From NCBI GenBank assembly GCA_946055075.1, contig CAMGEN010000004.1, forward strand, positions 3,522 to 67,521: a stretch of 64,000 bases of DNA, written 5' to 3'. Position numbers and translations under genes: made by a program. The DNA is from an uncultured Verrucomicrobiota bacterium. Lineage in GTDB: Bacteria; Verrucomicrobiota; Kiritimatiellia; RFP12; UBA1067. How positions within the stretch are numbered: the stretch's first letter is position 1; the number at the start of each line of letters is the position of its first letter. Positions 1 through 64,000 of the stretch are shown piece by piece. Under the pieces are notes generated by a model, which made no database searches, had not been told where the DNA came from, and saw nothing but the letters and a program-made list of their open reading frames with translations.

Positions 1-2
1 GC

Positions 3-1238
3 GTGACCAAGAACGACCAGCGTTTCGTCTACAACGGTTATCTCTGTATCAAGAAGATTGACGATTCCGCAACTGCTCACTCATCACTGCTCCCTGATCA
101 CTACTTCATCTGGGACCCGGCCGAGCCTGTCGCAACGCGTCCGCTCGGTTGGCTTGTCGTAGGAGAAAACTCCCCAACTTCTCAACCCTCAACTTCCCAA
201 CTTTTCTTTTACACCCACGACGGCAACAAGAACGTGAGTGAAGTTGTCGATGACAACGGCGAAGTTTCCGCCCACTATGAATATGCTCCATTTGGTTCTA
301 TTCTCGTCACGATCGGCGAATGTGCTTCGGCCAACCCTTGGCGTTTCTCGTCAGAGTATGCTGAAGATGATTCTGCAACAGTTTACTATAACTATCGGCA
401 TTTTAATACTTGGTTTGGCAGATGGTGTTGTGCCGATCCAATAGGTGACGTAGGTGGTTTGAATTCTTATTTATTGTGCCGGAATATGGTGACGCGGTTT
501 GTTGACTGCATAGGTTTGTTTTCCTCCTTTATCATAGAGACGCATCAGAATATTGTCCAGGCGGCGATTGATGATATGATTAAAGATGGCGACGTGATGT
601 GTTTGGCTGATGCCAAACGTAGACGCCAAATAGTCGAATACTTAAAATATACCAATGCAAAGATGGACTCTAAGTATAGCGATGATAAATATCTTGAGAT
701 GCATTTCAATAGAATTAAGGGGGATCATGATGAGTATAAGGCAATAGTAAGTTACACAAATTACCTATGGACTTGGGATACAAAAATAGAGTCTTTCATT
801 TTGAAAGGTGGAAATGATGGATGCCGTTCTGCGTTGCGGTCTTTAGGTGAGTTGACTCATATGTTGCAAGATTATTATGGGCATGGGGTTTCGTTTGATT
901 ATAATGATGGGGATGTCGACATCGAGATCGGTTATGCAGTTGGAGATCCATATAATCCGTTGATGAAGCCATCTGACTACAATGGTTATGTTGGAGGTAG
1001 TGAACATGGGCGCATATGGGATTCAGAACCTGGCATTCGTGCACCAGATGGGCCAGCTAATCCGCATCTTCCGATTACATGGGATTATGATGTTGGCAGG
1101 TTAGGAATGGCGAAAGAAGAAACAAAGAAAGCTTTCAATAATTATCTACGAAAATGGTGTGAGAAGTGTTGCAAAGCGCGGATACCTTTGGTTGGAAGAG
1201 CAAGGCCTCGTTCGCCGCATTCGGGACGTAGACATTAA
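3..1238 (+). CDS. Rhs/YD-repeat polymorphic toxin, C-terminal portion (5' end outside window): RHS repeat-associated core plus variable C-terminal toxin domain
   Basis: Frame is open to the window edge. YEYAPFG, NPWRFSSEY, YYNYRHFNTWFGRWCCADPIGDVGGLNSY and DCIGL reproduce the canonical Rhs core terminus (RYYxPxxGRFxxxDPIG...DPxGL). About 230 aa of unrelated tail follows, and the DNA becomes visibly AT-richer from ~400. Confidence 0.85.
   Translation: MTKNDQRFVYNGYLCIKKIDDSATAHSSLLPDHYFIWDPAEPVATRPLGWLVVGENSPTSQPSTSQLFFYTHDGNKNVSEVVDDNGEVSAHYEYAPFGSILVTIGECASANPWRFSSEYAEDDSATVYYNYRHFNTWFGRWCCADPIGDVGGLNSYLLCRNMVTRFVDCIGLFSSFIIETHQNIVQAAIDDMIKDGDVMCLADAKRRRQIVEYLKYTNAKMDSKYSDDKYLEMHFNRIKGDHDEYKAIVSYTNYLWTWDTKIESFILKGGNDGCRSALRSLGELTHMLQDYYGHGVSFDYNDGDVDIEIGYAVGDPYNPLMKPSDYNGYVGGSEHGRIWDSEPGIRAPDGPANPHLPITWDYDVGRLGMAKEETKKAFNNYLRKWCEKCCKARIPLVGRARPRSPHSGRRH
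172..203. repeat. Tandem 7-8 nt micro-array (reverse complement reads AAGTTGGG AAGTTGAG GGTTGAGA AGTTGGGG) inside the Rhs CDS
   Basis: ccccaacttctcaaccctcaacttcccaactt has CAAC recurring every 7-8 nt. It encodes SPTSQPSTSQL. Same unit type as the array at 44625. Confidence 0.6.
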
Positions 1239-1255
1239 CAGGAATGATTTGATAT

Positions 1256-2155
1256 ATGAGAACTTTTTTAACTTTAAAACACTTCTGGCTGTTGGTGCTT
1301 GTGCCTGCTCTGTTGTCTTGCGGTTGCGCCAGCCGACCACGCGGATATGCATTTGAGGTAGAGTTGGTTGGAGAATTGCCAAACAGCGTCGAAGATTACG
1401 CGGTTCTAAAACTTGGGGATGATTATCTTGGGCCGGTTTGCTGCGCAAGCGGTATTCTCCGTGATTCTTTAGAATCGGTTCACAGTTCAATGGCACTGTA
1501 TTCCTGGTACCCGAAATGTGCAAATGAAGCGTGGAAAAAGATATGCGCCATGCCAGAGGCATTGCCTGATTTCTGCCGCAATGATGCTTCACAGATAAAG
1601 ACAGCGGGGAATTTATGCGGCGGGCGATTGCCTCGGTTCATGGAGATGGCGACGAGCCTGCTTGATTGCACAAATAGTCCCATTAGTGTTTCGGAGGTAA
1701 TCGTAGGTACACGTTATTATTTTTACCCACAAGAAGATCATTGTACGGTCGCAAAAGAATCATTAGCAGCGCTTGCGCTCGAAAAACTGTGCCCAAATTT
1801 ATTGACACTGCATGTGGATGAGAAAGTGATTACGGGCTGGTTCATTGTTGATCACGGACGTTGCCCGTTGCCTGTCAAAATCGACCTCCCTTCTCGGCGC
1901 GATTTCCTGTTTTCTGATGAACAAGGTCGCATTTTTGCGCGTGTGACTGTGCATCTATCATGGGGCTATTGGGATCGCTATCCGGTTGATGACAGAGGCG
2001 TTTATCGTGAGATCTTCAAGACGGCATTTCGGCTGTTTCTCTCTGATGTGAAAGCGCCGTTCTTGTTGTCGGGCTTTGCCGGTTATAATAGCGCCACGAA
2101 ACGTGTTGAGGCGGGCTACAGGAAGGTGAAGGGTCAGAGCTTGTTGATAGAGTAG
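1256..2155 (+). CDS. Hypothetical lipoprotein, candidate cognate immunity protein of the Rhs toxin
   Basis: Starts 17 nt after the toxin stop. N-terminus MRTFLTLKHFWLLVLVPALLSCGCAS is a signal peptide plus lipobox Cys. No family motif recognised. Lower GC than the flanking core. Confidence 0.6.
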   Translation: MRTFLTLKHFWLLVLVPALLSCGCASRPRGYAFEVELVGELPNSVEDYAVLKLGDDYLGPVCCASGILRDSLESVHSSMALYSWYPKCANEAWKKICAMPEALPDFCRNDASQIKTAGNLCGGRLPRFMEMATSLLDCTNSPISVSEVIVGTRYYFYPQEDHCTVAKESLAALALEKLCPNLLTLHVDEKVITGWFIVDHGRCPLPVKIDLPSRRDFLFSDEQGRIFARVTVHLSWGYWDRYPVDDRGVYREIFKTAFRLFLSDVKAPFLLSGFAGYNSATKRVEAGYRKVKGQSLLIE

Positions 2156-2490
2156 TATTGATAGAGGTACGCCAAGCAAAGCTCGGCATGGACTATTAGC
2201 TGAAAGGAGCTAAATCGTAAAGAAATCGACATACGATTAGGAGGACAGGCCGTGCAAAGGGCGACCGATGTGCGGGAGTCCTGTCTGACGAAGAAGTAAG
2301 CCGCAACGCAAGTGAACTTCCTACGTAAAGTCTCGTTAACTCTAAATCCGCGTGACCAGCAAGTCTCTATGTGTGAAGTCAACACCTCGTGGCCAATTCG
2401 ATTTGGGCTGCGGGGCAGTGGGCCAGGGTCTGACCCCAATGGTGGTGTAATAATGCAATTGGATTCCGTACTTTTCAGGACAAATAGTTT

Positions 2491-2499
2491 TGATATAAT
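2491..2499 (+). promoter_or_regulatory. Extended -10 box TGaTATAAT
   Basis: tgatataat lies 29 nt upstream of ATG 2529. AGGAGG lies between them, so this is a leadered transcript. Confidence 0.5.
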
Positions 2500-2528
2500 A
2501 ACGAGGTCATCAGACAAGGAGGAAGAAG

Positions 2529-3764
2529 ATGTTCATTACAGCTGCAGTGTTCGCCGCCACGATTACGCTGACCGCGCCGGAGAACGGCGCGACCTACGAC
2601 ACTCACACGCCGTGCGTGAACGAGTTCCTCTCGCATCCCGCGGAGCGCAGTGTCCGTCCGCCGGAGCCGCCGCTGAGCGAGGACGAGATCAAGAAGCGTG
2701 ACGCGCAGAACAAGAAGTACGACGCCTGGGTCGCCGCCGGCAAACCCAAGGCCTCGCGCGCGAAGAAGTGGGAGCGCCGCTACAACTTCTACGAGCGCAA
2801 CGAATGGACCGAGGCCCTCTACAAGAAGTCCTGCGAGGAGGCGAAGACCTACAAGCCGTTCCAGTGGCAGGCCGACTTCAAGGGCAAGGAGATGACGATC
2901 GAGTTCTCCGAGACGAAGGACTTCGCGAAGAGCGTCGTCGAGAAGCTGCCGGACGGCGCCAAGGGCAAGTTTCCGTGGTTCCTGAAGGTCGGCACAAAGT
3001 ATTACTGGCGCGTCACCGCGAAGGACGAGGGTGGCGCGAAGGTCGTCTCGGACGTGCGTGAGTTCACGACCCTTGACAACCATCCGCGCATGATCGGCTG
3101 GCCGTCCCTCAACTGCCGCGATATGGGCGGCGGCGAGAACGCGGACGGCGTGAAGGTGCGTCAGGGGCTCGTCTTCCGCGGACAGAAGGCGCACGGGCGC
3201 AGTCTTTTCGACGCGAGTAAGCTGACTACCATGGATGAATTCAAGTGGTTCTATGTCGAGATGCTCGGCATCAGGACCGATCTCGACCTTCGCGGCAAGG
3301 ACGAGTCCGATTCGGCCGAGAAGCAGTTCAACTGTCTCGGCTTCGAGCACTTCGGCTGTCAGCACTTCTATCATCCGATCTACCCGTATCACATCGGGCT
3401 TCCGGACATCAAGGTCAAGATCGCCGAGATCTTCCGCGTGATGACGAAGATCGAGAACTATCCGATCTACTTCCACTGCGCCGTCGGTTCCGACCGCACG
3501 GGTACGATCGGCGTGCTCCTTGACGGACTCCTCGGCCGCACCGACGAGCAGATCTACAACGACTACGAGCTGCCGACCTTCAATCAGAACCTTCCGCGTC
3601 TCCGTTACTGCCGCAAGGCGGCAGGTATGTTCGGCGAGCTCGATCCGAAGACCTCGAAGATGGGCGGCGCCACGATCCGCGAGAACGTCGTGAAGTATCT
3701 CAAGGGTATTGGTCTCACGGACGACGAGCTTAATGCGATTCGCGACATCATGCTCGAGAAGTAA
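2529..3764 (+). CDS. Secreted protein-tyrosine/dual-specificity phosphatase-like protein (CX5R active site)
   Basis: HCAVGSDRTG is a C-X5-R(T/S) P-loop. Hydrophobic N-terminus MFITAAVFAATITLTA. AGGAGG Shine-Dalgarno sequence upstream. Confidence 0.7.
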   Translation: MFITAAVFAATITLTAPENGATYDTHTPCVNEFLSHPAERSVRPPEPPLSEDEIKKRDAQNKKYDAWVAAGKPKASRAKKWERRYNFYERNEWTEALYKKSCEEAKTYKPFQWQADFKGKEMTIEFSETKDFAKSVVEKLPDGAKGKFPWFLKVGTKYYWRVTAKDEGGAKVVSDVREFTTLDNHPRMIGWPSLNCRDMGGGENADGVKVRQGLVFRGQKAHGRSLFDASKLTTMDEFKWFYVEMLGIRTDLDLRGKDESDSAEKQFNCLGFEHFGCQHFYHPIYPYHIGLPDIKVKIAEIFRVMTKIENYPIYFHCAVGSDRTGTIGVLLDGLLGRTDEQIYNDYELPTFNQNLPRLRYCRKAAGMFGELDPKTSKMGGATIRENVVKYLKGIGLTDDELNAIRDIMLEK

Positions 3765-3800
3765 TCGTAACGGATGTTCGCTTCGGGCAGAAAGGACGAT

Positions 3801-6416
3801 ATGGATATGAAGATGATGCTGGCTGTCGTCGGAATGACGGCGGGTTTCGTGGCGGGGGCGGCGGTGATCGAGGCTGGACACGCCGGATCGGTAGAGCTGC
3901 GCGAACTCGGTGTGACGATGGGTCCTGTGCTCATTGATAAGGACTGGTCGCAGTACCGAGCGACTGGTTCGTGGATGCCGGCGGAGGACGGAACGACGGA
4001 CTTCAGGCTCAAGGATCGCGCGGGCAAGGTGATTGTCGAAGGCAAGGCGAATTACAGCGCCGATTCCGGTAAGATCAAGGTTCGTTGGGATTTCACGGTC
4101 AAGGAGACGTTCTCGGGGAACGGACTCGTCGTCGCGACGAGCCTTCCGATCGCGAAGTTCGCGGGGGATGAGCTGCTGCTGGACGGGATGAAGAAGACGC
4201 TTCCCGCGGAACGGCAGGAGAATCCGTTTATCGCCAACAGGTCCGTGAAGACGATGACGGTGGGCGGCAGGAAGCTCGAATTCGGGTTTAGTGCGCCGAC
4301 TGCGGTCCATGTGCAGGATAACCGCAAGTGGAACGGTCGCGATTACGGGGCCCGGTTCTCGACCGGGGTGAATGATCTCAAGTCCGGTGAACGGCGATCG
4401 CTTGAGGTCGTGATTTCTGCTGATGGCGCGCTCGAGTTCGTGAAGGGTCTGACGGTGATCGGCGGAGATGAATGGGTTCCGCTTGAGGATTCGACCGTGA
4501 TCAGGGAGGGGAGTGTGCTCGACTTCTCCAAGATGCCGTGGATCGATGCGCCGGCGGGGAAGCACGGACGGGTGGTGGTGCGGAACGGACACTTCGAGTT
4601 CGAGAAGCTGCCGGGCGTGAGGCAGCGTTTCTACGGAGTGAACCTCGTGTTCGGCGCGTGCTACATGAACGAGCGGGAGGCGGAGGATCTTGCGGACCGG
4701 ATCGTGCGCATGGGCTACAATACGATCCGCATCCATCATCACGAGCGGGAGCTCTGCGACAAGCAGGATGGCACGACAATCCGTCAGGAGCAGATGGCGA
4801 AGCTTGACTATCTGATGAATGCGTGCATTAAGCGCGGCATCTATGTCACGACCGATCTCTACGTCTCGCGCAACGTTCCGTGGCGGAGTTGCGGTGTTGA
4901 TAAAGACGGGATCATTCCGATGCAGGAGTTCAAGGAGCGCATCCTTTTCCAGGAGGGCGTGTATTCGAACTATCTCGCGTTCGCGCGTCAGTTCCTCAAT
5001 CACGTCAATCCGAAGACGGGACGCCGCTGGGCGGATGAACCCGCGCTCGCGCATCTCGCGCTCGTCAACGAGGGCAATCTCGGCAACTGCGGCTACGGAG
5101 TGATCCGCGATCTTCCCGAGGTCAAGGCGGCGTACAAGGGCGTGATTCCGAAGAATCCGTGGGAGAATACCGTCGACAATCAGAGGTTCTGCATCTATCT
5201 GGCGGACGTGGAGACCGCGTTCGTGAAGAAGATGCAGAGGTTTATTCGGGAGGAGATCAAGAGCGAGGTGCTGCTGACGGACCTCTCCTGCTGGAAGAAT
5301 CCGGTCCAGTTCCAGCTACCGCGTCAGCTCTTCGACTATATCGACGATCACTTCTACGTCGATCATCCGTCCTTCCTCGAGCAGAGCTGGCGTCTGCCCT
5401 CGAAGCTTCCGAACACGAACCCGGTGCGCAATACGCGCAATCTCGGCTTCGAGGCGGTGTTCAAGCACCGTGATCTGCATAAGCCGTTCACGCTCACCGA
5501 GTTCAACTATTCGGGACCAGGACAGTTCCGCGGCGTCGGCGGCATGATGCTCGGCGCACAGGCGGCGCTGCAGGATTATGACGGCGCGTGGCGTTTCGCG
5601 TGGAGTCACGACCACGACGGCGCGCTGACGCCGAAGTCGATGAACTATTTCGATGTTGCCAGGGATCCGCTGCAGCGTGCGACCGAAAGAGCGGTGATGA
5701 CGCTTTTTATGCGTCAGGACATGAAGCCGCTGACGAGGACCTATGCGCTAGCGTTTCCGGAGGCGAAGCTTCGTGACGAGACGATCGGACTTCCGCAGGC
5801 GGACATGAAGAGCGAGTGGTTCGGGTGGTATTACCGGCTTGGGACCGCGGTCACCGGCCTGGATCCGAAGTGGTCCGTTGACGATTATCCCGGATACGAT
5901 TCCGTCAAGGATTCGTACTACCGCGATCTCGTGAAGGGGCTTACTCCCGGAGACGGACAGGTCGTGCTCGATCCCGAGCAAGGGATCTTCGGCGTTGTCA
6001 CGCCGATGACCTGCGGTTTCTTCGCCGAGCGCGGCGGTTTTGCCGCGGGTGCGGTGAAGGCGGAGATTGCAGGGGCTCCGGCGGCGGTGTGGGCTAGTTC
6101 GCTGGACGGCAAGCCGGTCGCGGAATCCGCGCATGTCCTGTTAACCCACGTTACGGACGTTCAGGATACCGGCACGCTGTATGCGGACAAGGCGAAGACA
6201 ATCCTCTGCAAGTGGGGTAAGCTTCCGCACATGATGCACAAGGGGACGGCGATGATTCGCGTCAAAACCGCCGCGGAGAAGGTCTATGCGGTCGGTTCAG
6301 ATGGCTCCCGCCGCGGCGAAATCGCCGCGGAGCGCCAGGGCGACGAACTCGTCTTCACCGCCGATACCGCGCGTGATCCGTCTTCCGCGACCTACCTTTA
6401 CGAGCTCGTGAAGTAA
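3801..6416 (+). CDS. Glycoside hydrolase, clan GH-A TIM-barrel type (GH5-like), secreted
   Basis: YGVNLVFG...GYNTIRIHHHE and LALVNEGN (NE acid/base motif). Signal-like MDMKMMLAVVGMTAGFVAGAAV. Start chosen at the ATG after AAAGGA; the ORF track start 3774 is also possible. Confidence 0.6.
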   Translation: MDMKMMLAVVGMTAGFVAGAAVIEAGHAGSVELRELGVTMGPVLIDKDWSQYRATGSWMPAEDGTTDFRLKDRAGKVIVEGKANYSADSGKIKVRWDFTVKETFSGNGLVVATSLPIAKFAGDELLLDGMKKTLPAERQENPFIANRSVKTMTVGGRKLEFGFSAPTAVHVQDNRKWNGRDYGARFSTGVNDLKSGERRSLEVVISADGALEFVKGLTVIGGDEWVPLEDSTVIREGSVLDFSKMPWIDAPAGKHGRVVVRNGHFEFEKLPGVRQRFYGVNLVFGACYMNEREAEDLADRIVRMGYNTIRIHHHERELCDKQDGTTIRQEQMAKLDYLMNACIKRGIYVTTDLYVSRNVPWRSCGVDKDGIIPMQEFKERILFQEGVYSNYLAFARQFLNHVNPKTGRRWADEPALAHLALVNEGNLGNCGYGVIRDLPEVKAAYKGVIPKNPWENTVDNQRFCIYLADVETAFVKKMQRFIREEIKSEVLLTDLSCWKNPVQFQLPRQLFDYIDDHFYVDHPSFLEQSWRLPSKLPNTNPVRNTRNLGFEAVFKHRDLHKPFTLTEFNYSGPGQFRGVGGMMLGAQAALQDYDGAWRFAWSHDHDGALTPKSMNYFDVARDPLQRATERAVMTLFMRQDMKPLTRTYALAFPEAKLRDETIGLPQADMKSEWFGWYYRLGTAVTGLDPKWSVDDYPGYDSVKDSYYRDLVKGLTPGDGQVVLDPEQGIFGVVTPMTCGFFAERGGFAAGAVKAEIAGAPAAVWASSLDGKPVAESAHVLLTHVTDVQDTGTLYADKAKTILCKWGKLPHMMHKGTAMIRVKTAAEKVYAVGSDGSRRGEIAAERQGDELVFTADTARDPSSATYLYELVK

Positions 6417-6498
6417 GAAAAAGCACTTGCTTATCGGCAAGAAGAATGTTACTATTTTGGTTAAAAGCCTCGTTTGTGGGAATCTAAGGAATGCAATA

Positions 6499-9400
6499 AT
6501 GAACAAATTGCTGTTTCTTGCCGTTGCGGTACTGGCCGCGGGTATGCCGTCGTTACACGCGGATGAGCCGTCCGGCTTCGCGAAGAAGGTTGAGCTCACG
6601 CTCTCGAATGCGGCGAAAACCGCAATCGGAGAAGGATCTTTCGCCAACGTCCCGATTCTTGTGAAGCTCAGCACGGCGATTTCCGGCTTCGCTTATTCGG
6701 ACTTCCAGAGCGCGCGCGGATCGGATATGATCTTCGTGGATGAACAGGGGAACGTCATTCCGCACGAAATCGACACGTGGGATCCGACCGGCGAATCGCT
6801 CGTCTGGCTCAAGCCCGCCACCTTGTCATCCGCCCTCGGCAAGATCACGATGTACTACGGGAGCGCGGATATACCAGCGTCATCCGCTAGCGACGTGTGG
6901 CGCAACTACACGGGTGTTTGGCACTTTGAGGATGCGACCGGGCTTTCAACTTCGCAGTCTGAACAATGGCCGACTGCGAAAGCGGTGTATGCGAACTCGA
7001 CGGCAGTTGAGGGGTTGGAGGGATTTTTGCATACCGCGTCTATTCCAGATGAGGTCGGGTGCTTTGGCAAGTGTTTTCGTGTGAACACCGCCGGATGCAA
7101 GACCGGGAATTATAACGATGGTGGCGTGTGGGTGAATGATGCGGGCGAAAATTCTCCGCTTGATTGTAATGGGACATTCACCATCTCAGGGTGGTTTAAG
7201 CATCCCACCGAAAAATATTATTACGACCACATTTTCTATAAACGTTCGGCGAGTGATAATTTGGCGAAATCCGGAACCAAGCAGTTCGTCAACGGATTCG
7301 CCGTCGAGCTAAGCGCCAAAGTTGCCGCAACTCCGAAGTTTGATGTGCGCGGCAGTGGCAGCACGTCAAAGCAGGGGGGTGCCATCGATGCGTATGATAA
7401 GTGGTCATATCTGACATTTGTCTTTAACGGCACTAATCTTGACGTGTATGAAAATGGAGTGAACGAATACAGCTCGACTGGACTTGACACCGTGAAGGAC
7501 AACAATGCGCCGTTAGCATTTGGCGCGCGTCCCGACGTCGCGTATTCCGGTTTTACGGGCGATGCCCACTGGTGTGGTTGGATCGATGAGGTTCGCTTTA
7601 GCTCGTCCGCCGCGACGGCCGATTATGTATCCGTCGAATACAAGGCGATGACGCAGGACTTCTTTGATTTCGGCGAAGCGCAGTCGCTGGCGGAGGACCT
7701 GCCGGTCTTGGGTGTTCCTGAACTACAGTGGGACGGCGATAAATGGAATTTCTCGGCTGAGATGTCAGGTGGCCGCGGTAAGATTTATTCCGTTATTACC
7801 GATGTGGCTACAGGCATGGCGGTGACCAATGCGGTTTCAGACGGTGTTGTTGAGGGGATTGGAGCATTTGGCTTTTCGCCAGACCTTGCGTCCGGTGGAG
7901 TTTATACGTTCTTTGTGCTGGGGGTCACTGCTTCGGACATCGCCGTCAAGGTGTATGGCGAGTATCAGGTGTCCGCGGATGCCGTTACGGTTATAAAGAC
8001 GAAGGATGCGGAAGAGGCGGGCAGGGTTCCGGGCCGATTTGTGTTTTCGCGCGCGACAGGCGGACCTGAATTTACGTTGCAGTATGAGGTTTCCGGTACG
8101 GCGGTCGCAGGCGAGTCGTATGCGGAGATTTCAGGCGCGGTGACATTCGGCGAAGGAGTGACTGAAGTCGTGGTCAGTGTTGATCCCTATATCAACCCGA
8201 CGGTGAACGAGGATACAACGGTCATAGTCGCGCCGGCGTCAAGGGCTCAGCTCGCTGTCGCGTCCGCCACAATGACGATTGTCAATGACACGGCCGCTTC
8301 CGGTGCGGTGACGCGTTTCGTTTCCGTGACGGGAAATGATGAAAACGACGGACTCACGATGGCTCACCCTCTGCGCTCGGTAGCGGTTGCTTGTGCAGCC
8401 GTTGAAGCCGCCCTTACGGATGACGGCAAGGGATGCGTGTATGTGGGTGCCGGAAATTACGCCGAGACATCCAGCGTTTCCGGATCGAATGACAAGAGCT
8501 GCGTCGTAGTGACCAAGGCGATATCCGTAATCGGACTTACCGGTGATGCGGATGATGTCGTCATCACCCGTGGTACACAGTCATGCCGTCTGTTCGAAAT
8601 CAACCATGCGGATGCGAAACTCCAATTCCTTACGCTGAGGGGCGGGTATCTTGATTCGGCGACCGACAGTGCCGGCGGGTGCGCGATGATCGGCTCGAAC
8701 GGCGGAACGATAGCGGACTGCGTTCTGGAGAATGGAACTGCGCACAAATGGGGCGGCGGAGGCGGAAACCTCTATATGATTGACGGACGAGTCGTTCGCA
8801 CCGTTATTAGGAACGGTACGGTACTAGAATCATCACTTCGAGCCGGACGCATAGGCGGAGGTGGTGTCGCGATGAAGGGGGGGATAATCGAGAACTGTCT
8901 CATCACCGGCAATACCAAGGGATATGCCGCCGGAGTGATGGTTTACGGAGGTAAGGTGCTGAATTGCACGGTCACGGGGAATTCCGAAGCCCAATGCGGC
9001 GGCATCATGGTAAAGGCGGGAACCTCGAGTGAGGTGCGGAACACGATTATCTACGGTAATGTTGGAACTTCGACGGAAGAGCCGGACAATTGTAATGTCT
9101 ATATTATCTCTTCGGGAGATTCCAGTGTCGGCTGGAGCGGCACGGATAGCGTCTTCTTTAATTGTTATGGTGAAGTTGCGATCAATGCGAATTGTACTGC
9201 CGCCAACCCTTATTTTGCCGCGCCGGAAATCGGGGATTACCGACTTCGTGCGCTTTCGTCATGCCGTGATGTGGTGACGGATTATTCAACTACCGGTGCG
9301 ATATCGGATACGGATCTGGACGGCGAGTCGCGGCAGCGTGGTGCCGCGGTTGACGCGGGATGCTATGAAATGGATCAAAGCGTGTTTGCCGTTGATTTTG

Positions 9401-10725
9401 ATTTCATACCGCGAGGATTGTTTACTCCAGCCGTTGTGGATTGCAGGGCGGTTGCCATTGGCGGCGAGGGGACGATTGTCTACAAGTGGGATTTGGATGG
9501 CGACGGAGTGGCGGAACGTGAGACCACGGATTCGGCTTTCGTGTGGAATGATTTCCCTGCCGGGACTTGGACGGTCGGTGTCAAAGCGACGGACGGATCC
9601 GCTCGAGAGGTCTCCGCGGTCAAGACGATATCGGTAAAGACGGCGCCGAGGAATATGTATGTGAAGGACAGTAATCCTGACGCGCAATTCCCTTATGATA
9701 CTTGGGAGACGGCGGCGAGCGGTCTGGCGGGAATGCGTGCCGCTGTAGCGGCTGGTATCGACGGTTCGACGGTCTGGGTCGGTGACGGCGTCTATGCGCA
9801 TGGCATTAACGACGGCGTCGGCGTTACGATTTCCGAAGGCGTCCGGCTGATTGGTTACAGCGGGGATCCTTCGTCGGTGGTCATCACGAATACGCTCGGG
9901 CTTGCGAACGCCAATGCGGGTCGCAGCGACCTTCGTGACGTCTGCCTGAATCACCCGAACGCGTTCGTGGCCAATATGACTCTCGCGAAGGGCAGTATCT
10001 ACCACAATGGCAACAAGGGAGGGAATGTGACGATCGATACGCTCGGAGGCACTGTCTCCAACTGCGTGCTAACCGCCGGTAGTGCGGCCAATTACTACGG
10101 TGACTGCGGCGGCGCTTTTCTTTCGGCGGGACTGCTGACGCATTGCATTATTGAAAAGAGCACCATTCAGTCCAAAGGTGCCGGGAATAAGGGAGCGGCG
10201 ATCTTCTCGAAGTCCGGTTCCAGGGTTTCGAACTGCCTCATCCGTGATGTTGTCAATGAAGTGGCGGTAGAGGCCAATATTGTCCGTGTTGCTGGTCAGA
10301 TCGAAAACTGCACTGTAGTCAACTGCAATGTAGGCACGAACAACCACGAGGCCGTTCGTTGTGATTCCACTGCGGACGCGCGAAATGTTGTGGCGTTCGG
10401 GAACACGGCACCATCCGGTGTCGACGAAGCAACCGTGGTCCGCGGTTTCGGTGGTACGGCGACCTGCTTCATCAATTGCGCGTCAGATGACGATTCTCCG
10501 GTTGACGGGACGGATTGTATCACGATTACCGCGGCGGCGTTCAAGGACTACGTGAACGGCGATTTCACACCGGCTTCCGGCGGGGCGCTTCGCAACGCCG
10601 GCGTGCCGATCGCGAACGCTCCGAAGAAGGATCTTGCGGGCAAGAAGCGGATTCGCGACTCGAACATCGACATCGGCTGCTACGAGTATCAGCCGCCGGT
10701 CGGTCTCAAGTTGTTTGTGAAATGA
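6499..10725 (+). CDS. Very large secreted DUF2341/LamG-like plus two right-handed beta-helix modules and a PKD-like domain (adhesin or polysaccharide-binding type)
   Basis: Signal peptide MNKLLFLAVAVLAAGMPSLHA. DUF2341-like VPILVKL...GSDMIFVDEQGNVIPHEIDTWDP..SLVWLKP. Repeated G-x-(I/V)-x-N-C beta-helix rungs. Each module ends DxDGxxR..AVDAGCYEM or NIDIGCYEY. Confidence 0.75.
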   Translation: MNKLLFLAVAVLAAGMPSLHADEPSGFAKKVELTLSNAAKTAIGEGSFANVPILVKLSTAISGFAYSDFQSARGSDMIFVDEQGNVIPHEIDTWDPTGESLVWLKPATLSSALGKITMYYGSADIPASSASDVWRNYTGVWHFEDATGLSTSQSEQWPTAKAVYANSTAVEGLEGFLHTASIPDEVGCFGKCFRVNTAGCKTGNYNDGGVWVNDAGENSPLDCNGTFTISGWFKHPTEKYYYDHIFYKRSASDNLAKSGTKQFVNGFAVELSAKVAATPKFDVRGSGSTSKQGGAIDAYDKWSYLTFVFNGTNLDVYENGVNEYSSTGLDTVKDNNAPLAFGARPDVAYSGFTGDAHWCGWIDEVRFSSSAATADYVSVEYKAMTQDFFDFGEAQSLAEDLPVLGVPELQWDGDKWNFSAEMSGGRGKIYSVITDVATGMAVTNAVSDGVVEGIGAFGFSPDLASGGVYTFFVLGVTASDIAVKVYGEYQVSADAVTVIKTKDAEEAGRVPGRFVFSRATGGPEFTLQYEVSGTAVAGESYAEISGAVTFGEGVTEVVVSVDPYINPTVNEDTTVIVAPASRAQLAVASATMTIVNDTAASGAVTRFVSVTGNDENDGLTMAHPLRSVAVACAAVEAALTDDGKGCVYVGAGNYAETSSVSGSNDKSCVVVTKAISVIGLTGDADDVVITRGTQSCRLFEINHADAKLQFLTLRGGYLDSATDSAGGCAMIGSNGGTIADCVLENGTAHKWGGGGGNLYMIDGRVVRTVIRNGTVLESSLRAGRIGGGGVAMKGGIIENCLITGNTKGYAAGVMVYGGKVLNCTVTGNSEAQCGGIMVKAGTSSEVRNTIIYGNVGTSTEEPDNCNVYIISSGDSSVGWSGTDSVFFNCYGEVAINANCTAANPYFAAPEIGDYRLRALSSCRDVVTDYSTTGAISDTDLDGESRQRGAAVDAGCYEMDQSVFAVDFDFIPRGLFTPAVVDCRAVAIGGEGTIVYKWDLDGDGVAERETTDSAFVWNDFPAGTWTVGVKATDGSAREVSAVKTISVKTAPRNMYVKDSNPDAQFPYDTWETAASGLAGMRAAVAAGIDGSTVWVGDGVYAHGINDGVGVTISEGVRLIGYSGDPSSVVITNTLGLANANAGRSDLRDVCLNHPNAFVANMTLAKGSIYHNGNKGGNVTIDTLGGTVSNCVLTAGSAANYYGDCGGAFLSAGLLTHCIIEKSTIQSKGAGNKGAAIFSKSGSRVSNCLIRDVVNEVAVEANIVRVAGQIENCTVVNCNVGTNNHEAVRCDSTADARNVVAFGNTAPSGVDEATVVRGFGGTATCFINCASDDDSPVDGTDCITITAAAFKDYVNGDFTPASGGALRNAGVPIANAPKKDLAGKKRIRDSNIDIGCYEYQPPVGLKLFVK

Positions 10726-11017
10726 GTTTTCCGCTCGCCCTCGAGCGGCGACTTTCGATTGTCAGGTCATCACGGGGTGTCCGTTCGTTTGGGATGGTTC
10801 CTGGGATGGCGATGTCTTCACGCCTGGCGACTACACGCTGCCGGCCGAAGTCACTGGCGAGCCGAATCCGTGCCTCGGTGCGGGCGTGAAGCTCGACTGG
10901 ATGACGGCGGATTCAAAGGATTTGGCCGGGATTCCCCGCCTGCGCGAGAACGATTTCGTCGACCTCGGCTGTTACGCGTTCGTCATGAAATACGGTCTGC
11001 TTCTTATCATTCGGTAA
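10721..11017 (+). pseudogene. Orphan C-terminal fragment of a paralogue of the upstream beta-helix protein (no start codon)
   Basis: The frame is open from the stop at 10718-10720. It translates to ...WDGDVFTPGDYTLPAEVTGEPNPC...DSKDLAGIPRLRENDFVDLGCYAFVMKYGLLLIIR*. This mirrors the end of the 6499-10725 protein (KKDLAGKKRIRDSNIDIGCYEYQPPVGLKLFVK*). Confidence 0.55.
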
Positions 11018-11071
11018 CGGACAGGTGTCCGTTTTGGTAAAGAAAATTACGGACAGGTGTCCGTTTTGGTA
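11017..11071. promoter_or_regulatory. Two identical 23-nt direct repeats, each holding a 7+7 inverted repeat (ACGGACA-GG-TGTCCGT); candidate operator
   Basis: acggacaggtgtccgttttggta occurs at 11017-11039 and again at 11049-11071 (32-nt period). The second copy abuts a TTGACG -35 box. Confidence 0.7.
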
Positions 11072-11100
11072 TTGACGGCGTCAGGTGATTGTGGTATTCT
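11072..11100 (+). promoter_or_regulatory. Sigma70-type promoter TTGACG-N17-TATTCT with a TG extension
   Basis: ttgacg(11072) gcgtcaggtgattgtgg tattct(11095-11100). ATG 11108 lies 7 nt after the -10 box. Confidence 0.55.
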
Positions 11101-11107
11101 CATGAGT

Positions 11108-12310
11108 ATGAAGAATTATCCACGCATCTATCGGACGATTATCGCGGATCATTTCTCGCGGTCCGGACAGATGGTGTTTCTGTCCGGACCGCGTCAGGTC
11201 GGCAAGACGACCGTCGCGGAAGGGTTGGCGACCAAGTACCTGAGTTGGGACGATGACGACGCACGGCGGGCTGTTCTTTCAGGGCAAAAAGCCGTTGTCG
11301 ACGCTTACGGACTGACGGCGCTCTCCGAGACGGATAAGGTGGTAGTGTTCGATGAGATTCTCAAATACCACCACTGGAAGCAGTTCCTTAAAGGATTTTA
11401 CGACGTCTATGCGAAAGGGTTGAAAATCGTCGCGACTGGTTCCGCGAAAATGGATGTGTACAAGAAAGGCGGCGACAGCATGATGGGAAGGTATTTCCCA
11501 TATCGCATTCATCCCCTTAGTGTAGCTGAACTTCTTGATGTATCGATCCCGGGCGAATCATTGGTCAGGAAACCGCGGAAAATCTCTGATGGGGAATGGG
11601 ATGCACTATTAAGGTTTGGTGGATTCCCCGATCCTTTCGTCCGAAGGGATGTCAGATTCTCACGGCGGTGGAACTCGCTGCGTTTCGAGCAGTTGACAAA
11701 GGTGGATGTACGCGATTTGACGCAGATTGTCGAGCTGGATCAGCTAGCGATGCTGGCGGAGATCCTCGGACGGCGTTCGGGAGAACAACTCGTCTATAAG
11801 AACCTTGCTGTTGAGGTCGGCGTCGATGAGAAGACAATCAAGAAATGGGTGAAGACGTTGAAGTATCTTTATTTCGGCTTCGAGGTCCGTCCGTGGTTCA
11901 AAAACGTCGAGAATTCGATTCGCAAGACGCCGAAATGGTTTCTGCGCGATTGGTCGCAGATCGAGGATGAAGGGAAACGAGCCGAAACGCTCGTCGCCTG
12001 TCATTTACTGAAAGCGGTTGACGGCTGGACCGATCTCGGGTACGGTGATTTCTCATTGCATTACCTGAGGAACAAACAGAAGAAAGAGGTGGACTTCCTC
12101 GTGGCAATAGACAATAAGCCGTGGTTCCTGGTAGAGGTCAAGAAAAGCGACGAGGTGATTTCCGACGCTCTGGCGATGTTTCAACGTCAAACAGGGGCGA
12201 AACACGCGTTTCAAGTGGTGTTGGACTCTAAGTTCGTCAATCGGAGTTGCTTTGAGATCGATTCGCCTGTCGTCGTGCCCGCCAGAACATTCCTGAGTCA
12301 GCTGATCTGA
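11108..12310 (+). CDS. AAA+ ATPase (AAA_14/DUF4143 type) with a PD-(D/E)xK nuclease-like C-terminus
   Basis: Walker A GPRQVGKTT and Walker B-like VVVFDEI. C-terminal KKEVDFLVAIDNKPWFLVEVKKSD fits D...E-x-K. Start chosen as the second in-frame ATG; 11102 or the track start 11057 are possible. Confidence 0.75.
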   Translation: MKNYPRIYRTIIADHFSRSGQMVFLSGPRQVGKTTVAEGLATKYLSWDDDDARRAVLSGQKAVVDAYGLTALSETDKVVVFDEILKYHHWKQFLKGFYDVYAKGLKIVATGSAKMDVYKKGGDSMMGRYFPYRIHPLSVAELLDVSIPGESLVRKPRKISDGEWDALLRFGGFPDPFVRRDVRFSRRWNSLRFEQLTKVDVRDLTQIVELDQLAMLAEILGRRSGEQLVYKNLAVEVGVDEKTIKKWVKTLKYLYFGFEVRPWFKNVENSIRKTPKWFLRDWSQIEDEGKRAETLVACHLLKAVDGWTDLGYGDFSLHYLRNKQKKEVDFLVAIDNKPWFLVEVKKSDEVISDALAMFQRQTGAKHAFQVVLDSKFVNRSCFEIDSPVVVPARTFLSQLI

Positions 12311-12315
12311 TAAAA

Positions 12316-12324
12316 TGCTAGAAT
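12316..12324 (+). promoter_or_regulatory. Extended -10 box TGcTAGAAT
   Basis: tgctagaat lies 6 nt before ATG 12331. Confidence 0.45.
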
Positions 12325-12330
12325 AGGAGA

Positions 12331-12519
12331 ATGAAGATGAGACGCATATCGGTCCTGATGTCCGTATCGTTGTCGGAGGCGACTTCAAAGGCGTTTACGG
12401 GGAGCCGTCGCTCGGAAGGGGGTTGTCATAATTGTAAGGTGACGGTGAAGTCCGTCCCGGTGTGTGTTTCCCCGTGTTTACTCGTCGAGCGGGCGGCGAT
12501 TGAGATTTCCAAGGAGTAA
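12331..12519 (+). CDS. Possible small Cys-rich protein (62 aa), or alternatively just the 5' leader of the downstream hydrolase gene
   Basis: The ORF sits 6 nt after an extended -10 box, the same geometry as other leaderless genes here. MKMRRISVLMSVSL...GGCHNCKVTVKSVPVCVSPC. No family recognised. Confidence 0.3.
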   Translation: MKMRRISVLMSVSLSEATSKAFTGSRRSEGGCHNCKVTVKSVPVCVSPCLLVERAAIEISKE

Positions 12520-12523
12520 AATC

Positions 12524-14026
12524 ATGATACTTACGGCAATCGTGCTGGCGGCGAATATCGTCAGTTTCAAGGATGCGGACAAGATCAAGTCATGGGACGC
12601 GTGGGACGATCATAAGGCGAAGCATGCGATCACGAACGTTCTGCAGAAGGAGAAGCGGCGCGTCACGTGGGAGAAGCTGAATGCGCTCGATCCGGGGCTG
12701 AAGATGATCGGACGGCTCGCGGTGCGCGAGTCGAAGGACATCAAGGGCTCTAACTGGTCCATCGGTTGCGAGACCATGGACCGCGACTATGCCGATTGGG
12801 ACAGCTTCAAGGCGCTCTTGCCAGGGCTTGGCGTGAAGCACGCGCGCTTCTTCTCTGGCTGGGCGAAGACGGAACAGGAGAAGGGCGTCTACGACTTCGC
12901 CTGGCTCGATCCGCAGATCCGCGAGTGTGCGGCGATGGGCATCAAGCCGTGGATCTGCATCTCCTACGGAAACCCCGTCTGGGGGAGCGACTTTCGCCTC
13001 GGCATGCGCGTGAAGCAGGTGACCGGTAGCCCGGAGTCATTCGCGGCGTGGATCCGCTACGCGAAGGCGCTCGTCGAACGGTACAAGGATGTCGTGGACG
13101 AATGGGAGATTTGGAACGAACCGTTCGACCAGGCGCAGGAATACGCGGAGATGTTCTATCAGACCGCGAAGGCTGTAAGGGAAGTCCAGCCATCCGCGAA
13201 GTGCTACTGCACCGCGGTCTCGATGCGTCCGGACATGACGAAGAGCGATTACTTCGTGGTGCTCGAGAAGCTGAAGAAGGAGAATGCGCTTGATCTGGCG
13301 AGTTACTTCATCTATCATCCTTACGCGGAGAATCCCGACACTTCGTATGAGGCGGGCGAAGGACAGTTCGGGTGGCAGATGGCGATGCCGCTCCGCCGGC
13401 TCGTGAAGAGCTATTCGGGGAACTTCGACATCATGCAGGGTGAGGTCGGGTGTCCGAGTCAGCTTGAATACGCGCACGCGATGTGCAACAACGAGTGGAC
13501 CGAGTATTCGCAGGCGAAGTGGCTGCTCAGAAGGACGATCGGCGACGCGGTGCGTTCGATCCCTTCAAACGTCTTCACGATGATTGACCTCAAGTACACG
13601 TTCATGTTGCAGAGCTACGGACTGGTCCGTTCGAACCTGCTCCGCGAATTCGTCTACCGTCGTCCCTCGTACAACGCGATGGCGCACGTATTCAATCTGC
13701 TGGATGATGATGCGAAGCCGCTCGGCGTGGAGAAGCTTAAGTGCGGGTCGCGCGAAATTACACGGGCGAGGTTCTCGCGGTTCGGGCAGGAACTGAACTT
13801 CTTCTGGTTCTCCGATAAGCAGCCATCGAATGAGCTTGCGTTCGAGAAGGTCGATCTCGGGCAGGTCTTCGGGTCAAAGGTTGAGGGCGCGACCTGGACC
13901 GATATGATCACGGGACGCGTCTTCGAGATCGACGATATGAAGTCTGTCCCGCTTTGGGATTCTCCGGTCATGGTCGCGCCTCGCGCCTCGGTGGTACTGG
14001 TCTCGGATAAGGATGGTGTGAAATGA
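12524..14026 (+). CDS. Glycoside hydrolase, clan GH-A (GH5/30/39-like)
   Basis: AAGGAG lies 8 nt before the ATG. N-terminal hydrophobic MILTAIVLAANIV. DEWEIWNEP acid/base motif. Confidence 0.65.
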   Translation: MILTAIVLAANIVSFKDADKIKSWDAWDDHKAKHAITNVLQKEKRRVTWEKLNALDPGLKMIGRLAVRESKDIKGSNWSIGCETMDRDYADWDSFKALLPGLGVKHARFFSGWAKTEQEKGVYDFAWLDPQIRECAAMGIKPWICISYGNPVWGSDFRLGMRVKQVTGSPESFAAWIRYAKALVERYKDVVDEWEIWNEPFDQAQEYAEMFYQTAKAVREVQPSAKCYCTAVSMRPDMTKSDYFVVLEKLKKENALDLASYFIYHPYAENPDTSYEAGEGQFGWQMAMPLRRLVKSYSGNFDIMQGEVGCPSQLEYAHAMCNNEWTEYSQAKWLLRRTIGDAVRSIPSNVFTMIDLKYTFMLQSYGLVRSNLLREFVYRRPSYNAMAHVFNLLDDDAKPLGVEKLKCGSREITRARFSRFGQELNFFWFSDKQPSNELAFEKVDLGQVFGSKVEGATWTDMITGRVFEIDDMKSVPLWDSPVMVAPRASVVLVSDKDGVK

Positions 14027-15336
14027 AGTTGCAGGGTTGCATGGGTAAGTATTACAAGTGGTTTCTGCTACTCCTGCTGTCGGGGGCGTTCTTCTTCCAT
14101 CAGGCGGACAGGGCTCTCTTCGGACTCCTGACGCTTCCGATTCAGAACGAGCTCGGTCTCGATGGAGTCCAGATCGGCTGGATCAACACGGTGCTTTTCT
14201 GGACGCTTGCGGCGATGGCGTTCGTCGCGGGTCCGGTGGGCGACTGCTTCTCTCGCAAGTGGGTGATCACGATTTCGCTGATGGCGTGGTCCGTGATGAC
14301 GGTCATGATGGGCTTCGTCGGCGAGTGGCATGTGCTCGGATTCGTGCTGCCGGCGTTCGTCGTCGTGATGTTCTTCCGCTCGATCGCGACCGGCATCGGG
14401 GAGAGCTTCTACGGTCCGTGCTATCCGCCGCTTATCGCGAGTTACCACAAGGAGACGCTTTCGGTTGCGCTTTCGATCCATCAGGGTTCGCTCTATTTCG
14501 GACTCATGACGTCCGGACTGATCGTCGCGAAGACGCTCGGGCTGCTCGGTGACTGGCGCAATGTCTTCATCGCCTTCGGCGCGGCGGGTTTTGTGCTCGG
14601 ATTGTCGTTCATCTTCCTGTTGAAGGATGGATCCAACCGCGAACCACGAACCACGAACCACGAACCACGAACCTCGCTTTTCTCCGGCTACAAGGCGTTC
14701 TTCACCAATCCTTCGGCGATTCTCGCGATGTGCGGCTTCATTGCAATCGTGTTCGTCAACAACGCATATCTCTGCTGGGCGCCGAAGTTCATGGCGGTGA
14801 AGTTCATGGCGGATATGCCGATGAAGGAGGCGGTGGCGCAGGCGGGGTCCGCGACGATGCTCTGGCATCATCTGTTCGCGTTCGCGGCGATCATGGCGGG
14901 CGCGGTGGTGACGGACCGTTTTGTGAAGCGGTTTCCGCGTTTCCGTCTCGGTTTCCAGATCACGGCGCTGCTCCTGGGCGCCCCGTGTCTCGCGATCGTC
15001 GGGTTCTCGTCCTCGGCGACTATGATGATCGTGATGAGCGCGCTTTACGGCGTCTTCCGCGGCTTCTTCGAGGTGAATACCCACGCGTCGCTGTTCGACG
15101 TGATGGATCCGCGGTTCCGTTCCACTTCGGTCGGGATCTTTACGCTTTTCGCGTTTTCCTTCGGCGGACTTTCCGGCGTGCTGATGGGCTGGCTTTCCGA
15201 TGAATATGGCGTTCGGGGCTTCGAAGTCGGGTTCGGAATCATGGGCGTCACCTACGTCATCGGTGCGGTATTGATGATGATATCCTTCTTTTTCACCTTC
15301 AAAAAAGATAGTGCAAAGCTCAAGGATTTGGTATAA
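14023..15336 (+). CDS. MFS transporter
   Basis: About 12 hydrophobic segments. GPVGDCFSRKWV resembles MFS motif A. ATGA start/stop overlap with the upstream hydrolase. Confidence 0.8.
   Translation: MKLQGCMGKYYKWFLLLLLSGAFFFHQADRALFGLLTLPIQNELGLDGVQIGWINTVLFWTLAAMAFVAGPVGDCFSRKWVITISLMAWSVMTVMMGFVGEWHVLGFVLPAFVVVMFFRSIATGIGESFYGPCYPPLIASYHKETLSVALSIHQGSLYFGLMTSGLIVAKTLGLLGDWRNVFIAFGAAGFVLGLSFIFLLKDGSNREPRTTNHEPRTSLFSGYKAFFTNPSAILAMCGFIAIVFVNNAYLCWAPKFMAVKFMADMPMKEAVAQAGSATMLWHHLFAFAAIMAGAVVTDRFVKRFPRFRLGFQITALLLGAPCLAIVGFSSSATMMIVMSALYGVFRGFFEVNTHASLFDVMDPRFRSTSVGIFTLFAFSFGGLSGVLMGWLSDEYGVRGFEVGFGIMGVTYVIGAVLMMISFFFTFKKDSAKLKDLV
14641..14673. repeat. Perfect tandem heptamer (GAACCAC)x4 plus GAACC inside the MFS central loop
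   Basis: gaaccacgaaccacgaaccacgaaccacgaacc encodes EPRTTNHEPRT. Confidence 0.95.
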
Positions 15337-15337
15337 T
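15329..15337 (+). promoter_or_regulatory. Extended -10 box TGgTATAAT overlapping the MFS stop codon
   Basis: tggtataat contains TAA 15334-15336. ATG 15368 lies 30 nt downstream, with GAAAGG in between. Confidence 0.45.
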
Positions 15338-15367
15338 TCTTTCATAATACTTGAGAAAGGAATTTCA

Positions 15368-16336
15368 ATGAACAAGCTTATCATTGCGCTTGCCGGCTGT
15401 GCCATTTGTGCCGGAGTCTTCGCGGAAGTCAATATTCCGACGGACAAGTTGAAGTTCAAGATTGTGGTCCTTGCAGGACAGTCCAATATGGCTGGCCGCG
15501 GCACGGTTGATCCGGCGGACAACAAGGCGCATCCGCGGGTGGTGATGCTCAATCAGAAGGGCGAGTGGGTTCCGTGTGTTGACCCGATTCATTACGATAT
15601 CAAGAACTCCGGCGTGGGTCCGGGCAAGTTCTTCGGCGAGGCTCTCGCCGAGAGCGACCCCTCAATTGTCGTCGGACTTGTTCCGACCGCGGTCGGAGGC
15701 ACGCCGTTGCAGGCGTGGGTTCCGGGCGGAAAGTCCAATAAGGGCGGCAACAACTGGCATCCGTATGACGACATGGTCGCGCGCACGAAGCAGGCGTTGG
15801 AGAAGGGCACACTTACGGCGATCCTCTGGCATCAGGGGGAGTCGGACTGCATGCGTCGCAATGGCTATCTCTATCAGTATCGGTTCCCTGAGATGATCGC
15901 GCGTTTCCGTAAGGACGTCGGTGCCGAGGGTGTGCCGTTGATCTGCGGCGGACTTCATCCGAATATGGAGAAGGATTGGTTTGGCAAAATCCTGGCGAAC
16001 GCGAAGCGCTGGACCTGCGAGTACGCGTACGGTCCCGGCAAGTACACGACCTGTCCCGAAGACGTGAAGCTGCAGCCTGACAACATCCACTATACCAAGG
16101 AGTCGCAGCAGGAGTACGCGAAGCGCTATTTCGCGGCGTATCAGGAGGTCCTTAAGGCGTTGGCGGCGGATAAGGAATACTGGAAGAAGCCCAATAACGA
16201 AGCCGCCAAGATCAAGGCCGCGGCGATTCCGGATTGGAAGGCGAAGGATGCGGCGACGCAGATCGGACTCGTTCCAGAGACGCTTCCGGAGCCGATCGAG
16301 AAGTGGGTCTTCCCGAAGGGGCGTCCGCAGAAGTGA
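15368..16336 (+). CDS. Sialate O-acetylesterase-like (SASA/DUF303) carbohydrate esterase
   Basis: Signal MNKLIIALAGCAICAGVFA. VVLAGQSNMAGRG and WHQGESD motifs. Confidence 0.75.
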   Translation: MNKLIIALAGCAICAGVFAEVNIPTDKLKFKIVVLAGQSNMAGRGTVDPADNKAHPRVVMLNQKGEWVPCVDPIHYDIKNSGVGPGKFFGEALAESDPSIVVGLVPTAVGGTPLQAWVPGGKSNKGGNNWHPYDDMVARTKQALEKGTLTAILWHQGESDCMRRNGYLYQYRFPEMIARFRKDVGAEGVPLICGGLHPNMEKDWFGKILANAKRWTCEYAYGPGKYTTCPEDVKLQPDNIHYTKESQQEYAKRYFAAYQEVLKALAADKEYWKKPNNEAAKIKAAAIPDWKAKDAATQIGLVPETLPEPIEKWVFPKGRPQK

Positions 16337-16355
16337 GAAAACGTAAAATTCGCTA

Positions 16356-16385
16356 TTGACAAGCAAGCGCCGCATGTGTTATACT
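16356..16385 (+). promoter_or_regulatory. Promoter TTGACA-N18-TATACT (TG-extended) for tRNA-Leu
   Basis: ttgaca(16356) ... tgttatact(16377-16385). The tRNA starts at 16413. Confidence 0.6.
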
Positions 16386-16412
16386 ATGTGGCGTTTTGCT
16401 ACTCAAAACAAT

Positions 16413-16497
16413 GCTCGGGTGGTGAAATTGGCAGACACGTATGCTTGAGGTGCATATGGGTAACTCCTTGCGGGTTCGAGTCCCGCCCCGAGCACCA
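16413..16497 (+). tRNA. tRNA-Leu (anticodon GAG), long variable arm, CCA encoded
   Basis: Hand-folded: acceptor GCTCGGG/CCCGAGC, anticodon stem TATGC/GCATA with loop TTGAGGT, T-arm GGGTTCGAGTCCC, and ACCA 3' end. Confidence 0.9.
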
Positions 16498-16508
16498 AAT
16501 CTGAAATA

Positions 16509-16531
16509 CCGCCCTGACGGCGGTTTTTTTT
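16509..16531 (+). terminator. Rho-independent terminator
   Basis: CCGCC-CTGAC-GGCGG followed by eight T. Confidence 0.8.
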
Positions 16532-16539
16532 GTTATACT
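16531..16539 (+). promoter_or_regulatory. Extended -10 box TGtTATACT
   Basis: Starts at the last T of the terminator T-tract. GTG 16546 lies 6 nt downstream. Confidence 0.4.
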
Positions 16540-16545
16540 TTTACC

Positions 16546-16854
16546 GTGATATTCAATGTTCGAGGTGCGGTATGGGTTTTGGCGGCCATGGTCTTGGTTG
16601 CTAGCATCTGCTTCTTGGATGTGCGTTGCAGTAGTGATGACGAGGATAATCGTACATATGTGCGAGTGAAGTCCGAGATGGAGTTTGCCTGGCGGGCTAA
16701 GGAGGAGCAGCGTATGGAGGATTTGGCGAAGACTGCGCGGGATTTACGTAGGATGTCCGTCAAGCTTAGATCCCAGGGGGACGAGCGGGCGGCGAAGGAG
16801 GCCGAAGAGGCGGCCGATCGTATAGAGCGGGAGCTTAAGAGGAAAAATAGGTAA
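16546..16854 (+). CDS. Small membrane-anchored coiled-coil protein (hypothetical)
   Basis: The track ORF 16441-16854 overlaps tRNA-Leu, so the start was moved to in-frame GTG 16546 (ATG 16588 is an alternative). One TM segment (AVWVLAAMVLVASICF), then a charged helix. Confidence 0.4.
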   Translation: MIFNVRGAVWVLAAMVLVASICFLDVRCSSDDEDNRTYVRVKSEMEFAWRAKEEQRMEDLAKTARDLRRMSVKLRSQGDERAAKEAEEAADRIERELKRKNR

Positions 16855-16868
16855 AGGAGGATTAAGCA

Positions 16869-17585
16869 ATGATAGACTTCGAAAAGGAATTCGGCAAGCC
16901 TGGTCATCAGCCTGGGTTTACAGAGAAGGCCGTGTTGTCCAGAATGTTCAAGATCGTTTACGGATGGATGGCGATCGGACTTGCGTTGTCGGGTGTCTCG
17001 GCGTGGTATACGGCGTCCAGTGGGCTGTGGGCGACGATTCTGAATGGACCTGGCTTTCTGACCTGTGTCATTGTAGAGCTGGCATTGGTGTTCATCTTGA
17101 GCGCGGCAATCAATAAAATGCCGGCGGCATTCGCTTACGTGATGTTCCTGGCTTACGCTCTGGTGAACGGGCTGACTTTGTCCGTGGTCTTTGTCGCCTA
17201 TGAACTTGCGGCTGTGCAGCGGGTGTTTTTTATTACGGCGGCGATGTTCGGCGGACTTGCTCTCTGGGGCTCGTTCACGAAAGACGATCTTTCATCCGTC
17301 GGTTCGTTCTGCTATATGGCGCTCTGGGGGCTGATTGTGGCTGGGATTGTCAACATCTTCATGCACAGTGATGCGTTAGATTATATCTGTTCGATTGCGG
17401 GCATCCTAATCTTCACTGGTCTCACGATGTACGATGCGCAGAAGATCAAGCGCTTGGCGGCGGCTGAAGGGACGATGGATTCTGTGGCGATTCACCGTGT
17501 CGGCATTATCGGTGCTCTTAATCTGTATCTCGACTTCGTCAATCTGTTTCTGCATTTGCTTCGGTTGATGGGGCGCAAGCGTTGA
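16869..17585 (+). CDS. Bax inhibitor-1/YccA family membrane protein
   Basis: Seven hydrophobic segments. FLAYALVNGLTLS and GLTMYDAQKIK are typical of BI-1/YccA. AGGAGG Shine-Dalgarno sequence. Confidence 0.8.
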   Translation: MIDFEKEFGKPGHQPGFTEKAVLSRMFKIVYGWMAIGLALSGVSAWYTASSGLWATILNGPGFLTCVIVELALVFILSAAINKMPAAFAYVMFLAYALVNGLTLSVVFVAYELAAVQRVFFITAAMFGGLALWGSFTKDDLSSVGSFCYMALWGLIVAGIVNIFMHSDALDYICSIAGILIFTGLTMYDAQKIKRLAAAEGTMDSVAIHRVGIIGALNLYLDFVNLFLHLLRLMGRKR

Positions 17586-17588
17586 CCG

Positions 17589-18065
17589 ATGGAGATCGAG
17601 ATTCCCCTGGCTGAAGTAATCCGTTACATGAAGGCGGGTGCGAAGCCGCTGGAAGGCGGACTTCTGGAGCTCGTCAAGGCGTTGATTGCGGAAGCACCGA
17701 TTGATGCCCGCGGCGTCTGGAAGACAGAGAAGGATGCAATTTACCTTTGCGGCACGATCGGGATTCGTTTTGACCAGTGGCAGCGCAGGCTAAGCGTGCT
17801 CGGGGCGACTGAAGCATTGATCGCGCAGTCGATTGGCGCGGCGGCGGTGGAGCAGGTGATGGACGCCGTTGAAGCCGAAGCCAAGGCGGCGACGCCTGGA
17901 GAATGGGGAGCTCGGAGAAGTCCGGGTTACGGATCGATGCCGCTTTCCGATTCCGCGAAGATCCTTGCGAAGCTTGACGCGACCAGGCGCATCGGCGTTG
18001 CGGTTACCAAAGACTATTTTCTAGTCCCAGTCAAATCGGTGACGGCAGTGTGCCACAGGCTCTAA
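17589..18065 (+). CDS. Hypothetical protein, possibly methionine-synthase activation-domain-like
   Basis: 158 aa. GYGSMPLSDSAKILAKLDATRRIGVAVTKDYFLVPVKSVTAV resembles small 'vitamin B12-dependent methionine synthase activation domain' proteins (from memory only). Confidence 0.5.
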   Translation: MEIEIPLAEVIRYMKAGAKPLEGGLLELVKALIAEAPIDARGVWKTEKDAIYLCGTIGIRFDQWQRRLSVLGATEALIAQSIGAAAVEQVMDAVEAEAKAATPGEWGARRSPGYGSMPLSDSAKILAKLDATRRIGVAVTKDYFLVPVKSVTAVCHRL

Positions 18066-18076
18066 ACTAGGGAAAT

Positions 18077-18153
18077 TGGTCGGAGCGGAGGGATTTGAAC
18101 CCTCGGCCTTTTGCTCCCGAAGCAAACGCGCTACCAGGCTGCGCTACGCTCCG
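18077..18153 (-). tRNA. tRNA-Pro (anticodon CGG), CCA encoded
   Basis: Reverse complement folds as CGGAGCG-TA-GCGC..GCGC-G-TTTGC-TTCGGGA-GCAAA-AGGCC-GAGGG-TTCAAAT-CCCTC-CGCTCCG-A-CCA. Confidence 0.9.
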
Positions 18154-18230
18154 ACACGGGATTTTGAGCTGCTAAGCCGCAAAACATTGTATAGTATACT
18201 ACTTTTGCCCCTGATGAGTCAAGTGGGATA

Positions 18231-18239
18231 TGGTATAAT
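18231..18239 (+). promoter_or_regulatory. Extended -10 box TGgTATAAT upstream of the helicase gene
   Basis: tggtataat lies 56 nt before ATG 18296. The leader contains the heptamer array 18244-18271. Confidence 0.45.
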
Positions 18240-18243
18240 ATTA

Positions 18244-18271
18244 GTGAATAGTGAACAGAGAACAGTGAACA
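18244..18271. repeat. Tandem heptamers GTGAATA GTGAACA GAGAACA GTGAACA (intergenic)
   Basis: Read directly from the sequence. Confidence 0.85.
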
Positions 18272-18295
18272 AGTTTTGGAACGGCTTTTCCGCTA

Positions 18296-20443
18296 ATGAC
18301 TGACTTTTCGAAATTATTGAATCCGGAACAGTGCGCGGCGGCGACGGCAGGGGATGGTCCGTTGCTGGTGTTGGCGGCGGCCGGAACTGGCAAGACGCGG
18401 ACCCTCGTGCATCGCGTGGCGTATCTGATTGAAAATGGGGTGCCGGCTGATCGCATTTTGTTGTTGACCTTCACTAATCGGGCGGCGCGCGAGATGCTTG
18501 ATCGGGCGCAGAAGGTGATTGGTGACGGTGTCGCGGGGATCTGGTCTGGAACCTTTCACTCGATCTGCGCGCGTCTTCTGCGGCGTTATGGCGGATCCCT
18601 CGGTTATCAGCCGAGCTTTCAGATTCTGGATGAGGACGATCAGAAGAAGCTGATCGGCGAGATCATCAAGTCAACGGTGAAGGATACGAAGGATTTTCCA
18701 AAGAAGGAGGTCGTCGCCAAGATGATCTCCGAGGCGCAGAATGAGTCGAAGCCGATTGAACTGATTGCTGCACGCTGGCAGACGAAGGCGGCAGGTTTCA
18801 CACCGGAGGAGATCGTTGAGATTGCCGGCAAGTACAATGCGAAGAAGCTCGAGCTTGGGGCGATGGATTTCGACGATCTGCTGGTTAACGGGCTCCGTCT
18901 TCTGAAGGAAAAGGAGAATGTCCGCGAGATGCTTCAGGAGCATTTCCTCCATGTGCTGGTGGACGAGTATCAGGATACTAACGGCCTCCAGGCGGAGTTC
19001 ACTGACATCCTAGCGGCGAAGCATCGCAACATCCTCGCGGTCGGCGATGATTTTCAGTGCATCTACACCTGGCGCGGAGCCCAAATTGAGAACATTATGG
19101 AGTTTCCGAAGCGCTGGGAGGGCTGTCGAGTGATTAAGCTTGAACGAAATTACCGTTCCGTGCCCGGAGTCCTCAACGTCGCGAATGTGGTGATGCGCGA
19201 CGCGCCTAATCAGTTCGAGAAGATTCTGAAGCCCATCCGCAGTGCGGTGACCGAAGACAAGCCGTGGATCTATCGTGTGTATGACGACGAGGCGCAGGCG
19301 ACGGAGATTATGAAGGTCGTCGCAGAGATGCGTCGGAACGGGTTTCGCTATTCGGATATCGCGGTTCTGTACCGCAGCCATTTCCAGTCCATCAAGATTC
19401 AGATGTCCTTCGCCCGTCGCGGCGTTCCGCATCGTATCACCTCGGGTGTCGGTGTTTTCGAGCAGGTCCACACGAAGGACGTGCTCGCGTATCTCAGGCT
19501 TATCGTGAATCCTGCGGATGAACTTTCCTTCCTCCGCTTCGTCTGCCTTTTCCCGGGTGTCGGAGAGAAGGGGGCGCAGAAGATGTGGGACAGGCTCGGC
19601 CGTCAGTTCGATATGAGGCGCAGGGAGGACCGCGAGGCGCTCCTCGGGCTCTTCGGCGCGAAGGCGAAACCATTGTTTCCGCCGCTTATGAAGGCGATGG
19701 AGGTTGTGCAGGAGCACCTGGATGACGATTCGATCGGTGAAGTGATCGAGGATTTCTGCGATCTGTTTTATGAGGATTATCTCCGTAGAGAGTTCGGTGA
19801 TGCCGATGCCGAGGACCGCCTTGAGGATGTCAAGGAACTCGCCGCGCAGATCGCGGGGGGAGAGGTGCAGGAGGGAGAACTGCAGGGTGCAGGGTGCGGA
19901 GTGCAGAGTGATGGATGGCGGCGGTTGGAGGCGTTCTTGAGCGATGTCGCGCTGATGACGAACCTGGACGTGAGGAAGAATGATCCCGAACTTGATCGCG
20001 TGACGCTGTCGACGGTGCATCAGGCGAAGGGCATGGAATGGCCGGTGGTGATTGTGCCGTGGTTGTGCGAGTCGATGTTCCCGTCGGGCAAGGCGGTCGA
20101 GGAGAATCGGATGGACGAGGAGCGGCGGCTTTTCTATGTTGTTGTGACGCGGGCGAAGGACAAACTTTATATGTTCGTGCCGCAGATGCGTAAGATGGCG
20201 GACGGCGGGATCTTTCCGGTGGACCCCTCGCAGTTCGTAAAGGAGATTCCGCCGCAGCTCTGCAGTTGTATTCGCGTGCAGTCCGCCCCGCCGGCTTATG
20301 GCGGCGGCTATGGTCCGCGCGGCGGGTACAGTGGCGGCTACAGTGGCGGCTATGGTTCGCGAGGCGGATATGGCGGCGGGTATGGCGGTTATTCAAAGCC
20401 GAAATCTACGACGATTATCAAAACCACGTGGAGGAAGTCATGA
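18296..20443 (+). CDS. UvrD/PcrA/Rep-family ATP-dependent DNA helicase with a Gly/Tyr/Arg-rich C-terminal tail
   Basis: LNPEQ..GPLLVLAAAGTGKT (Walker A), VDEYQDTN, TVHQAKGMEWPVV, and tail PAYGGGYGPRGGYSGGYSGGYGSRGGYGGGYGGY. Confidence 0.85.
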   Translation: MTDFSKLLNPEQCAAATAGDGPLLVLAAAGTGKTRTLVHRVAYLIENGVPADRILLLTFTNRAAREMLDRAQKVIGDGVAGIWSGTFHSICARLLRRYGGSLGYQPSFQILDEDDQKKLIGEIIKSTVKDTKDFPKKEVVAKMISEAQNESKPIELIAARWQTKAAGFTPEEIVEIAGKYNAKKLELGAMDFDDLLVNGLRLLKEKENVREMLQEHFLHVLVDEYQDTNGLQAEFTDILAAKHRNILAVGDDFQCIYTWRGAQIENIMEFPKRWEGCRVIKLERNYRSVPGVLNVANVVMRDAPNQFEKILKPIRSAVTEDKPWIYRVYDDEAQATEIMKVVAEMRRNGFRYSDIAVLYRSHFQSIKIQMSFARRGVPHRITSGVGVFEQVHTKDVLAYLRLIVNPADELSFLRFVCLFPGVGEKGAQKMWDRLGRQFDMRRREDREALLGLFGAKAKPLFPPLMKAMEVVQEHLDDDSIGEVIEDFCDLFYEDYLRREFGDADAEDRLEDVKELAAQIAGGEVQEGELQGAGCGVQSDGWRRLEAFLSDVALMTNLDVRKNDPELDRVTLSTVHQAKGMEWPVVIVPWLCESMFPSGKAVEENRMDEERRLFYVVVTRAKDKLYMFVPQMRKMADGGIFPVDPSQFVKEIPPQLCSCIRVQSAPPAYGGGYGPRGGYSGGYSGGYGSRGGYGGGYGGYSKPKSTTIIKTTWRKS
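19880..19914. repeat. Tandem heptamers CTGCAGG GTGCAGG GTGCGGA GTGCAGA GTGATGG inside the helicase CDS
   Basis: Read directly. Encodes ELQGAGCGVQSDG. A further GTGCAGG sits at 19865. Confidence 0.8.
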
Positions 20444-20916
20444 ACGTTCGCCCTGCGACACTTGCGGACGCGGAGATGATCTTCGCGCTCATCAACTTGA
20501 ACCGAGATCAGCTCGTGCCGCGTTCGCTTGGTAATATCGTCGAATCGATCGACCGGTTTTTTGTCGCGGAAACGGACGGCGAGATGGCTGGTTGCGCGTC
20601 TTATACGATTCATCCCGAAATCGGCAACGCCGAGGCTGCGGCGGTCGAGGTGGTGTCCGTTGCGGTGAAATCGATCTTTCGTCGTCAAGGTATTGGTAAG
20701 GAGCTGGTGGAGGCGGTGATCGCGAAGGCGAAGATGTTTTGTCCGCATGAAGTCGTGGTACTGACTTTCGCGCCGGAGTTCTTCACTGCGCTTGGTTTCA
20801 GGGAGATTCCGAAGACGCAGATCATGCACAAGCTCTATACGGGCTGCATCAACTGCACCAAGCACGCCGATCCTTATACCTGTCCCGAAATCGCAATGTG
20901 CAAGTCACTTGCATAA
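20440..20916 (+). CDS. GNAT family N-acetyltransferase (N-acetylglutamate synthase-like)
   Basis: ATGA overlap with the helicase stop. RRQGIGKELV acetyl-CoA motif. C-terminal CINCTKHADPYTCPE, as seen in small ArgA-like GNATs. Confidence 0.7.
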   Translation: MNVRPATLADAEMIFALINLNRDQLVPRSLGNIVESIDRFFVAETDGEMAGCASYTIHPEIGNAEAAAVEVVSVAVKSIFRRQGIGKELVEAVIAKAKMFCPHEVVVLTFAPEFFTALGFREIPKTQIMHKLYTGCINCTKHADPYTCPEIAMCKSLA

Positions 20917-20938
20917 GTTGCTAAAGTGGACGAATATT

Positions 20939-20947
20939 TGCTATAAT
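20939..20947 (+). promoter_or_regulatory. Extended -10 box TGcTATAAT, 8 nt before the ATG (leaderless geometry)
   Basis: tgctataat-atcagaca-ATG(20956). A possible -35 TTGCTA lies 18 nt upstream. Confidence 0.55.
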
Positions 20948-20955
20948 ATCAGACA

Positions 20956-22152
20956 ATGTTCGATTTTCTGAAAAAGAAGGCAAAAGGGCCCGTTATTTAC
21001 AAGCGGGCTGAGCATTGTATTTCTCGGAAGAACATCGATCCTGATGCGTTGAAGGTTCTTTATCGTCTCTCTAGTCTTGGTTTTACGGCATATCTTGTCG
21101 GCGGTGGGGTGCGTGACCTGCTGATGGGCAGGAAGCCCAAGGATTTTGATGTCGGCACGAGTGCGCGTCCTAATGAGGTGAAGCGCGCCTTTCGCAATTG
21201 CTTCCTGATTGGGCGTCGCTTCCGTCTTGCGCATGTGCGTTTCGGTGAGAAGGTGATAGAAACGGCGACTTTTCGGCAGAATTCTCAGACTGTCGGCGAA
21301 ATTATCGAGCATGCGTCGGAGGGTCCGTTGGAGGACAACACGTTCGGAACTCCTGAGACCGATGCGTATCGTCGCGACTTCACGGTCAACGGCTTATTCT
21401 ACGACATCAAAGACTTTTCGGTGATTGATTGGGTCGGCGGCATGCGTGACATCGAGAAGAAGGTCATTCGTGCGATTGGAGATCCCGACATCCGCTTTCA
21501 GGAAGATCCGGTGAGGATGATGCGTGCCGTCAAGTTCTCTTCGCGCCTTGGATTCAGAATTGAGAAGAAGACGATGGATGCGATGAAGAAGCGGCACGCG
21601 TGCATTCTTGCAGCATCGCAGCCGCGTGTTTGTGAAGAGGTGTTCAGGCTTTTCCCGTATGGCGAGTCAGCGAAGGCATTCAGGCTAATGTGGGAGACGG
21701 GGATGCTTGGTGATCTGCTTCCTGATCTCGCGCGTTACATTTCTCGTTCAGGCGGGGCGAAGAGTCCGGAATGGAAGTATCTTGAGGTCCTGGACCGATA
21801 TGAGAAGATGATGGCGGAAAAGGGCTTTGAGGTCTCGAATGGGCTTCGCGCCGCGGTCCTGATGACTGGTCTTGCTCGCATTGACAAGAAGAATGGTGCG
21901 GGTAGGCGTGTGATGCATAAGATGCTTGAGGCGCTCCATATTCCGAAGGCGACGTATTTCCTTGGTTCGCTTCTGATCGAGAGCCGGGTGCGGTTTTTGG
22001 TTTCTCCTTCGAAGGGAAGAACGAGGTTTATTCACAACCGTGACTTCCTTGATGCGCTTGATTACAATCGCATCGTGTTTAGGGCGGAGGGACGCGACGA
22101 GAAGGTTTTAAACGAATGGTCAGACCTCTACGAAGAGAAAGGCAACAAATGA
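20956..22152 (+). CDS. pcnB: Poly(A) polymerase I (tRNA nucleotidyltransferase superfamily)
   Basis: ISRKNIDPDALKVLYRLSSLGFTAYLVGGGVRDLLMGRKPKDFDVGT...FRNCFLIGRRFRLAHVRFG closely parallels the E. coli PcnB N-terminus. Confidence 0.8.
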   Translation: MFDFLKKKAKGPVIYKRAEHCISRKNIDPDALKVLYRLSSLGFTAYLVGGGVRDLLMGRKPKDFDVGTSARPNEVKRAFRNCFLIGRRFRLAHVRFGEKVIETATFRQNSQTVGEIIEHASEGPLEDNTFGTPETDAYRRDFTVNGLFYDIKDFSVIDWVGGMRDIEKKVIRAIGDPDIRFQEDPVRMMRAVKFSSRLGFRIEKKTMDAMKKRHACILAASQPRVCEEVFRLFPYGESAKAFRLMWETGMLGDLLPDLARYISRSGGAKSPEWKYLEVLDRYEKMMAEKGFEVSNGLRAAVLMTGLARIDKKNGAGRRVMHKMLEALHIPKATYFLGSLLIESRVRFLVSPSKGRTRFIHNRDFLDALDYNRIVFRAEGRDEKVLNEWSDLYEEKGNK

Positions 22153-22772
22153 ACGAAGAACTCATGCAGGAAATCAAATCAACCCTCCCGTGGCTTGTTG
22201 TCGCGGCCATTGCGGTCGCTGGTTATTACGGGGTGAAGAACTATTTGGAGAACCGTCGGGTCGAATCCAGCAACGCGCTTATCGCTTCCTATACGACGGA
22301 CGAATTCGAGGCGGCGGTGCAGCGGTTCGGTTCTACCGATGCCGGTGGTGTGCTGAAGCTTCGTCTCGCGAAGAAGTATTTTGATGATGGGCGTTACGAG
22401 GAAGCGTCCTCGATCTATGACGAGCTTGTGGCGAAGGCGCCTGGCGGTTATGAGGACATTCCCGTGGTCGGTAAGGCGCAGTGCCTTGAAGCGCAGGGCA
22501 AATACGCTGACGCGCTGGCAGCTTATGAGGCATTTGCCGCAGCGAATCCGAAGAGCTTCCTTGCGCTTACCGCGAAGCTTGGAGCCGTCCGTGCGATTGC
22601 CCTTGGTGGAGACAAGGAGAAGGCGCTAGCGAAGCTTGCGGAGGTCAAGGAGTCGGTTAAGGACGACGAGCTCTCCAAGGCTCGTGTGGAGGCTATCGAA
22701 GATACGGTCAGACGCTATCAGGCTCCAGTTGACAAGGACGATCCGGCTGTAGTTCAGTCAGAAGCCAAGTAA
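22149..22772 (+). CDS. Membrane-anchored TPR protein (YfgM-like)
   Basis: ATGA overlap with pcnB. One N-terminal TM segment (LPWLVVAAIAVAGYYGV), then TPR-like helices. Confidence 0.55.
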   Translation: MNEELMQEIKSTLPWLVVAAIAVAGYYGVKNYLENRRVESSNALIASYTTDEFEAAVQRFGSTDAGGVLKLRLAKKYFDDGRYEEASSIYDELVAKAPGGYEDIPVVGKAQCLEAQGKYADALAAYEAFAAANPKSFLALTAKLGAVRAIALGGDKEKALAKLAEVKESVKDDELSKARVEAIEDTVRRYQAPVDKDDPAVVQSEAK

Positions 22773-22777
22773 GATTC

Positions 22778-23524
22778 ATGAAGTTCGTACGGGAGATCGG
22801 TAAATCCGGTAAGATCGCGGCCGCTTCGGTGGCCGCGTTCCCGTCTGTTTTCCGTAGCGCTGATAGCCGTGCGGACTTCATGCTGCAACTTTACAGGACC
22901 GGCATCGCCACGCTCCCCGTGGTCACGGTGGTTTCGTTGTTCATGGGGATGATCCTGTCGTTGCAGGTCGGGTTGGAGTTGCGGCGTTTCAATCAGGAGA
23001 TCTATCTCGGGGCGGCGGTGATGCTGACGTTGATCCGCGAGATGGGGCCGTTCTGCTGTGGCATCTGTTTCGCTGCGTGTGTAGGGTCGGCTATCGCGGC
23101 GGAGGTCGGCACAATGAAGGTGAATGACGAGATTGATGCGCTGACGATCATGAAGATCTCGCCGATTCGGTATCTTGCGGCGCCACGCATCTTGGCGCTG
23201 GTGCTGATGGCGCCGATCATCGCCTTCTACTGTTGTGTGATCGGCACGCTCGGAGGCGGCATTGTCGGCATTACTCAGTTGAACGTGGATTTCGGGCAGT
23301 ACATCGCCTCTGCTTTGTCGATGGCGGAGGCGAAGGATCTTTTCGTGGGGCTTGCCAAGGCGACGTTGTTCGGGTTCGTGATTGGCGTGGTGTCGTTTTC
23401 CGAAGGTGTTGGTTCGCGTCTAGGAGCGACTGGTGTCGGCAAGGCGACGCAGCGCAGTGTGGTCATGAGTTTTCTGTTGATTCTGATCCTAGGATATATG
23501 GTCACGAGGGCGTTTTACGAGTGA
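22778..23524 (+). CDS. mlaE: MlaE-family ABC transporter permease
   Basis: LIREMGPF...VGSAIAAEVGTMKVNDEIDALTIMKISPIRYLAAPRILA matches the MlaE signature region. Confidence 0.8.
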   Translation: MKFVREIGKSGKIAAASVAAFPSVFRSADSRADFMLQLYRTGIATLPVVTVVSLFMGMILSLQVGLELRRFNQEIYLGAAVMLTLIREMGPFCCGICFAACVGSAIAAEVGTMKVNDEIDALTIMKISPIRYLAAPRILALVLMAPIIAFYCCVIGTLGGGIVGITQLNVDFGQYIASALSMAEAKDLFVGLAKATLFGFVIGVVSFSEGVGSRLGATGVGKATQRSVVMSFLLILILGYMVTRAFYE

Positions 23525-23567
23525 AATCAGGTGCGGGTTAGCGGTGTAGTGCAATGTCAAATGACTG

Positions 23568-24272
23568 ATGGAAGGTAAAGTCATAGAGTTTCGCGATGTG
23601 ACGAAGGGTTTCGGAGCCGGCAAGGTTCTGGACGGGATCTCATTCTCGGTCAACAAGGGTGAAGTGGTCTGCATTACCGGTCCCTCGGGCACTGGCAAGT
23701 CGGTGACGCTTAAGCATATCGTTGGTCTCATCGAGCCGGATTCGGGAGAAATTGAGTTGGCGACGGATCGTATTGGCTATCTTTTTCAATCCGGCGCGTT
23801 GCTTGCGTGGCTCACGGTTTGGGAGAACGTGGCGCTGCCGCTTAAGGAGACAACCAACCTTCCCGATGACAGAATTGAGGAGAAGGTGATGAAAGCGCTC
23901 GCGGCGGTAGGGCTTGCGGATGCGGCTGACAAGTATCCGTCAGAGATCTCCGGCGGCATGCAGAAGCGCGCGGGACTTGCCAGGGCGATTGTCTGTGAGG
24001 CGGACGTCATTCTCTATGACGAGCCGACATCTGGCCTCGATCCGGTCACGAGTGTTCATATTAATGCGCTCATTAAGAAGCTTAACGTCGAATTCGGCAT
24101 CACGTCGATAGTAGTCACTCATGATATCCCGTCCGCGCTTAAGATCGCCGACCGGATGCTGCTTATCAAGGACGGCAGGGTTGTCGAATGTTCCGCGCCG
24201 GCGGAATTTGTTAAATCACAGAATCCAGATGTCCGTGAATTCATCGCGGCGATGAAAGGGGATACGGTATGA
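23568..24272 (+). CDS. mlaF: MlaF-like ABC transporter ATP-binding protein
   Basis: Walker A GPSGTGKS, signature ISGGMQKR, Walker B ILYDEPTSGLD. Confidence 0.8.
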   Translation: MEGKVIEFRDVTKGFGAGKVLDGISFSVNKGEVVCITGPSGTGKSVTLKHIVGLIEPDSGEIELATDRIGYLFQSGALLAWLTVWENVALPLKETTNLPDDRIEEKVMKALAAVGLADAADKYPSEISGGMQKRAGLARAIVCEADVILYDEPTSGLDPVTSVHINALIKKLNVEFGITSIVVTHDIPSALKIADRMLLIKDGRVVECSAPAEFVKSQNPDVREFIAAMKGDTV

Positions 24273-25249
24273 AAAGAAGGAAGAGTCACGCGTTTTCGGA
24301 TCTGATCACTGGAATCTTCATGTTGGCGGTTCTGCTGGCGCTCGGCTACTTTACAATCGTGATCTCTGGCGTCGATATCGTCAACGGCAAGGAGCGGGTG
24401 CCGATGACGATTAACTTCCGAGCGGTAGGAGGGCTCAAGGAGCATGACGCGGTCATGTATCGTGGCACGAAGGTCGGGGCGGTCGAGAGAATCGAGCTAA
24501 CCGATGACGGACTCAAGGTGCGGCTTGAGGTTGATAAGTCTGTCAAGATCCGCACGGGCTATTCCGCGACGGTTTGCGCACTGACGATGCTCGGGGGCAA
24601 TTACCTTCAACTTGACGAGGGCGATGGTGAGGAGATCGATTATTCGTCCGCCGAGCTGACCGGCTCCGATCCGATTGACTGGATGCGCGATGTGGCCAAG
24701 GTCGCGAACAACCTGAAGGAGATTACTGAGTCTGACGAGATTCGTAACACGATTTCCAATGTCTGTTCCATCTCCGCCAAGGCCGAGGCGATCGTTTCCC
24801 GTGTAGAGGCGGGAGAGGGACTTGCTGGAAAGATGCTGTCGAAAGACGTTTCCCTGTATAACGACGTGACGTCCACGGTATTCGAGGCGAAGGCGGCTTT
24901 TGCGCACGCGAATTCGATTACTGCGCGGTTTGACGATGAGAAGTTGGTGCAGGAGTTGCGGGACGGCATTTCCGCGTTCCGGAAGGCGTGTGAATCGATG
25001 GATTTTGGCGACAGTGTGAAGGGAGATGTTAGAGAGGTTTCAGAGAGCGCCAAGAGGTTGCTTGCCTCGCTTAATGAAATGGTGGATCGGGCGAAGAACG
25101 GACAGGGTACGCTTGGCAGGTTGATGAAGGATGACGGTATGTACAACGAGGTCGAGGGTCTGATCTTCGACGTTCGTCAGATTCTTGACAATTATCGTGA
25201 CACCACGCCGATCGCGACGTTTTCGTCACTTGCCACTGGTGCGCTGTGA
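24269..25249 (+). CDS. mlaD: MlaD/MCE-domain protein
   Basis: N-terminal TM segment, then the MCE core NFRAVGGLKEHDAVMYRGTKVGAVERIEL. ATGA overlap with mlaF. Confidence 0.75.
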   Translation: MKRRKSHAFSDLITGIFMLAVLLALGYFTIVISGVDIVNGKERVPMTINFRAVGGLKEHDAVMYRGTKVGAVERIELTDDGLKVRLEVDKSVKIRTGYSATVCALTMLGGNYLQLDEGDGEEIDYSSAELTGSDPIDWMRDVAKVANNLKEITESDEIRNTISNVCSISAKAEAIVSRVEAGEGLAGKMLSKDVSLYNDVTSTVFEAKAAFAHANSITARFDDEKLVQELRDGISAFRKACESMDFGDSVKGDVREVSESAKRLLASLNEMVDRAKNGQGTLGRLMKDDGMYNEVEGLIFDVRQILDNYRDTTPIATFSSLATGAL

Positions 25250-26652
25250 TCTCGTTCCTGCTAGCATCGTTCTTTTTCACAACTCCAGAACCAGTCGAGA
25301 TGCCGCGCGCGGAAGGCTGGCTGGTCCGGGAAGGCGGGAAGGTTCGTCTGGAGGACCGTTATCATACGGACGAGCTCTGGTATTCGCAGTCCGTCACCGG
25401 CTCCTGGTTTGACGGTGATAGTCGCCGGAGTTTCACGCTGGCTAGTCTGAACGTATTGCCGCCGGCGGTTGCGGGGATTGAGACGCGTAGGGATTATGAG
25501 GATTCGAAGGTTAAGCCGGATAAGCGCGATGATGAACAGCTCCGGCGGGGGCTGTCTGCGTTGCTGCAGTCTGAGATTCCTGAGAATTTCGTTCGTCCTC
25601 GGCAGAAGCTTAGGGGCATGAAGGACGTCCGTTATTATGAAGGCACGAATCTTCCCGCGATCGTCTGTGCGTTCCTGCCTGTGAGGTCGGATCACTGGTC
25701 CGTCGCCATCTGGGATCTGCCGGAAGGTGATGATTGTCGCGCGATGAAGGATCGTTTTGAGGACGAGTTCTGGAAAGAACTTGCGGAGCTGGAAACGGGT
25801 AATGAGGAACGGGAAATTGGGAATGGCGAGCGGAAGGGGAAGAAGGCGAAGCCGTCGGAGCGTGAGTTGTTGAAGCGGGATGCGGCGCATTCGGTGTCTG
25901 CCTATAAGCGGTGGCACGTTACGGCGGGCGAGGATTTCGTGATTCTGGATGATTTAAGGGATGCGCGGGTGTTTGTGAACTCGTTGACGAATGATTTGGC
26001 GGTCTGGCGAGGCAGATTCGCCGCGGCGCTGCCGACCGATGTCGACACGTCCGATGTGTTGTCCGTCGCCCGTATATACAGAAGTCGGTCGGACTTCCTG
26101 GCGGCGGCCGGCGAGGACATGCAGTGGGCGGCTGCATACTGGAGTCCATCGAGGCGCGAGTTGGTGGCGGCGTTGCCAGAAGACGGGGATCGTGCCGAGC
26201 TGCGACGAACGTTTCGTCACGAGGCGTTTCATCAGTATCTTTCCTATGCGACGGCGATGATTCCGGTATCGCCTTGGCTCAACGAGGGGTATGCGCAGTA
26301 TTTCGAGGACGAGGGACGGGATACGTTCGACCTGCCCTTGACGGAGGAGCAGTGGGATGAGATGGAGCTGGCGTTGCCGCGGCTGTTGGCGATGGATTAT
26401 TCGCAGTTCTATGCGGGGACGGACGTGCAACGACGGACAAATTATCGACTGGCATGGACTATCGCGTACTTTATGGAGCACGGTATGCGTGAAGTTCGAC
26501 ACGATCCTTTCAAGAATCTGAAGCGCGATTATTTCAAGGCGCTGAGCGAGACCAAGGATATGCGGGAAGCCGTCAGTCGGGCCTTTTCGTCAGAAGAGTC
26601 GTTGCGACTTTTCTGCAACGAGTGGAAGAGGTTCTGGAAAGTCGCTCATTGA
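25246..26652 (+). CDS. Hypothetical protein with a peptidase-MA/DUF1570-like motif pair
   Basis: RHEAFHQYLSY (HExxH) followed by WLNEGYAQYFE. GTGA overlap with mlaD. Confidence 0.55.
   Translation: MISFLLASFFFTTPEPVEMPRAEGWLVREGGKVRLEDRYHTDELWYSQSVTGSWFDGDSRRSFTLASLNVLPPAVAGIETRRDYEDSKVKPDKRDDEQLRRGLSALLQSEIPENFVRPRQKLRGMKDVRYYEGTNLPAIVCAFLPVRSDHWSVAIWDLPEGDDCRAMKDRFEDEFWKELAELETGNEEREIGNGERKGKKAKPSERELLKRDAAHSVSAYKRWHVTAGEDFVILDDLRDARVFVNSLTNDLAVWRGRFAAALPTDVDTSDVLSVARIYRSRSDFLAAAGEDMQWAAAYWSPSRRELVAALPEDGDRAELRRTFRHEAFHQYLSYATAMIPVSPWLNEGYAQYFEDEGRDTFDLPLTEEQWDEMELALPRLLAMDYSQFYAGTDVQRRTNYRLAWTIAYFMEHGMREVRHDPFKNLKRDYFKALSETKDMREAVSRAFSSEESLRLFCNEWKRFWKVAH
25797..25845. repeat. Degenerate heptamer array (GGGTAAT GAGGAAC GGGAAAT TGGGAAT GGCGAGC GGAAGGG GAAGAAG) inside a CDS
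   Basis: The core GGGAAATTGGGAATGG (25811) differs at 1 nt from GGGGAATTGGGAATGG at 54655. Encodes GNEEREIGNGERKGKK. Confidence 0.5.
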
Positions 26653-26680
26653 AAAATCGCCACATGAAAGGCGATTTTTT
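26653..26680 (+). terminator. Rho-independent terminator
   Basis: AAATCGCC-acatgaaa-GGCGATTT with a T-run. Confidence 0.8.
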
Positions 26681-26688
26681 GCTATAAT
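26680..26688 (+). promoter_or_regulatory. Extended -10 box TGcTATAAT, 8 nt before the ATG (leaderless geometry)
   Basis: The last T of the terminator T-tract is the T of TG. tgctataat-accatact-ATG(26697). Confidence 0.55.
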
Positions 26689-26696
26689 ACCATACT

Positions 26697-27725
26697 ATGA
26701 AATTGAAAGAGTTACTGTTCGCGTCCGTTTTGGCCGCGACTGTCACTGGTGTAGCCGCGCCGGGCGTTGGGCATGGTCCCGACGCACGATATGCCACTGA
26801 TGCGTTTCCGGGTTTCGATCTAGAGGAAGGAAATTTCAAGCCTTCGAAGAAGGAGCCGAGCTGGTTTTCGTTTATTTTCGGCCCGAAGATGGAGACGCCC
26901 GTTGCGCAATTCGCCTGGGCGGCGGAGCTGGAATCGAACGGTTCCATCTCTCGTGCTCGGCGTGCTTATGATGCGCTGGTTCGGGAGTGGCCGGCTGCTC
27001 CGGAGGCGTGCAAGGCGCAATTAAAGGTCGCCGAGTTGTACGTATCCGAGCTTGATTACGAGGAGGCGTTCAAGGAGTATCGTTATCTGCTAGATTTCTA
27101 TTCGTCGCAGTGTGATTTTGCCATGGTTTCCGACGAGATGTACAAACTGGCGGAGATCATGCGGGAAGAGGGGAAGACGATTGTGTTCTTCAATTTTCGC
27201 AATACAACCGATGTCCGCCGTGCATACGAGTCGCTGGTGCTGCGTGCGCCTGGCGCCTCCTTCACGCCGAAGGCGATGTTGACAATTGCGGAATTGCGTG
27301 AAGACGAGGATCAGTTGTACGAGGCGGTAGCGGTGTACGAGAATCTTCGTAATCTCTATCCTGTCGGCGAGGAGTCGACGGAGGCTGCATACCGTGAAGC
27401 GCGTACGCGCATGAATATTGTTCGTCGGCACGAATACAATCGCAACCGGGTACGGGATACCGCGGCGTTCTTGCGGCAGACGCTCACTGGGGTAGTTTTG
27501 CCTGAGGGGCGGGTGGCGGAGTTGCATGAGTGGCTGCGCGAGACCGAGGCGATCCTGGAGGACGAGGCCTGGAATGCGGCGAAGTTCTATGATTCGAGGA
27601 CGCGCACAAAGCGTAGTGCGATTAACGCCTATGGGGTGTTTCTCAAGGATTATCCTGAGGGGGCGCATGCAGCTGAGGCGCGAGCCCGTATTGACGAGCT
27701 TTCTAACGGAGGAGAATTGAAATGA
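26697..27725 (+). CDS. Secreted TPR-like protein (BamD/YfiO-like, tentative)
   Basis: Signal MKLKELLFASVLAATVTGVAAP. Helical-repeat composition. Family assignment is weak. Confidence 0.45.
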   Translation: MKLKELLFASVLAATVTGVAAPGVGHGPDARYATDAFPGFDLEEGNFKPSKKEPSWFSFIFGPKMETPVAQFAWAAELESNGSISRARRAYDALVREWPAAPEACKAQLKVAELYVSELDYEEAFKEYRYLLDFYSSQCDFAMVSDEMYKLAEIMREEGKTIVFFNFRNTTDVRRAYESLVLRAPGASFTPKAMLTIAELREDEDQLYEAVAVYENLRNLYPVGEESTEAAYREARTRMNIVRRHEYNRNRVRDTAAFLRQTLTGVVLPEGRVAELHEWLRETEAILEDEAWNAAKFYDSRTRTKRSAINAYGVFLKDYPEGAHAAEARARIDELSNGGELK

Positions 27726-28240
27726 AGCGGTTTCTGGCGGTGGCTTTACTGGTGTTATCAGTTTCCGGTTGCGCTTCATATACCTGGACGTCGTCCGTAC
27801 CATCGAAGATGCGCTCGGTGCAGGTTCCAACCTTCCGTAACGAATCTTCGCTTACGGAGTCGGCGTCATTAGTGACCCGGCAGGTTCTTAGGGAGTTCCA
27901 GCGAGAGGGAACTTTCAGCCTGATGTCCGATGGTGCTGCGCTCGAGATCCAGGGAGCGGTGACGGAGGTGTCAACATACGGAGTGGAGACGAATTACCGC
28001 ATCGGCTCACGGTATTACGGCGGGACGATGCGGATCGTCGCCATGGTGTCGGTTATCGACAAACTTAACGGGCGGATTCTGATTGACAACCGTGTTTATG
28101 TTGGAGAGGCGCCGTTTTCGTCTGGGCACGACAGTACGACGGCTCTTCGTGATGCAACCGCTCGTGCAGCCGACTTGCTTGCGCAGCATGTAGTTGATGA
28201 CGTGCTCAAGATGGATTTCAATGCGAAAACGGAGAAGTGA
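27722..28240 (+). CDS. Small lipoprotein (LptE-like, tentative)
   Basis: MKRFLAVALLVLSVSGCAS lipobox. ATGA overlap with the upstream gene. Size and position next to a BamD-like gene suggest the assignment. Confidence 0.45.
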   Translation: MKRFLAVALLVLSVSGCASYTWTSSVPSKMRSVQVPTFRNESSLTESASLVTRQVLREFQREGTFSLMSDGAALEIQGAVTEVSTYGVETNYRIGSRYYGGTMRIVAMVSVIDKLNGRILIDNRVYVGEAPFSSGHDSTTALRDATARAADLLAQHVVDDVLKMDFNAKTEK

Positions 28241-28545
28241 ATATGAATGACGTTCATGCGGTTATCGAGCTTAAGATCACGCCACAGCGTGACTGCGGTT
28301 TCGGAAAGCTTGCCGAGAGGGTGTCCAAGTTTGATCAGGTGGAAGCGTGTTTTTTGATGTCCGGCGCCTACGATCTGCTCGTCTTCGTCAAGGGAGACAG
28401 TCTTCAGGATGTGGCGCAATTCGTCGCGCAGGACCTGTCCACGATTGACGGGGTGGTTTCGACGGCGACCCATTTCATGCTTAAAACTTATAAGGCTAAG
28501 GGCGTTGCGGAGTCGCTTGGAGATGACCGCATCGCGATATCGTAA
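28237..28545 (+). CDS. Stand-alone Lrp/AsnC ligand-binding (RAM) domain protein without an HTH
   Basis: VIELKITPQ...FDQVEACFLMSGAYDLLVFVKGDSLQDVAQFV...IDGVVSTATHFMLKTYK is the AsnC_trans_reg pattern. Start is GTG 28237 or ATG 28243. Confidence 0.65.
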   Translation: MNMNDVHAVIELKITPQRDCGFGKLAERVSKFDQVEACFLMSGAYDLLVFVKGDSLQDVAQFVAQDLSTIDGVVSTATHFMLKTYKAKGVAESLGDDRIAIS

Positions 28546-28554
28546 GGAGGGTCT

Positions 28555-29934
28555 ATGGCAGTCGATTTGGCACAGAAGGCCCAGAACTTCACTAATCGCG
28601 GGCGTCAGGCTCTCGAGACTGGCAAGTATGATCTTGCCGTTGATATGCTGATGGAGGCGGTGTCTGCGGCTCCCGACGTCTTGGAGACGCGCAAGCTTCT
28701 CCGGGCGGCGCAGATAGCGAATTTCAAGCGTAATGGCAAGGTCGGTTTCGGGGCGAAGCTCGGTTATATGATGGCTCGCCAGAAGATCATGGGCCTTGTA
28801 AAGAAGGGGCGTGGCGCAGAGGCGATGTTGGAGGCTGAGAAGCTGCTTTCGCTCAATCCGCTCGACCCCGATAACATTGAGGCTGCGGTTAAGGCTGCGG
28901 AGGCTGCTGGGCGCGCCGATGCTGCGGCGCTGACGATTGAGGCGGCGTACGAGTGCTCGAATAATGACCCTTCGTTGTTGGAGCGTGTCGCCACCTATTA
29001 TACGATGGCCAATCGCTGGGAGAAGGCGCGTGACGCCTATCTTAAACTTGCCGAGCTTAAGCCCGGCGACCAGCGTATCGTCCAACTTCTCAAGAACACC
29101 GAGGCTCGTGCGACGATGAACTCCGGGTGGGAGCAGACCGCTGGCAAGAAGGGCGGCTTCCAGAATTTGATCGCGAATAAGGAGCAGGCCGCCAAGCTTG
29201 ATGCTGCGAACAAGGCCGTCGTCACCGGGGACGACGCGGAGTTGCTCATCAAGGAGAAGCTTGAGCAAATCGCGAAGGAGCCGAAGAACATGAACGCCCG
29301 TCGGGCGCTTGCGAGAATCTACACGCAGTCCAAGCGCTATGAGGAGGCGGTCGCTGCCCTTGAAGAGGCGATTCAGGTCAATGGCGCGATGGATCCTGAG
29401 CTTGACCGCATGCTCTCGCAGACTCGAATCCTTTACTATGATCAGGTCATTGATGCCTGGCGTGCCCAGGGAGACGAGGATACGGCTCAGCAGATCGAGG
29501 CCGAGAAGAACCAGTATGTTCTCGATGATCTTGCGCAACGTGTCGAACGTTATCCGAACGATCTACACCTGCGTTATCTTTTGGGCGTCCAGTACTACAC
29601 TTACGAGTATTATGACGAAGCGCTTGAGCAGCTTCAGCATGCGCAGAAGTCTCCGAAGGACCGTCTGAGTTCGCTCTACTATCTCGCGATGTGCTTCCTT
29701 GCCAAGGGCCAGAACGATATGGCGGTGATGCAGCTCGAGACAGCGCGCGATGCGATTCCGACGATGGATGATCTGAAGAAGAAGGTGGTTTACCAGCTCG
29801 GTCGTTGCGCCGAGGATGCCGGAGAGCTTGACAAGGCGTACCAGTACTATAAAGATGTTTATTCCACCGATATCGGCTTCGAGGATCTCTCGGAGCGCAT
29901 GATGTCCGTCTCCCAGAAACTCAAGGCCAAGTAA
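28555..29934 (+). CDS. TPR repeat protein
   Basis: Repeated A-x-x-x-Y/ A-L-E-x-A helical pairs throughout. No signal peptide seen. Confidence 0.65.
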   Translation: MAVDLAQKAQNFTNRGRQALETGKYDLAVDMLMEAVSAAPDVLETRKLLRAAQIANFKRNGKVGFGAKLGYMMARQKIMGLVKKGRGAEAMLEAEKLLSLNPLDPDNIEAAVKAAEAAGRADAAALTIEAAYECSNNDPSLLERVATYYTMANRWEKARDAYLKLAELKPGDQRIVQLLKNTEARATMNSGWEQTAGKKGGFQNLIANKEQAAKLDAANKAVVTGDDAELLIKEKLEQIAKEPKNMNARRALARIYTQSKRYEEAVAALEEAIQVNGAMDPELDRMLSQTRILYYDQVIDAWRAQGDEDTAQQIEAEKNQYVLDDLAQRVERYPNDLHLRYLLGVQYYTYEYYDEALEQLQHAQKSPKDRLSSLYYLAMCFLAKGQNDMAVMQLETARDAIPTMDDLKKKVVYQLGRCAEDAGELDKAYQYYKDVYSTDIGFEDLSERMMSVSQKLKAK

Positions 29935-29937
29935 CCG

Positions 29938-32262
29938 ATGATATCCACAATTCTTCTCGCCGCGACCTGGATCTCCGGCGTTAACCCCGAGCTTCACACC
30001 TATAATCGCGAAGGCGAATGCGGAACTGGTGCGGTCGTGCCGTGGGCCGGCTCCCTCTGGGCGATCTCCTATGCTCCGCACATGCCGAACCGGTCGACGG
30101 ACAAGCTTTACGAGATCAAGTCCGACTTCACCAAGGTCGTCCGCAAGGAGTCCATCGGCGGCACGCCCGCGAACCGGCTCATCCATGACGAGTCGAATCA
30201 GCTCTTCATCGGTCCGTATGCGATCGACGCCCAGGGCGGGGTCCGGGTGATGGACACGATCAATCCCGACGGCACGACCAATCTCTACGGACGGCTCACC
30301 GCCTCTGCTCGGCATCTCTTCGAGCCGGCGAAGAAGATCTACACGATGACGATGGAAGAAGGCGTATACGAGATCGACGTCGATACCCTCAAGGTCACCG
30401 AGCTCTTCCGCGACGGTAACATCCAGGGGTATGGCAAGCATGACGGCGTGCTGCTTCCAGGGTACCACGGCAAGGGCGGTTATTCCGGTCAGGGCCGGCT
30501 CGTCTACGCCAACAACGGCGAGTTCTCGCCGGCGGCGATGAAGGATCCCACGACCGAGGCCGGCGTGCTTGCGCAGTGGAACGGCAAGCCGGGCGCGGAG
30601 AATTGGCAGGTCGTGCTTCGCAATCAGTTCACCGACATCACCTCGAAGGGCGGCATCCATGGTGCGAAGGATCCGGCTAAGGATCCGCTGTGGGCGATCG
30701 GCTGGGACTACCGCAGTGTGATCCTGATGATTCTCGAGGATGGTGGCTGGCACAAGTACCGTCTTCCGAAGGGCTCCCATTCCTACGACGGAGCGCATGG
30801 TTGGAACACTGAATGGCCGCGAATCCGCGAGATCGGCGAGGGTGACGACTTCCTCATGACGATGCACGGGACCTTCTGGCATTTCCCCGCGACGATGAGC
30901 GTTGGAAATTCCGCCGGTATCCGTCCGCGCTCCAACTACCTCAAGATCGTCGGCGACTTCTGTCGCTGGGGCGACAAGGTGGTGCTCGGCTGCGATGATA
31001 CGGCGGCGAACGAATTCCTCAACAAGCGCATGGCGAAGGGCAGGATGGGAGGCCCTGGGCAGTCCAACAGCTCGCTCTGGTTCCTTGATCCTTCCGCCTT
31101 CGACACGTTCGGCCCGGCCATCGGCCGCGGCGCGGTCTGGTACGAGGATGACGTGAAGGCCGGTCAGCTCTCTGACCCCTATCTGCTTGACGGTTACGAG
31201 AGTCGCACGCTTTACGTCGCTGGGGACCTCGACTTCGACGTCGAGGTGGACGAGAAGGGCGACGGCACGTGGGTGAAGACGGGTCTCAAGAAGCGTTCCG
31301 CGGGCATTTATGATCTCAAGTTCGTGAAGGGCGCGTGGATCCGTCTTGTCGCGAACAAGGACGCCGAGAAGGTGACGGCGTTCTTCAATTACGCGAACTT
31401 CGATCGTCGTGCGGTTGCGAAGGCGAAGACCGTCGAAAGCCGCGGCATCCTCCGTTCGGGGAAGGGTGATGAGAACATTCCGCTTGAATACGGCGTCGGC
31501 GATTCGCTTTACGTGATGCTCCCGGAGAACGGGGAACTCAGGCTGAAGAAGTCCGGCGACGCCGCGGAACTCGCTGATCTGCGCAAGAATTTTGCGATCG
31601 ATCTGGCGGAGAAACTCGGCGACGAGTACGATGCCGCTTCCGCGGTCATCACTGATGACGACGGCAGGCGCTGGCGTTTCCCGTATGCGACGAAGGAGCC
31701 GCGGACCGGACGGCTCTGCCGCGAGTGCTGCACCGAGCGCGACCTCCTCAATCTCGCGGGCGTGATTTACGAGCTGCCGGCCGAGAACGCGGGCGGTTAC
31801 GCGAAGATCCGCGCGGTCTCGACGCCGGGCGAGTGGATGTACGACTACTGCACGTGGCGCGGGCTCTTCATCATCTCCGGAATCGTCCCAGAAGGGGATT
31901 TCGGCAAGGTCGTGAAGTCCGACGACGGCAAGGCTCAGCTCTGGGTCGGCGTTGCCGACGACCTCTGGAAGTTCGGCAAGCCGACGGGTATTGGCGGCCC
32001 CTGGAAGGACACCGAGGTCAGGCAGGGCGTTCCGTCCGATCCTTATCTGATGACCGGTTTCGATGAGAAATTCCTTACCGTTTCGTCCGATAAGGGAGCT
32101 AACGTCACGATCGAGCTCGACATCACCGGTACTGGAACATGGATTCCGTTCCGTACATTCAAGAGTGCAGACCGCATCAACATTTCGAATATCCGCGCTT
32201 ACTGGCTGCGTGCCGTCGCGGACCGTGATTGCAAAGCCACAGTTCAACTGGAGTACAAGTAA
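29938..32262 (+). CDS. Conserved-looking hypothetical protein (774 aa) with an internally duplicated C-terminal module
   Basis: Long ORF with normal composition, 3 nt after the upstream stop. Two modules, SDPYL(L/M)xG(Y/F)...GTW...(W/Y)(I/L)R(L/A)VA(N/D)xD, at about 31171-31392 and 32031-32259. Confidence 0.7.
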   Translation: MISTILLAATWISGVNPELHTYNREGECGTGAVVPWAGSLWAISYAPHMPNRSTDKLYEIKSDFTKVVRKESIGGTPANRLIHDESNQLFIGPYAIDAQGGVRVMDTINPDGTTNLYGRLTASARHLFEPAKKIYTMTMEEGVYEIDVDTLKVTELFRDGNIQGYGKHDGVLLPGYHGKGGYSGQGRLVYANNGEFSPAAMKDPTTEAGVLAQWNGKPGAENWQVVLRNQFTDITSKGGIHGAKDPAKDPLWAIGWDYRSVILMILEDGGWHKYRLPKGSHSYDGAHGWNTEWPRIREIGEGDDFLMTMHGTFWHFPATMSVGNSAGIRPRSNYLKIVGDFCRWGDKVVLGCDDTAANEFLNKRMAKGRMGGPGQSNSSLWFLDPSAFDTFGPAIGRGAVWYEDDVKAGQLSDPYLLDGYESRTLYVAGDLDFDVEVDEKGDGTWVKTGLKKRSAGIYDLKFVKGAWIRLVANKDAEKVTAFFNYANFDRRAVAKAKTVESRGILRSGKGDENIPLEYGVGDSLYVMLPENGELRLKKSGDAAELADLRKNFAIDLAEKLGDEYDAASAVITDDDGRRWRFPYATKEPRTGRLCRECCTERDLLNLAGVIYELPAENAGGYAKIRAVSTPGEWMYDYCTWRGLFIISGIVPEGDFGKVVKSDDGKAQLWVGVADDLWKFGKPTGIGGPWKDTEVRQGVPSDPYLMTGFDEKFLTVSSDKGANVTIELDITGTGTWIPFRTFKSADRINISNIRAYWLRAVADRDCKATVQLEYK

Positions 32263-33662
32263 TGAAAGCTAAACTGACTGTTACCGTCAACGAACAGACC
32301 AAGGCGTACGTGTTACCCGAGCAAGGCGTTAAGATCGGGCGCGATCCTGGGCAGTGCCAGTTGGCGCTGCAGGATCCGAACGTCTCCTCGCTTCATGCTT
32401 TCATCGCATGCCGTAAGGGACAGTGGGTGTTGCAGGATATGAATTCCACGAACGGCACGTTCGTGAATGGCGCGAAGATCTCGACCGTTGGGCTTAAGAA
32501 TGGCGATCGTATTAAGTTCGGCACGACTGTTCAGGCGAAGATCGAGATCGAGGAGCCGAAGAAGGAGGTCGCGGTTCATAAGGAGGAGCCTAAGGCTCCG
32601 GCGCCCGAAGTCGCCAAGACTTATATCAAGGTTGATAATACCCCGCCGCCCGAGATGAGTGCGGACGATGTGGCGCTCATCAAGTTGCTCAATGAGAAGT
32701 TTCAGCTTGCCAAGGAGAACCTTTCGCAGGTGGTTATCGGTCAGATGGATGTGATCGAGCTTGTCCTCACTGCGATTTTTGCCCGTGGTCATGTGCTGTT
32801 GATGGGTGTCCCCGGGCTCGCAAAGACGCTCCTTATCTCCACGCTTTCCAAGGTGCTCGACCTTGAGTTTAAGCGCGTGCAGTTCACCCCCGACCTGATG
32901 CCTTCCGACATCACCGGTACTGACGTCCTTGAGGAGGACAAAGAGTCCGGAGGTCGTAAATTCCGCTTCGTCGAAGGCCCCGTGTTCACCAACATGTTGC
33001 TTGCCGACGAAATCAACCGTACGCCGCCGAAGACTCAGGCCGCGCTGCTTGAGGCGATGCAGGAACACCACATCACCGTCGGCTCCCACACCTACAACCT
33101 GCCCGAGCCGTTCTTCGTCATGGCGACCCAGAACCCGATCGAACAGGAAGGCACCTATCCGCTGCCGGAAGCGCAGATGGACCGCTTCCTTTTCAATATC
33201 ATCGTCAAGTACCCCGGTGCAGAGGACGAGGAGACGATCATCCGGAACGTCACTTCCAATCATAAGGTCAAGCTCGAGAAGGTGCTCGACGGCGAAACGG
33301 TGATGAAGCTCCAGGACGTCGTCAAGCGCGTCCCCGTCGCCTCCCACGTCATCAAGTACGCGACGACCCTCGCGCGCATGTCGCGTCCAAAGGAGCCGGG
33401 CGTTCCAGAGTTCGTCAAGGAGCTCGTCGGCTGGGGAGCTGGCCCCCGTGCGGGCATCTCGCTCATAACCGCCGCGAAGGCGTGGGCAATTCTGCACGGA
33501 CGTCATCATTGCACGATGAAGGATGTCGCCGCGATTGCGATGCCGGTGCTTCGTCACCGCGTGATCACCACTTTCGCCGCTGAAGCTGCGGGCGTGACAT
33601 CCGACGATCTCGTGAACATGATGCTCAAGGAGCTCAAGCCCACTCTCGACCTGGAGATCTAA
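32262..33662 (+). CDS. FHA domain fused to a MoxR-type AAA+ ATPase
   Basis: N-terminal VKIGRDP..CQLALQDPNVSSLHAFI...WVLQDMNSTNGTFVNG (FHA). Then VIGQMDVIELVLTAIFARGHVLLMGVPGLAKT and LLADEINRTPPKTQAALLEAMQE (MoxR/AAA_3). Confidence 0.8.
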   Translation: MKAKLTVTVNEQTKAYVLPEQGVKIGRDPGQCQLALQDPNVSSLHAFIACRKGQWVLQDMNSTNGTFVNGAKISTVGLKNGDRIKFGTTVQAKIEIEEPKKEVAVHKEEPKAPAPEVAKTYIKVDNTPPPEMSADDVALIKLLNEKFQLAKENLSQVVIGQMDVIELVLTAIFARGHVLLMGVPGLAKTLLISTLSKVLDLEFKRVQFTPDLMPSDITGTDVLEEDKESGGRKFRFVEGPVFTNMLLADEINRTPPKTQAALLEAMQEHHITVGSHTYNLPEPFFVMATQNPIEQEGTYPLPEAQMDRFLFNIIVKYPGAEDEETIIRNVTSNHKVKLEKVLDGETVMKLQDVVKRVPVASHVIKYATTLARMSRPKEPGVPEFVKELVGWGAGPRAGISLITAAKAWAILHGRHHCTMKDVAAIAMPVLRHRVITTFAAEAAGVTSDDLVNMMLKELKPTLDLEI

Positions 33663-34598
33663 GTGGCTGCGAAGCAACCAGACTACATGAAGTGGCTGCC
33701 GCCGAAGACGACGGCCACGATCGCGCGGTGCGAGCTTTTCGGACGCACGATGAAGTCCGGATTCATCTCTGGTCGTCACCGTTCGCCGAAGAAGGGCAAC
33801 TCAGTCGAGTTCGCCGAGCACCGCCAGTACATGCCGGGCGACGACCTTCGTACTCTTGACTGGAAGGTGTTGGGTAGGAAGGACCGTCTTTACATCCGTC
33901 AGTATGAAGAGGAGTCGAACCTCCGTGCCAATATCCTCGTTGACTGTTCTGGCTCAATGGCTTTCGCCGGAGATGTCGCTGCGGAGGTGGATGGCAAGCG
34001 GCTTTCAAAGTTTGATTATGCGCGCTATCTTGCGGCAGGTCTTACCTACATGCTGGCTGGGCAGCAAGACGGCGTTGGTCTTGTTACCTTCGATACGAAG
34101 ATCCGCGAGTATCTCCCGGCGAAGTCGTCCGCGAGTCAGACACGCCGTATTCTTGAAACGCTAGACAAGACGAAGCCTGGGGCCGAGACCGATCCCGCGC
34201 CTATCTGCGATGAGATTGCGGAGCGGATCCCTTCCCGCGGACTTATTATCCTGATTTCAGACCTCTTCACTGAGGATATTGACCGGTTGCTCAAGGCTCT
34301 GCACCACTTCCACTACCGTAAGCACGAGATGATTGTGCTGCATGTGATGGCTGATGAGGAGCTTAGTTTCAATTATGACGGTCACATTCATTTTAAGAAT
34401 CTCGAAGGGGCGGAAGAGTTGTTGCTGGATGCTAAGTCCATCCGTGCTAGCTACCTTGAGCAGGTGAACAATTTCCTTAAGAAGACTGTGGACGGAATTC
34501 GTAAGACTGGTGCCGATTACGTGCCGATGAACACCAAGGTTCCGTTTGACAAGGCGATTGTCGAATATCTCGCGCGCAGGCGCTCGGGAGGCAGGTAA
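33663..34598 (+). CDS. DUF58 (vWA-like) protein, the usual MoxR partner
   Basis: GTG start directly after the MoxR stop. GRHRSPKKGNSVEFAEHRQYMPGDDLRTLDWKV and ILVDCSGSM motifs. Confidence 0.8.
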   Translation: MAAKQPDYMKWLPPKTTATIARCELFGRTMKSGFISGRHRSPKKGNSVEFAEHRQYMPGDDLRTLDWKVLGRKDRLYIRQYEEESNLRANILVDCSGSMAFAGDVAAEVDGKRLSKFDYARYLAAGLTYMLAGQQDGVGLVTFDTKIREYLPAKSSASQTRRILETLDKTKPGAETDPAPICDEIAERIPSRGLIILISDLFTEDIDRLLKALHHFHYRKHEMIVLHVMADEELSFNYDGHIHFKNLEGAEELLLDAKSIRASYLEQVNNFLKKTVDGIRKTGADYVPMNTKVPFDKAIVEYLARRRSGGR

Positions 34599-34601
34599 GC
34601 T

Positions 34602-37433
34602 ATGCAGTTCATCAATATCTTCATGCTTGTCGGACTCGCGTCAGTCGCGATTCCGATTATCATCCAGATCCTGAACCGCAAGAACTCTCGCCGGATTGAG
34701 TGGGGTGCGTGGATCTTTCTTGACAAGACGATGAAGAAGCGTAAGAAGAAGGTGCTGCTCGAGGATATTCTCCTTATGGCGTGCCGCTGTCTTGCGTGCG
34801 GGCTCCTCGCGCTTGCGTTTGCGCGTCCGTTTGTCCGTCCCGATTCGCCTGTGCCGTGGGCGGTGACGATGCCGGTACTCCTACTCGCGATGACGATGTT
34901 CGGCATTTCCTTCGCGCTCTGGCGTTATCCCAAGCAGCGCCGGATCATGTTCTGGGGTGGCATATTCCTCTTTGCGCTGTCGATTTCCACAATTGTCTTC
35001 GAGCGTTGGCTTAATCTCAAGCGTTTCGGGCTTGGAGCTACCAAGGACGTGGTTCTTATCGTCGATGGTTCATCGTCGATGTCCATTGTCCATGATGGTA
35101 AGACCAACTTCGAAAGGGCGATTGAGGAAACGAAGAAGTACGTTGAACTCGCTCCGCGCAACACCGCGTTCGCGGTTATCATCGGCGGGCCGGTCCCGCA
35201 GGTTCTGAACCCAGTTCCTGTGGCGGACAAGCGCGTAATCATGAATGCCTTGGACCGTCTTTATCTCGCGGACGGCACCATGCAGATCGCGGCGAACCTT
35301 ACGGCTGCAGCAGTCACGCTCGCGGCAGGCAAGAACGCGGTTAAACAGATCGTGATCGTTGGCGACGGACAGACCGTAGGCTGGCCGCTTGGCGAGAAAG
35401 ATCGCTGGATAACGTTGCAGCGCGTGTTCGCCTCGTTAAAGATCCAACCGATCATTACCTGGCGCACGTTGCCGTTGCCAACTTCGATCCGTAACCTTGC
35501 GGTCGAGTCGGTGCGTCCTTCACGCGCGGTGATCGGGACGGATCGTGAAGTTCGCCTTGACGTCACACTTGTCAATGCCGGTACTGAGGCGGTTACTCCG
35601 AAGGGCCTTACGCTTACCGCTGAAGGCAAGACCTACGAGGCTCATGACATTCATCAGCTTGAGCCTGGCGAATCGCAGACGTTCTCCTTCGATCATCGTT
35701 TCCGTCATAGCGGAGGACAGTTGGTTACGGCGAAAGTCGACTGTGGTGACGATTTGCCGAACGACGACAGGTACAATTTTGCACTGCCGGTCTCTGGGGT
35801 TATGAAGACGTTGATACTTGACGGAGGGTCGGGCAGCCGCATGGATCGTTCGGCTACTTACGTGTCGTTGGCGCTGCGCCCGGAATTCCAGCAGGCGGAT
35901 CTGTCTGGCGCGAGCGGCAGGCAGTACTTAATCGAAACGGATACGAAGCCGATTTCCGATGTCGCCGAGCAGGTATCATTTAACGGATGTTCGTCCGTGA
36001 TTCTCGCGGGCGTGCGTAAGCTTTCCGATAAGAACAAGCAAGCCCTTGAGGCGTTCGTTGCCGCCGGAGGCGGACTTCTGGTGTTGCCGTCTGTGGCCGC
36101 CGACGTCGCCGATTTAAATTCGTGGAAAGGCCTCGGTTATCCGTTCCTTCCGGCACCGCTTGAGAAGCTTCGTCCTAATAAAGCGGTATTTGACACCTCG
36201 TCTTTCAGTGACATGCTTGCGCGATTCAAGACTGGAACCGATCTCGCCACGGTGTTGCCTGAGCGAATCTTCGGCTTCGGCGAGTGGAGTTCCAACGCAG
36301 TCTGTGTCGCGAAGCTTGAAGACGGGTCGCCGTTCATCCTGCAGCGCAGTTACGGGCGCGGCACGGTGATGATCGCCGCGACCGATTTCACGCCGTCGTC
36401 CGGATTCGTCACCAAACGCGGCTTCCTTCCGGCGATGCACGAGCTTGCCTATTCGCTTGCCCAGCCGTCGGCGGTTCAGCTTGATGTGCGTCCGGCCGAG
36501 GGTCTGACGTTGCTTATCGCTTCCGGTTCTCAGGGTGGTTCGGCGTCGGCGGAGAACGGGTTATTCGGTTTTTATTATCCCGAGCGTAACTTCAAAGGCA
36601 AGCCGGTGACTCGTGTCGACCAGGGTTGCCGTTATCGTTTCGACGGTTCGCCTTTCCCAAACACAAGTTTCCCCGCTGATAATTTCTCAGTCTGCTGGCG
36701 AGGAGTCGTGATTCCTCCTGAAACCAAGAAATACAAGATTGGCTTTAGTGCCGATGATCGGGCTAAGGTCACGGTCGCGCGTCGGAAGCTCAACCCCTGG
36801 GGGACGGAAATTGAGCTTGAGGGGGGAAAGGCCTATTCGATTGACGTGCGCTTCGAAGAAGATGGTGGTCGCGCGGAGTTCACCCTCTGGTGGATGGTCG
36901 GCAATACCAAGCGTGAGGATTTGTCGCGGTATGTGCGTACGCGAGCTCCAGGAGTCCCTGGTGCCGGTGAGCCGGTTGAGGTTACTGATCCGCATGGCGA
37001 GGTATTCTATGCCGAAATATTCCCGGCGGACGAAGGACTTTTCCTTCGCGTTCAGAAGAGCATCGTGCCAGGAGTATACCGCGTCGGCGGTCTTCCCGAC
37101 CAATATCGTGATGCTCTTGCCGGCGTGATGACCAAGGATGATGGTGAGATCGTGTTCTCGGTTTCGGCGGGCGTCGAGGAGTCGACCTTGACGGCGATCA
37201 CGCAGGAGGAGCTTTCCAAGATTTCCGACTACGTGCAGATCACTCAGGCTATTAAGGATGAGGATGTGATCAAGGCGATCGCGGGTGAGAGCTTCGGAAA
37301 GGAAGTGTGGCGCATGCTTGCCATCTTCGCATTCCTGTTCCTTGTCGCCGAGCCGTTCATTGCGCGTTGGATCGCGAAGAACCGCCGCACCGGCGATATT
37401 ATCGATACGGAGGAGTCATGGATCAAAATGTAG
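34602..37433 (+). CDS. BatA-type N-terminal double-TM domain plus vWA domain plus PA14-like domain membrane protein
   Basis: MQFINIFMLVGLASVAIPIIIQILNR (BatA N-terminal pattern). VVLIVDGSSSMS (vWA MIDAS). GLFGFYYPERNFKGKP...FSVCWRGVVIPPETKKYKIGFSADDRAKVTV (PA14-like). C-terminal TM segment. Confidence 0.75.
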   Translation: MQFINIFMLVGLASVAIPIIIQILNRKNSRRIEWGAWIFLDKTMKKRKKKVLLEDILLMACRCLACGLLALAFARPFVRPDSPVPWAVTMPVLLLAMTMFGISFALWRYPKQRRIMFWGGIFLFALSISTIVFERWLNLKRFGLGATKDVVLIVDGSSSMSIVHDGKTNFERAIEETKKYVELAPRNTAFAVIIGGPVPQVLNPVPVADKRVIMNALDRLYLADGTMQIAANLTAAAVTLAAGKNAVKQIVIVGDGQTVGWPLGEKDRWITLQRVFASLKIQPIITWRTLPLPTSIRNLAVESVRPSRAVIGTDREVRLDVTLVNAGTEAVTPKGLTLTAEGKTYEAHDIHQLEPGESQTFSFDHRFRHSGGQLVTAKVDCGDDLPNDDRYNFALPVSGVMKTLILDGGSGSRMDRSATYVSLALRPEFQQADLSGASGRQYLIETDTKPISDVAEQVSFNGCSSVILAGVRKLSDKNKQALEAFVAAGGGLLVLPSVAADVADLNSWKGLGYPFLPAPLEKLRPNKAVFDTSSFSDMLARFKTGTDLATVLPERIFGFGEWSSNAVCVAKLEDGSPFILQRSYGRGTVMIAATDFTPSSGFVTKRGFLPAMHELAYSLAQPSAVQLDVRPAEGLTLLIASGSQGGSASAENGLFGFYYPERNFKGKPVTRVDQGCRYRFDGSPFPNTSFPADNFSVCWRGVVIPPETKKYKIGFSADDRAKVTVARRKLNPWGTEIELEGGKAYSIDVRFEEDGGRAEFTLWWMVGNTKREDLSRYVRTRAPGVPGAGEPVEVTDPHGEVFYAEIFPADEGLFLRVQKSIVPGVYRVGGLPDQYRDALAGVMTKDDGEIVFSVSAGVEESTLTAITQEELSKISDYVQITQAIKDEDVIKAIAGESFGKEVWRMLAIFAFLFLVAEPFIARWIAKNRRTGDIIDTEESWIKM

Positions 37434-40114
37434 TCCGTACCGACCTGTTGCCAGAGACGATGCAGCTATGGATCATTGCGGTTCTCGCGGTGTTCGGTAT
37501 CGGGGCGTGGGTCTGCTGTCATTGGGCGGTCAAACGTTATCTTACCAATAAGTTCAACGTCTGGTATCGTGCGCTTTTTTCAATTCCGCTCGGCACGATC
37601 GCCTCGTGGCTTGTGCTCCAGACGCTCGGGCGTATGATGTTTCTGGCCACGCACTGGTCGTTGTTCTTCGGTTCGATTCTTTCGGCTTTTTCGATTGAGG
37701 CGGTTAGCGCCTTTTACGCGCATGAATGCGCGCGCGTTCCTCCCAGAATCGCGAAGATTCTTGTTGCTTGTCGCATGGCTGCGGTGGCGATCGTGTTGCT
37801 CGTCTTGATGCAGCCGGTGATTATCTCCGACCGCGATCGTGAGGTCAAGCAGCGTGTTGTGATTCTCATTGATGATTCCGCGTCCATGCATTTCAGCGAC
37901 AGGCAGTTGACGGACGACGAGAAGAAAGATATCACTGAAGCACTCGGATTGAATGCTTTCCCCAAGAACGGGATGACCCGCGCCGAAATGGTGCGTCAGC
38001 TCCTCCATAGGGGTGGTGAGAACGCGTTCCTCAAGAAGATTCGGGAGAATTTTCATGTCGATATCTTTCGCTTCGGTAACGGCATTCGTCGCAAGGAACA
38101 GGTCGATGACGAGGAACTGCTTTCCGCTTCAGAGAAGATGTTCAGGTCCGTAACCGACCTTGCCAAGGCCCTCGAGCTTGTCGTCAAGAACGTACCTGCG
38201 GAGGAGATCACTGCTATCCTCATTTTCACCGACGGACGGCATAACGGCGACGCTGGCGTTGAATCCATCGCCCGTCGTCTTGGCGGCTATGGTATTAAAG
38301 TGAGTTCGGTGGTTGTTGGTGGTTCGATTAAGCCGTTCGATATCGCCATCTCCTCGGTGGACGCGCGCGAGTCGGTGTTTCTCGGTGATAAGATTCGTTT
38401 TTCGGTCACCGTTTCCGCGACGGGAGCTAATGGAAAGAAGGGGCGTATCGCCTTCAAGAACGAGAAGGGCGACCAGCTTGACGAGCAGGATTTTACGATT
38501 GAAGGTAACGAATGGGCGAAGGAGTTCCGGTTCGTCGACCTGCCGAAGGAGCAAGGAGTTTATCAGTATTCATTCGATATCAAGCCAGTGGCAGGAGAAC
38601 TCTTCGATGACAATAACTCCCGAGAGATGGATGTCGCAGTCTCAGACGACCGTACCAACGTCCTGCTTGTTGATGGCCGTCCGCGGTGGGAGTACCGTTA
38701 TCTGCGCAACCTTTTTTACGGACGCGATAAGTCGGTGCATCTGCAGGACTGGATTGTCCACCCGGACATGGTATTCGGCGTTCCTGTCAAGATTCGCGAA
38801 CCCGCTTCGGCCTCTCGTCCTTTCGGCGATTCCGAAGCCGGCGAGTGGCCGGTGCAGGATAACGACTGGCGTCAGTTCGATGTCATTATCATTGGAGATG
38901 TGGACGAGAGTGTCTTCACGGATGAGGCTATTCAGCAGCTTAAGTACAATGTGGAGGAGCGAGGAACGCTATTGGTGTTCATCGCGGGATCTGAATACAT
39001 GCCGATGACCTATAAGAATCCTGCCTTGCGCGATCTCATGCCGATCGAGTACACTCCGGACGGACAGAGCCACCGTGTCGCGCCAGAAAACGATTTCGTC
39101 TTCCAGCTGACTGCGGCGGGTCGTGGACATCCGGTAATGAGTCAGTCGTCTTCAAGTGCTGAGAACGAAGAGATCTGGCAGAATATTCCTGATTTCCATT
39201 GGCGTCTGCCGATCCAAGGTGTGAAGCCTGGTGCCGATGTTCTGGCGTATGCGAAGCCTCGTGGCGAAGACGGCAAGGTCAGTCAGCTGGCCGCGCAAGC
39301 CGAGACTATTGCAGCCTCTATCGAAGATGATCCGGAAGCGGCGCTCAAGCGGCTCGAGGAGATGCGTTCGGAGCAGGCGCGTCACGCGCTCGTCGTCTCG
39401 CAGATGAAGGGTAAGGGACGCGTCCTCATGCTTACGACGGATAACATGTGGCGGCTTCGTTCGAAGGCTGGCGACCAGCTGCATCACCGCTTCTGGGGTC
39501 AGGTTATGCGATGGGGCGCGGGTGAGAAGCTGCGTACTGGCAACCATTACGTGCGTATCGGCACCGATCAGTTGCGCTATGGCGCGGGTGAACCGATCAA
39601 GGCGTTCGCGAGGTTTCTCGACGACAAACATAACGGCTTGAATGACCTTAAGCCAAAGATTATGCTCATTCCGCCTGAGGCTAGCAGCGGTCGTACATAC
39701 TCCTTGCGACTCCGCCCTGATTCAAACGGCTTTTACGAGTGCGACCTGCCTGGTTGCGCCAAACCGGGAGTTTATCGTTTGCGGCTTGAGTGCCCTGCGG
39801 CCAATGAACGTCTCGGCCGGCGTATGCCGCCGGCGCTTGAGACTTCGTTCGTGGTCGTTACCACCAAACGTCCCGCCGAAGAGGTTGACATCACCTCGAC
39901 CCGCAACCAGGTCGAGCGGATCGCGGCTTCGACGGGAGGAAAAGTGTTGAAGCCGACGGACTACATAAAACTCTCCTCCGATCTCGGCGGCGGATCGAAG
40001 ACGCTCTCGGATCGTGTTGAATACCAGCTGTGGTCCACGCCTCCGCTCTTCATCCTGGTTATCCTGTTGGTCACCGCAGAGTGGGTGTTGCGTAAACGTT
40101 CTAACCTTTCCTGA
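37418..40114 (+). CDS. Multi-TM vWA-domain protein (Bat-operon type)
   Basis: GGAGGAG Shine-Dalgarno sequence and a 16-nt overlap with the upstream gene. N-terminal TM cluster. VVILIDDSASMH (vWA). FDVIIIGDVDE...GTLLVFIAG (amidotransferase-like fold pattern). C-terminal TM segment. Confidence 0.7.
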   Translation: MDQNVVRTDLLPETMQLWIIAVLAVFGIGAWVCCHWAVKRYLTNKFNVWYRALFSIPLGTIASWLVLQTLGRMMFLATHWSLFFGSILSAFSIEAVSAFYAHECARVPPRIAKILVACRMAAVAIVLLVLMQPVIISDRDREVKQRVVILIDDSASMHFSDRQLTDDEKKDITEALGLNAFPKNGMTRAEMVRQLLHRGGENAFLKKIRENFHVDIFRFGNGIRRKEQVDDEELLSASEKMFRSVTDLAKALELVVKNVPAEEITAILIFTDGRHNGDAGVESIARRLGGYGIKVSSVVVGGSIKPFDIAISSVDARESVFLGDKIRFSVTVSATGANGKKGRIAFKNEKGDQLDEQDFTIEGNEWAKEFRFVDLPKEQGVYQYSFDIKPVAGELFDDNNSREMDVAVSDDRTNVLLVDGRPRWEYRYLRNLFYGRDKSVHLQDWIVHPDMVFGVPVKIREPASASRPFGDSEAGEWPVQDNDWRQFDVIIIGDVDESVFTDEAIQQLKYNVEERGTLLVFIAGSEYMPMTYKNPALRDLMPIEYTPDGQSHRVAPENDFVFQLTAAGRGHPVMSQSSSSAENEEIWQNIPDFHWRLPIQGVKPGADVLAYAKPRGEDGKVSQLAAQAETIAASIEDDPEAALKRLEEMRSEQARHALVVSQMKGKGRVLMLTTDNMWRLRSKAGDQLHHRFWGQVMRWGAGEKLRTGNHYVRIGTDQLRYGAGEPIKAFARFLDDKHNGLNDLKPKIMLIPPEASSGRTYSLRLRPDSNGFYECDLPGCAKPGVYRLRLECPAANERLGRRMPPALETSFVVVTTKRPAEEVDITSTRNQVERIAASTGGKVLKPTDYIKLSSDLGGGSKTLSDRVEYQLWSTPPLFILVILLVTAEWVLRKRSNLS

Positions 40115-40125
40115 TTCGAAAAGCC

Positions 40126-43100
40126 ATGTATGATACCAAGAAGATACCTCCGGCGGTAGCGAAGATTCTGAAAGCGAGTCTTTCGCGCATTCGACACATT
40201 ATCTTGTTTCGCGGCATCTGTGCTACACTCGCCGTTTTTATCGCATCTGTTCTCGCGATCATGGCGATTGATGCGATGGTCACGATCTACTCAAACTGGG
40301 TCCGTTGGATGCTCTGGTGCGGTGTTGTCTCAGGTACTGGTTCAGTAGCCTGGTTCGCGCTTATTAAGCCGCTACGTCGCAAGATCTCGCTTTCTGATGT
40401 CGCACTCTTGATAGAGCGTAATCATCCTGAGCTGGAGGAGCGTCTGTCGACGGTCGTGGAGCTTGCGGAAGAGGGGCGGGGGGGCGAGGTGTGGTCCAAG
40501 GAACTTGTCAATGAGATCACCAAGCGCGCGATTACGGACGCTACCAAGGTCTCGCCGAAGAAGGAGTTCACCTCGCGTACGATCAAGCCCCGGTTCATCG
40601 TCGCCGCCGCCGCGGTGTTGGTCCTGCTCGGGCTCTTCGCGGCGTTTCCGACTGCTACCGCGCGACTCGTCGCGCGTGCGCTGATGCCAGCCGCCGAGGT
40701 CGACAACATCTACGCCTCGTCCCTGAAGGTTGCTCCCGGCGACCAGGTGCTGCTCGCCGGCAGCTCCTTCAAGGTGTCGCTTGCGGTCAACGGCGGCTTC
40801 CCGTCCAAGGCGTTCGTCCGCACTTCGGTGAACGGCAGGAGCGAGGCGGTCGAGCGCATGGTCCGCATGACCGAAGAGGAGGCGAAGGGTCCAATCTTCT
40901 ACGAGTTCGACTATCCTTCGGTTCACGAGAGTTTCACTTATCGCGTCAACTGTGGCAGCGCCCTCACCAAGGCGTACAGCGTGAAGGTGGTCCCGACCCC
41001 GACGTTCGTCGACCGGAAGATCCGCATCGAGCATCCTGCGTATACGGAGCGCAACCCGACCGAATACACCAACTCCGCCGAGGTCGTCGCCGTTCCTGGA
41101 TCGAGGGTAGTGATTTCGTTTAGAAAACCGCGCGAGGACATCACTGGTTACATTAAGATCCCCGGCGACTGCATCCTCGAGGCGGAGCCCGTCGGTGAGA
41201 ACGGGCTTGCCTTCGCCTTCGATGTCGGCAAGGATATGGACGGCATGTGGTCTGCGATGGCGCAGGATTCCAACGGCTTCTCGAATCAGGTCGTCTCCTC
41301 CGCGGTCACGGTTGCGAAGGACACTCCGCCCTCGGTCGAGCTTACTGTGCCGGAAACGGCCGAGATCAAGCTACCGCGTTCGGGAGTCCTGCCGGTGGAG
41401 TTCAAGGCCAAGGACGACTTCAAGGTCGCAAAGGCGGTGCTTGAGATCGCGGTCGGCACTGCCGACTACAAGGATCTGCGCGAGTTCGAGCTGTCGCAGG
41501 GACAGGACGGATACGTCGTCGGCTCCGAGATGGTGTCGATCCTCGCGCTCGGTTCGCGCCTCGGCAAGTCTGCCGCATTCCAGGTGCGCGTGCGGGTCGA
41601 AGACAACCTTCCCGAGGAACTCGGTGGACCAGGCGTCACGCGCTCCTCGTCCGTCCTCGTCGAACTTCAGACCAAGGGGCAGAACGGCAGCGACGGCGGC
41701 AAATCGCTCGGCCGGCAGGAGCTGCAGAAGCAGATCGAGGAGACCAAGAAGGAGTCGGAGGACATCCGCAGGACGCTTGAGACCGCGATGCGGCACATGG
41801 AGAACGCCAGGAACGGATACCGTCATACGAACAATCCCTGGAATCTGAACGACGCTAAGAAGAACCACGATCTCTGCAAGACCCATATCAGCAACGCGGA
41901 AGGCCTTTTCGCTGATTTCATCCAGAACCTGCTCGACACCAGACTGTCCACGGGCGCGGAGATCCTCCGCCCGGTGATGGACCGGCATCTCGTCCCCGTC
42001 CGCCAGGAGGTGGAGGATATCTACCTCGTCGACATCTCCTCTCGGTATGGCCCTGCGTGCAAGTGCTACGATCATTTCAAGGAACTCATGAAGGCGTATG
42101 ACGAGGCGCTCAAGAAATACCAGATTCTCACCAAGACCGCTGAGGACATGCAGAAGCTGGAAGACCTCAAGGAGCAGCAGGAGGCGTTGGCTGAAGCTGC
42201 TGAGAAGGGCGAGATGAGTCCGCAGGAGCTTGGCGACGCCGAGAAGCAGCTGATGGACGAGATGCAGAGGGAGCTGCAGGACGACATGCAGCGTTCGCTT
42301 GACAAGGAGATCGAGAAGGCGGAGAAGATCGCCAAGCGGATGGACGAACTCGCACAGAAGCAGAAGGATATCAAGGAGAAGATGTCCGGCGACGAACAGA
42401 AGAACTCCGAAAACCAGCTCGCCCGCGAACTCGAGAACCTGGTGCGTGAGACCGACAAGCTGCTCCAGGACGTCGAGAAGCAGACCGGGATCCCGGAACT
42501 GGACGAAAGTAGGACGGCGGAACCGCTTGAAAGCACCAAATGGAGTCAGGAGGATGCGACCGACAGCGCCAAGGATGCGGCGAAGAACCTCGGAGAACAG
42601 AAGAACGAGGAAGCCAAGGCCAACATGGATGAAGTTTCGGAGGCGCTCAGCCAGGCCAAGGAGCAGCTGACCGAAGCCCAGAACCGTATGAAGCAGGCCA
42701 ACGAGCGCTTCGCCAACGAGGCGAAGGAGATGCAGGAGCTGATGAACAAGATTAACGAGGCCATGCAGGCGGCGATGGAGGCGGCGAAGGCCGAGCTCGG
42801 CAATCAGCAGATGTCGCAGGAGCAGATGGAGCAGATGGCTCAGCAGGCGGCAGAACAGATGGCGGGTCAGGAGAAGATGTCTCCCGAACAGAGGAAAGCG
42901 ATGCTCGAGGCGATGAAGGAGAGTCTGGCGAACATGACTCCCGAGCAGGCGAAAGCGATGGCCGACGCGATGAAGGAGTCCATGAAGCAGGCGATGGAGC
43001 AGATGAAGCAGGAGTTCGGTAAGCTCTCGCCGGAAGAGCTCAAGGCGAAACTCGGCGAAATCGCAAAGCAGGCCGCGCAGGAGATGCAGCAGCAACAACA

Positions 43101-43578
43101 GCAGTCGCAGTCGCAGCAGCCGCAGTCGCCGGAGATGCAGCAGATGCAGCAGAAGTTCGAGTCCGCGGCCGAGATGATGAAGCAGCAGATGCAGCAGATG
43201 ATGCAGCAGCAGAATATGCCCCAAGAGCAATTCCAGCAACAGCAGATGCAGCAGCCGCAAAACCCGATGCAGCAGCAGATGCAGCAAATGCAGCAGAATC
43301 AGCAGAATCAGCAACAGCAGCAGGACCAGCAACAGCAGCAACAGGAGCAACAGCAGAGCAGTCAGAGCCAGCAGGAGAACCAGCAGCATCAGCAGTCTCA
43401 GAGTCAGACCAGTAATGTTCGCGAGGCTCTCGGTGAGGATGACGGCGTGGACTGGTTCCGCATGAAATCTTCTTCCTCTTCCGGTGCCGAAGCTGATCCT
43501 ATGGATGATGTTCCGAGCGAATACCGCGGATTGGTCCGTGACTATTTCAAGGCTCTCAATCAAGGAGGCAAAAAATGA
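40126..43578 (+). CDS. Membrane protein with a long coiled-coil and a Gln/Glu/Met-rich low-complexity C-terminal half (DUF4175-like)
   Basis: Two N-terminal TM segments followed by LLIERNHPELEERLSTVVEL. About 400 aa of E/K/Q coiled-coil. A Q-rich tract from 43081 to 43400. Terminal EYRGLVRDYFKALN. Confidence 0.7.
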   Translation: MYDTKKIPPAVAKILKASLSRIRHIILFRGICATLAVFIASVLAIMAIDAMVTIYSNWVRWMLWCGVVSGTGSVAWFALIKPLRRKISLSDVALLIERNHPELEERLSTVVELAEEGRGGEVWSKELVNEITKRAITDATKVSPKKEFTSRTIKPRFIVAAAAVLVLLGLFAAFPTATARLVARALMPAAEVDNIYASSLKVAPGDQVLLAGSSFKVSLAVNGGFPSKAFVRTSVNGRSEAVERMVRMTEEEAKGPIFYEFDYPSVHESFTYRVNCGSALTKAYSVKVVPTPTFVDRKIRIEHPAYTERNPTEYTNSAEVVAVPGSRVVISFRKPREDITGYIKIPGDCILEAEPVGENGLAFAFDVGKDMDGMWSAMAQDSNGFSNQVVSSAVTVAKDTPPSVELTVPETAEIKLPRSGVLPVEFKAKDDFKVAKAVLEIAVGTADYKDLREFELSQGQDGYVVGSEMVSILALGSRLGKSAAFQVRVRVEDNLPEELGGPGVTRSSSVLVELQTKGQNGSDGGKSLGRQELQKQIEETKKESEDIRRTLETAMRHMENARNGYRHTNNPWNLNDAKKNHDLCKTHISNAEGLFADFIQNLLDTRLSTGAEILRPVMDRHLVPVRQEVEDIYLVDISSRYGPACKCYDHFKELMKAYDEALKKYQILTKTAEDMQKLEDLKEQQEALAEAAEKGEMSPQELGDAEKQLMDEMQRELQDDMQRSLDKEIEKAEKIAKRMDELAQKQKDIKEKMSGDEQKNSENQLARELENLVRETDKLLQDVEKQTGIPELDESRTAEPLESTKWSQEDATDSAKDAAKNLGEQKNEEAKANMDEVSEALSQAKEQLTEAQNRMKQANERFANEAKEMQELMNKINEAMQAAMEAAKAELGNQQMSQEQMEQMAQQAAEQMAGQEKMSPEQRKAMLEAMKESLANMTPEQAKAMADAMKESMKQAMEQMKQEFGKLSPEELKAKLGEIAKQAAQEMQQQQQQSQSQQPQSPEMQQMQQKFESAAEMMKQQMQQMMQQQNMPQEQFQQQQMQQPQNPMQQQMQQMQQNQQNQQQQQDQQQQQQEQQQSSQSQQENQQHQQSQSQTSNVREALGEDDGVDWFRMKSSSSSGAEADPMDDVPSEYRGLVRDYFKALNQGGKK

Positions 43579-44615
43579 TGAATAAGCGTCTGACATTGGT
43601 GCTTTCACTAGCCGTTCTTCATTCTTTACTCTTTACGCTTCGGGCCGCGCCAAAGGAAGATGAAGTTGATATGGCGATTGAGCGTGGGCTCACCTATCTC
43701 CTCAACGTCCAGAAGCCGGACGGAAGTTTCCCGGGAGAGTGCCCCTGTGCGATGCCGGCACTTGCGGGCATGGCTTGTCTCGCCAAGGGACACGTTCCGG
43801 GAGACAAGAAGTACGGGCAGCTTATTGAACGTTCGCTGGACTTCATTCTCTCGCATCACGACGAGACCGGATATTTCGGTAAGCAGGGTGGAGGCAAGAT
43901 GTATTCCCACGCGATCTCGACGTTGTTTCTTACTGAGGTCTCTGGCATGGTCTCGAAGGAGCGCCAGGCGCAGATTGATGAGTGGCTTCCCAAGGCGCTT
44001 AAGGTGATCATTGATGCTCAGCGCGTAAAGAAGAACGGCTATAATGTCGGCGGCTGGCGTTATGAGCCTAATTCGTCCGACTCCGACCTCTCATGCTCAG
44101 GCTGGAACCTGATGGCGCTCCGGTCTGCTCGTCTTAATGGCGCCCAGATTCCCGATATCGTCATCAAGCGCGCCGTCAAGTACATGCACGCGCATCACAA
44201 CAAGAAGGACGGCAATTTCTGCTATCAGGGCAGCAACGGCAGCAACGGCGTCACGCTTTCCGGCGCTGGCATTCTCTGTCTTGAGCTCTGCGGCAGCCAT
44301 GAGGATCCGGATTCGCTCGATGCCGCCAAGTATCTGGTGGGCGTCTACAAGGAGAAGATGCCGGAACAGGGCTTCATGTATTACGGCGTGTATTACGCCG
44401 CGCAGGGGCTCTTCCAGCTCGGTGGTCAGTACTGGAAGGATTACGAGGATTGGATGTATTCTACCTACTTGCCGCGACAGCGGGAGGATGGCTCCTGGCC
44501 GCCTCATCACAACGAGCGTTCACAGGTGTACTGCACGGCGATGACCATACTGGCATTCTCCGTCCCCTATCGCCAGCTCCCCGTGTATCAGCGTGACGAA
44601 ACCGTCGACGAATGA
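43575..44615 (+). CDS. Secreted prenyltransferase/squalene-oxidase repeat protein (terpenoid cyclase-like alpha/alpha toroid)
   Basis: Signal peptide. Repeats QKPDGSFPG, ETGYFG, GGWRY and REDGSWPP. ATGA overlap with the upstream gene. Confidence 0.7.
   Translation: MMNKRLTLVLSLAVLHSLLFTLRAAPKEDEVDMAIERGLTYLLNVQKPDGSFPGECPCAMPALAGMACLAKGHVPGDKKYGQLIERSLDFILSHHDETGYFGKQGGGKMYSHAISTLFLTEVSGMVSKERQAQIDEWLPKALKVIIDAQRVKKNGYNVGGWRYEPNSSDSDLSCSGWNLMALRSARLNGAQIPDIVIKRAVKYMHAHHNKKDGNFCYQGSNGSNGVTLSGAGILCLELCGSHEDPDSLDAAKYLVGVYKEKMPEQGFMYYGVYYAAQGLFQLGGQYWKDYEDWMYSTYLPRQREDGSWPPHHNERSQVYCTAMTILAFSVPYRQLPVYQRDETVDE
43613..43640. repeat. Heptamer array CGTTCTT CATTCTT TACTCTT TACGCTT in the signal-peptide coding region
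   Basis: Read directly. The first 14 nt are identical to 48819-48832. Confidence 0.6.
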
Positions 44616-44624
44616 ACCGCTGAC

Positions 44625-44662
44625 AGTTGGGCGGTTGAGAGTTGGGAGTTGAGAAGTTGAGA
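44625..44662. repeat. Tandem 7-8 nt array AGTTGGGC GGTTGAGA GTTGGGA GTTGAGA AGTTGAGA spanning the intergenic region and the TonB start
   Basis: Read directly. Confidence 0.8.
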
Positions 44663-45295
44663 TTCCCGATTGCAATCTTGATTTCGCTGGCGGTCCATCT
44701 GTTGATCGGACTTGCCATCTGGGGGTATATGGAATATGCTCCTTCACCTGATGTTCTTGCGACCCTCGATCTTTCCAGCGTCGAACTGTCCTTTGCGGAG
44801 GAAGAAGACGATTCCGCGGCGATTCTGCCGCAGCCGTCGGTTTCGACTCCTTCGCAAACGGAACCAGAAAGACCTCCGGTGCCTAAGATCGCGGAAACGC
44901 CCGAGCCGTTACTGTCTATTCCCGATGCGGTCGAAATCCCTAAGCCCGTTGAAAAGCCGACCCTCCCGGCATTCCGCGCCCCGCACCCTGCACCTGTCAC
45001 TCCAGCACCCGTCCAGGCCCGCGTCGATGCGCCTCCGCGTCCGAAGCGTGCGATTAGACCGGACTATCCGAAGGGCTCGCGCCAGCGAGGCGAGCAGGGC
45101 GATGTTGTTGTTGAGATGATGGTGAATCCGCAAGGCGAGGTCGATGAGGCGACGGTAGTGTCTTCGAGCGGATTCGTGGAGCTTGACGAAGCCGCGCTCC
45201 GCGCGGTCCGTTTCGCGAAGTTCACGCCAGCAAGATCCAGTGGCGAGACCGTCGCCTCCATTGCCCGCATTACCCTGGCCTTTAAGCTTAAGTGA
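44642..45295 (+). CDS. TonB-family energy transducer
   Basis: N-terminal TM segment, a Pro-rich linker, and the C-terminal TonB domain RPDYPKGSRQRGEQGDVVVEMMVNPQGEV...AALRAVRFAKFTPA. TTG start, either 44642 or 44657. Confidence 0.75.
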   Translation: MGVEKLRFPIAILISLAVHLLIGLAIWGYMEYAPSPDVLATLDLSSVELSFAEEEDDSAAILPQPSVSTPSQTEPERPPVPKIAETPEPLLSIPDAVEIPKPVEKPTLPAFRAPHPAPVTPAPVQARVDAPPRPKRAIRPDYPKGSRQRGEQGDVVVEMMVNPQGEVDEATVVSSSGFVELDEAALRAVRFAKFTPARSSGETVASIARITLAFKLK

Positions 45296-45342
45296 GCCCT
45301 GACGAACTGGTCTTGTGATATGGACCGCCGCGCATTGTTTTG

Positions 45343-45351
45343 TGGTATAAT
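45343..45351 (+). promoter_or_regulatory. Extended -10 box TGgTATAAT, 6 nt before the ATG (leaderless geometry)
   Basis: tggtataat-gagggc-ATG(45358). Confidence 0.55.
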
Positions 45352-45357
45352 GAGGGC

Positions 45358-46632
45358 ATGAATAATGCGGTAGTATATGTGCTCGGGGCGGTGGCGCTCG
45401 GCGTCATTGGACTGTTTGTCTTCGTATGGCGGAAAATGGCGGGTGACATGGAGTCTCTTCGGACTGATCTGATGGAGGCGCAGAAACAACTGGAAATCGA
45501 ACGTGCGCTGCGCCAGCAAGAGTTCGTTGAGGGTGAGGAGCGTGCCAAAGAGCGCGAGGCGTCCCTTAAGGAACTGATGAGCGCTACCGTCTCCGGTGCT
45601 ATTGAGAAGTTTAAGACCGCTTCTGGTGAACAGCTCAGGTCTAATGGCGCGGAGTTCGCCGAGTTCTCGAAGAAGAGCCTTGCCGATATCCTGGATCCGC
45701 TGAAGCAGCGCATCAGGGAGTACGACGAACGGGCTGACAAGGTTCATCAGGGCAATACTACGCTCGGTGCGGAGCTAAAGGGCTACGTGCGGACGATTAT
45801 GGACTCCGCGACGAAGATCCAGAGCGAGACGACAGGATTCCGTAACGACCTTAAGTTCAACAACAAGTTCCAGGGAGACTTCGGCGAAGCTCGCCTTGAG
45901 CTGGTGCTGGATCGTTGTGGTTTCGTCAAGGGCGAGGACTATGTGATGCAGAGCGGCAGCGATGATAAGATTCCCGACTGCCAGCTTTTTGACCACCTGA
46001 CGAAGAAGGTGATCGTAATCGATTCGAAGATGTCGTGGAAGAATTATGTCGAAGGGTTCGCTTCCGAAAATCCGGAAGCGCGTGCCAAGGCGCTGGATGA
46101 ACATGTCAAAAGCGTCCGTAAACAGATCGACAACCTCGCCGGTAAGCGGTATCCCGAGAAGAAGCTTGACAAGGAAGGCTATTCCTACGCACCGTTCACG
46201 ATTATGTTTATTCCTAGCGACGGGGCGTTGGTCACGGCGCTCGAGAAGGACTGCACGCTGCTGCAGTACGCGTCCGAAAGAAACGTCTATATCACCTCTC
46301 CGCTCAACTTGTTCAACCTCCTGAAGTTGTTGAAGACATGCCTCGGTAACTTTGATTTCGCCGAGAATTTGAAGGACATCGCGAACGAGGCTAGGAATGT
46401 CGTCGACAGGATTGATTCGTTGTTTTCGGAATTCGAGGACCTCGGAACGAACTTGACGAAGGCGCGATCGGCCTATGACAAGGTCTTGAAACGGTTGACC
46501 GACGGCTCGCCAGATAACAAGAGCAGTGTTCTGAAGTCCGCGAACAAGATGATTGCCCTTAGCGTTAAGCACGATAAGTTGAAATCTAAGACGATGACCT
46601 CGGTGAACCCGGAGCTGATTGGCGGCGTTTAA
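45358..46632 (+). CDS. rmuC: DNA recombination protein RmuC
   Basis: N-terminal TM segment and coiled-coil. GDFGEARLELVL, PDCQLF, VIDSK and FIPSDGAL motifs are typical of RmuC. Confidence 0.75.
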   Translation: MNNAVVYVLGAVALGVIGLFVFVWRKMAGDMESLRTDLMEAQKQLEIERALRQQEFVEGEERAKEREASLKELMSATVSGAIEKFKTASGEQLRSNGAEFAEFSKKSLADILDPLKQRIREYDERADKVHQGNTTLGAELKGYVRTIMDSATKIQSETTGFRNDLKFNNKFQGDFGEARLELVLDRCGFVKGEDYVMQSGSDDKIPDCQLFDHLTKKVIVIDSKMSWKNYVEGFASENPEARAKALDEHVKSVRKQIDNLAGKRYPEKKLDKEGYSYAPFTIMFIPSDGALVTALEKDCTLLQYASERNVYITSPLNLFNLLKLLKTCLGNFDFAENLKDIANEARNVVDRIDSLFSEFEDLGTNLTKARSAYDKVLKRLTDGSPDNKSSVLKSANKMIALSVKHDKLKSKTMTSVNPELIGGV

Positions 46633-46641
46633 CCGGGTTGT

Positions 46642-48759
46642 ATGAATATAATCGCGCTTTTTGCCGCCGTGGCGGTGGTCTCGACGAATAACGTTGCGGA
46701 CCTCGGAACGGTATTGGTCGAAGGAAGTGCGCTTTCGAAGTATCGCCCCGAAAAGGTTGAAGGCGGGACCTTTACCAGCGAGGCGCCGGAAAACCTTCCG
46801 TGTGTCGTCGACACGTTGACCGAAGATTTCATCCGCGAGAAGAATCCTACTGACCTTAATGATCTCCTTCGTTGGATTCCCGGTGTTGAGACCGGCGGCA
46901 CTTCGCTACTGGTTCGTCAGCCCGGACTCTTCTCTGTGCGCGGTATGGGCGGTACCGAACCGGCGTTGGATGGTGTGATTCCAGTGGGACGCGGCGCGGG
47001 GCTCTTCTTGGATCCGGCGATGATGGAGCGCGTCGAGGTGGTGAAGGGTCCGATGGCTTCCCTCACCGGCGGCGCTGGCGCCCAACAGAACAACAACGGC
47101 GCGGGCGGTTCGATTAACATGTACCTGAAGGGCGCGCATCTTCGTGATAGTGAACGGCTGTTCTCGGAGCAGACCTCGGTGGGACGAAACACCTGGCGAC
47201 AGCGCGCGATGGTCGACGCGAACAAGGTGATCGTGGACGACAAGTTTGCGATCCGGCTCCCCGCGGCGTTCGACATCTATTCGCCCGCATACGCGAACTG
47301 CGGCGAGCAAGATGGGGCGCGTCCGCGCGAACAGTACACCGTCGCTCCGTCGTTCGTCTGGAAACCATCCGATAAGGTCTCCTTCGGAGTCAAGACGTTG
47401 TTCGTTTCGTCCGATTCCCCTTCGTATATTGGTATCCCGATGTGGAACGGCAGGCCCGCCGGCGGTTTCAGCTGGCATGAGTCGTCCTGCCGTAAGGACG
47501 ACCGTTCGAAGTATATGGGGATGATGGTCAATCCCTGGCTAGACTGGCAGGTGACGGACGACTGGCTGCTGAAGTTTGGCGGTGCTTTCATTTATTCGCA
47601 CATGGAGCAGTCGAGTCGCGAACCCTATACTGGAACGGGCGCAGAGCTGACGGAATTCCTTAGGACAGGACTTTGGTCATCTGGCAACAAGTATCAGGTG
47701 ACAAATTTCTCTGAAAGTAGGCTGTTTCAGAAGAGCTTTAATCTTTATGTTCGTTCCGTTTACACGAAGGAAGATCTTCCTTGGGGACTCGGGAACACTT
47801 TTCTCGTACAGCCGGATTACTATTACCGTGATTCATCTGGATCGTTCGGCATTCCGACATCACGTTATGGGGTTTCGTTTCAGGATTCAGTTAGATGGAA
47901 GTGGGTCTCGCTGCTTGCCGGAGTCCGCTACGACCATTTTGAGGAAAGCAGTGGTTTAGGTAAGGTTACGATAAATCATATCGGCAGGTATGTGAATTTC
48001 CCGTCCGCTGCAGTTGACGCTTGGTCCCCACGCGTTGGACTTACGGTGAAGCCGTTGGACTGGCTTGTCTTTTTCGCAAACTGTTCCGAAACTGTGACGC
48101 CGACGCTTGGGTACTATACGGTAGATGGACGGCGTCCCGAAGATCCATGGACGGCTATGCAGTATGAAGGCGGATTCCGGGTGTGTCCGGTTGAGGCGCT
48201 ATGGCTCTCCGCGTCATATTACCACATCGATCAGAAGAATATGCCGCGGATGGAGAGCGATTACACGGCCTACTACTTTGACGGACACAATTCGTCCGAG
48301 GGTGTGGAGCTTTCGCTGGCGGGTGACATCACCAAGAACTGGACAGTCATGGCTATGTATAATTATAATTTTTACGAGGATCACACCAAGACAGGCAAGG
48401 CGCGTGAATTCGCCCGCACTCCACGCAACGTCATTTCGCTTAATACGTCGTATCGCCTTCATGGCTGGGAATGGGTCGAAGATGTTGTCGTCAGCTTGGG
48501 CTATCGTTATAAGTCTATGGCGTACGGCTGTATGCGCGGAACCTATCAGCATGAGGAGTTTCATTGGAACGCGAGTCATGTCTTCGATGTAAACGTGACG
48601 ATCCCTTTCTTGAAGTTCGGCGGACCTGAAGGCTGGTATCTCACGCTCGGTATCCGCAATCTCTTCAATGAGAACTACATCGACACCTCCCGTCACTGGT
48701 ACGAGTGCTTCGTTGGCGATCCCCGCACCTTCGAGATCGGCATCCGTGGAAAATTCTGA
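46642..48759 (+). CDS. TonB-dependent outer-membrane receptor
   Basis: Plug-like DLNDLLRWIPGV..GGTS..VRG and RVEVVKGP. Long beta-rich body. C-terminal ...FEIGIRGKF ending in Phe. Confidence 0.8.
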   Translation: MNIIALFAAVAVVSTNNVADLGTVLVEGSALSKYRPEKVEGGTFTSEAPENLPCVVDTLTEDFIREKNPTDLNDLLRWIPGVETGGTSLLVRQPGLFSVRGMGGTEPALDGVIPVGRGAGLFLDPAMMERVEVVKGPMASLTGGAGAQQNNNGAGGSINMYLKGAHLRDSERLFSEQTSVGRNTWRQRAMVDANKVIVDDKFAIRLPAAFDIYSPAYANCGEQDGARPREQYTVAPSFVWKPSDKVSFGVKTLFVSSDSPSYIGIPMWNGRPAGGFSWHESSCRKDDRSKYMGMMVNPWLDWQVTDDWLLKFGGAFIYSHMEQSSREPYTGTGAELTEFLRTGLWSSGNKYQVTNFSESRLFQKSFNLYVRSVYTKEDLPWGLGNTFLVQPDYYYRDSSGSFGIPTSRYGVSFQDSVRWKWVSLLAGVRYDHFEESSGLGKVTINHIGRYVNFPSAAVDAWSPRVGLTVKPLDWLVFFANCSETVTPTLGYYTVDGRRPEDPWTAMQYEGGFRVCPVEALWLSASYYHIDQKNMPRMESDYTAYYFDGHNSSEGVELSLAGDITKNWTVMAMYNYNFYEDHTKTGKAREFARTPRNVISLNTSYRLHGWEWVEDVVVSLGYRYKSMAYGCMRGTYQHEEFHWNASHVFDVNVTIPFLKFGGPEGWYLTLGIRNLFNENYIDTSRHWYECFVGDPRTFEIGIRGKF

Positions 48760-48765
48760 TATAAT
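48757..48765 (+). promoter_or_regulatory. Extended -10 box TGaTATAAT whose TGA is the receptor stop codon; 6 nt before the ATG
   Basis: TGA(48757-48759)TATAAT-accaat-ATG(48772). Confidence 0.55.
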
Positions 48766-48771
48766 ACCAAT

Positions 48772-49845
48772 ATGAATAGCTTCTTGAAATCTTTGATTAT
48801 CTTACATTCTTCGCTTCTCGTTCTTCATTCTTCATTCGCATCGATTGAGGATTCCCTTGCTCGTGGTGCTGATTACCTACTTTCGAAGCAGAATGAGGAG
48901 GGCTATTGGAGCGACAGGCAGATGCCCGCGCTCACCGCGCTACCGGTCTGGGCGTTGACGGGAGGTGAAAAGGGAGCAGTGAGCAATGATCAGCTGCGGA
49001 CGGCGATTAAGAAGGGCGTTGACTACGTGCTTTCGACTCAGCGTCCGGACGGCGGATTCTACGTGCCGAAACCCGGGCGCGGCGGGTCTGGCCTCGGCAA
49101 CTATAATACGTCCGTTTGCCTTTCCGCGCTTTTCGACACCGGCATCGCGCCTACAGATGCGATGCTGAAGGCGCGCGAATACATCGCGTCCTCCCAGCTC
49201 GTTGGTGATGATACGATGGCGGGAGGTTTCGGCTATGACAGAATTTCGCGTCGTCGTTACGCCGATCTTTCCAATACCAGTTACGCGCTTTCTGCGATGG
49301 CGAAGACTGCATCGCTCGAAGAGCATCGTACGACGGGTAAAAAGGTGGATCTGGATTGGGACAAGGCGATTGCGTTCGTCGATAATCTCATAAAGAAGGA
49401 GGGGCCGGACGCAGGTGGCGCCGCTTATAACGACCGCACTCCGCAGGCCGGTAGCGAGACCAATTCGGCCGGCAAGGTCGCGCTTCGCGCCTACGGGTCG
49501 ATGACTTACGCGGCGGTGCTTTCGATGTGCGCGGCAAGGCTCGACCGCGGCGATCCGCGCGTTAGGCAGTCGCTTGAATACATGACCAAGAACTGGTCCG
49601 TGGACGAAAACCCCGGCATGGGCAATCAGGGGCTCTACTATTTCTATGACATCATGGCCCGTGCGCTTTCCGCCGCCGGTGTGGACAAGGTTGGCGAACA
49701 CGAGTGGAAGAAGGAGCTCTCGGCGAAGATGATTTCGCTTCAGAAGGCGGATGGCTCATGGAGCAATGACAACAACCGGTTCTGGGAGGCCGATCCAGTT
49801 CTCTGCACCAGCTTCGCGATGCTGGTTCTGGAGCTCTGCCGGTAA
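48772..49845 (+). CDS. Secreted prenyltransferase/squalene-oxidase repeat protein (paralogue of 43575-44615)
   Basis: Signal peptide. QNEEGYWS, QRPDGGF and QKADGSWSN repeats. Confidence 0.7.
   Translation: MNSFLKSLIILHSSLLVLHSSFASIEDSLARGADYLLSKQNEEGYWSDRQMPALTALPVWALTGGEKGAVSNDQLRTAIKKGVDYVLSTQRPDGGFYVPKPGRGGSGLGNYNTSVCLSALFDTGIAPTDAMLKAREYIASSQLVGDDTMAGGFGYDRISRRRYADLSNTSYALSAMAKTASLEEHRTTGKKVDLDWDKAIAFVDNLIKKEGPDAGGAAYNDRTPQAGSETNSAGKVALRAYGSMTYAAVLSMCAARLDRGDPRVRQSLEYMTKNWSVDENPGMGNQGLYYFYDIMARALSAAGVDKVGEHEWKKELSAKMISLQKADGSWSNDNNRFWEADPVLCTSFAMLVLELCR
48805..48839. repeat. Heptamer array CATTCTT CGCTTCT CGTTCTT CATTCTT CATTCGC in the signal-peptide coding region
   Basis: Read directly. 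Encodes LHSSLLVLHSSFA (7-aa periodicity). Confidence 0.8.
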
Positions 49846-49857
49846 CAGGGGTTAAAC

Positions 49858-50580
49858 ATGAAAGCGTTAAAGGCATCTGGTGTTGGTTATAAGTACGGTG
49901 AACAGGAGGTTCTGAAGGACTTCGAGCTCGAACTCGATGCCGGCGATTTCGTCGCGCTGATGGGTCCGTCGGGGAGCGGCAAGTCCACGTTCCTCCATCT
50001 CGCCGCCGGACTTCTCCAGTGCCAGTCCGGCGTAATTGAGATCGGTGGTGAAAACATCGCCGCGATGAGCGACACCAAGGCGACAATTTTCCGCCGTCGC
50101 CACGAAGGCGTGATCTTCCAGTCCTTCAACCTGATGGAGAATCTGACGGTCGAGAAGAACATCGCGCTGCCGTTGAAGCTGGATGGGAAGTTGAAGTGTG
50201 AAGTTGAAGAGCGGATGGAAGAGCTGTTGAAACTGTTGGGACTGGAAGGGAAGGCTCAGCGGTTGCCGCGGGAACTGAGCGGCGGCGAACAGCAGCGCGT
50301 CGCGATTGCGCGGGCGTTATTCGCGAAGCCCGAGGTGGTGCTGGCGGACGAGCCGACCGGCAATCTCGACGCGAAGTCTTCGAAGGCGATTTGCGAGCTT
50401 CTCAAGGAAGTCAATAAGTCCGAACGAAGCGCAATCCTCCTCGTCACTCACGATCCTCAGGTCGCGGCTGCGGCGAAGAAGGTCGCGTTCCTCAAGGACG
50501 GTTCCATTGCTGCAATCCACGAGACCAATGGAGATGCCGAGAAAGTGTCCCACTTATATCTCGATACCTTCAGCAAATAG
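49858..50580 (+). CDS. ABC transporter ATP-binding protein (MacB/LolD type)
   Basis: [17 protein letters not shown] and [11 protein letters not shown]. Confidence 0.85.
50188..50209. repeat. Left arm of a 22-nt inverted repeat (AAGTTGAAGTGTGAAGTTGAAG)
   Basis: Its reverse complement occurs at 50598-50619 with 21/22 identity. Confidence 0.85.
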
Positions 50581-50597
50581 TTATCGCCATTGTTCAA

Positions 50598-50619
50598 CTT
50601 CAACTTCGCACTTCAACTT
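50598..50619. repeat. Right arm of the 22-nt inverted repeat (CTTCAACTTCGCACTTCAACTT)
   Basis: Intergenic, immediately upstream of the permease start. Confidence 0.85.
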
Positions 50620-50624
50620 TGTTC

Positions 50625-52853
50625 ATGAAGGTCCGTCATGTCTGCGCAATCCTCGGAATCGCCATCGCCGTCGGCGCGGTGGTGTTCGTCCGGTCGCTGA
50701 TCGCGACGAACGATCATCAGTCCGTCGCCGTCGCGGAGCGGCTGCTGAAGGCGCTGCCTGTCGCAACGGATGCGAAAGTCGCGACGCTGCAGCTCGACTT
50801 CCGTCCCGAAGGACATGTTCTCCAGGGGCCCCCCATGATCGCGATGATCGCGACGCGAACCGGGGAATTGGGAACGGGGAATGGTGTTATTGTCAGCAAG
50901 GCGGTCTTCGCGCAGCGGAAGGTGAAGGAGCTTCCAGGGATCGGCGAAGAGCTGACGTTGGTGGGACGCAAGGGCGCGTACAAGGTCCGGATTGCCGGAT
51001 ACCTCGACTGGGAACGTCCGGTCCGCGGATATCCCAATATGTTCATCTCGCCGGAGACCGCTGCGAAGATCGACGAGGAATGGAACGGATGGGAACCAAT
51101 GACGGCGGAAGAACTTGCGCCGATGTTCCGCAGCGATGCGGGACGTAACATGGACCGCTCTAAGCCGCTTCTTCTCTGGGCTGCGGCGCTTACCGCGCTT
51201 GCGCTCCTGCTCAATTCGCACTTCCTCATGATCGAGTCCCGCCGCAGGGAGTTAGCCACGCTGCGGATGCTCGGCATGACCCGCGGCAGGGTATGCCTGA
51301 TGATGCTGGTCGAGGCGCATGTGCTGGCGGTTATCGGAGCGGTGGCCGGGTGGTTGCTGTCCATCGTCGCGCTCTGGTTGTATGTCAAAGCCGATCCGGC
51401 GACCTTCCCGATGGGGATGGCGGTCGACCAGCGGTGCCTGGGCTGTGCCTTTGCCGGAGCGGTGCTCGTCGCCGTCATCGCGACGCTGATCGCGATGAAG
51501 AGCGCGCTCGCGGTGAAGCCGCTTGAGGCGGCCTCGAATCGTCCCCCGAAGCCCCGCCGTATCGGCATGCTCATCGCCTTCGCCTGCGGATTCGGCGCGT
51601 TTGTCGCGGTCGAGGTCTGGGGCTGCTCGCTCACCAAGCCGTTCATTCCGTCAATAGAGTGGCCGGACGCGATCATCTCGATTCTCCCCGGGGGCGTTTC
51701 GAGCTTCGATATCGAGAAGTTGCAGAAGCTTCCCGGTGTAAAGAAGATCGCTGAACTCCAGCCGCTGCAGGTGAATCTTGATCCGCTGGAGGAGTTGAAG
51801 GGGCCAGTCAGTGAAGAAGGAAGAGTGAAGAGTGAAGAGTTGCGGAAGAAGAATTCTTCAAAGGGGGGATTCGGTGGACGCGGAAAGCAGTATCGCAATG
51901 CGCTGTTGCTTGCGTCCGACTGGCTCCCGGATTTTAAACTGTCCGCTGTACCACTACCACTTCCCACTACCACTCTCGCCGAGGAATTGCAAAAAGGCGA
52001 CAACTGTATCGTCACCGAAATGATGGCTCGCGCTCACGGATGGAAGGTCGGGGATTTCGTGAAGCTGGATTGCGGACGCAACCTCAAGATGGCGCTCAAG
52101 ATCATCGGCATCGTCGATCTTAACTGGCACATGGTGACGTCGCGCGGACTGGTCCGTGGACTGAACCGGATGCCGGTGAACACCGACGGACCGGTCTTCG
52201 TCTCTTTCGACACGCTCGCCGCGTGCGATGCGCGTCCGCAGGAGTTCGTCCATATGACGCATCTGTGGCTCAGCTACGAGCCGGAATTCCTTGCGAAGCA
52301 CGGTCCGTTCCCTGCGGGACGCATCGTCGAGAAGGAGATTGTCGAGGCGCTCGGCGGAGCGTATCGCGCGGATAAGGACGGAGAGGTGCATGGTAATACG
52401 GTGCGGCTGCATTCTCGCGACGAGATCGCGGATGGCACGCTCGCGCACGGCAATCAGCTCGTCGGCGCGATGGCGCGGGTTCCGTTCATCTTCATCGCGG
52501 TGATTTCACTCGGCTTCATCGCGATGCTGGTCGCGTCCGCCGATGCCCGTCGTCGCGAGTTCGTGACGCTCCATGCGGTCGGTGCGACCAAGGCGTATCT
52601 TGCGATGCAGTTGGTGTACGAGGCGCTGAAGGTCGCGCTCTGGGGTGTCGCGCTGGGAGCCGCTGGTGGGGCGCTCGCGGGATGGCTCTTCACCACCGGA
52701 ACGCGTGCGGCGATGTCTAATTGGGGCCTTCCCGCCGCCTTTGATTTTCCTGCTGTCGTGATTATCGAGGGGGCTCTCGGCGCGCTCGTCTTCGCGCTCG
52801 TCGTCGCGGTGCCTGCATCGATGGTGATAATCTCCCGCGCCTTTCGACGTTGA
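50625..52853 (+). CDS. ABC transporter permease with two FtsX-like modules (MacB/LolE type)
   Basis: RRRELATLRMLGMTRGRV and RRREFVTLHAVGATKAYL FtsX hallmark segments, each followed by TM clusters. Large extracytoplasmic domains. Confidence 0.75.
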   Translation: MKVRHVCAILGIAIAVGAVVFVRSLIATNDHQSVAVAERLLKALPVATDAKVATLQLDFRPEGHVLQGPPMIAMIATRTGELGTGNGVIVSKAVFAQRKVKELPGIGEELTLVGRKGAYKVRIAGYLDWERPVRGYPNMFISPETAAKIDEEWNGWEPMTAEELAPMFRSDAGRNMDRSKPLLLWAAALTALALLLNSHFLMIESRRRELATLRMLGMTRGRVCLMMLVEAHVLAVIGAVAGWLLSIVALWLYVKADPATFPMGMAVDQRCLGCAFAGAVLVAVIATLIAMKSALAVKPLEAASNRPPKPRRIGMLIAFACGFGAFVAVEVWGCSLTKPFIPSIEWPDAIISILPGGVSSFDIEKLQKLPGVKKIAELQPLQVNLDPLEELKGPVSEEGRVKSEELRKKNSSKGGFGGRGKQYRNALLLASDWLPDFKLSAVPLPLPTTTLAEELQKGDNCIVTEMMARAHGWKVGDFVKLDCGRNLKMALKIIGIVDLNWHMVTSRGLVRGLNRMPVNTDGPVFVSFDTLAACDARPQEFVHMTHLWLSYEPEFLAKHGPFPAGRIVEKEIVEALGGAYRADKDGEVHGNTVRLHSRDEIADGTLAHGNQLVGAMARVPFIFIAVISLGFIAMLVASADARRREFVTLHAVGATKAYLAMQLVYEALKVALWGVALGAAGGALAGWLFTTGTRAAMSNWGLPAAFDFPAVVIIEGALGALVFALVVAVPASMVIISRAFRR
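51811..51859. repeat. Heptamer array GTGAAGA AGGAAGA GTGAAGA GTGAAGA GTTGCGG AAGAAGA ending in the 12-nt palindrome GAAGAATTCTTC, inside the permease CDS
   Basis: Read directly. Encodes SEEGRVKSEELRKKNSS. Confidence 0.8.
51942..51977. repeat. C-rich heptamer module tccgctgtaccactaccacttcccactaccact (copy 1), inside the permease CDS
   Basis: 32/33 identical to 54096-54128. Confidence 0.9.
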
Positions 52854-52856
52854 TTT

Positions 52857-52865
52857 TGGTAGAAT
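52857..52865 (+). promoter_or_regulatory. Extended -10 box TGgTAGAAT, 7 nt before the ATG (leaderless geometry)
   Basis: tggtagaat-acaatca-ATG(52873). Confidence 0.5.
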
Positions 52866-52872
52866 ACAATCA

Positions 52873-53601
52873 ATGTTGAAGTCTTGGCTAAAGCTTTTCC
52901 GCGTCGTTAATCTGCCGACTGTTCCTGGCGATGTTCTCGCTGGTGCTGCGTCGTTCTCGCTTGTCGGTAACTGTTATGCGCCGGTGTGGGTCGCGTGTGC
53001 GGCCGGGCTTTCGGTGCTGATTTACATGTTCGGATTAATTGATAATGACATTGTCGGTGTTAACTCCGATATCGGGCGCCCCATAGCGGATAGGGAAATC
53101 TCGCTCAATGTCGCACGAGCGGTCCGTTTCGTTATCCTGCTAGCGGTGTTGATAGTTGCTGGATTGGTCGGGTTGCCGGTGGACTGGTACTGGGCGGCAT
53201 TCGTTTTGATCATTGCGATTCTGGTCTACAATCGCACGAAGTCCGCGTTCCTTATGGGCTGCTGCCGCGGACTCAACGTCGGCTGCGGCTTTGCGGTAGG
53301 GAGCGGGGCGGCGGAGTCGGTCTGGTTGGACTGGCGGCTGCTGGTGCCGTTCGCTGTTGCTGGGATCTTCACGCTCTACATCGCGGCGGTTACCAAGTAC
53401 TCGGAAGGCGAGGAGCATGATCCTGTGCGCAAGGTGCGGGTTGGCATGCTGATCGGCGCCCATGTCTACCTTCAGCTCTTGACGCTGATCGTCTTCGCTC
53501 TGCTCGTGCCGTCAACCGTCCCGCTGATGGTCGCCGGCGCGATTCTGCTCGTCGTCTTGAGAATCCTTAAACATACCATGCCGGGAGTATCCGCATCATG
53601 A
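52873..53601 (+). CDS. UbiA-superfamily prenyltransferase-like membrane protein (short form)
   Basis: About 8 hydrophobic segments. LFRVVNLPTVPGD and GLIDNDIVGVNSD resemble the NDxxDxxxD motif. Confidence 0.55.
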   Translation: MLKSWLKLFRVVNLPTVPGDVLAGAASFSLVGNCYAPVWVACAAGLSVLIYMFGLIDNDIVGVNSDIGRPIADREISLNVARAVRFVILLAVLIVAGLVGLPVDWYWAAFVLIIAILVYNRTKSAFLMGCCRGLNVGCGFAVGSGAAESVWLDWRLLVPFAVAGIFTLYIAAVTKYSEGEEHDPVRKVRVGMLIGAHVYLQLLTLIVFALLVPSTVPLMVAGAILLVVLRILKHTMPGVSAS

Positions 53602-54644
53602 AGTCCATTCAGGAAATCGTCGATCTCGCCAGTGCCTACTACGGTAGTGCCGTCCTTTTCGCCGCCATTGACAATGACGTGTTCGCACGCGTCGAGCAGG
53701 GCGAGTTCAACGCGGCAGAACCGCCGCGGGGGATGCGGTTGCTGCTGGATGCGTGCGTCGCCGAAGGACTGCTGGAGAAGACGGATGGCAGGTACGCCAA
53801 CACCCAGGCCGGAAAGATGGCGCTGATTCCAGGCGGTCCGGCGGATCTTACCAAGGCGATCCGCTACAACCGCGACGTCTATCCCGCGTGGGGCAGGCTT
53901 GCCGAGTTCGCTAAGACCGGTAAGCCCGTGGAGCGTCCCGAGCTCCACCTCGGCGAAGACTCCGCACGGACCAAGGCTTTCGCCGCCTCGATGTTTGGAC
54001 GTGCGATGGGCATCGGCAAAGGCGTCATCACGATGCTTGATTTAGTTGTAGTTGAGAGTGGTAGTGGTACAAAGGCTGATAAAGCTCTTGATGATTCCGC
54101 TGTACCACTACAACTTCCCACTACCACTATTCACGTCCTCGACCTCGCCGGTGGACCGGGCGCGTACGCGATTCTGATGTGTCAGGCGAATCCCGGGATG
54201 AAGTGCGTTACGGTCGATCTTCCCGCGATCTCCGCGGAGGCGCAGGGCTATGTCGCGAAGTTCGGGCTTGCTGACCGCATCGAGTGCCGCGCGGGAGATT
54301 ATCATACGGACGAATACGAGTCCGAGGCCTATGATGTCGTCACGATCTTCGGCGCCCTCCACCAGGAGTCGCCGGCGCAGATCGTCGACATCCTCAGGCG
54401 TGCGCATCGCGCGCTCAGGAAGGGCGGGAAGGTGGTGGTACTCGACATGATGACGGACTCCACTCACACCGCTCCGAAGTTCTCCGCGCTCTTCGCGGTC
54501 AATATGGCGCTCACGACCGAAAACGGCTGGGTGTTCGCGGACAGCGAGCTCAAGGAATGGATGCGTGAGGCGGGATTTGTTCCCGGCGAGACTAAGCGGG
54601 TTCCTCCTCCGATGCCGCACTGGATCGTCGAGGGGTCTAAGTGA
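53598..54644 (+). CDS. Class I SAM-dependent (O-)methyltransferase
   Basis: VLDLAGGPGAYA (motif I), DLPAIS, GGKVVVLDMM. ATGA overlap with the upstream gene. Confidence 0.75.
   Translation: MKSIQEIVDLASAYYGSAVLFAAIDNDVFARVEQGEFNAAEPPRGMRLLLDACVAEGLLEKTDGRYANTQAGKMALIPGGPADLTKAIRYNRDVYPAWGRLAEFAKTGKPVERPELHLGEDSARTKAFAASMFGRAMGIGKGVITMLDLVVVESGSGTKADKALDDSAVPLQLPTTTIHVLDLAGGPGAYAILMCQANPGMKCVTVDLPAISAEAQGYVAKFGLADRIECRAGDYHTDEYESEAYDVVTIFGALHQESPAQIVDILRRAHRALRKGGKVVVLDMMTDSTHTAPKFSALFAVNMALTTENGWVFADSELKEWMREAGFVPGETKRVPPPMPHWIVEGSK
54045..54132. repeat. Inverted pair of heptamer arrays inside the methyltransferase CDS (GTTGTAG TTGAGAG TGGTAG TGGTACA ... 29 nt ... TGTACCACTACAACTTCCCACTACCACT)
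   Basis: Perfect 11-nt inverted repeat GTAGTGGTACA/TGTACCACTAC (54061-54071 and 54101-54111). The right arm is copy 2 of the 33-nt module. Confidence 0.8.
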
Positions 54645-54689
54645 AGAGGGGAATGGGGAATTGGGAATGGGGAATTGGGAATGAAGAAG
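54641..54689. repeat. Seven tandem heptamers GTGAAGA GGGGAAT GGGGAAT TGGGAAT GGGGAAT TGGGAAT GAAGAAG
   Basis: Spans the methyltransferase stop (54642-54644) and the start codon of the next gene. Confidence 0.9.
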
Positions 54690-55829
54690 CTGAACGTCAT
54701 AGCTGCGGGACTTGGATGGAAGGGTCTTGAAGCCGCCGGGATGACCGAGATGGCGGGACTGAAGTTCTCGCCGAAGGAGTCCTGTTTTCCCGCGGTCACC
54801 TGTGTCGCGCAGGCTAATTTCCGCACTGGGCTTACCCCCGCCGAGCACGGGATGGTCGCGAACGGCTGGTGGAGCGAGACGCTGAAGAAGCCGCTTTTCT
54901 GGGAGCAGAGCGCGAAGCTCGTAAAGGGCAGGCGCGTGTGGTCCGACCGCCGCGCTGCTGGCGAGAAGTTCGGGATGTTCTTCTTTCAGCAGTCGCTTGG
55001 CGAAGAGGTCGACCTCGTCATTTCGCCGGCGCCGGTTCACAAGCACGGCGGCGGGATGATCATGGCGTGTTACACGCAGCCGACGGGGATGGAGGCGATC
55101 ATCAGGAAGCTCTGCGGAAAGTTCCCGTTGTGGCGGTATTGGGGTCCGCTCGCGTCTCCGAAGGTCGGACGCAAGTGCATCGCGTACTTCAACGCGATGA
55201 CGGACGCGCATGATGTCGACGAGGCGTATCTGTACCTGCCGACGCTGGACTATACGGCGCAGAAGTACGGTCCCGCTTCGTCGCAGCACGCCTCGGCGCT
55301 GAAGGAGTTCCGTCATCAGCTGGAGACGCTGTCGGACATCTGCATGCACCGCGGTTGCGAGCTTTCGGTGGAGGGCGATTACGAGATCACCGAGGTGACG
55401 ATGGTTCCGGTGTGTCCGAACGTGGCGCTTCGCAAGGCGGGGTTTTTCAAGACGCGCACGGTCGGCGGCATGGCGTATCCCGACTTTTATCAGTCCTCGG
55501 CTTTCGCGATGTGTGACCACGAGTTCTGCGTCGTCTGTGGCGAGAAACGCGACGAGGCGGTGAAGCTCCTCCTTGCCACCGGCGAATACGAGCTGCCTCC
55601 GCAACCAACCTGTTCCCTGCTTCCCGCTCACTGTTCCCTGCTCCTCGCGAAGCGAGGAGCGTGGTGCGAGTACAAGTGGTGGACCGATGACCGCGAGGCG
55701 CCCGACTTCGCTTCGCACGTCGATATTCATAACAAGCCGGGCTTCGATCCAAAGGAGCTCTTCTTCTTCAACCGCGGCACTGTCCGCGGCACCCATGGGC
55801 GTCAGTGCCAGGTTGCTGCCGCGTTGTGA
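54681..55829 (+). CDS. Alkaline-phosphatase-superfamily nucleotide pyrophosphatase/phosphodiesterase-like protein
   Basis: FPAVTCVAQANFRTGLTPAEHGMVANGWW matches the metal-site Thr/His region of type I phosphodiesterases. Start is ATG 54681 or TTG 54675. Confidence 0.65.
   Translation: MKKLNVIAAGLGWKGLEAAGMTEMAGLKFSPKESCFPAVTCVAQANFRTGLTPAEHGMVANGWWSETLKKPLFWEQSAKLVKGRRVWSDRRAAGEKFGMFFFQQSLGEEVDLVISPAPVHKHGGGMIMACYTQPTGMEAIIRKLCGKFPLWRYWGPLASPKVGRKCIAYFNAMTDAHDVDEAYLYLPTLDYTAQKYGPASSQHASALKEFRHQLETLSDICMHRGCELSVEGDYEITEVTMVPVCPNVALRKAGFFKTRTVGGMAYPDFYQSSAFAMCDHEFCVVCGEKRDEAVKLLLATGEYELPPQPTCSLLPAHCSLLLAKRGAWCEYKWWTDDREAPDFASHVDIHNKPGFDPKELFFFNRGTVRGTHGRQCQVAAAL
55610..55660. repeat. Heptamer array CTGTTCC CTGCTTC CCGCTCA CTGTTCC CTGCTCC running into a 9-bp-stem hairpin GCTCCTCGC-GAA-GCGAGGAGC, inside a CDS
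   Basis: Read directly. The 12-nt ctgttccctgct repeats at a 21-nt spacing. Encodes CSLLPAHCSLLLAKRGA. Confidence 0.75.
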
Positions 55830-55835
55830 TATAAT
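55827..55835 (+). promoter_or_regulatory. Extended -10 box TGaTATAAT whose TGA is the upstream stop codon; 8 nt before the ATG
   Basis: TGA(55827-55829)TATAAT-atttgtca-ATG(55844). Confidence 0.55.
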
Positions 55836-55843
55836 ATTTGTCA

Positions 55844-56845
55844 ATGTCCAAGAAACTTGCAGTAGGTCATTTTTTGAATGCGGATTTTCAGTCCGCGTGC
55901 GCGGCGTATCTCCCGCGGATTCGCGAGGTGTTCTTTGCTTGGCCTGGGGTGGTGAGCTGCCGACCCGCGCCGGAATTCACGCCGGAGGTGCGGGCGCGGA
56001 TGTTCTCGGATCTCAGGTGGGCGAGGTCAAATGGGCTCGAACTTGATACGCTTTTCAACTGCAACTGTTATGGAGATATCGCGATCTCGCATGAGCTTGA
56101 GGGACAGATTCAGCGGGTGATGCGTGAGATGGATGTGGAAGGGCTCTTTCCGGAAACCGTGACCACGACATCACCTTTCGTATCGAAGATTTTGCGTCGT
56201 GATTTCCCTCAGGTGAAGATCCGGTGGTCGGTGAACCAGCGTGTGCACGGCTCGGTCGGCTTCGAGTATGTGCTGGACGATTTCGATTCGTTTTACGTGA
56301 GTCGTGAGCATCATCGCGATCTTTTCTATTTGCAGGATATTGCCCGCTGGGCCCGTCAGCACGGAAAGACGATCGGAATGCAGGCGAATTCCGGATGTCT
56401 GCGGCAATGTCCGTATCAGACATTCCATGACAATCTCCACGGACATGGTGCGAGTGTGCAGAACCAGCGCGGGATGAAGGATTTCGACTTCACCTACTTC
56501 CTTTGCAAGCGGACTTACGCGAAGCCGGAGCATGCGGAGGATTTCTTGCGCGCGACATGGATTCGTCCGGAGGATCTGCGGCGTTACGAGCCGCATGTGG
56601 ATATTGTGAAGATCGCGACGCGCCGTCATCCAGATCCTGTGGCGGTGCTGAAGGCATACGCGACCTATTCTTATGACGGCAATCTGGCGGCTTTGATGGA
56701 TCCAGCTCATGCATTCGGCAAGACTTTTGATAACGCCAGCTTCTCGAAGTCGCTGATCTGGCCGTTAGTATTGAACTGTCGTGACGCCAATAGTTGTAAG
56801 CACTGCGGTAAGTGTGCCGCGCTCATGAAGGAGGTTTATCGATGA
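55844..56845 (+). CDS. Hypothetical protein (Cys-rich, possibly a metal or Fe-S enzyme)
   Basis: Long ORF with normal composition. NCNCYGD, NSGCLRQCPYQTFHDNLHGH and C-terminal CKHCGKC. Family not recognised. Confidence 0.6.
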   Translation: MSKKLAVGHFLNADFQSACAAYLPRIREVFFAWPGVVSCRPAPEFTPEVRARMFSDLRWARSNGLELDTLFNCNCYGDIAISHELEGQIQRVMREMDVEGLFPETVTTTSPFVSKILRRDFPQVKIRWSVNQRVHGSVGFEYVLDDFDSFYVSREHHRDLFYLQDIARWARQHGKTIGMQANSGCLRQCPYQTFHDNLHGHGASVQNQRGMKDFDFTYFLCKRTYAKPEHAEDFLRATWIRPEDLRRYEPHVDIVKIATRRHPDPVAVLKAYATYSYDGNLAALMDPAHAFGKTFDNASFSKSLIWPLVLNCRDANSCKHCGKCAALMKEVYR

Positions 56846-57573
56846 AGTTCCTGACCGCAATGATGTTCGGCATGGCCTTGATCGTCGGGGTAGCAATCGG
56901 ATACATGTTTAATCCGTCCGTTGATGAGCAAATGGCTATTCAGAAGCCGGTAGGGGAGTCTGCGATCAGGGATGAAGGCGATGCGGCCAGTATTAACGCG
57001 CTCCGTGCTAGGGTTGCGGATTTGGAGGCGAAGCTGGCTGCAAAGGAGACCGAGAAGACGGCGTCCGTCGACGATCGTCAGGGGGTTCGCAGTCAACAGG
57101 TGATGACATCTCCGAGGGAATGGCGTGAGAGGTTGAGAAGGGACAATCCTCAGGGATATATTGCGATGACCAATGGGATCGCAAGATGGCGTCGGGAGCG
57201 GCTGGAGCGTGCGCAGAAGAGGGTGGATTTTCTCTCTTCGCTGGATGTCTCTCAGATGACTCCTCCGGCGCGGAAGACCCACGAAGAGTTGCAGGAGATG
57301 ATTGTGAAGCGGGAGGAGTTAGAACAGAGGATGCGCCAAATGGATGATTCAGATGGGATTCTTGATGAGGATCGCCGCGCGCTTTGGCAGGAAATACGTC
57401 AGACTGATGAGCGTATCCGGGAGCTTAACTCGTCCGAGCGTGAGAATTTGATGCTAGAGACGGTCAGGAATCTAGGTTTCAATGGGGGGGAGGCTATGGA
57501 AGTGGTGGAGACGTTTCAAGAAATCATTGAAAATACGGATAGTGGATTTCGCGCAATGGGACGACCTCGGTAA
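56842..57573 (+). CDS. Membrane-anchored coiled-coil protein (hypothetical)
   Basis: ATGA overlap with the upstream gene. TM segment MKFLTAMMFGMALIVGVAIGYMF, then a charged helical region. Confidence 0.55.
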   Translation: MKFLTAMMFGMALIVGVAIGYMFNPSVDEQMAIQKPVGESAIRDEGDAASINALRARVADLEAKLAAKETEKTASVDDRQGVRSQQVMTSPREWRERLRRDNPQGYIAMTNGIARWRRERLERAQKRVDFLSSLDVSQMTPPARKTHEELQEMIVKREELEQRMRQMDDSDGILDEDRRALWQEIRQTDERIRELNSSERENLMLETVRNLGFNGGEAMEVVETFQEIIENTDSGFRAMGRPR

Positions 57574-57592
57574 TAGGATCGTGGTAAATGCT

Positions 57593-57623
57593 AAAATTCG
57601 GCGTCTGTTGATGCCGAATTTTT
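57593..57623 (+). terminator. Rho-independent terminator
   Basis: AAAATTCGGC-gtctgttgat-GCCGAATTTTT. Confidence 0.8.
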
Positions 57624-57631
57624 GATATAAT
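57623..57631 (+). promoter_or_regulatory. Extended -10 box TGaTATAAT fused to the terminator T-tract
   Basis: tgatataat-actcaattaac-ATG(57643). Confidence 0.5.
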
Positions 57632-57642
57632 ACTCAATTAAC

Positions 57643-58503
57643 ATGGGAAAAGTAGACACAGCCATGGCTAAAGCCGCGGTTTTAACCGAGGCATTGCCGT
57701 ATATTCAGGATTTCAAGGGGTCCGTCGTGCTGATTAAGCTCGGCGGTTCTGTGATGGAGGTTGAGGGTAATCTTGAGTCTTTGATGGATGATGTCGCTTT
57801 TATGCGGGCGGTCGGGATGAAGGTTGTGATCGTGCATGGCGGCGGCAAGGCGATTTCGAAGGCGATCAAGGAGTCTGGGCATGAGCCGAAGTTCGTCGGC
57901 GGGCTTAGGGTTACGGACGATCCCACGATGGAAATCGTGCGGCATACGTTAAATAACGTGGTGAATACCGACATTATTGCCCGCCTTGCCAAACGTGGTG
58001 CCAATGCGCGTCCGCTGCATGGCAACTGGATTTTTGCGGCAAAGAAGATCTCCGAGCCCGACCGTGGTTATGTCGGAGAGGTTACCCATGCTGATACTCG
58101 CGCAGTAAACGAGATGCTTGATGCTGGGATAATTCCGGTGGTCACGCCGCTCGGAACGGGCGAGGAGGATCATCATCTTTATAATATCAATGCGGATTAC
58201 GCCGCTGCGGCTCTTGCCAAGGCGCTGAAGGTCCGTAAGTTCGCTTTGGTTTCGGACGTTCCAGGGCTTCTTAAGAATCCTGATAACCCTGAAACCCTCC
58301 TGTCTACGCTTCACCTCGATGATGTCGGGGCGTTGACGGCGGACGGGACTATCTCGGGAGGTATGCTTCCGAAGATTATGAGCTGTGTGGATGCGATTGA
58401 ACACGGGGTGAAGAAGGTTCACCTTGTCGACGGGCGCATGGCGCACTCCCTGTTACTGGAAATATTCACGCGTGAAGGCGTGGGAACGGAGATACAAGAA
58501 TGA
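57643..58503 (+). CDS. argB: Acetylglutamate kinase
   Basis: VLIKLGGSVM, VIVHGGG, GLRVTD, YNINAD and GGMLPK motifs. Confidence 0.9.
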   Translation: MGKVDTAMAKAAVLTEALPYIQDFKGSVVLIKLGGSVMEVEGNLESLMDDVAFMRAVGMKVVIVHGGGKAISKAIKESGHEPKFVGGLRVTDDPTMEIVRHTLNNVVNTDIIARLAKRGANARPLHGNWIFAAKKISEPDRGYVGEVTHADTRAVNEMLDAGIIPVVTPLGTGEEDHHLYNINADYAAAALAKALKVRKFALVSDVPGLLKNPDNPETLLSTLHLDDVGALTADGTISGGMLPKIMSCVDAIEHGVKKVHLVDGRMAHSLLLEIFTREGVGTEIQE

Positions 58504-59699
58504 GCACGAAAACCCAGGATATCCTCGACCTCTACAATTCCAAGGTCATGCCGACCTACACGCCGTCGGTGGTCATTGCTTCTGGCAAGGGAATTACCGT
58601 CCGTGACGTGGACGGACATGCGTATTATGACTTTACTTCTGGCATCGGCGTTCAGAATGTCGGTTATGGCAATAAGAAGGTGGTTGAGGCGATTCAGAAC
58701 CAGGCTGCCGCGCTGACTCATTGCTCCAACCTTTACGTGAATGCTCCAGCTACGGTGCTTGCTTCCAAGCTCGTTGAGATCTCCGGGCTTGGTGGCAAGG
58801 TGTTTTTCTGCAATTCCGGCGCCGAGGCGAATGAGGCGGCCATCAAGCTTGCTCGCAAGTGGGGTGCGGCCAACGGCGGGCGTTACGAGGTTGTGACGTT
58901 TCGTCAGGGCTTCCACGGGCGTACCCTTGCGACGGTGGCTGCGACAGCGCAGGCGTGGTGCCAGGAGGGTTATGACCCGCTGCCCGTCGGCTTTGCGTAT
59001 GCCGACTATAACGATCTGGAGTCGGTCAAGGCGGCGATCAACGACAAGACCGTTGCTGTCATGCTCGAGGCGGTGCAGGGTGAGGGCGGTGTCACGCCGG
59101 CGACCGATGAGTTCATGAAGGGTGTCCGTGCGCTTTGCGACGAAAAGAACCTTCTCATGATCTGTGACGAGGTGCAGGCCGGAATGGGTCGCACTGGCAA
59201 GTGGTTTGCGTGGCAGAACTACGGCATTCAGCCCGATCTCTTCACCTGTGCGAAGGCGCTTGGCGGCGGGCTCCCGATGGGGGCGCTAGTGTCGAACGCG
59301 AAGCTTGCAGACGTCTTCGGCGCATGTGCTCACGCCTCAACATTCGGCGGTAATCCGGTTGCGGCGGCTGCGGCGAATGCGGTGATTGAGGTGATCGAAA
59401 GCGAGAATCTCCTTGATAACTGCGTTAAGGTCGGAGCGATCCTCAAGGAGAAGCTGGAGGAGTTCGTCGATCAGTACGATCAGCTTCTGGAGGTCCGCGG
59501 CATGGGCCTCATGCTTGGACTCGTCACTGAGGGTTCAGCAAAAGATATCGTCGAGGCGCTCAAGGCGCAGGGGCTGCTGGTCCTTACCGCCGGAGAACAC
59601 GTGGTTCGGTTCCTGCCGCCGCTTACGCTTTCCGAGGATGATCTTGAAGATGTGTTTGATATGATTTCGGACGCGTTGGACTGCGCCTTCGGCGGATGA
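58500..59699 (+). CDS. argD: Acetylornithine aminotransferase (class III PLP aminotransferase)
   Basis: SGAEANEAAIKLAR, FHGRT, DEVQAGMGRTGKWFA, and K in TCAKALGGG. ATGA overlap with argB. Confidence 0.85.
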   Translation: MSTKTQDILDLYNSKVMPTYTPSVVIASGKGITVRDVDGHAYYDFTSGIGVQNVGYGNKKVVEAIQNQAAALTHCSNLYVNAPATVLASKLVEISGLGGKVFFCNSGAEANEAAIKLARKWGAANGGRYEVVTFRQGFHGRTLATVAATAQAWCQEGYDPLPVGFAYADYNDLESVKAAINDKTVAVMLEAVQGEGGVTPATDEFMKGVRALCDEKNLLMICDEVQAGMGRTGKWFAWQNYGIQPDLFTCAKALGGGLPMGALVSNAKLADVFGACAHASTFGGNPVAAAAANAVIEVIESENLLDNCVKVGAILKEKLEEFVDQYDQLLEVRGMGLMLGLVTEGSAKDIVEALKAQGLLVLTAGEHVVRFLPPLTLSEDDLEDVFDMISDALDCAFGG

Positions 59700-59713
59700 G
59701 TTAAGAGCTGCGC

Positions 59714-59741
59714 GTAAAGAGGTAAAAGTTGCGGAAGCGGA
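59714..59741. repeat. Short heptamer array GTAAAGA GGTAAAA GTTGCGG AAGCGGA (intergenic)
   Basis: Shares GTTGCGGAAG with the array at 51839. Confidence 0.5.
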
Positions 59742-59751
59742 TTATTTGATC

Positions 59752-61842
59752 ATGGCGGAGCAGAAACAGAAGCGGTATTTGGGGATTGACATCGGGTCCA
59801 CGACATTTAAGGCTGTGATCCTTGATGCTGATGGCAAGGTCGAGCGTACGATTTACAAGCGTACGCAGCCTGTTGAAAGTGGCAAGGTGGCATGTACCGG
59901 ACACTGTTCGGCTTGTGGCAATTGTTCTGGCGGCTCCGCGAAGAAGCTTTCGCTTGAGTTTCTTCGTTCCGCTGGGATTGATTTCGCCGGAGTTGATAAG
60001 CTCGTTGTTACCGGTTCACAGATTGTCGAGGACACCAGGAAGTTCATCCCTTACGACTTTCAGGTTTCGGAAGTGACTGCGCATGTCGAGGGTGCTAAGT
60101 TCCTGCATCCTGACGTTGACGCGATTATCGATTGCGGCGGACAGGATTCGAAGTGCATGGTCTACAATCCGTTCATGAAGCTCTGGACGAGTATGATGAG
60201 CGGTGTTTGCGCGGCCGGTACTGGCAGTTTCCTTGATTCGGTCGCCAACAAGCTCGGCGTGCCGATCGAACAGGTCGCGGGCAAGGTGAATTACGATTCC
60301 GACACCGAGTTTAGTTCGGTTTGCGCAGTGTTGTCCGCGACTTCGATCAACAAGTTCAAGAACCGCGTGCCGATCGGCGATCTGCTCGCGGGCGCGTGCA
60401 AGGCGCAGGCGCGCACGATCCTCAATTCGGTCGGGCAGCTCCTCCTGAACGCCCCTGGGCGTAAGATCCTCTTCCAGGGCGGCGTTGCGTTCAACAAGGC
60501 CGTAGCTTACTTCCTCGAGAAACTTACTGGCTCCCAGATCGTCATCCCTCAGTATCATGAGGTGATGGGTGCGCTTGGAGCGGCGGTGATCGCGAAGAAG
60601 CTCGACGAGCTCGGTCCGGATGTGAAGATCGCAAAGGTCGAGTACGAGCCCACTCGCGGCAAGTCCGCGCTTCTCCGCATCAAATCTACGAAGCACGACT
60701 TCTTCTCAAAGGACGAGTCGAAGCCGCTCGTTTGGCGCAATCTTTTCTTCCCGACTGAGATCCTCAATGCCTTCGACTGCCGTATCCGTACGCTTGAGAC
60801 TTACGCTGCATTGTTTGGGCGCAAGGCCGATTTCGTGAAGGAGGCGCTAGGAAATGCTGCGCAGAAGGGCTACGATCAGCAGACCTGTTCGTTCCTCCGC
60901 ATGCTCGAGGGCATGAAGCTTGAGAAGCCGGATTTCGTCGTTTCGACTTCGCAGCCATGCCAGCAGGCGGAGCGTGTTTTCGAGGATCTTGTTACTGAGT
61001 ACGAATGTCCGGATCGGTTGTATTCGTTGCAGACTCCGATTAAGCGTCAGAGCGCGCATGCTGTGGAGATGATGGCCGAAGGGCTTTCTGAGGCGATTTA
61101 TATGATGGAGAAGTCGTTCGGCAGAAAGCTCGACATGGGGCGTCTTGAGGAGGCGTGCGTCCTTTCGAACGAGGCGGCCGAGATCGGCAGGAAATGCAAT
61201 GAGCTTCGCTTTACTTCGCCGCCTCTCGTCAAGGGGTCAGAGGCGATTTATAATGCGGTTGTGTTCTCCCAGCTCTGGGGCACGAGGGATCTTGTCGAGA
61301 TTCAGAAGGCGTGGCACGAAGAATTGCTGATGAAGAAGGAGTGGGCAGAGAAGCGTATGTCGATTGACGACACCCACCGTATTCTCTGGATGCATTTGCC
61401 GCCGTTTTACGACAACAAGCATCTCACTTATCTTGAGAATGTCTGCAATGCGCCAATCGTGTTCGAGGAGACCAACTTCATCGGGTGGAGTCCGCTCGAC
61501 CCGAAGGATCCGATGCGTTCGCTCGCGAAGAAGTTGTTGGAGTCTGGCTTCCTCGATCCAGCGCTACGTGTCGAATACGTGAAGAGGTCCATCCCGGCTG
61601 CAAAGTTCAACGGTGTCGTTCTTTATACTCACGGATTCGGACGTTGTTCGCTTGCGGACCGTTCGTTCTCGAAGTTGCTTCGCAACGAACTTGACAAGAT
61701 TGGCGTTCCCCTGCTGGCGCTCGAAGGCGATTGCATGGACGCGTCGATCGATCCGTGTTCGACTGTCACCAAGATTGCGTCCTTCACCGAGGCGCTGAAT
61801 CTGAAGAAATACGGGAATATCTTCGGACGGATCGAGAAGTGA
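59752..61842 (+). CDS. Fusion of a BcrAD/BadFG-type ATPase (2-hydroxyacyl-CoA dehydratase activase-like) with a dehydratase (HgdB/D-component-like) domain
   Basis: YLGIDIGSTTFKAVI (ASKHA phosphate-1 motif), DCGGQDSK, and Cys cluster CTGHCSACGNC. The C-terminal half has conserved Cys residues typical of HGD-D proteins. Confidence 0.65.
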   Translation: MAEQKQKRYLGIDIGSTTFKAVILDADGKVERTIYKRTQPVESGKVACTGHCSACGNCSGGSAKKLSLEFLRSAGIDFAGVDKLVVTGSQIVEDTRKFIPYDFQVSEVTAHVEGAKFLHPDVDAIIDCGGQDSKCMVYNPFMKLWTSMMSGVCAAGTGSFLDSVANKLGVPIEQVAGKVNYDSDTEFSSVCAVLSATSINKFKNRVPIGDLLAGACKAQARTILNSVGQLLLNAPGRKILFQGGVAFNKAVAYFLEKLTGSQIVIPQYHEVMGALGAAVIAKKLDELGPDVKIAKVEYEPTRGKSALLRIKSTKHDFFSKDESKPLVWRNLFFPTEILNAFDCRIRTLETYAALFGRKADFVKEALGNAAQKGYDQQTCSFLRMLEGMKLEKPDFVVSTSQPCQQAERVFEDLVTEYECPDRLYSLQTPIKRQSAHAVEMMAEGLSEAIYMMEKSFGRKLDMGRLEEACVLSNEAAEIGRKCNELRFTSPPLVKGSEAIYNAVVFSQLWGTRDLVEIQKAWHEELLMKKEWAEKRMSIDDTHRILWMHLPPFYDNKHLTYLENVCNAPIVFEETNFIGWSPLDPKDPMRSLAKKLLESGFLDPALRVEYVKRSIPAAKFNGVVLYTHGFGRCSLADRSFSKLLRNELDKIGVPLLALEGDCMDASIDPCSTVTKIASFTEALNLKKYGNIFGRIEK

Positions 61843-61863
61843 GGTTGAAGGTTGAGAGTGGAA
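61843..61863. repeat. Short heptamer array GGTTGAA GGTTGAG AGTGGAA (intergenic)
   Basis: Read directly. Weak (3 units). Confidence 0.45.
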
Positions 61864-61871
61864 TAAACAAG

Positions 61872-63323
61872 ATGGAAAACACCAACGAGTATCGTGAACA
61901 GCGTCTCAATTCGATGAAGACGCTCAAGGAGATGGGCTACGAGCCTTTTGGCTGCAAGTACGATCATGTGGACCTTAAGGTCGCGAGAGAAACATTCGAA
62001 GAAGGTAAGTCCGTCCGTGTCGCCGGGCGCCTCCTCATGATTCGCCGCATGGGCAAGATGAACTTCTGCACCATGAACGACGGTACGGACCGCTTTCAGC
62101 TGATCTTCAAGCGTGACGAGCTTTCAGAAACCGCGTTCGCGGCGTTCAAGCAGCTAAATCTCGGCGACATCATCGGCGCCGAAGGCGCGTTCTTTACGAC
62201 GCAGAAGGGAGAGAAGTCTGTCGTCGTCAAGGAATGGACGATGCTGGCGAAGGCTCTCGAGCAGCCGCCAGAGAAGTTTCACGGACTCGTCGACGAGGAG
62301 GAGTGCTACCGCCGTCGTTACGTTGACCTCATGACTAACGATGAGACTCGCGCGCGCTTTTTCACGCGTTCGCGTCTCCTTATGGAGATTCGCAAGTATC
62401 TTTGGTCCAAGGGGTTCGTCGAAGTCGAGACTCCAATCCTCCAAAATCAGGCCGGCGGCGCCGCGGCGAAGCCGTTCTTCTCGCACTTCAACGCTCTCGA
62501 CCAAGACTGCGTGATGCGCATCGCCCCCGAGCTCTACCTTAAGCGGCTTCTTGTCGGCGGCATGAACAAGGTGTTCGAGCTTGGCAAGGACTTCCGTAAC
62601 GAGGGTATTGACCGTACCCACAACCCCGAGTTCACGGTGTGCGAGATCTACGAGGCTTACGGCGACCGCACTTCGATGGAGGCGATCATGGAAGGACTGC
62701 TTCCGCATCTCTGCGATACCGTCATCGGCAAGCGGGTTGTCGAGTACGGCGAAAACAAGGTGCCGATTGACTTCACTCCTCCGTATCGTCGTGTAGCCTA
62801 CAAGGATCTCGTGAAGGACCTCATGGGAGCCGATTGGTTCGATAAGCCGTTTGACGCGCAGCTTGCCCAGGCGAAGCAGATGGCGAAGGAGAAGGACGTT
62901 AATCTTGAGCTTGATGGGATTACGACCGAGCTCATGCTTACGCACGAGGTCTACGACAAGATGATCGAGAAGACCCTGATGCAACCGACGTTCGTCACCC
63001 GCATTCCGCACGAATTCGTCCCGCTTGCGAAGACCTGCAAGGACGATCCGTCGCTGGTGGATGTCTTCGAATTCGTGGTCGCCGGCCGCGAGCTTTGCCC
63101 GGGATACACCGAACAGAACGATCCGCTCGAGCAGCGCAAGGCTCTCGAGAATCAAGCGGGCGAAGACACCGAGAAGATTGACGAAGATTTCATTTCCGCG
63201 CTGGAGTGCGGCATGCCTCCGACTGGCGGTCTCGGTTTCGGCGTCGACCGGCTCGTGATGTTCCTCACCGGCTGCGACTCGATCCGCGACGTGGTCCTCT
63301 TCCCGCAGCTCAAGAAGGCGTAA
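61872..63323 (+). CDS. lysS: Lysine--tRNA ligase, class II
   Basis: RVAGRLLMIRRMGKMNFCTMNDG (OB anticodon-binding domain), FRNEGIDRTHNPEFT (motif 2) and GGLGFGVDRLVM (motif 3). Start moved to ATG 61872, as the track start overlaps the upstream gene. Confidence 0.9.
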   Translation: MENTNEYREQRLNSMKTLKEMGYEPFGCKYDHVDLKVARETFEEGKSVRVAGRLLMIRRMGKMNFCTMNDGTDRFQLIFKRDELSETAFAAFKQLNLGDIIGAEGAFFTTQKGEKSVVVKEWTMLAKALEQPPEKFHGLVDEEECYRRRYVDLMTNDETRARFFTRSRLLMEIRKYLWSKGFVEVETPILQNQAGGAAAKPFFSHFNALDQDCVMRIAPELYLKRLLVGGMNKVFELGKDFRNEGIDRTHNPEFTVCEIYEAYGDRTSMEAIMEGLLPHLCDTVIGKRVVEYGENKVPIDFTPPYRRVAYKDLVKDLMGADWFDKPFDAQLAQAKQMAKEKDVNLELDGITTELMLTHEVYDKMIEKTLMQPTFVTRIPHEFVPLAKTCKDDPSLVDVFEFVVAGRELCPGYTEQNDPLEQRKALENQAGEDTEKIDEDFISALECGMPPTGGLGFGVDRLVMFLTGCDSIRDVVLFPQLKKA

Positions 63324-63342
63324 GTGGATAATGTTTGCCCTA

Positions 63343-63372
63343 TTGACGCGGAGACGGCAATTTTGATAGAAT
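63343..63372 (+). promoter_or_regulatory. Promoter TTGACG-N18-TAGAAT (TG-extended) for rpsT
   Basis: ttgacg(63343) ... tgatagaat(63364-63372). A 41-nt leader with CAGGAG before ATG 63414. Confidence 0.55.
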
Positions 63373-63413
63373 ATTAAGAACAGATTCCAAGTTATCAGGA
63401 GTAATAAAGAAAT

Positions 63414-63689
63414 ATGGCTAATGTAAAAGGCGGACGCGCCGCTCGTAAACGTGATCGTCAGAACGAGAAGGCCCGTGTGCGCAATCAGTCGACGAAGGCG
63501 AAACTTCACGACGCTCACAAGAAGCTTTTCAAGGCGGCGGACGCCAAGAAGGATGACGATGCCAAGGCGAAGTTCAAAGAGTTCGTCTCCGGTCTTGACA
63601 AGGCCGTGAAGAAAGGTATCATCAGCAAGAACACGGCGGATCGCAAGAAATCCCGTGCTCAGCTGAAGCTCAACAAGATGGCCAAGTAA
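63414..63689 (+). CDS. rpsT: 30S ribosomal protein S20
   Basis: MANVKGGRAARKRDRQNEKARVRNQSTKAKL..., a basic 91-aa protein with the typical S20 N-terminus. Confidence 0.9.
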   Translation: MANVKGGRAARKRDRQNEKARVRNQSTKAKLHDAHKKLFKAADAKKDDDAKAKFKEFVSGLDKAVKKGIISKNTADRKKSRAQLKLNKMAK

Positions 63690-63732
63690 GCCGTCGGGCT
63701 TATGAGCTCGTTTGCTTAGTTGAATCAGCATT

Positions 63733-63763
63733 CGGAAGGTATCACCTTCCGGGTGCTTTTGTT
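63733..63763 (+). terminator. Possible terminator hairpin (weak)
   Basis: CGGAAGG-tatca-CCTTCCG, followed after 5 nt by TTTTGTTATTTT. Confidence 0.4.
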
Positions 63764-63794
63764 ATTTTCAAGACTAGAAAGGATCAAACAAAGT

Positions 63795-64000
63795 ATGGAT
63801 AAGAAGACTCTCCGTGACGTCGATCTCAAGGGTAAGCGCGTTGTGATGCGTGTTGATTTCAACGTGCCTATGGCCAAGGACGGTTCCGGCAAGATCACCG
63901 ATGACACCCGCATCGTTGCGGCGCTCCCCTCGATCAAGTACGTCCTCGAGCAGGGCGGCTCGCTCGTTCTCATGTCGCACCTCGGTCGTCCGAAGGGTGT
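63795..64000 (+). CDS. pgk: Phosphoglycerate kinase, N-terminal part (3' end outside window)
   Basis: [25 protein letters not shown]...[33 protein letters not shown]. Confidence 0.9.

Follow-up and report, generated by a model that had tools for sequence, protein, structure and literature searches.

What are the short 7-base tandem repeats scattered through this stretch of DNA, and how did copies that resemble one another come to lie in unrelated genes and spacers? The host is a pig-gut Kiritimatiellae bacterium, and the window (the whole stretch analyzed, 64 kb) holds about twenty such arrays, both intergenic and in frame in tolerant protein loops. A preliminary description had proposed at least 17 loci with units of period 7 or 8, about eleven of them within ORFs, and had argued for a common generating origin.

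Heptanucleotide arrays are in excess in the window

We found approximately 22 array loci. All loci of the preliminary description were confirmed, string and position alike, and four further arrays had been missed (66–101, 44970–44995, 48965–49000, and 50862–50884). The features are:

66–101, minus strand: GTGATCA GGGAGCA GTGATGA GTGAGCA GTTGCGGA (read on the minus strand), within an RHS-like ORF (3–1238) and in its frame
172–203, minus strand: CCCAACT/TCTCAAC, peptide SPTSQPSTSQL, in frame in the same RHS-like ORF (3–1238)
14632–14678, minus strand: (GAACCAC)x5.6, the most perfect array (Tandem Repeats Finder score 71), encoding EPRTTNHEPRT in an MFS transporter (central loop)
18240–18292, plus strand: GTGAATA GTGAACA GAGAACA GTGAACA, then GTTTTGG and more, downstream of the TGGTATAAT box and upstream of the helicase ATG
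19865–19925, plus strand: GTGCAGG/GTGCGGA, inside a lineage-specific insert of a PcrA/UvrD helicase
25791–25825, plus strand: degenerate GGGTAAT/GGGAAAT/TGGGAAT, in frame, host ORF of unknown function
43613–43641, minus strand: CGTTCTT CATTCTT TACTCTT, part of signal peptide LHSLLFTL
44625–44662, plus strand: AGTTGGG/GTTGAGA, spacer and start region upstream of a TonB-like gene, with stops in all frames on the plus strand
44970–44995, minus strand: reverse complement of GGTGCAG GGTGCGG GGCGCGGA, lying in frame within the TonB-like gene
48805–48839, minus strand: CATTCTT/CGTTCTT, signal-peptide residues LHSSLLVLHSSFAS, called by Tandem Repeats Finder
48965–49000, plus strand: GTGAAAA GGGAGCA GTGAGCA ATGATCA GCTGCGGA, in frame in the gene with the 48805 signal-peptide array
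50188–50209, plus strand: AAGTTGA AGTGTGA AGTTGAAG, then AGCGGA, in an ABC ATPase gene
50581–50624, minus strand: 44-nt spacer with CTTCAACTTCGCACTTCAACTT, separating the ABC ATPase gene from the FtsX gene
50862–50884, plus strand: GGGGAAT TGGGAAC GGGGAAT, peptide GELGTGN, in an FtsX loop
51810–51848, plus strand: GTGAAGA AGGAAGA GTGAAGA GTGAAGA GTTGCGGAAG, in FtsX
51942–51974, minus strand: TCCGC TGTACCA CTACCA CTTCCCA CTACCA CT, peptide SAVPLPLPTTT, in FtsX
54043–54129, no strand assigned: palindromic element of 87 nt (29-nt loop, two heptamer/hexamer arms) that keeps the frame of an O-methyltransferase gene
54645–54684, plus strand: GTGAAGA, then (GGGGAAT/TGGGAAT)x5 (Tandem Repeats Finder score 70), occupying the spacer as far as the ATG that follows
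55610–55645, minus strand: CTGTTCC CTGCTTC CCGCTCA CTGTTCC CTGCTCC (CSLLPAHCSLLLAK), a weak array in a phosphodiesterase-family gene
59714–59738, plus strand: GTAAAGAG GTAAAA GTTGCGGAAGCGGA, in a spacer with an ATG 14 nt downstream
61842–61862, plus strand: GGTTGAA GGTTGAG AGTGGAA, in the spacer upstream of lysS

A lag-p scan returned 9 period-7 arrays at 12/14 matches, against 0.23 in dinucleotide shuffles, and 7 at 16/21 matches, against 0.1, so that 7–9 arrays were found where the dinucleotide-shuffle expectation was 0.1–0.25 per 64 kb overall. In the same scan of the 64-kb window, periods 4, 5, 8, 10, 11, and 16 gave no arrays; non-triplet enrichment was confined to period 7, and the supposed 8-mers proved to be heptamers with an indel. 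Tandem Repeats Finder made period-7 calls at 14635, 18243, 19881, 44625/44634, 48800, 51810, and 54648. Within genes, 6 arrays were found, compared with 0.10 when codons were permuted and 0.21 under synonymous shuffling, the kind of codon-preserving control that the preliminary description had proposed; the highest intragenic count in 100 codon shuffles was 2.

About 15 of the 22 arrays lie in ORFs, a higher count than the eleven first given, and 6–7 lie in spacers. Non-coding sequence makes up 4.8% of the window and holds 6 of the 22 (p = 5e-4); despite this preference, intragenic copies form the absolute majority because the genome is 95% coding. Six of the loci listed earlier (59714, 61843, 50188, 50598, 55610, and 25797) consist of 2–3 degenerate units or have period 6 and are individually non-significant, and we counted them because they have strings in common with strong arrays. 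With a period-7 excess, dispersed loci with few unit types, copy-number variation, and a non-coding preference, the arrays have the features of heptanucleotide simple-sequence repeats of the STRR type.

Copies at different loci are alike and often end in GCGGA

The argument for a common origin was borne out by the strings that the arrays share. A 10-mer is common to 14 array pairs, against 0.54 expected, which is 26 times the figure for random segments. Junction GTTGCGGAAG occurs exactly at 51839 and 59728, GGGRAATTGGGAATGG at 25811 and 54655, and CGTTCTTCATTCTT at 43613 and 48819 (these two arrays have a 14-mer in common), each nowhere else. The array at 61842 has 10-mers in common with those at 44625 and 54043, a 33-nt string is common to two unrelated genes with one mismatch, and 51942–51974 is 97% identical to 54096–54128. 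Inverted relationships link 172–203 with the 44625 array (20 nt of reverse complement at 90%), 66–101 with 48965–49000 (36 nt, 81%), 44970–44995 with 19886–19910 (84%), and 50188 with 50598 (22 nt, 95%).

A GCGGA end was present on 10 of the 22 arrays, compared with 1.1 expected, and none of 2000 random draws reached 10. It forms the tail of 66–101 and of 44970–44995, lies at most 12 nt from 55610–55645, and also ends arrays made of other units in the nearest relative (L001) and in a sister species (L027). The elements measure 20–50 nt. Their body comprises 3–6 units of about 7 nt, which on the G-rich strand have the form GTGNNNN or GGGGAAT and mostly contain no C; the 3′ cap is often (GTT/CA)GCGGA, and some inverted pairs are able to form a hairpin. 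The arrays are related copies, near-identical at different loci and inserted relative to orthologues, and are best explained as a family at the DNA level.

Arrays persist only at tolerant sites: intra-operon spacers and a 5′ leader outside the coding sequence, and signal peptides, linkers between domains, and surface loops within it. Where a unit has stops in all frames, its in-gene copies are restricted to the stop-free orientation or to an interrupted form. Since a heptamer array encodes an identical 7-aa repeat in every frame, strand matters and frame does not.

Arrays are insertions relative to orthologues and change length in frame

The insertion signature relative to orthologues that the preliminary description had pointed to was found in the helicase and its leader, in FtsX, at the ABC-to-FtsX junction, and in the methyltransferase. 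The helicase leader array is a 49-nt insertion relative to L027, in which the gene is leaderless, and it sits between the leaderless promoter and its ATG. The insert within the helicase spans 15–25 aa, and approximately 100 of 120 homologues have none at this site, which is allelic: depending on the strain, it carries either the GTGCAGG/GTGCGGA array or (GGGGAAT GGGGAAT TGGGAAT)x2–3. The ABC ATPase and FtsX genes of L001, L002, and L004 are joined by an ATGA overlap with no spacer. Within FtsX, the 51810 array is a 12–17-aa insertion relative to L001–L003, and one strain (L012) is without 45 nt here; the 50862 array, in a variable loop of alignment A1, is doubled in six strains (+21 nt, in frame); and 51942–51974 represents a 4-aa insertion plus a replacement relative to relatives. 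The 50188 array has an extra 6 nt, at 50198, in four strains.

In the methyltransferase, the alignment with 7wdq/DsyB is interrupted over query residues 150–179, corresponding to bases 54043–54129, and the segment is missing in the PDB homologue 7wdq. The segment folds into a hairpin of −17.1 kcal/mol (z = −5.1). At other loci, the MFS array sits in a loop region of the SPNS-homologue alignment with no net insertion and is the same in 3 other strains, the L027 segment orthologous to 25791–25825 shows strong divergence and indels, the L001 orthologue of the 48805–48839 gene has a shorter, unrelated signal peptide, and 55610–55645 is point-variable between strains.

Most multi-base length differences between 99%-identical strains fall in arrays. 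At approximately 99.3% identity, the array changes were +21, +6, and −45 nt, and at the helicase site there was an exchange of alleles as well as another +21 nt; the changes within genes (+21, or three units, +6, −45, and net +12/+33 nt) all keep the frame. Most arrays nevertheless have a constant copy number across all 3–10 strains compared, including the 5.6-unit MFS array, and slippage is therefore not fast. Whole-array presence/absence polymorphism was not seen among the strains compared within the species. Between sister species, array turnover exceeds that of the flanks; L001 has arrays with other units, and arrays were not found in more distant Kiritimatiellae contigs.

Relationship to known repeat systems

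Heptamer arrays with inverted pairs and length variation have been published for Xanthomonas and Nostoc (PMC4692102), and the preliminary description, which knew of no equivalent with these units, needs one correction, as the GGGGAAT unit has close counterparts in GGGAATC (Xanthomonas) and GGGGA(C/T)T (Nostoc) (PMC4692102). Like the STRR/heptamer arrays, those described here consist of tandem 7-nt units of several types at many dispersed loci on both strands; further likenesses are a location mostly in or near spacers (the Nostoc intragenic share is 32%) and length variation between relatives. They differ in coming from a gut anaerobe of the PVC superphylum, and in having 3–6 units as opposed to up to 26; here, moreover, the GCGGA cap is common and intragenic copies dominate. 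Heptamer repeats are already known from Calothrix/Nostoc and Xanthomonas (GGGAATC), and what is additional here is the GCGGA cap, the documented in-frame changes, and allele replacement.

The GGGGAAT/TGGGAAT unit is almost identical to that of the G-quadruplex (G4) repeats of Rehm et al., 2015 (GGGAATN; PMC4692102), and the resemblance extends to at least four G-tracts with a predicted G4 at 54645, to convergent inverted pairs, and to arrays between co-oriented genes near ORF ends. In contrast, only about 4 of the 22 arrays are of this type, and GTGAAGA, AGTTGAG, GTGGTAG, and GAACCAC units cannot form G4. A tract of three or more Gs per unit with at least four units is present at 54645–54684 and in helicase allele B, and is not found at 50862 (three units) or in other unit families. 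The ViennaRNA G-quadruplex option gave −9.7 kcal/mol (54645) and −27.7 kcal/mol, values for predicted G4 only, and no Watson-Crick structure was predicted at the 54645 leader.

The likenesses to STRRs and to Rickettsia palindromic elements (RPEs) drawn in the preliminary description stand as analogies. At 54043–54129, as in RPEs, a palindrome lies in frame in an ORF and adds a peptide at a tolerant site, and kin copies occur in unrelated genes. Unlike RPEs of about 100–150 nt, the copies here are 87 nt or single 30-nt arms, are heptamer-periodic inside, are also common in spacers, and come from a Kiritimatiellae host; kinship with RPEs in sequence is not to be expected. REP/REPIN sequences mobilized by RAYT are likewise short and dispersed, with hairpin-capable inverted doublets and a short motif conserved at one end, but REPs are extragenic and not tandem-periodic, whereas many copies here are single arms in genes. 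We rejected membership of the REP/REPIN-RAYT class, given mostly intragenic copies and no transposase-like Pfam domains in window-equivalent annotations. Rfam gave no family match.

Cyanobacterial small dispersed repeats (SDRs) of about 20–30 nt were reportedly described by Elhai et al. in 2008 as seemingly copied between loci, and some are said to be situated in tandem arrays of heptamers and within genes. The arrays here resemble them in these respects and in small size, but differ in sequence and phylum.

Origin of the arrays

We consider it probable that the arrays are an STRR-like heptanucleotide family whose members are copied from one locus to another, altered through slippage, and retained or lost under selection. 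New copies would derive from arrays already present, by ectopic gene conversion or by template switching in replication or repair, and slipped-strand mispairing would then expand, contract, and homogenize them; the polymerase-slippage idea is attributed to Mrazek 2007 (PMC4692102). Most copies would be selfish or neutral passengers, not adapted parts, and the GGGGAAT subfamily may have an additional capacity for G-quadruplexes. Spacer copies may nonetheless have a function, as a C-free leader free of structure or as a G4. No enzyme and no donor-recipient event was observed. Slippage alone accounts for neither the GCGGA cap nor the exact 22-mer GTGAAGAGTKAAGAGTTGCGGA, which we found in contigs of 52–66% GC, three of them named Clostridia; the 51810 module recurs in other organisms.

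These two features, a conserved polar cap and an identical 22-nt module in such contigs, would fit true miniature mobile elements of the REPIN, MITE, or RPE type, a possible but doubtful alternative. Each would have a GCGGA-capped heptamer arm, often with a hairpin or second inverted arm, and would be served in trans by an enzyme encoded elsewhere, whether an HUH nuclease of the RAYT/IS200 type or else a polymerase or reverse transcriptase adding heptamers reiteratively from a GCGGA-defined site, making the periodicity an enzyme product and not generic slippage. The discrete insertions of 44–49 and 87 nt, the convergent arms with hairpins (central in L031/L037 and L035, and at 54043–54129), and the two array families held as alleles at the helicase site fit this reading. 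However, although some copies have MITE-like inverted arms, there was no target-site duplication at three empty/filled comparisons and no clean empty/filled pair at insertion sites; the window and its annotated flanks contain no gene for a transposase, a RAYT, or a reverse transcriptase; strains show no whole-element polymorphism; and the module was not found in viral contigs. The inverted pairs 50188/50598 and 51810/51942 flank conserved essential coding sequence and are therefore not single inserted elements.

It is unlikely that the arrays are selected cis-acting elements, with C-free, unstructured purine/T-rich leaders aiding intra-operon translation initiation, GGGGAAT arrays acting as G-quadruplex switches, inverted pairs stabilizing or terminating mRNA, and in-gene copies as by-products. 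Five of six spacer arrays have the coding strand as their G-rich strand and terminate 0–30 nt upstream of a start codon, a bias that falls short of significance (p about 0.11). Two unrelated spacers place GTTGCGGAAG 13–14 nt from the start, and the 59714 tail-to-start spacing recurs in the MlaE-MlaF spacer of L027; the 54645 leader, with its predicted G4 and lack of predicted Watson-Crick structure, and the near-ORF-end preference reported for Xanthomonas and Nostoc arrays (PMC4692102) point the same way. Against this, the majority of copies are intragenic and in both orientations, relatives' orthologous spacers work with a 4-nt overlap or leaderless start and no array, arrays turn over faster than flanks, and Rehm et al., 2015 saw no regulatory role for comparable arrays (PMC4692102).

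Phase-variable contingency loci, switched on and off by frameshift, are very improbable. A change of one or two heptamers would shift the frame, and the MFS array has 5.6 perfect units; yet frameshifting copy-number changes were not seen between strains, every in-gene length change being frame-keeping, the MFS array does not vary among the strains compared, housekeeping genes are among the hosts, and most arrays are imperfect. Chance, periodicity of codon usage, or selection acting on proteins for repeats of 7 residues, to which the loci of 2–3 degenerate units might lend themselves, is scarcely credible, being refuted by the shuffle controls (about 0.1–0.2 arrays versus 6–9 across dinucleotide, codon-permutation, and synonymous shuffles) and contradicted by identical strings in non-coding spacers and on both strands.

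Beyond the copied and slippage-reshaped family that we favor, we tentatively raise a bolder and rather improbable version: a tiny cross-phylum family, composed of a heptamer arm, a (GTT)GCGGA cap, and a hairpin or inverted arm, with a dedicated mechanism such as nicking or priming at GCGGA followed by reiterative templated 7-nt synthesis. If such a family exists, its elements could endow proteins with new peptide segments in frame, and they would offer a concrete molecular handle on the 35-year-old puzzle of STRR/heptamer repeats.

Period-7 arrays exceed chance expectation

Every locus listed in the preliminary description held the sequence claimed for it, and its three junction strings were found at exactly the coordinates claimed. 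TRF detected period-7 arrays at 14635, 18243, 19881, 44625, 48800, 51810 and 54648, and a lag-p self-match scan of the window yielded nine period-7 arrays against 0.23 in dinucleotide-preserving shuffles (seven against 0.1 at a stricter setting), with zero arrays at periods 4, 5, 8, 10, 11 and 16. Six intragenic arrays were counted against 0.10 when codons were permuted and 0.21 in a synonymous shuffle (100 shuffles, maximum two intragenic arrays), so that the proposed objection, that such arrays would be no more frequent than in codon-shuffled controls, failed, and three shuffle types together ruled out chance or codon effects. Genome-wide lag-7 periodicity was likewise rejected, as the signal was restricted to ~0.9 kb of arrays. 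Period 8, which had been described alongside period 7, showed no excess as a separate class in either the lag-p scan or the codon-shuffle control, and the “8-mers” proved to be heptamers carrying an indel. Of the loci originally listed, 59714, 61843, 50188/50598, 55610 and 25797 were too short for significance singly; four additional arrays were found at 66-101, 44970-44995, 48965-49000 and 50862-50884, and 22 were counted in the window.

A long Gln/Met-rich low-complexity coding stretch at 42700-43400 (CAG/CAA, periods 9-21, one 57-nt repeat), the C-terminal part of a 1150-aa protein of a Bat/aerotolerance-like operon, accounted for an excess of periods 9, 12 and 15 in the scans.

Genomic setting and host lineage

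The window has a G+C content of ~56% and positive GC skew throughout, and is ~95% coding, with genes nearly all on the + strand. Spacers make up 4.8% of it yet hold 6 of the 22 arrays (p = 5e-4). Its proteins are shared, as exact matches, by contigs from pig-gut metagenomes, all of a single species; a look-up with the Bax1-I protein yielded short contigs alone. Among named helicase homologues, those nearest to the window come from “Kiritimatiellae bacterium” MAGs, and of the representative genomes “Verrucomicrobia bacterium UBA1727” is closest (FtsX 67% identical). Rfam returned no family over any array and, in the whole window, two tRNAs and nothing else (16413-16494, + strand; 18080-18153, - strand). 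Synteny upstream of the helicase was lost beside the second tRNA, where two strains (L023, L026) carry AbiEi and RHS fragments and the sister species (L027) DUF3987 and HTH_17 genes; this suggests that the neighborhood is an integration hot spot. At 3774-10725, two window ORFs (880 aa and ~1400 aa) correspond to a single called 1947-aa gene (Laminin_G_3) in strain L038, and the two may differ by a stop or a frameshift around 6416-6427.

The arrays share strings and a terminal GCGGA cap

The units fall into GTGAAGA-like, GGGGAAT/TGGGAAT, AGTTGAG/GGTTGAA, GTGGTAG/GTGGGAA, GTGCAGG and GAACCAC families. Judged by their sequences, the arrays are related copies rather than independent microsatellites. 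Among the 22, exact 10-mers were held in common by 14 pairs against 0.54 expected, and 12-mers by seven pairs against 0.16; a 33-nt string, TCCGCTGTACCACTACMACTTCCCACTACCACT, was found in both FtsX (51942) and an O-methyltransferase (54096), the two copies differing at a single base, and five arrays could be aligned as one element in which the 6-7-6 pattern of units was identical and unit substitutions were concerted. Read along the G-rich strand, 10 of the 22 arrays ended in GCGGA, here termed the cap, against 1.1 expected (0 of 2000 random draws reached 10). The cap also ended arrays of other units in relatives, as ...GGAATGGCGGACGG (twice, in L001, a contig of the nearest relative, UBA1727) and ...GTTGCGGAAG (in L027). 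The common origin that had been read from the junction strings thus gained support from strings and cap alike.

The Chi site of B. subtilis is AGCGG, and a Chi-site reading of (A/T)GCGGA was considered, but the arrays were without strand bias, being G-rich on the + strand in 12 cases and on the - strand in 10. In L001, a ~240-nt spacer (13780-14020) consists nearly entirely of serial heptamer arrays (CTACACC, CATTCCT, CCTCTAC) with TCCGC at its head.

Array sites compared with orthologues

Alignments with orthologues indicate that the arrays are insertions at tolerant places, and the lineage-specific insertion signature raised in the preliminary description was present in the helicase, FtsX, the O-methyltransferase, the ABC/FtsX junction and the helicase leader. 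About 100 of 120 PcrA/UvrD helicase homologues read QIAGN-EGG-LEAFL at a point where the window lineage has a 15-25 aa insert containing the array. The three arrays of FtsX are located within its three variable segments in an otherwise well conserved alignment, the array at 51810 being an insertion of 12-17 aa. Alignment of the O-methyltransferase with DsyB (7wdq, solved) was interrupted by residues 150-179, opposite five residues in the homologue; the interrupting segment is bases 54045-54134, the inverted pair at 54043-54129, predicted to fold into a long hairpin (-17.1 kcal/mol, z = -5.1). A PDB comparison of the phosphodiesterase-family protein carrying array 55610 gave no matches. The signal peptides at 43613 and 48805, plus one in L001, are array-encoded and unlike those of orthologues in sequence, and the array of the MFS protein is located in its central cytoplasmic loop. 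At the junction of the ABC ATPase and FtsX genes, an ATGA overlap in L001 and two other relatives (L002, L004) is replaced in the window by a 44-nt spacer with array 50598.

An extended -10 box (TGnTATAAT or TGGTAGAAT) precedes many genes, its end only 6-12 nt from the ATG, and a Shine-Dalgarno sequence is missing there; this implies that leaderless mRNAs are widespread in the species. The arrangement recurs at orthologous genes of L001 and L027.

Extended -10 boxes close to the ATG
20930-20955
26670-26696
48745-48771
52850-52872
55815-55843
57615-57642
also 18225-18239

The helicase of L027 (85% nucleotide identity) is leaderless (TGGTATAAT, 7 nt, ATG); the window's leader is 49 bases longer and includes array 18240, so that a leaderless gene has been made leadered.

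Strand decides the coding outcome

Because three heptamers make 21 nt, an array encodes one 7-residue repeat in all frames, and for the coding outcome only the strand matters, not the frame. GTGAAGA, GTGAACA, AGTTGAG, GGTTGAA, GTGGTAG and GTAAAGA give stops in all three frames when read on the G-rich strand but are stop-free on the C-rich one. Stop-bearing units are therefore intragenic only in C-rich orientation or in interrupted form, while the stop-free GGGGAAT and GTGCAGG are intragenic in G-rich orientation.

Placement of stop-bearing units
172, 43613, 48805, 51942, 54096: in genes, C-rich orientation
51810, 54043: in genes, interrupted form
18240, 44625, 59714, 61842: in spacers, G-rich orientation

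Variation among strains and relatives

Ten strains, ~99.3% identical across 15.5 kb, showed five internal indels, and all three of those longer than 2 nt lay in arrays.

Strain indels in arrays
50198: +6 nt
50862: +21 nt, three heptamers, doubling GELGTGN
51830: -45 nt

Two alleles of the helicase site were found in another set of strains, the window's GTGCAGG-type array and (GGGGAAT GGGGAAT TGGGAAT)x2 (allele B), the latter lengthened by 21 nt in two strains. Phase variation was rejected, since length changes within intragenic arrays were all frame-keeping; most arrays, the perfect MFS array among them, were invariant at this strain identity and are thus not contingency loci. Compared with L027, each of the window's four array sites fell at an indel or in strongly diverged sequence. 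At equal stringency we counted nine arrays in the 64-kb window, four in 17.8 kb of L001 and one in 16 kb of L027, and none in four more distant contigs.

The Gly-Gly-Tyr repeat tail of the helicase (20300-20390, 12-nt period) was also strain-variable, with a 12-nt indel in L022, and was 36+12 nt shorter in L027. In L026, the helicase gene lacks 25 nt (window 20095-20119) and is broken into ORFs of 612 aa and 90 aa; this is a pseudogene or else an artefact of assembly.

A module shared with other metagenome contigs

A 22-mer, GTGAAGAGTKAAGAGTTGCGGA, was found in eight metagenome contigs (L030-L037; 52-66% G+C), in all of them at the end of a heptamer array, with a GC-rich hairpin after it in most cases. 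That array, in L031/L037 and L035, forms half of a convergent pair, which runs from a G-rich array through hairpins to a C-rich array. By the source names of MAGs, L035 proteins group with sequences labelled Oscillospiraceae or Clostridia, and those of L031 and L037 are named “Clostridiales bacterium”. Two patterns searched in viral contigs, for a phage origin of the module, gave no matches. In one organism (L033, 500-760, and L032, 3870-5000), a unit of an array, a GTTGCGG-like cap and a GTGCCGCTCTGCGGCAC hairpin occurs twice within 300 nt and again 1 kb away; this unit is therefore a multi-copy element in that organism also.

Discussion

Heptamer tandem repeats have been known in cyanobacteria since 1990 and later in Xanthomonas, and are statistically over-represented in many bacteria; to our knowledge, their origin and role have had no explanation to date. 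The arrays described here belong to this class. As described by Rehm et al. (2015), Xanthomonas campestris has 186 GGGAATC arrays (89% intergenic, 70 convergent inverted pairs) and Nostoc PCC 7120 has 89 GGGGA(C/T)T arrays (32% intragenic); array length differs between relatives, repeat-derived oligonucleotides form G4 structures in vitro, and no function was found (PMC4692102). That paper also cites Calothrix for cyanobacterial heptanucleotide repeats, and Mrazek et al. (2007) both for the hypothesis of polymerase slippage and for heptameric SSR being over-represented across many bacteria. In essence, the GGGGAAT/TGGGAAT unit of the window is GGGAATN, and G4 is predicted for array 54645 and helicase allele B, whereas the other units are unable to form G4. 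The 87-nt in-frame hairpin (54043-54129) is RPE-like by analogy only. Our search for literature on Kiritimatiellae repeats and in-frame heptanucleotide insertions found nothing usable.

We regard the arrays as probably a family of repeats at the DNA level, selfish or neutral, which would be copied from locus to locus and remodelled by slippage, with selection retaining copies at tolerant sites and in stop-free orientation. The main rival, a dedicated mobile-element or enzymatic mechanism, seems to us rather unlikely, although it is the one from which the finding would draw its importance. The cap, if it marks an enzymatic step, would open the generating mechanism to test; convincing target-site duplications were absent from the empty and filled sites compared.

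What is new here is the phylum, the short capped elements, the in-frame insertion with frame-preserving changes and the allele replacement. The locus brings heptamer repeats to the PVC superphylum (Kiritimatiellae) with unusually clean comparative material: in-frame strain changes, allelic families, empty orthologous sites, a conserved cap and a 22-nt module that recurs in Clostridia-named contigs. In this lineage, heptamer repeats remodel proteins (signal peptides, linkers, loops) and gene junctions.

Follow-up and report, generated by a model that had tools for sequence, protein, structure and literature searches.

A PVC variant of the Bat/cmd-type MoxR-DUF58-vWA envelope module in a probable composite transcription unit

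Introduction

When a bacterial genome strings a dozen genes together almost without a gap, do their products form one machine, or does a conserved system share its transcript with unrelated genes? The question is raised by a 12-gene block built around a MoxR ATPase gene in the window, the whole 64,000-nt stretch of DNA analysed here. A first-pass annotation took the block for a single expanded Bat-like system; its observation of the block is confirmed, and its interpretation is partly supported.

Results

Boundaries and transcription of the block

All 12 open reading frames are present on the + strand at 26697-45295 (18.6 kb; Table 1) and, as first described, they follow one another with no real gap. 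From gene 1 to gene 12 the junctions measure -4, +2, +9, +3, -1, 0, +3, -16, +11, -4 and +26 nt, values that rest on gene starts called on the identical public contig. Four of these junctions overlap, or five if gene 3 starts at the GTG at 28237, rather than the six originally counted. The fused terminator-promoter proposed ahead of gene 1 is borne out: a hairpin closing the upstream unit (PolyA_pol, TPR, MlaE, MlaF, MlaD and a 450-aa unknown) runs directly into the extended -10 box TGCTATAAT, whose spacing from the ATG suggests that gene 1 is leaderless. The window contains nine copies of the TGNTATAAT motif where 0.43 would be expected, and every copy is on the + strand, directly 5' of a gene start. 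The first copy downstream of 26680 is the one at 45343, the site already annotated as the next promoter; between these two positions no copy with at most one mismatch lies near any gene start, and the intergenic gaps of the block hold no terminator-like site.

Delimited by a promoter motif and a hairpin, and free of such motifs internally, the 12 genes are probably one predicted transcript, a composite transcription unit in a gut/rumen Kiritimatiellae genome. Counting against a single unit here, 11 same-direction bat-cluster genes of Leptospira had independent promoters (PMC3557215). The tight packing itself is unexceptional for this window, which is coded entirely on the + strand, has a median gap of 9 nt and keeps 29 of 43 gaps at or below 26 nt. 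Since neighbouring promoter-bounded units mix unrelated genes, one pairing a CCA-adding-type enzyme with MlaEFD and another RmuC with a TonB-dependent receptor, a shared operon is weak evidence for shared function in this genome.

Table 1. Features of the 12-gene block and its boundaries
Feature	Coordinates	Strand	Details
Terminator-like hairpin	26651..26680	+	11-pair stem, -13.8 kcal/mol, z = -5.1 vs shuffles
Extended -10 box TGCTATAAT	26680..26688	+	abuts hairpin; gene 1 ATG 8 nt downstream
Gene 1, secreted TPR protein, BamD/YfiO- or YbgF/CpoB-like	26697..27725	+	Pfam YfiO 26.3 bits
Gene 2, LptE-like lipoprotein	27722..28240	+	Pfam LptE 31.7 bits; lipobox LSVSGC
Gene 3, stand-alone Lrp/AsnC ligand-binding (RAM) domain	28243..28545	+	Pfam AsnC_trans_reg 57 bits
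Gene 4, TPR protein	28555..29934	+	TPR families
Gene 5, 774-aa exported beta-propeller and beta-sandwich protein, unnamed widespread family	29938..32262	+	
Gene 6, FHA-MoxR AAA+ ATPase (MRP-type AAA_3)	32262..33662	+	AAA_3 216, FHA 73, AAA_lid_2 64 bits
Gene 7, DUF58, cytoplasmic, vWA-like, DxSxS MIDAS	33663..34598	+	DUF58 143 bits
Gene 8, inner-membrane BatA_N/vWA/PA14 protein	34602..37433	+	Pfam BatA, VWA_2, CARDB, PA14; TIGR02226 63 bits
Gene 9, second inner-membrane MIDAS protein	37418..40114	+	weak VWA/MG2; AF2 pLDDT 84.3
Gene 10, 1150-aa DUF4175-like membrane protein	40126..43578	+	weak DUF4175, 21.4 bits
Gene 11, secreted 346-aa prenyltransferase/SHC-repeat protein	43575..44615	+	weak SQHop_cyclase_C, 27.4 bits; signal peptide
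Gene 12, TonB, N-terminal anchor and TonB_C	44642..45295	+	TonB_C 74 bits
Extended -10 box TGGTATAAT	45343..45351	+	opens next unit (RmuC and TonB-dependent receptor)

Conservation of genes 6-11

We compared ~90 loci related to gene 9 from Kiritimatiellae and cultured Verrucomicrobia. Eight were independent context loci (gene 9 homologues at 41-66% identity) and 80 were metagenome loci (30-69% identity), for which each gene's denominator counts the loci with sufficient flank. In all eight context loci genes 6-11 are arranged as in the window, as far as the contig reaches, amid unrelated flanking genes that vary from lineage to lineage around the core. At the metagenome loci gene 8 is found in 48 of 52, gene 7 in 39 of 42 and gene 6, upstream of gene 9, in 29 of 35, and a tblastn match to gene 10 lies downstream of the gene 9 homologue in 39 of 60. 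Gene 11, present in 7/7 context loci that extend far enough and in 16/27 metagenome loci that have 8 kb or more of downstream sequence, is by these counts a usual, non-universal member. Cultured Luteolibacter luteus (CP051774.1) has the full six-gene set, gene 11 included, and a Gemmatirosa replicon carries a cluster of five of the six families, with gene 10 linked to MoxR, DUF58 and BatA_N. Homologues of gene 9 were found in Kiritimatiellae and also in Luteolibacter, Haloferula and Roseibacillus.

Judged from this synteny, genes 6-10, usually with gene 11, are a PVC-conserved module and the likely functional core of the block. The Bat-like core that had been recognised (MoxR, DUF58 and a BatA_N/vWA protein) is present, and the view of it as expanded holds to the extent that genes 9, 10 and usually 11 travel with it from Kiritimatiellae into Verrucomicrobia. 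The module is not invariant: one locus (L097) has MFS transporters in place of MoxR upstream of DUF58, gene 11 is missing in one sublineage, and genes 10 and 11 went undetected in Roseibacillus.

Proteins of the module

Profile searches reproduced the original domain calls, including the weak ones for genes 9-11 and the lack of a family for gene 5. Gene 6 has the Walker A motif GVPGLAKT. Its FHA part aligned in 3 of 34 metagenome MoxR matches and at 4 of 7 context loci with a MoxR gene, besides the window; the FHA-MoxR fusion is thus limited to a minority of lineages. Because a stand-alone FHA gene lies near the L. luteus module, two genes past gene 11, the link between FHA and the module gains independent support. 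DxSxS MIDAS motifs are found in genes 7, 8 and 9. That of gene 7 (DCSGS at residue 94) is invariant in nine orthologues, and by analogy this DUF58 protein is a probable adaptor for MoxR.

Gene 8 comprises a BatA_N double-TM segment, two more TM helices, a vWA domain (MIDAS DGSSS), CARDB, an alpha/beta region, PA14 and a C-terminal TM helix. PA14 is common in gene 8, its region aligning in 44 of the 58 homologues that extend to the C-terminus, in keeping with its earlier assignment to the system. In its AF2 model gene 9 has four N-terminal TM helices, a vWA-like fold, a CARDB-like sandwich (target-normalised TM 0.74-0.83 to a CARDB domain), an alpha/beta domain, a second sandwich and a C-terminal TM helix, with D152, S154, S156, T246 and D272 invariant. 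It shares the layout of gene 8 at weak profile similarity, and the two look paralogous. Predicted topology places the large vWA/MIDAS and CARDB parts of both proteins, and the PA14 of gene 8, in the periplasm, with a membrane anchor at each end; for the BatA-like Borrelia protein BB0173, experiments placed the vWA domain in the periplasm (PMC5700661).

Gene 10 consists of N-terminal TM helices, a beta-rich region, a long Q/E/K-rich coiled-coil/low-complexity stretch and a conserved C-terminal motif, and it carries CAG-type repeats. Its orthologues span 1060-2186 aa, the coiled-coil/low-complexity stretch varying in length, and DUF4175 is also on record for one of them (L085). Gene 11 has the length of a single alpha/alpha barrel and weak matches to PDB cyclase sequences; its sequence has no DxDD motif.

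Genes 1-4, 12 and 5

Gene 1 keeps its TPR YfiO match, and its YbgF (54.9 bits) and BamD (52.8 bits) scores are nearly equal, each falling short of the NCBIfam cut-off; it has a signal peptide without a lipobox cysteine. Lying 10.7 kb upstream of gene 9, outside the metagenome-locus flanks, gene 1 was scored on the eight context loci and found at none of them; at one locus (L005) it is paired with gene 2. Neither gene 2 nor gene 3 was beside the core at any of 18 metagenome loci with sufficient flank (upstream, for gene 2) or at any of the eight context loci. In gene 3 the AsnC_trans_reg match spans the entire 100-aa protein, with no HTH. Gene 4, which reads as cytoplasmic because it has no signal peptide, gave one weak match in 19 metagenome loci with sufficient flank and none at the eight context loci; unrelated TPR proteins recur next to such modules, as large TPR genes 5' of MoxR (L090 and Gemmatirosa L091). 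Gene 12 was absent from 27/27 metagenome loci with sufficient flank and from the context loci, and the block contains neither ExbB nor ExbD.

Genes 1-4 and 12 therefore read as putative co-transcribed passengers: envelope housekeeping proteins, a small RAM-domain protein, a TPR protein and TonB. The proposed TonB energising and small-ligand sensing find no comparative support, and the neighbourhood check that the first-pass annotation had called for comes out divided: genes 6-11 are syntenic in PVC loci, whereas genes 1-4 and 12 are not and gene 5 is so in the closest relatives only.

Gene 5 has no match in Pfam, NCBIfam or PDB sequences, and its AF2 model (pLDDT 89.9) matches generic propellers only. 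Its homologues bear signal peptides or lipoboxes and fall into 1302 clusters at 50% identity, some with sulfatase fusions. Across 80 genomic homologues, no MoxR-core gene is a neighbour; three from Bacteroidota lie within SusC/SusD loci, and sulfatases, AraC regulators, heparinase-like genes and NamZ genes are neighbours elsewhere. It adjoins MoxR, abutting or within about 60 nt, in four lineages only (the window, L083, L087 and L096), is next to the module at 1 of 21 metagenome loci and is absent from the L. luteus locus. Because it lies near SusC/SusD and sulfatases elsewhere, or is fused to sulfatases, gene 5 is probably a separate, widespread, exported glycan-related protein that stands upstream of the module in the closest gut relatives only, not the system member it had been taken for. 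Given its MoxR adjacency in four lineages, it may have a functional tie to the module within the gut clade.

Discussion

The explanation that we consider probable, if far from certain, is a composite transcription unit containing a PVC variant of the Bat/cmd-type MoxR-DUF58-vWA envelope module, accompanied by passenger genes. Which genes the module contains, their order, their domains and their conservation are direct observations.

It is very unlikely that all 12 genes encode one regulated, TonB-energised machine that spans the envelope, linking the inner membrane to BamD and LptE as outer-membrane factors. In favour are the single promoter and single hairpin that delimit the block, the overlapping or near-zero junctions and the predominance of envelope proteins among the products. 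Against it, genes in this window are as a rule packed tightly and grouped with others of different function, genes 1-4 and 12 are essentially never beside the core in related loci, flanking genes differ across all lineages, and ExbB/ExbD are missing. We give slightly more credence, while still judging it improbable, to a periplasmic glycan capture and processing complex of genes 5-11 in gut Kiritimatiellae, loosely like the Akkermansia periplasmic mucin-utilisation complex, with gene 5 as enzyme or binder, PA14 and CARDB binding glycan and MoxR powering assembly. The four-lineage adjacency, the genomic company of the gene 5 family and the PA14 and CARDB domains of gene 8 favour such a complex; yet gene 5 keeps its own contexts in 80 genomes, most modules, that of L. 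luteus among them, do without it, and no carbohydrate-active enzyme is among the conserved members.

Aerotolerance of the Bat type, in which a periplasmic complex would shield an anaerobe from oxidative damage, would suit a gut anaerobe, and MoxR, DUF58 and the BatA_N/vWA protein are common to the module and the Bacteroides fragilis bat region. We nevertheless regard it as quite unlikely: profile searches and the loci give no BatD family match and no conserved BatC/BatE-type TPR partner, and the module also occurs in Luteolibacter, which is aerobic. Work in Leptospira did not reproduce the aerotolerance role (PMC3557215). As for a MoxR-vWA-beta-propeller ternary conflict/defence system with gene 5 as the propeller, gene 6 does match Pfam bpMoxR (43.6 bits) and is flanked by propeller gene 5 and vWA-like gene 7. 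Its AAA_3 score is far higher, however, bpMoxR is also recorded for the MoxR genes of modules that lack gene 5, the gene 5 protein is exported and its gene stands apart from MoxR in 80/80 genomes, and PADLOC gave no match for genes 5-11; this reading is effectively refuted.

For the PVC variant of the Bat/cmd-type module, we infer MoxR-DUF58 coupling and an envelope role. MoxR/VWA pairs have been described as working by a 'finger in the pore' and twisting mechanism (PMC9976466, PMC13036017). Rhizobium cmd mutants, as cited in PMC5700661, have envelope and morphology defects; bat mutants of Leptospira showed no phenotype in envelope, growth or oxidative stress (PMC3557215). Counting against coupling is a mismatch of compartments, MoxR and DUF58 being cytoplasmic and the MIDAS domains carried by genes 8 and 9 predicted periplasmic. 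The MoxR protein (AAA_3) would be a cytoplasmic hexamer and the motor of the module, its ring plugged by DUF58 by analogy with NorQ/NorD, and ATP-driven twisting or pulling would be relayed through DUF58 to short cytoplasmic loops and tails of genes 8, 9 and 10. The DUF4175-like membrane protein of gene 10 and the secreted alpha/alpha-barrel protein of gene 11 would complete the set, and in the gut lineage the N-terminal FHA domain would place the ATPase under Ser/Thr-phosphorylation control. The outcome would be a periplasmic MIDAS-mediated complex, assembled or remodelled so as to support envelope integrity.

Boundaries and spacing of the twelve-gene block

The twelve plus-strand open reading frames that the first-pass annotation had placed at 26697-45295 were recovered at the same coordinates, with gene starts as called on the identical public contig. 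In order, they encode a BamD/YbgF-like TPR protein (gene 1), an LptE-like protein (gene 2), an AsnC-like protein (gene 3), a TPR protein (gene 4), a 774-aa protein of an unnamed family (gene 5), an FHA-MoxR ATPase (gene 6), a DUF58 protein (gene 7), a BatA_N/vWA/PA14 membrane protein (gene 8), a second membrane protein with a MIDAS (gene 9), a 1150-aa DUF4175-like protein (gene 10), a secreted prenyltransferase-like protein (gene 11) and TonB (gene 12). The successive junctions measure -4, +2, +9, +3, -1, 0, +3, -16, +11, -4 and +26 nt, so that four overlap, or five if gene 3 starts at the GTG at 28237, rather than the six previously counted.

The block is preceded by a hairpin joined to an extended -10 box. 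The consensus terminator scan missed this hairpin, probably because its T-run is part of the stem, and it was found by folding. The window holds nine copies of TGNTATAAT, where 0.43 would be expected, and each lies on the coding (+) strand immediately 5' of a gene start. In six cases an ATG lies only 6-11 nt 3' of the box, a distance suggesting that the leading gene of an operon is read from a leaderless mRNA; GGAGG-type sites mark the internal genes. The next copy after the one at the hairpin is that at 45343, and between them no TGNTATAAT-like copy (at most one mismatch) lies near any gene start, nor did the consensus scan find a terminator-like site in the intergenic gaps of the block. With box and hairpin upstream and no further box near an internal gene start, the earlier description of the block as one promoter-bounded unit stands at the level of sequence.

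The tight spacing, by contrast, is not special within the window: of its 43 gaps, 29 do not exceed 26 nt and the median is 9 nt, and all coding is on the plus strand. One unit behind the same promoter motif brings together the unrelated genes PolyA_pol, TPR, MlaE, MlaF, MlaD and a gene of unknown function, and another joins RmuC to a TonB-dependent receptor. In Leptospira, 11 bat-cluster genes of one direction have separate promoters (PMC3557215). Co-transcription is weak evidence for shared function in this genome.

Two observations concern the wider window. All real-looking genes of at least 200 aa in 1-64000 are on the plus strand, and GC skew stays positive along the whole length, as would fit a long stretch of leading strand. 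The Mla-containing unit opens with its PolyA_pol (CCA-adding-type) and TPR genes behind the promoter at 20939, and closes with a 450-aa protein without family match, ending at the hairpin.

Positions of features in the window and in comparison loci
Feature	Position	Strand	Detail
Hairpin, 11-pair stem	26651-26680	+	folding energy -13.8 kcal/mol, z = -5.1
Extended -10 box TGCTATAAT	26680-26688	+	directly joined to the hairpin
Copies of TGNTATAAT	2491, 15329, 18231, 20939, 26680, 45343, 48757, 55827, 57623	+	motif count
MlaE, MlaF, MlaD, 450-aa protein	22778-26652		
Gene 5	29938-32262	+	774 aa
AT skew of +0.29	42000-44000		gene 10, ~42750-43400
TonB-dependent receptor and second SHC-like protein	46642-49845		SHC-like protein 357 aa
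Neighbouring gene 1 and gene 2 homologues	L005, 10145-11625		46% and 40% identity
Two MFS transporter genes	L097, 4726-6228		upstream of DUF58
Stand-alone FHA protein, Luteolibacter luteus	L172, 17655-18302	-	215 aa, Yop-YscD_cpl + FHA
Module families, Gemmatirosa kalamazoonensis plasmid 1	L091, NZ_CP007129.1, 725978-751048		1.1-Mb replicon
Upstream flanks of gene 9 contexts			MurC + BPL; heparinase-like + EamA; NikA; other-strand carboxylases; autotransporter; purine genes; cytochrome c + TPR
Downstream flanks of gene 9 contexts			NusG; fucosidase; thymidylate kinase; radical-SAM genes

A MoxR module within a composite operon

Because gene 9 is central in the block, 10-kb flanks around its homologues cover genes 2-12. 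Close homologues are named as Kiritimatiellae metagenome-assembled genomes from gut and rumen samples, and the window, which matches ENA metagenome contigs, is not from Akkermansia. In all eight independent contexts of gene 9 homologues (41-66% identity), the order MoxR-DUF58-8-9-10-11 is kept wherever the contig allows, and the genes flanking these contexts are unrelated to one another. A metagenome scan with gene 9 added 80 loci (30-69% identity), in which counts were taken only over loci with enough flank. Near gene 9 we found gene 8 in 48 of 52 loci, gene 7 in 39 of 42, gene 6 in 29 of 35 and gene 11 in 16 of 27. Gene 10 was found by tblastn in 39 of 60, a count limited by its identity of only 24-48%.

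The remaining genes do not travel with this core. TonB lies beside it in 0/27 metagenome loci and in none of the context loci, genes 2 and 3 in 0/18 each, gene 4 in 1/19 (a weak TPR match) and gene 5 in 1/21; the nearest relatives (L083, L087 and L096) are the only ones in which gene 5 precedes MoxR. Gene 1, which is outside flank reach of the metagenome loci, is absent from 8/8 context loci. The proposed synteny of accessory genes with the MoxR core holds across context and metagenome loci for genes 9 and 10, and usually gene 11, and fails for genes 1-4 and 12 and, outside the nearest relatives, for gene 5. The operon around the MoxR module is composite, and half of its genes are passengers. 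In another genome, homologues of genes 1 and 2 are neighbours at a locus without the MoxR module.

Breadth and variation of the module

One divergent locus belongs to Verrucomicrobiales; cultured Luteolibacter luteus has a protein that shares 89% identity with the gene 9 homologue found there. Gene 9 relatives are also present in Haloferula and Roseibacillus. The L. luteus genome (CP051774.1, ~569-591 kb) carries all six module genes, in order, and Roseibacillus keeps the first four. Two genes past the L. luteus gene 11 orthologue lies a stand-alone FHA gene, whereas in gut Kiritimatiellae the FHA domain is fused to MoxR. This fusion is variable: the FHA part aligned in only 3 of 34 metagenome MoxR matches, and of the seven context loci with a MoxR gene, four have it and three (L085, L089 and L090) do not. 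The PA14 region is common in gene 8, being aligned in 44 of 58 homologues, and gene 10 orthologues range from 1060 to 2186 aa. At one locus, with a gene 9 of 66% identity, a pair of MFS transporter genes stands in MoxR's usual place upstream of DUF58, so the module can exist without an adjacent MoxR gene. We considered N-masking as the cause of such odd loci; checks were negative, and these MFS genes are real.

The neighbourhood reaches another phylum. An unannotated plasmid of Gemmatirosa kalamazoonensis (Gemmatimonadota) links five of the six module families at 23-51% identity, in the order gene 9-like, TPR/Peptidase_MA_2, MoxR, DUF58, BatA_N/vWA/GATase1-like and DUF4175-like, followed by two MacB/FtsX-type permeases. 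It differs from the PVC arrangement in having no gene 11 homologue and in placing the gene 9-like gene upstream, not between BatA and DUF4175. By this linkage, the neighbourhood that includes the DUF4175-type and second MIDAS proteins is old and extends beyond the PVC group; gene 11 is the PVC addition to it.

Anatomy of the module proteins

Profile searches reproduced the earlier domain calls, with a correction on the lipobox of gene 1. This protein had been called BamD-like, but its signal peptide is not followed by a lipobox cysteine, and it scores 52.8 bits against TIGR03302 (cut-off 81.4) and slightly higher, 54.9 bits, against the YbgF/CpoB model, also below cut-off.

Gene 6 combines FHA, AAA_3 (216 bits), AAA_5 and AAA_lid_2 domains, with a Walker A motif, GVPGLAKT, read in the sequence. 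Gene 7, which follows MoxR in 39 of 42 loci, matches DUF58 (143 bits) and also VWA_2; its MIDAS, DCSGS, is invariant in 9 orthologues. Because it has neither a TM helix nor a signal peptide, it reads as cytoplasmic.

Genes 8 and 9 are laid out alike: after a short N-terminus come four TM helices joined by basic loops, then a large domain block, and last a C-terminal TM helix that carries a basic tail. They also show weak profile similarity across the TM region and MIDAS strand. The block of gene 8 comprises vWA (MIDAS DGSSS), CARDB, an alpha/beta region and PA14, with scores of 46.8 bits for Pfam BatA, 63.4 bits for TIGR02226 and 39 bits for VWA_2. The gene 9 model (pLDDT 84.3) shows a vWA-like fold, a CARDB-like sandwich, an alpha/beta domain and a second sandwich. 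Its vWA-like fold carries the invariant residues D152, S154, S156, T246 and D272, and Pfam VWA_2 scores 17.6 bits, below cut-off. Fold searches matched gene 9 at the level of single domains only (CARDB and beta-sandwich) and not over the whole protein; its CARDB-like sandwich aligns with the PF1109 CARDB domain at a target-normalised TM of 0.74-0.83. The positive-inside rule and the extracytoplasmic nature of CARDB and PA14 place both domain blocks in the periplasm, in agreement with the vWA domain of Borrelia BB0173, which is experimentally periplasmic (PMC5700661).

Gene 10 has N-terminal TM helices, a beta-rich region, ~500 Q/E/K-rich coiled-coil/low-complexity residues and a conserved C-terminal motif. 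A jump in AT skew within the gene reflects this low-complexity coding region and its imperfect CAG/CAGCAA-type repeats.

Gene 11 (346 aa) has a signal peptide and prenyltransferase/SHC-type repeats of single-barrel length. We considered a full-length two-barrel cyclase or a prenyltransferase beta subunit. The repeats give 27.4 bits against SQHop_cyclase_C, covering 107 of 319 profile positions, and E ~2e-3 against PDB cyclase sequences. Neither family is reached at its cut-off, NCBIfam cyclase models giving 24-40 bits with cut-offs of 323-851, and the translated gene has no catalytic DxDD (class II cyclase) motif. A second secreted prenyltransferase/SHC-like protein, ~25% identical to gene 11 orthologues of other loci, is encoded directly after the TonB-dependent receptor downstream of the block. 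It has a TGATATAAT box to itself at 48757, and genes for an ABC ATPase and an FtsX permease come after it.

Relation to known systems

With the Bat systems of B. fragilis and the spirochaetes (Borrelia BB0170-BB0176; Leptospira batA/B/D), the module has in common a MoxR AAA_3 protein, DUF58 and a BatA_N double-TM vWA/MIDAS protein in one same-strand cluster. Gene 8 has the BatA arrangement, an N-terminal double-TM 'aerotolerance regulator' domain and then vWA. Gene 9 is a candidate for the BatB-type second vWA membrane protein, with an invariant MIDAS, a vWA-like fold in the model and a VWA_2 score below cut-off. None of the 12 block proteins matches the BatD family, and no BatC/BatE-type TPR or SH3 partner is conserved with the core, the only TPR genes being passengers (1 and 4). 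The vWA proteins here also differ from Bat in being 900-aa multi-domain proteins (CARDB, PA14, alpha/beta domain and C-terminal TM), and the module adds the DUF4175-like coiled-coil protein and the secreted alpha/alpha-barrel protein. The aerotolerance phenotype of bat was not reproduced in Leptospira (PMC3557215). As cited in PMC5700661, the broadly conserved cmdA-cmdD operon (RL3499-RL3502) of Rhizobium leguminosarum is also a MoxR/DUF58/membrane-vWA operon, but one of four genes, in Alphaproteobacteria. The module shares the MoxR/DUF58/BatA_N-vWA triad with the Bat and cmd operons, lacks BatD and conserved TPR partners, and has in addition its large multi-domain MIDAS proteins, its DUF4175-like protein and its secreted alpha/alpha-barrel protein.

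Like NorQ/NorD and RavA/ViaA, it encodes a MoxR-class ATPase, with AAA+ core, lid and intact Walker A, adjacent to a VWA-fold MIDAS partner, gene 7. Each of those couples has a defined enzyme (NO reductase, fumarate reductase) that it supplies with a metal or otherwise acts on, whereas no such target enzyme is encoded here and the partner is DUF58, not a canonical VWA protein. The PFNA cluster of bifidobacteria comprises a Ser/Thr kinase, an FN3 protein, a MoxR-type ATPase, DUF58 and a transglutaminase-like protein. It associates MoxR and DUF58 with Ser/Thr-kinase signalling, a parallel to the FHA fusion here and the FHA gene in L. luteus; it differs in its Gram-positive host and other membrane partners, and the block encodes no kinase.

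Several other identities were weighed. The MUL1 locus of Akkermansia muciniphila (Amuc_0543-0550; mul1A = amuc_0544) is likewise a multi-gene same-strand envelope locus of a PVC gut bacterium, and reportedly encodes a protein complex of the periplasm required for taking up glycans. Indirect statements make equivalence with the block unlikely: one paper puts Amuc_0546 with four transporter classes (by list order, 'biopolymer' transporters), and another states that MUL1 resembles the Sus system and has no synteny in aquatic relatives. The MoxR, vWA and beta-propeller proteins of the block recall the MoxR-vWA-beta-propeller ternary conflict system, but gene 6 scores 43.6 bits for bpMoxR against 216 for AAA_3, and the propeller gene, gene 5, has no MoxR neighbour in 80/80 genomes. 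Membership in a defence system was rejected, as PADLOC returned nothing for genes 5-11. As to a TonB-ExbB-ExbD energised module, gene 12 has TonB_C, but the block encodes neither ExbB nor ExbD; by the synteny counts for TonB the module is not TonB-coupled, and the earlier suggestion of an energised assembly loses its comparative support. Gene 12 may instead serve the nearby TonB-dependent receptor at 46642-49845. Among the papers listed in a literature search, none joined Kiritimatiellae with MoxR, von Willebrand or aerotolerance terms.

A proposed mechanism

In MoxR-class hexamers, a finger of the VWA partner plugs the ring pore, and the ring twists or stretches the partner so that the target is remodelled; in cryo-EM the finger is seen in the pore and a twisting force acts on a linker. 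It is a mechanism that the NorQD authors propose as general for MoxR/VWA couples (PMC9976466, PMC13036017). By analogy, DUF58 would be the ring-bound adaptor of MoxR, with the loops and tails that the products of genes 8, 9 and 10 expose to the cytoplasm as its presumed clients. Through these, the cytoplasmic motor would act on the periplasmic domains of genes 8 and 9, a putative step. In this way a MIDAS-mediated complex in the periplasm would be assembled or remodelled, in which gene 10 may be a long spacer and gene 11 a soluble partner. Because mutants of the Rhizobium cmd operon have envelope and cell-shape defects (cited in PMC5700661), we favour, by this analogy, a role in envelope integrity and predict the same phenotype for the module. 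The FHA fusion and the nearby FHA gene of L. luteus suggest control of the module by Ser/Thr phosphorylation. A search for an FHA-specific phospho-threonine site in DUF58 yielded no candidate, the N-terminal TTAT motif being conserved with or without FHA on MoxR.

Gene 5 as a probable separate glycan-related protein

Gene 5 belongs to a large, unnamed family of exported proteins. Clustering at 90% leaves 7265 relatives and clustering at 50% identity 1302 clusters, and members share ~50% identity across Kiritimatiellae, Verrucomicrobia, Planctomycetes, Acidobacteria, Abditibacteria and Bacteroidota. Gene 5 has no match in Pfam, NCBIfam or PDB sequences. Its model (pLDDT 89.9, pTM 0.91) contains beta-propeller and beta-sandwich domains, for which Foldseek against PDB gave generic propellers only (TM ~0.25) and no specific fold. 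Homologues carry signal peptides or lipoboxes, and E27, R80, H177, K179, N193, D257, E292, R295, D340, E596 and E600, many of them charged, are invariant even at 34% identity, which is an enzyme-like pattern. Some homologues are fused to sulfatase and SGSH_C domains, one also to an F5/8 type C domain. A gene 4-gene 5 fusion was sought among long homologues (~1200-1360 aa), whose N-termini are sulfatase, WD40, TSP3 or FecR and show no similarity to gene 4.

For synteny, we kept one genome per species, giving 80 loci (L003-L082; 47-69% identity) from Kiritimatiellae, Verrucomicrobia, Planctomycetes, Abditibacteria, Acidobacteria, Omnitrophota, Runella and Chitinophaga. Neither gene 4 nor any of genes 6-10 lies within 10 kb of a gene 5 homologue in any of them (0/80), so gene 5 is not a general partner of the MoxR core. 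Its neighbours in other genomes are enriched in AraC regulators, sulfatases, GFO/IDH/MocA oxidoreductases and SusD, and the Bacteroidota copies (Runella, Chitinophaga) directly follow SusC/SusD in 3/3 cases, in one of which NamZ and a heparinase II/III-like gene come next. The best reading of gene 5 is as a glycan-related protein in its own right, separate from the module, and its family is a candidate new glycan-active family.

Implications

Few bacterial gene neighbourhoods that still lack a mechanism are as widespread as the MoxR-DUF58-vWA ('Bat'-type) clusters. In one large example, real members are now separated from passengers, which defines a six-gene PVC set: MoxR, DUF58, two MIDAS membrane proteins, a DUF4175-like coiled-coil protein and a secreted alpha/alpha-barrel protein. 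The presence of this set in cultured L. luteus, with a complete genome, makes genetic and structural tests practical. The gene 5 family, with its strong glycan-utilisation context, may be a more rewarding target than the module. We think it improbable that gene 5 founds a new, widespread and strongly conserved exported glycan-active family that was recruited to the MoxR/vWA module in gut Kiritimatiellae; if so, this would point to Bat-type modules serving as ATP-driven scaffolds in the periplasm for polymer handling.

Follow-up and report, generated by a model that had tools for sequence, protein, structure and literature searches.

A near-identical 33-nt segment in a permease gene and a methyltransferase gene is a patch of tandem repeat array, probably spread by short-patch templated copying

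Introduction

How do two genes encoding unrelated proteins come to carry almost the same 33 nucleotides in the same reading frame? A first-pass annotation of the 64-kb window (the whole stretch of DNA analyzed here, 64,000 nucleotides) placed such a segment in a permease gene and again in a nearby methyltransferase gene, and proposed that it was either a recently active, in-frame tolerated mini-insertion or the product of gene conversion between micro-arrays. Here we describe the 2 copies, their history in orthologous genes, and similar events at other sites of the same operon.

Results

The 2 copies of the 33-mer, TCCGCTGTACCACTACCACTTCCCACTACCACT and TCCGCTGTACCACTACAACTTCCCACTACCACT, match at 32 of 33 positions, with the single difference falling at position 17 (C in the permease, A in the methyltransferase). 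Copy 1, termed site E (51942..51974; all features described here are on the + strand), lies in frame in an FtsX-type permease (ORF 50619-52853, Pfam FtsX), while copy 2, termed site H (54096..54128), lies in frame in an O-methyltransferase (ORF 53598-54644, Pfam Methyltransf_2 and Dimerisation). In both long ORFs the 33-mer starts at codon position 1, and the encoded peptides are SAVPLPLPTTT and SAVPLQLPTTT, respectively. Re-reading of the sequence, a mismatch search and translation bore out the coordinates, identity, shared reading phase and SAVPL(P/Q)LPTTT peptide given in the first-pass annotation. Its view that the host proteins are otherwise dissimilar likewise held in BLASTP, which found similarity limited to a 12-residue patch and none outside of it. 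With up to 3 mismatches allowed, there were 2 matches to the 33-mer in the 64-kb window and no third, compared to 0.00 expected by chance based on 100 dinucleotide-preserving shuffles of the window. The match is not a chance one.

Rather than being a discrete mobile module, the 33-mer represents a stretch of irregular tandem array built from hexa- and heptanucleotide units. A non-repeat 7-nt head, TCCGCTG, is followed by the 6/7-nt units TACCAC-TACCAC-TTCCCAC-TACCAC-T, and both copies are imperfect tandem arrays of period 6 with ~4.2 copies. Arrays with a period of 6-8 are over-represented in the window, numbering 18 versus a mean of 3.5 and a maximum of 7 in 30 shuffles. Roughly two thirds of them are in frame within genes, many different units coexist, and their locations in this Kiritimatiellae lineage comprise spacers beside start codons and in-frame disordered protein loops. 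Arrays of the same unit also recur far apart: GGGAATN is found at positions 25790, 50857 and 54648, AGTGAA at both 18243 and 51810, indicating that the process copying them is not purely local.

DNA alignment of the methyltransferase gene with relatives L002, L084 and L085 revealed a lineage-specific, in-frame insertion of 69 nt (23 codons; 54066..54134) in the linker of the protein, which is lacking from all 3 of these relatives. The insertion is composed of a 30-nt unique stretch (GGTACAAAGGCTGATAAAGCTCTTGATGAT), which has no other copy in any fetched locus, followed by the 33-mer and ATTCAC. Methyltransferase orthologues align with ~80% identity except in the linker, whose length is 12-15 residues in 34 of the 35 GTDB orthologues matched by motif search (longest 18) and 38 in the window. 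Among aligned orthologues, the site H copy is confined to the window, P0001 (from L083, an independent assembly of the same species) and P0002 (from L001). Since L001 is the only member of a tight cluster to share the insertion with the window species, repeated loss or overwriting, or else recombination between lineages, is required. The peptide is not shared by orthologues across the phylum, so the segment is not an ancient native sequence, the case against which the first-pass annotation had set its own reading.

The methyltransferase copy also forms the right arm of an imperfect hairpin within the coding sequence (54043..54129; 87 nt, with 29-nt arms and a 29-nt loop). The arms, at 54043-54071 and 54101-54129 (inverted repeat I3), are 83% complementary, and the predicted fold reaches -38 kcal/mol (z=-4.5) as RNA and z=-4.25 as DNA; that of the corresponding L001 region reaches -44.9 kcal/mol (z=-5.8). 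Such strong hairpins (z -4.5 to -5.8) are found repeatedly, and selection may act on them. The core of the left arm (54054..54071; GAGAGTGGTAGTGGTACA) matches the permease exactly, in inverted orientation, at two places: 54057-54071 pairs with 51947-51961 (15 nt) and 54054-54067 with 51964-51977 (14 nt). These matches are consistent with an inverted version of the permease module in which one 13-nt unit has collapsed.

The history of the permease copy appears to be a different one. At site E, related S-A-[VLA]-[PQ]-L...T-T-L peptides are found in permease orthologues with as little as 66% identity, other lineages bear unrelated arrays there, and the TCC at the 5' end of the 33-mer is a Ser codon of the permease flank that is conserved in all lineages. 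Judged from these alignments, the permease copy is a long-standing array allele and not a recent insertion. The permease copy has no inverted partner and forms no significant structure. Both peptides fall in low-confidence coil in AlphaFold models: site E is coil with pLDDT<50 at residues 446-450 of the permease, while the methyltransferase model shows coil over residues 147-177, with pLDDT<50 at residues 152-174. Orthologue alignments hence divide the mini-insertion originally proposed. Its in-frame tolerance stands for the methyltransferase, where nearly all orthologues lack the 69 nt, but a recently active module does not, as the 33-mer is without defined ends, terminal repeats or target duplication and its permease copy is long-standing.

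These findings bear on the possibility of a miniature mobile element, be it the 33-mer or the whole 87-nt hairpin, that resembles a MITE, a Rickettsia palindromic element or an SDR and is inserted in frame into genes by a transposase acting in trans. Such an element could account for a methyltransferase copy lying within an in-frame insertion that orthologues lack and that folds into a hairpin, and a Y1_Tnp ORF (IS200-like, PF01797) is located directly upstream of the operon in L085 and L090. We nevertheless regard it as unlikely. The permease copy is unpaired, no target-site duplication was seen in the alignments, just 33 of the 69 inserted bases are common to both genes, and the array sequences are too diverse for a sequence-specific enzyme. 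The window contains neither a further copy nor a Y1_Tnp homologue, the 33-mer had 0 matches in GTDB genomes, and the JGI metagenome scan yielded unrelated microsatellites only, with none in a related context. The other copy events, described below, vary in length and ends and carry flank of the donor gene.

Comparison of nine related contigs identified at least 9 hypervariable array sites per 6-kb operon. In the ABC ATPase gene, the in-frame GAAGTT array termed site A (50187..50209) has three unrelated allele classes in relatives. Between the ATPase and permease genes, the TTCAAC array of site B (50593..50619) ends 5 nt before the permease ATG (50625). Two further arrays are in frame in the permease: the GGGAATN array of site C (50857..50884) in the N-terminal periplasmic domain, which varies in copy number (+21 nt in L001 and L002), and the AGTGAAG array of site D (51810..51840), 130 nt upstream of copy 1, with pLDDT<50 at residues 395-422 of the AlphaFold model. 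The spacer between the methyltransferase and phosphodiesterase genes holds site I, a (GGGAATN)5 array (54648..54683) that overlaps the ATG at 54681. Site J, a CCTGYTC array, is in frame near the C-terminus of a phosphodiesterase-family protein (55609..55644); it is non-array sequence in L002, L084 and L085, and a AATCAAAC array in L090.

Sites A, C, D, E and H each hold 2-4 unrelated arrays among lineages that are 94-98% identical in flanking DNA, and exact patches of 21-36 nt reappear at different sites, in direct or inverted orientation. Microhomology marks the ends of several of these patches, which also bring along a few unique bases that flank the donor. Site D in relatives serves as donor for sites C, E (inverted) and I. 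Its module overwrites site C in L085 and L091, the identity spanning 36 nt with the GAGTTGCGG flank of site D included (L085 and L091 versus L002) and 25 nt inside L091 itself; site E matches site D over 32 nt and site C over 33 nt, inverted in each case, within L085 and L091; and in L085 the module with flank takes the place of site I, which carries AGTGAAGAGTTGCGGAA. Site A is in turn donor of the site D modules of L001, L090 and L093, with identity across 33 nt including flank CAGCGG (L001 versus L002), and, inverted, of L093 site E. In L093 site D resembles that locus's own site A module, and site E carries the window-type site A module with AGCGGA in inverted orientation (28/29, counted by eye). 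The donor's reading frame was kept in all direct coding-to-coding copies. Inside the clade, 43 inter-site comparisons reach 20-36 nt, compared to a longest exact match of 16 nt when modules were compared with 74 arrays of unrelated Kiritimatiellae loci. These further patch copies in the same operon of related gut/rumen bacteria point to active small-scale copying.

The 33-mer copies themselves also vary together. Position 17 is constant per gene, permease C and methyltransferase A. At positions 4 and 22, both window copies have G4 and C22, while A4 and T22 are found in the permease copies of L002 and L090 and in the methyltransferase copy of L001. The 2 copies share lineage-specific substitutions, a case of concerted change; by our own arithmetic, the chance of the same two positions changing independently is ~1/528 or less. 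Simple arrays can converge, as illustrated by an (AAGTCG)n-like array in the unrelated L014 that matches the site A module at 26/28 positions. Independent slippage expansion of the same unit in 2 genes is, however, highly improbable for the 33-mer, given that both copies share the irregular unit order (6, 6, 7, 6 nt) and the non-repeat head, and that the control with unrelated arrays did not exceed 16 nt. An assembly artefact is equally hard to credit, with both copies present in the independent L083 assembly and one copy each in L001, L002 and L090. The shared irregularities and independent assemblies effectively refute both.

The extreme turnover, with several unrelated alleles at each of the array sites, might instead reflect a dedicated enzyme, for example a Y1 HUH protein or a reverse transcriptase, that writes templated patches into array-marked hot spots. 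Copies are both direct and inverted, Y1_Tnp and RVT_1 ORFs adjoin the operon in L085 and L090, and the sole difference between the 33-mers, A versus C, is one that adenine mutagenesis could give. However, the eight other adenines of the 33-mer are unchanged, and neither an RT nor a Y1 gene was detectable in the window. Cytoplasmic, periplasmic and intergenic sites are all hit, which fits mutational bias rather than targeting, and similar heptamer arrays occur in phyla from which no system of this type is known (PMC4692102, PMC4679880). We consider this explanation improbable.

Selection might also preserve the shared sequence, either as an mRNA hairpin or regulatory structure or as a linker peptide, rich in Pro and Thr, that both proteins require. 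The significant stability of the hairpin in the window and its greater strength in L001, a 35-bp long-range stem between sites D and E in L091, and conservation of the reading frame in every direct copy would agree with a selected function. Yet most orthologues function without the insertion, very close relatives have unrelated sequences at the same sites, the peptide sits in low-confidence coil, and the permease copy folds into no significant structure. Moreover, 32/33 DNA identity that includes synonymous positions argues for common descent and not convergence, making selection quite unlikely as the cause.

Discussion

Short-patch templated copying between repeat arrays, by ectopic gene conversion or template switching and with the permease as donor, is the probable origin of the shared 33-mer. 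Arrays would act as mutational hot spots whose length changes by slippage, and stretches of 20-70 nt would be copied from one array site to a nearby one, direct or inverted, with junctions falling in a few bases of microhomology; short patches with such junctions are compatible with template switching during replication or with ectopic short-patch gene conversion. An ACCACT-type array would first have been present in the permease loop. A copy of it, together with 36 further nt, would then have entered an older AGTKGT-type array of the methyltransferase linker, giving rise to the 69-nt insertion, with the hairpin forming because the 2 array types are complementary. Later conversion may have kept the copies alike, and the peptide is presumably a tolerated disordered linker without specific function. 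We infer that the permease was the donor because peptides of the site E type extend to orthologues of 66% identity, the 5' TCC of the 33-mer belongs to the conserved permease flank, and the site H copy is restricted to L083, L001 and the window. A third, master copy may lie outside these 64 kb. The 33-mer itself shows neither a clear flank from the donor nor microhomology at its junctions, its identity stopping sharply save for the 3-nt TCC. Of the first-pass proposals, gene conversion between micro-arrays thus gains support from the short-period arrays, the further patch copies with donor flank and the shared substitutions.

Quasi-palindrome or template-switch mutagenesis and short-patch ectopic gene conversion are established bacterial mutational mechanisms, known as a rule from rare, single events at isolated or engineered sites. 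The events seen here resemble them in their short tracts from nearby direct or inverted sequence, microhomology junctions and concerted evolution, but are densely interlinked, connecting at least 9 natural hot spots within a single 6-kb operon. Rickettsia palindromic elements, reportedly described by Ogata and colleagues in 2000, are said to be ~100-nt palindromes inserted in frame in genes, surface-exposed and with function kept. They constitute a conserved family whose many copies follow a consensus. The methyltransferase insertion likewise lies in a palindromic region, in frame and presumably tolerated by its host protein; unlike those elements, its hairpin consists of two complementary arrays plus a unique loop at one locus. 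SDR1-8 of Nostocaceae are reportedly 'very small mobile repeated elements', a description attributed to Elhai and colleagues in 2008 (Genome Res 18:1484) and taken up in PMC5861425.

SDRs are similar in reportedly being 21-27 nt long, far below MITE size, tied to tandem heptamer repeats, present or absent at orthologous sites, sometimes in genes, and without a known mobilising enzyme. They differ in forming defined multi-copy families of constant sequence genome-wide, compared to two copies in 64 kb here, with copy boundaries that vary and copies that carry donor flank; according to PMC5861425, SDR-like repeats had not been found beyond the Nostocaceae. REP/REPIN sequences with RAYT (Y1) proteins (PMC3116915, PMC3733652) share short hairpin-forming repeats and, in 2 relatives, a Y1_Tnp-domain ORF beside the operon. 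Yet REPs are extragenic, with a conserved GTAG or CGTC head and constant sequence, none of which applies to the present arrays, and a Y1 gene is missing from the window.

Heptamer repeats offer further parallels. (GGGAATC)n or (GGGANTN)n arrays in Xanthomonas and GGGGA(T/C)T arrays in Nostoc (Rehm et al. 2015, PMC4692102, where heptamer over-representation (Mrazek 2007) and Calothrix heptanucleotide repeats are among the work cited) are likewise over-represented, often imperfect tandem arrays of a 7-nt unit, usually in 2-6 copies, that vary strongly in length and sequence among close relatives and include some inverted pairs. The GGGAATN arrays of the window (50857, 54648, 25790) belong to their motif class. 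The Xanthomonas and Nostoc arrays are mainly intergenic with one dominant unit per genome, in contrast to the many, largely in-gene units and the identical irregular patches common to different sites seen here. TAACTGA direct repeats of Beggiatoaceae, cyanobacteria and Bacteroidetes (MacGregor 2015, PMC4679880) lie, as do the arrays at 50593 and 54648, a few nt upstream of start codons lacking a Shine-Dalgarno sequence, and occasionally in ORFs at protein peripheries, in hosts dissimilar outside the repeat-encoded part. They comprise a single heptamer, for which neither inter-site patch copying nor allele replacement at orthologous sites was reported (PMC4679880). The many-unit, in-gene, patch-copied arrays described here would thus represent a variation on the heptamer-repeat phenomena of cyanobacteria, Xanthomonas and Beggiatoaceae.

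The shared 33-mer is a repeat-array patch

The first-pass annotation had drawn attention to a 33-mer shared by the permease (copy 1, site E, 51942-51974) and the methyltransferase (copy 2, site H, 54096-54128). We confirmed both copies, which differ only by a C at 51958 versus an A at 54112. Each starts at codon position 1, so that the same frame encodes SAVPLPLPTTT in the permease and SAVPLQLPTTT in the methyltransferase. Copy 1 lies inside ORF 50619-52853, which bears two FtsX permease domains, while copy 2 lies inside ORF 53598-54644, which bears an O-methyltransferase domain and a dimerisation domain. As the annotation had also claimed, the host proteins are otherwise unrelated, since BLASTP of one against the other found similarity nowhere beyond the shared patch. 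No third copy was present in the window with 3 mismatches allowed, and 100 shuffles gave 0 matches. Thus, the shared 33-mer is real, and chance is ruled out. Judging from the source names and record titles of its homologues, mostly from rumen or gut metagenome-assembled genomes, the window belongs to Kiritimatiellae. Sample SRR10828609 and the ERZ272471xx series include this species or close relatives of it.

Inspection of the 33-mer revealed an irregular tandem array, TACCAC TACCAC TTCCCAC TACCAC T, following a 7-nt head (TCCGCTG). Tandem Repeats Finder (TRF) reported copy 1 at 51949-51974 (period 6, 4.2 copies, 80% matches) and copy 2 at 54103-54129 (period 6, 4.3 copies). Both are short-period SSR arrays, in that they consist of head-to-tail 6-8 nt units in at least 2 copies, with mismatches allowed. 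The 33-mer is a repeat-array patch, not unique sequence, and by itself is probably without function. A 30-mer of the module had 0 matches in 185,579 GTDB genomes (the source genome not among them), and a degenerate 23-mer retrieved four matches from JGI metagenomes, each an (ACCACT)n microsatellite of low GC that has no relation to the present module. As a possible dispersed multi-copy family with a consensus, the module is represented by 2 copies in the 64 kb of this genome that the window covers, 0 in the GTDB genomes and no relevant match in the JGI metagenomes.

Arrays are replaced at orthologous sites of the operon

We aligned the operon, which encodes an ABC ATPase, the permease, a UbiA-family protein, the methyltransferase and a phosphodiesterase-family protein, from ten contigs. 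Flanking DNA among six of the related contigs (L001, L002, L084, L085, L090 and L091) is mostly 94-98% identical, with L091 lower in some blocks. These six are 85-92% identical to the window, and two others, L092 and L093, are 76-84% identical to it. Despite this flank identity, unrelated arrays occupy at least 9 sites (A to J) from one contig to another, combined in mosaic fashion. Site E is occupied by ACCACT, ACTGCTC, CTCTTCA or CAACTT arrays, and site D by AGTGAAG, AAGTCGA, CAGGGAG (ten units) or GGTGGAG arrays, while copy number at site C differs by 21 nt between relatives. Orthologous sites thus vary in both length and sequence between close relatives across the 10 loci. For the shared 33-mer, convergent slippage and an assembly artefact are excluded by the irregularities common to the two copies and by the independence of the assemblies. 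Contig L084 starts, at position 1, within the AGTGAAG array of site D, an example of how such arrays break short-read metagenome assemblies. An extra 138-residue ORF lies between the permease and UbiA-family genes in L085 (8795-9211) and L093 (3933-4349, with a weak FlxA match), and is absent from the window, L001, L002 and L084.

Three of the hypervariable sites fall in the permease: C (50857), D (51810) and E, which holds the 33-mer. The AlphaFold model places all three in low-confidence loops of extracytoplasmic domains. At site E, the linkers of distant permease orthologues are short and free of repeats, and peptides of the form S-A-[VLA]-[PQ]-L...T-T-L are found there in orthologues down to 66% identity, indicating that the permease array is older than the methyltransferase copy. 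The possibility that sites D and E delimit a single inserted element was rejected, since orthologues at 41-61% identity conserve the intervening KQYRNALLL..SDW. The permease copy lacks a significant hairpin partner, and its fold with the upstream AGTGAAG array (51810-51840) was no better than shuffles (z=-0.25). Over 32-33 nt, site E of L084, L085 and L091 carries the AGTGAAG module exactly in reverse complement. In L091 (1342-1530), sites D and E thereby form a ~35-bp stem (RNA fold -83 kcal/mol, z=-5.4), with 110 nt of conserved coding sequence between its arms.

The methyltransferase copy lies in an in-frame insertion

Twenty-eight methyltransferase orthologues are ~80% identical over their full length, save for the linker between GIVPML and RVLDLAGGPG. 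This linker spans 12-15 residues in 34 of the 35 GTDB representatives matched by motif search (the longest being 18), compared with 38 in the window. Some relatives have other repeat-like inserts in the linker, such as RIPNPEP three times in P0060. DNA alignment revealed a 69-nt in-frame insertion (54066-54134) in the window, in L083 (an independent assembly of the same species) and in L001. The insertion is absent from L002, L084, L085 and L091, and a different array occupies the position in L090. The proposal of an in-frame mini-insertion therefore holds for the methyltransferase copy only, where relatives and GTDB orthologues lack the segment; it is not supported in the sense of a mobile module. 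In the AlphaFold model the insert (residues 152-174) is coil and has pLDDT below 50; it follows the final helix of the N-terminal part and precedes strand beta-1 of the Rossmann fold.

Copy 2 also contributes the right arm to an imperfect hairpin 87 nt long (54043-54129; RNA fold z=-4.5, DNA fold z=-4.25). The left-arm core, GAGAGTGGTAGTGGTACA, is identical to the permease module in reverse complement if one 13-nt unit is taken to have collapsed, and the 30-nt loop part of the insertion has no second copy across the fetched loci. Strong hairpins of this kind make it possible that RNA structure is under selection, although such selection is not required, since most relatives lack the hairpins. 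We also considered whether the C/A difference arose by quasi-palindrome "correction" towards the left arm, and rejected this because, in a pairing worked out by hand, the A weakens pairing in that register. Elsewhere in the gene, a 54-nt N-terminal coding stretch (window 53691-53744) is replaced without change of length in L001 (4082-4135) and L090 (13124-13177) by a (GAGAGTT/GAGGGTT)n-like array, converting the peptide RVEQGEFNAAEPPRGMRLL to RVESSELRVEGLSRGERLL. Here coding sequence was overwritten rather than inserted into.

Patches are shared between sites and change in concert

The same operon holds parallel events between other sites. Sites C and D share a direct patch of 36 nt, exact between L085 or L091 and L002 and accompanied by the site D flank GAGTTGCGG, and a direct 25-nt exact patch within L091. 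Sites D and A share 33 nt exactly and directly between L001 and L002, together with the site A flank CAGCGG, and a direct patch that is similar by eye within L093. Inverted copies link site E to site D (32 nt exact, L084, L085 and L091 versus L002) and to site C (33 nt exact, within L085 and within L091), with no donor flank noted for either pair. Sites I and D of L085 share a direct 17-nt exact patch accompanied by AGTGAAGAGTTGCGGAA, with its left junction in 9-10 nt of microhomology, AAGTGAAGAG. Lastly, site E of L093 matches site A of the window (GAAGTT array, 50187-50209) in inverted orientation at 28/29 positions by eye, AGCGGA included. This match also accounts for the 33-mer head, as TCCGCT is the reverse complement of AGCGGA; the latter contains the GCGGA motif that marks the right-hand margin of both site A and site D.

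The lengths of the other shared patches vary from 21 to 36 nt. As a control, the same modules were compared with 74 arrays from unrelated Kiritimatiellae loci, where the longest exact match was 16 nt, whereas matches of 20-36 nt were obtained in 43 comparisons between sites inside the clade. Donor flank and microhomology at the patch ends were found in the relatives' events (GAGTTGCGG(AA), CAGCGG(A) and AAGTGAAGAG); for the 33-mer itself, the 3-nt TCC is the sole candidate for such sequence. Every direct coding-to-coding copy kept the donor reading frame, matching the remark on phase made for the 33-mer.

The two copies of the 33-mer have also evolved in concert. In the window, both copies read G at position 4 and C at 22, while A4/T22 is found in the permease copy of L002 and that of L090, as well as in the methyltransferase copy of L001. 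Position 17 is gene-specific: permease copies have C there and methyltransferase copies A. We calculate that the same two of the 33 positions would change independently with a probability of ~1/528 or less. These findings indicate at least one later conversion after the original insertion, in which either one copy converted the other or a third copy was the source.

Short-patch copying probably accounts for the shared 33-mer

Gene conversion between micro-arrays, one of two explanations offered by the first-pass annotation, gained support from the inter-site patch copies of the relatives and from the concerted change. Based on these comparisons, short-patch templated copying between arrays is the best-supported explanation. 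Copying would have proceeded by ectopic gene conversion or by template switching during replication, primed in microhomology, with the permease loop as probable donor and the methyltransferase linker as recipient. The recipient linker already held an AGTKGT-type array, as seen in L002, L084 and L085, to which the incoming ACCACT array is complementary, hence the hairpin. The encoded peptide would be a tolerated, presumably neutral, disordered linker.

The other explanation, a mobile module resembling MITEs, RPEs or SDRs, is disfavoured. Its ends are not constant, the shared tract making up just 33 nt of the 69-nt insertion; no terminal repeats were seen, and the permease copy has no inverted partner. 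The alignments contain no target duplication at the junctions, donor flank was co-copied in other events, and there are no extra copies in the window, GTDB or JGI data.

We further asked whether a dedicated enzyme drives the patch copying. Directly upstream of the ABC ATPase, L085 (4594-5604) and L090 (8221-9189) have an ORF of 322-336 residues whose IS200-like Y1_Tnp domain scores 26.7 and 28.2 bits (against a gathering threshold of 23), and in L090 this ORF is adjoined by an RVT_1 reverse-transcriptase ORF (6353-8077). Such an enzyme nevertheless seems quite improbable, as neither ORF was found in the window: Y1_Tnp gave no significant match (best tblastn E=0.15), and tblastn with the L090 reverse transcriptase gave none.

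Arrays are over-represented across the window

The window holds 18 arrays of period 6-8, compared with a mean of 3.5 and a maximum of 7 in 30 dinucleotide shuffles, and is thus enriched for arrays relative to its composition; density in close relatives is 0.4-1.0 per kb. The units are diverse (AGTGAAG, GGGAATN, AACCACG, TGCAGGG, CAACTT, TCTTCAT and others), and about two thirds of the arrays, both 33-mer copies included, are in frame within ORFs.

Array turnover was also evident in a second, unlinked gene, an MFS transporter (ORF 14023-15336). Its central cytoplasmic loop contains a near-perfect (AACCACG)5.6 at 14635-14673, encoding NREPRTTNHEPRT, and its orthologues bear unrelated repeat peptides at that loop (GTHETQGTHET, ATPATPATP, or ANDRV four times), indicating that in-frame turnover extends beyond the operon studied.

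Intergenic arrays of the window lie directly at start codons. Three abut a start codon that lacks a recognisable Shine-Dalgarno sequence: 50593-50619 ends 5 nt ahead of ATG 50625, 54648-54683 overlaps the ATG at 54681, and 18243-18271 lies 24 nt before ATG 18296, just downstream of a TATAAT-like box. The (GGGAATN)5 array at 54648-54683 (site I) has five G-tracts and might fold into a G-quadruplex.

Several further repeats were noted. A (TCTTCAT)n array at 48800-48837 encodes the hydrophobic N-terminus, MNSFLKSLIILHSSLLVLHSSFA, of a squalene-hopene-cyclase-like repeat protein (48772-49845), whose signal-peptide-like core seems to be built from the array. A long CAG/CAGCAA-rich tract with overlapping period 3-21 repeats (43086-43395, in ORF 40126-43578) encodes a glutamine-rich low-complexity region. 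Just 5' of an ORF, two exact 23-nt copies of ACGGACAGGTGTCCGTTTTGGTA (11017-11039 and 11049-11071, starts 32 nt apart), each with the palindromic core ACGGACA..TGTCCGT, are followed 100 nt downstream by a 15-nt inverted repeat, CGCGGTCCGGACAGA (11157-11193); together these look like tandem operator sites. An Rfam scan of the window returned two tRNAs and nothing more.

Relation to known repeat systems

Many bacteria have an excess of heptameric SSR arrays; those of Xanthomonas ((GGGAATC)n / (GGGANTN)n) and Nostoc vary strongly between relatives and occasionally occur as inverted pairs (PMC4692102). In Beggiatoaceae, TAACTGA arrays lie just 5' of start codons and occasionally in ORFs with otherwise unrelated products (PMC4679880), and "very small mobile" SDR elements are known from Nostocaceae (Elhai 2008, as described in PMC5861425). 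The arrays studied here resemble all of these in their array nature and placement, and the start-codon placement of the intergenic arrays matches that of the Beggiatoaceae repeats (PMC4679880). Unlike the mainly intergenic arrays of Xanthomonas, Nostoc and Beggiatoaceae, most of ours lie in ORFs. They differ from these and the SDR cases in that many units coexist, mostly as in-frame coding arrays, and in the replacement of alleles at orthologous sites and the inter-site copying of patches with donor flank. As with SDRs, patches lie in or next to tandem heptamer repeats and are present or absent at orthologous sites. An SDR is a constant 21-27-nt sequence with many copies per genome; in the 64 kb of genome covered here we found 2 copies, with other patches of 21-36 nt. 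REP/REPIN-RAYT systems, which combine extragenic palindromes bearing a conserved GTAG/CGTC head with a genomic RAYT gene, do not fit, since the copies are intragenic, the array sequences are heterogeneous and the window gave no significant Y1_Tnp match. Nor do diversity-generating retroelements, in which a reverse transcriptase accompanies template and variable repeats that differ at adenines, given that tblastn with the L090 enzyme detected no reverse transcriptase in the window and that a single position differs while other adenines are unchanged. No paper connecting Kiritimatiellae with heptanucleotide repeats of this kind came up in the literature.

It is conceivable, though unlikely, that gut and rumen Kiritimatiellae possess an active, possibly enzyme-assisted "patch-writing" process in which short-period arrays act both as landing pads and as donors, so that protein loops and regions of translation start are rewritten in cassette fashion. 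If so, several unrelated alleles per site would occur within one species-level population, and bacteria would have a mechanism of hypervariation separate from diversity-generating retroelements, phase-variable SSRs, shufflons and MITEs, perhaps the same unexplained one that moves SDRs in Nostoc.

Arrays of the heptamer type have been recorded in several phyla for decades, their origin and spread unexplained (PMC4692102, PMC4679880). The operon provides an unusually clear natural record of array spread and overwriting inside genes: at least 9 sites are involved, several donor-recipient pairs retain donor flank, copies occur both direct and inverted, and change is concerted, all among lineages 94-98% identical elsewhere. 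Taken together, this record suggests that arrays are spread and replaced by short templated copying rather than by transposition. Copying of this kind is able to add 20-70 nt in frame to enzymes and transporters and to give rise to strong hairpins within genes, and the resulting patches give spurious local similarity between unrelated proteins.
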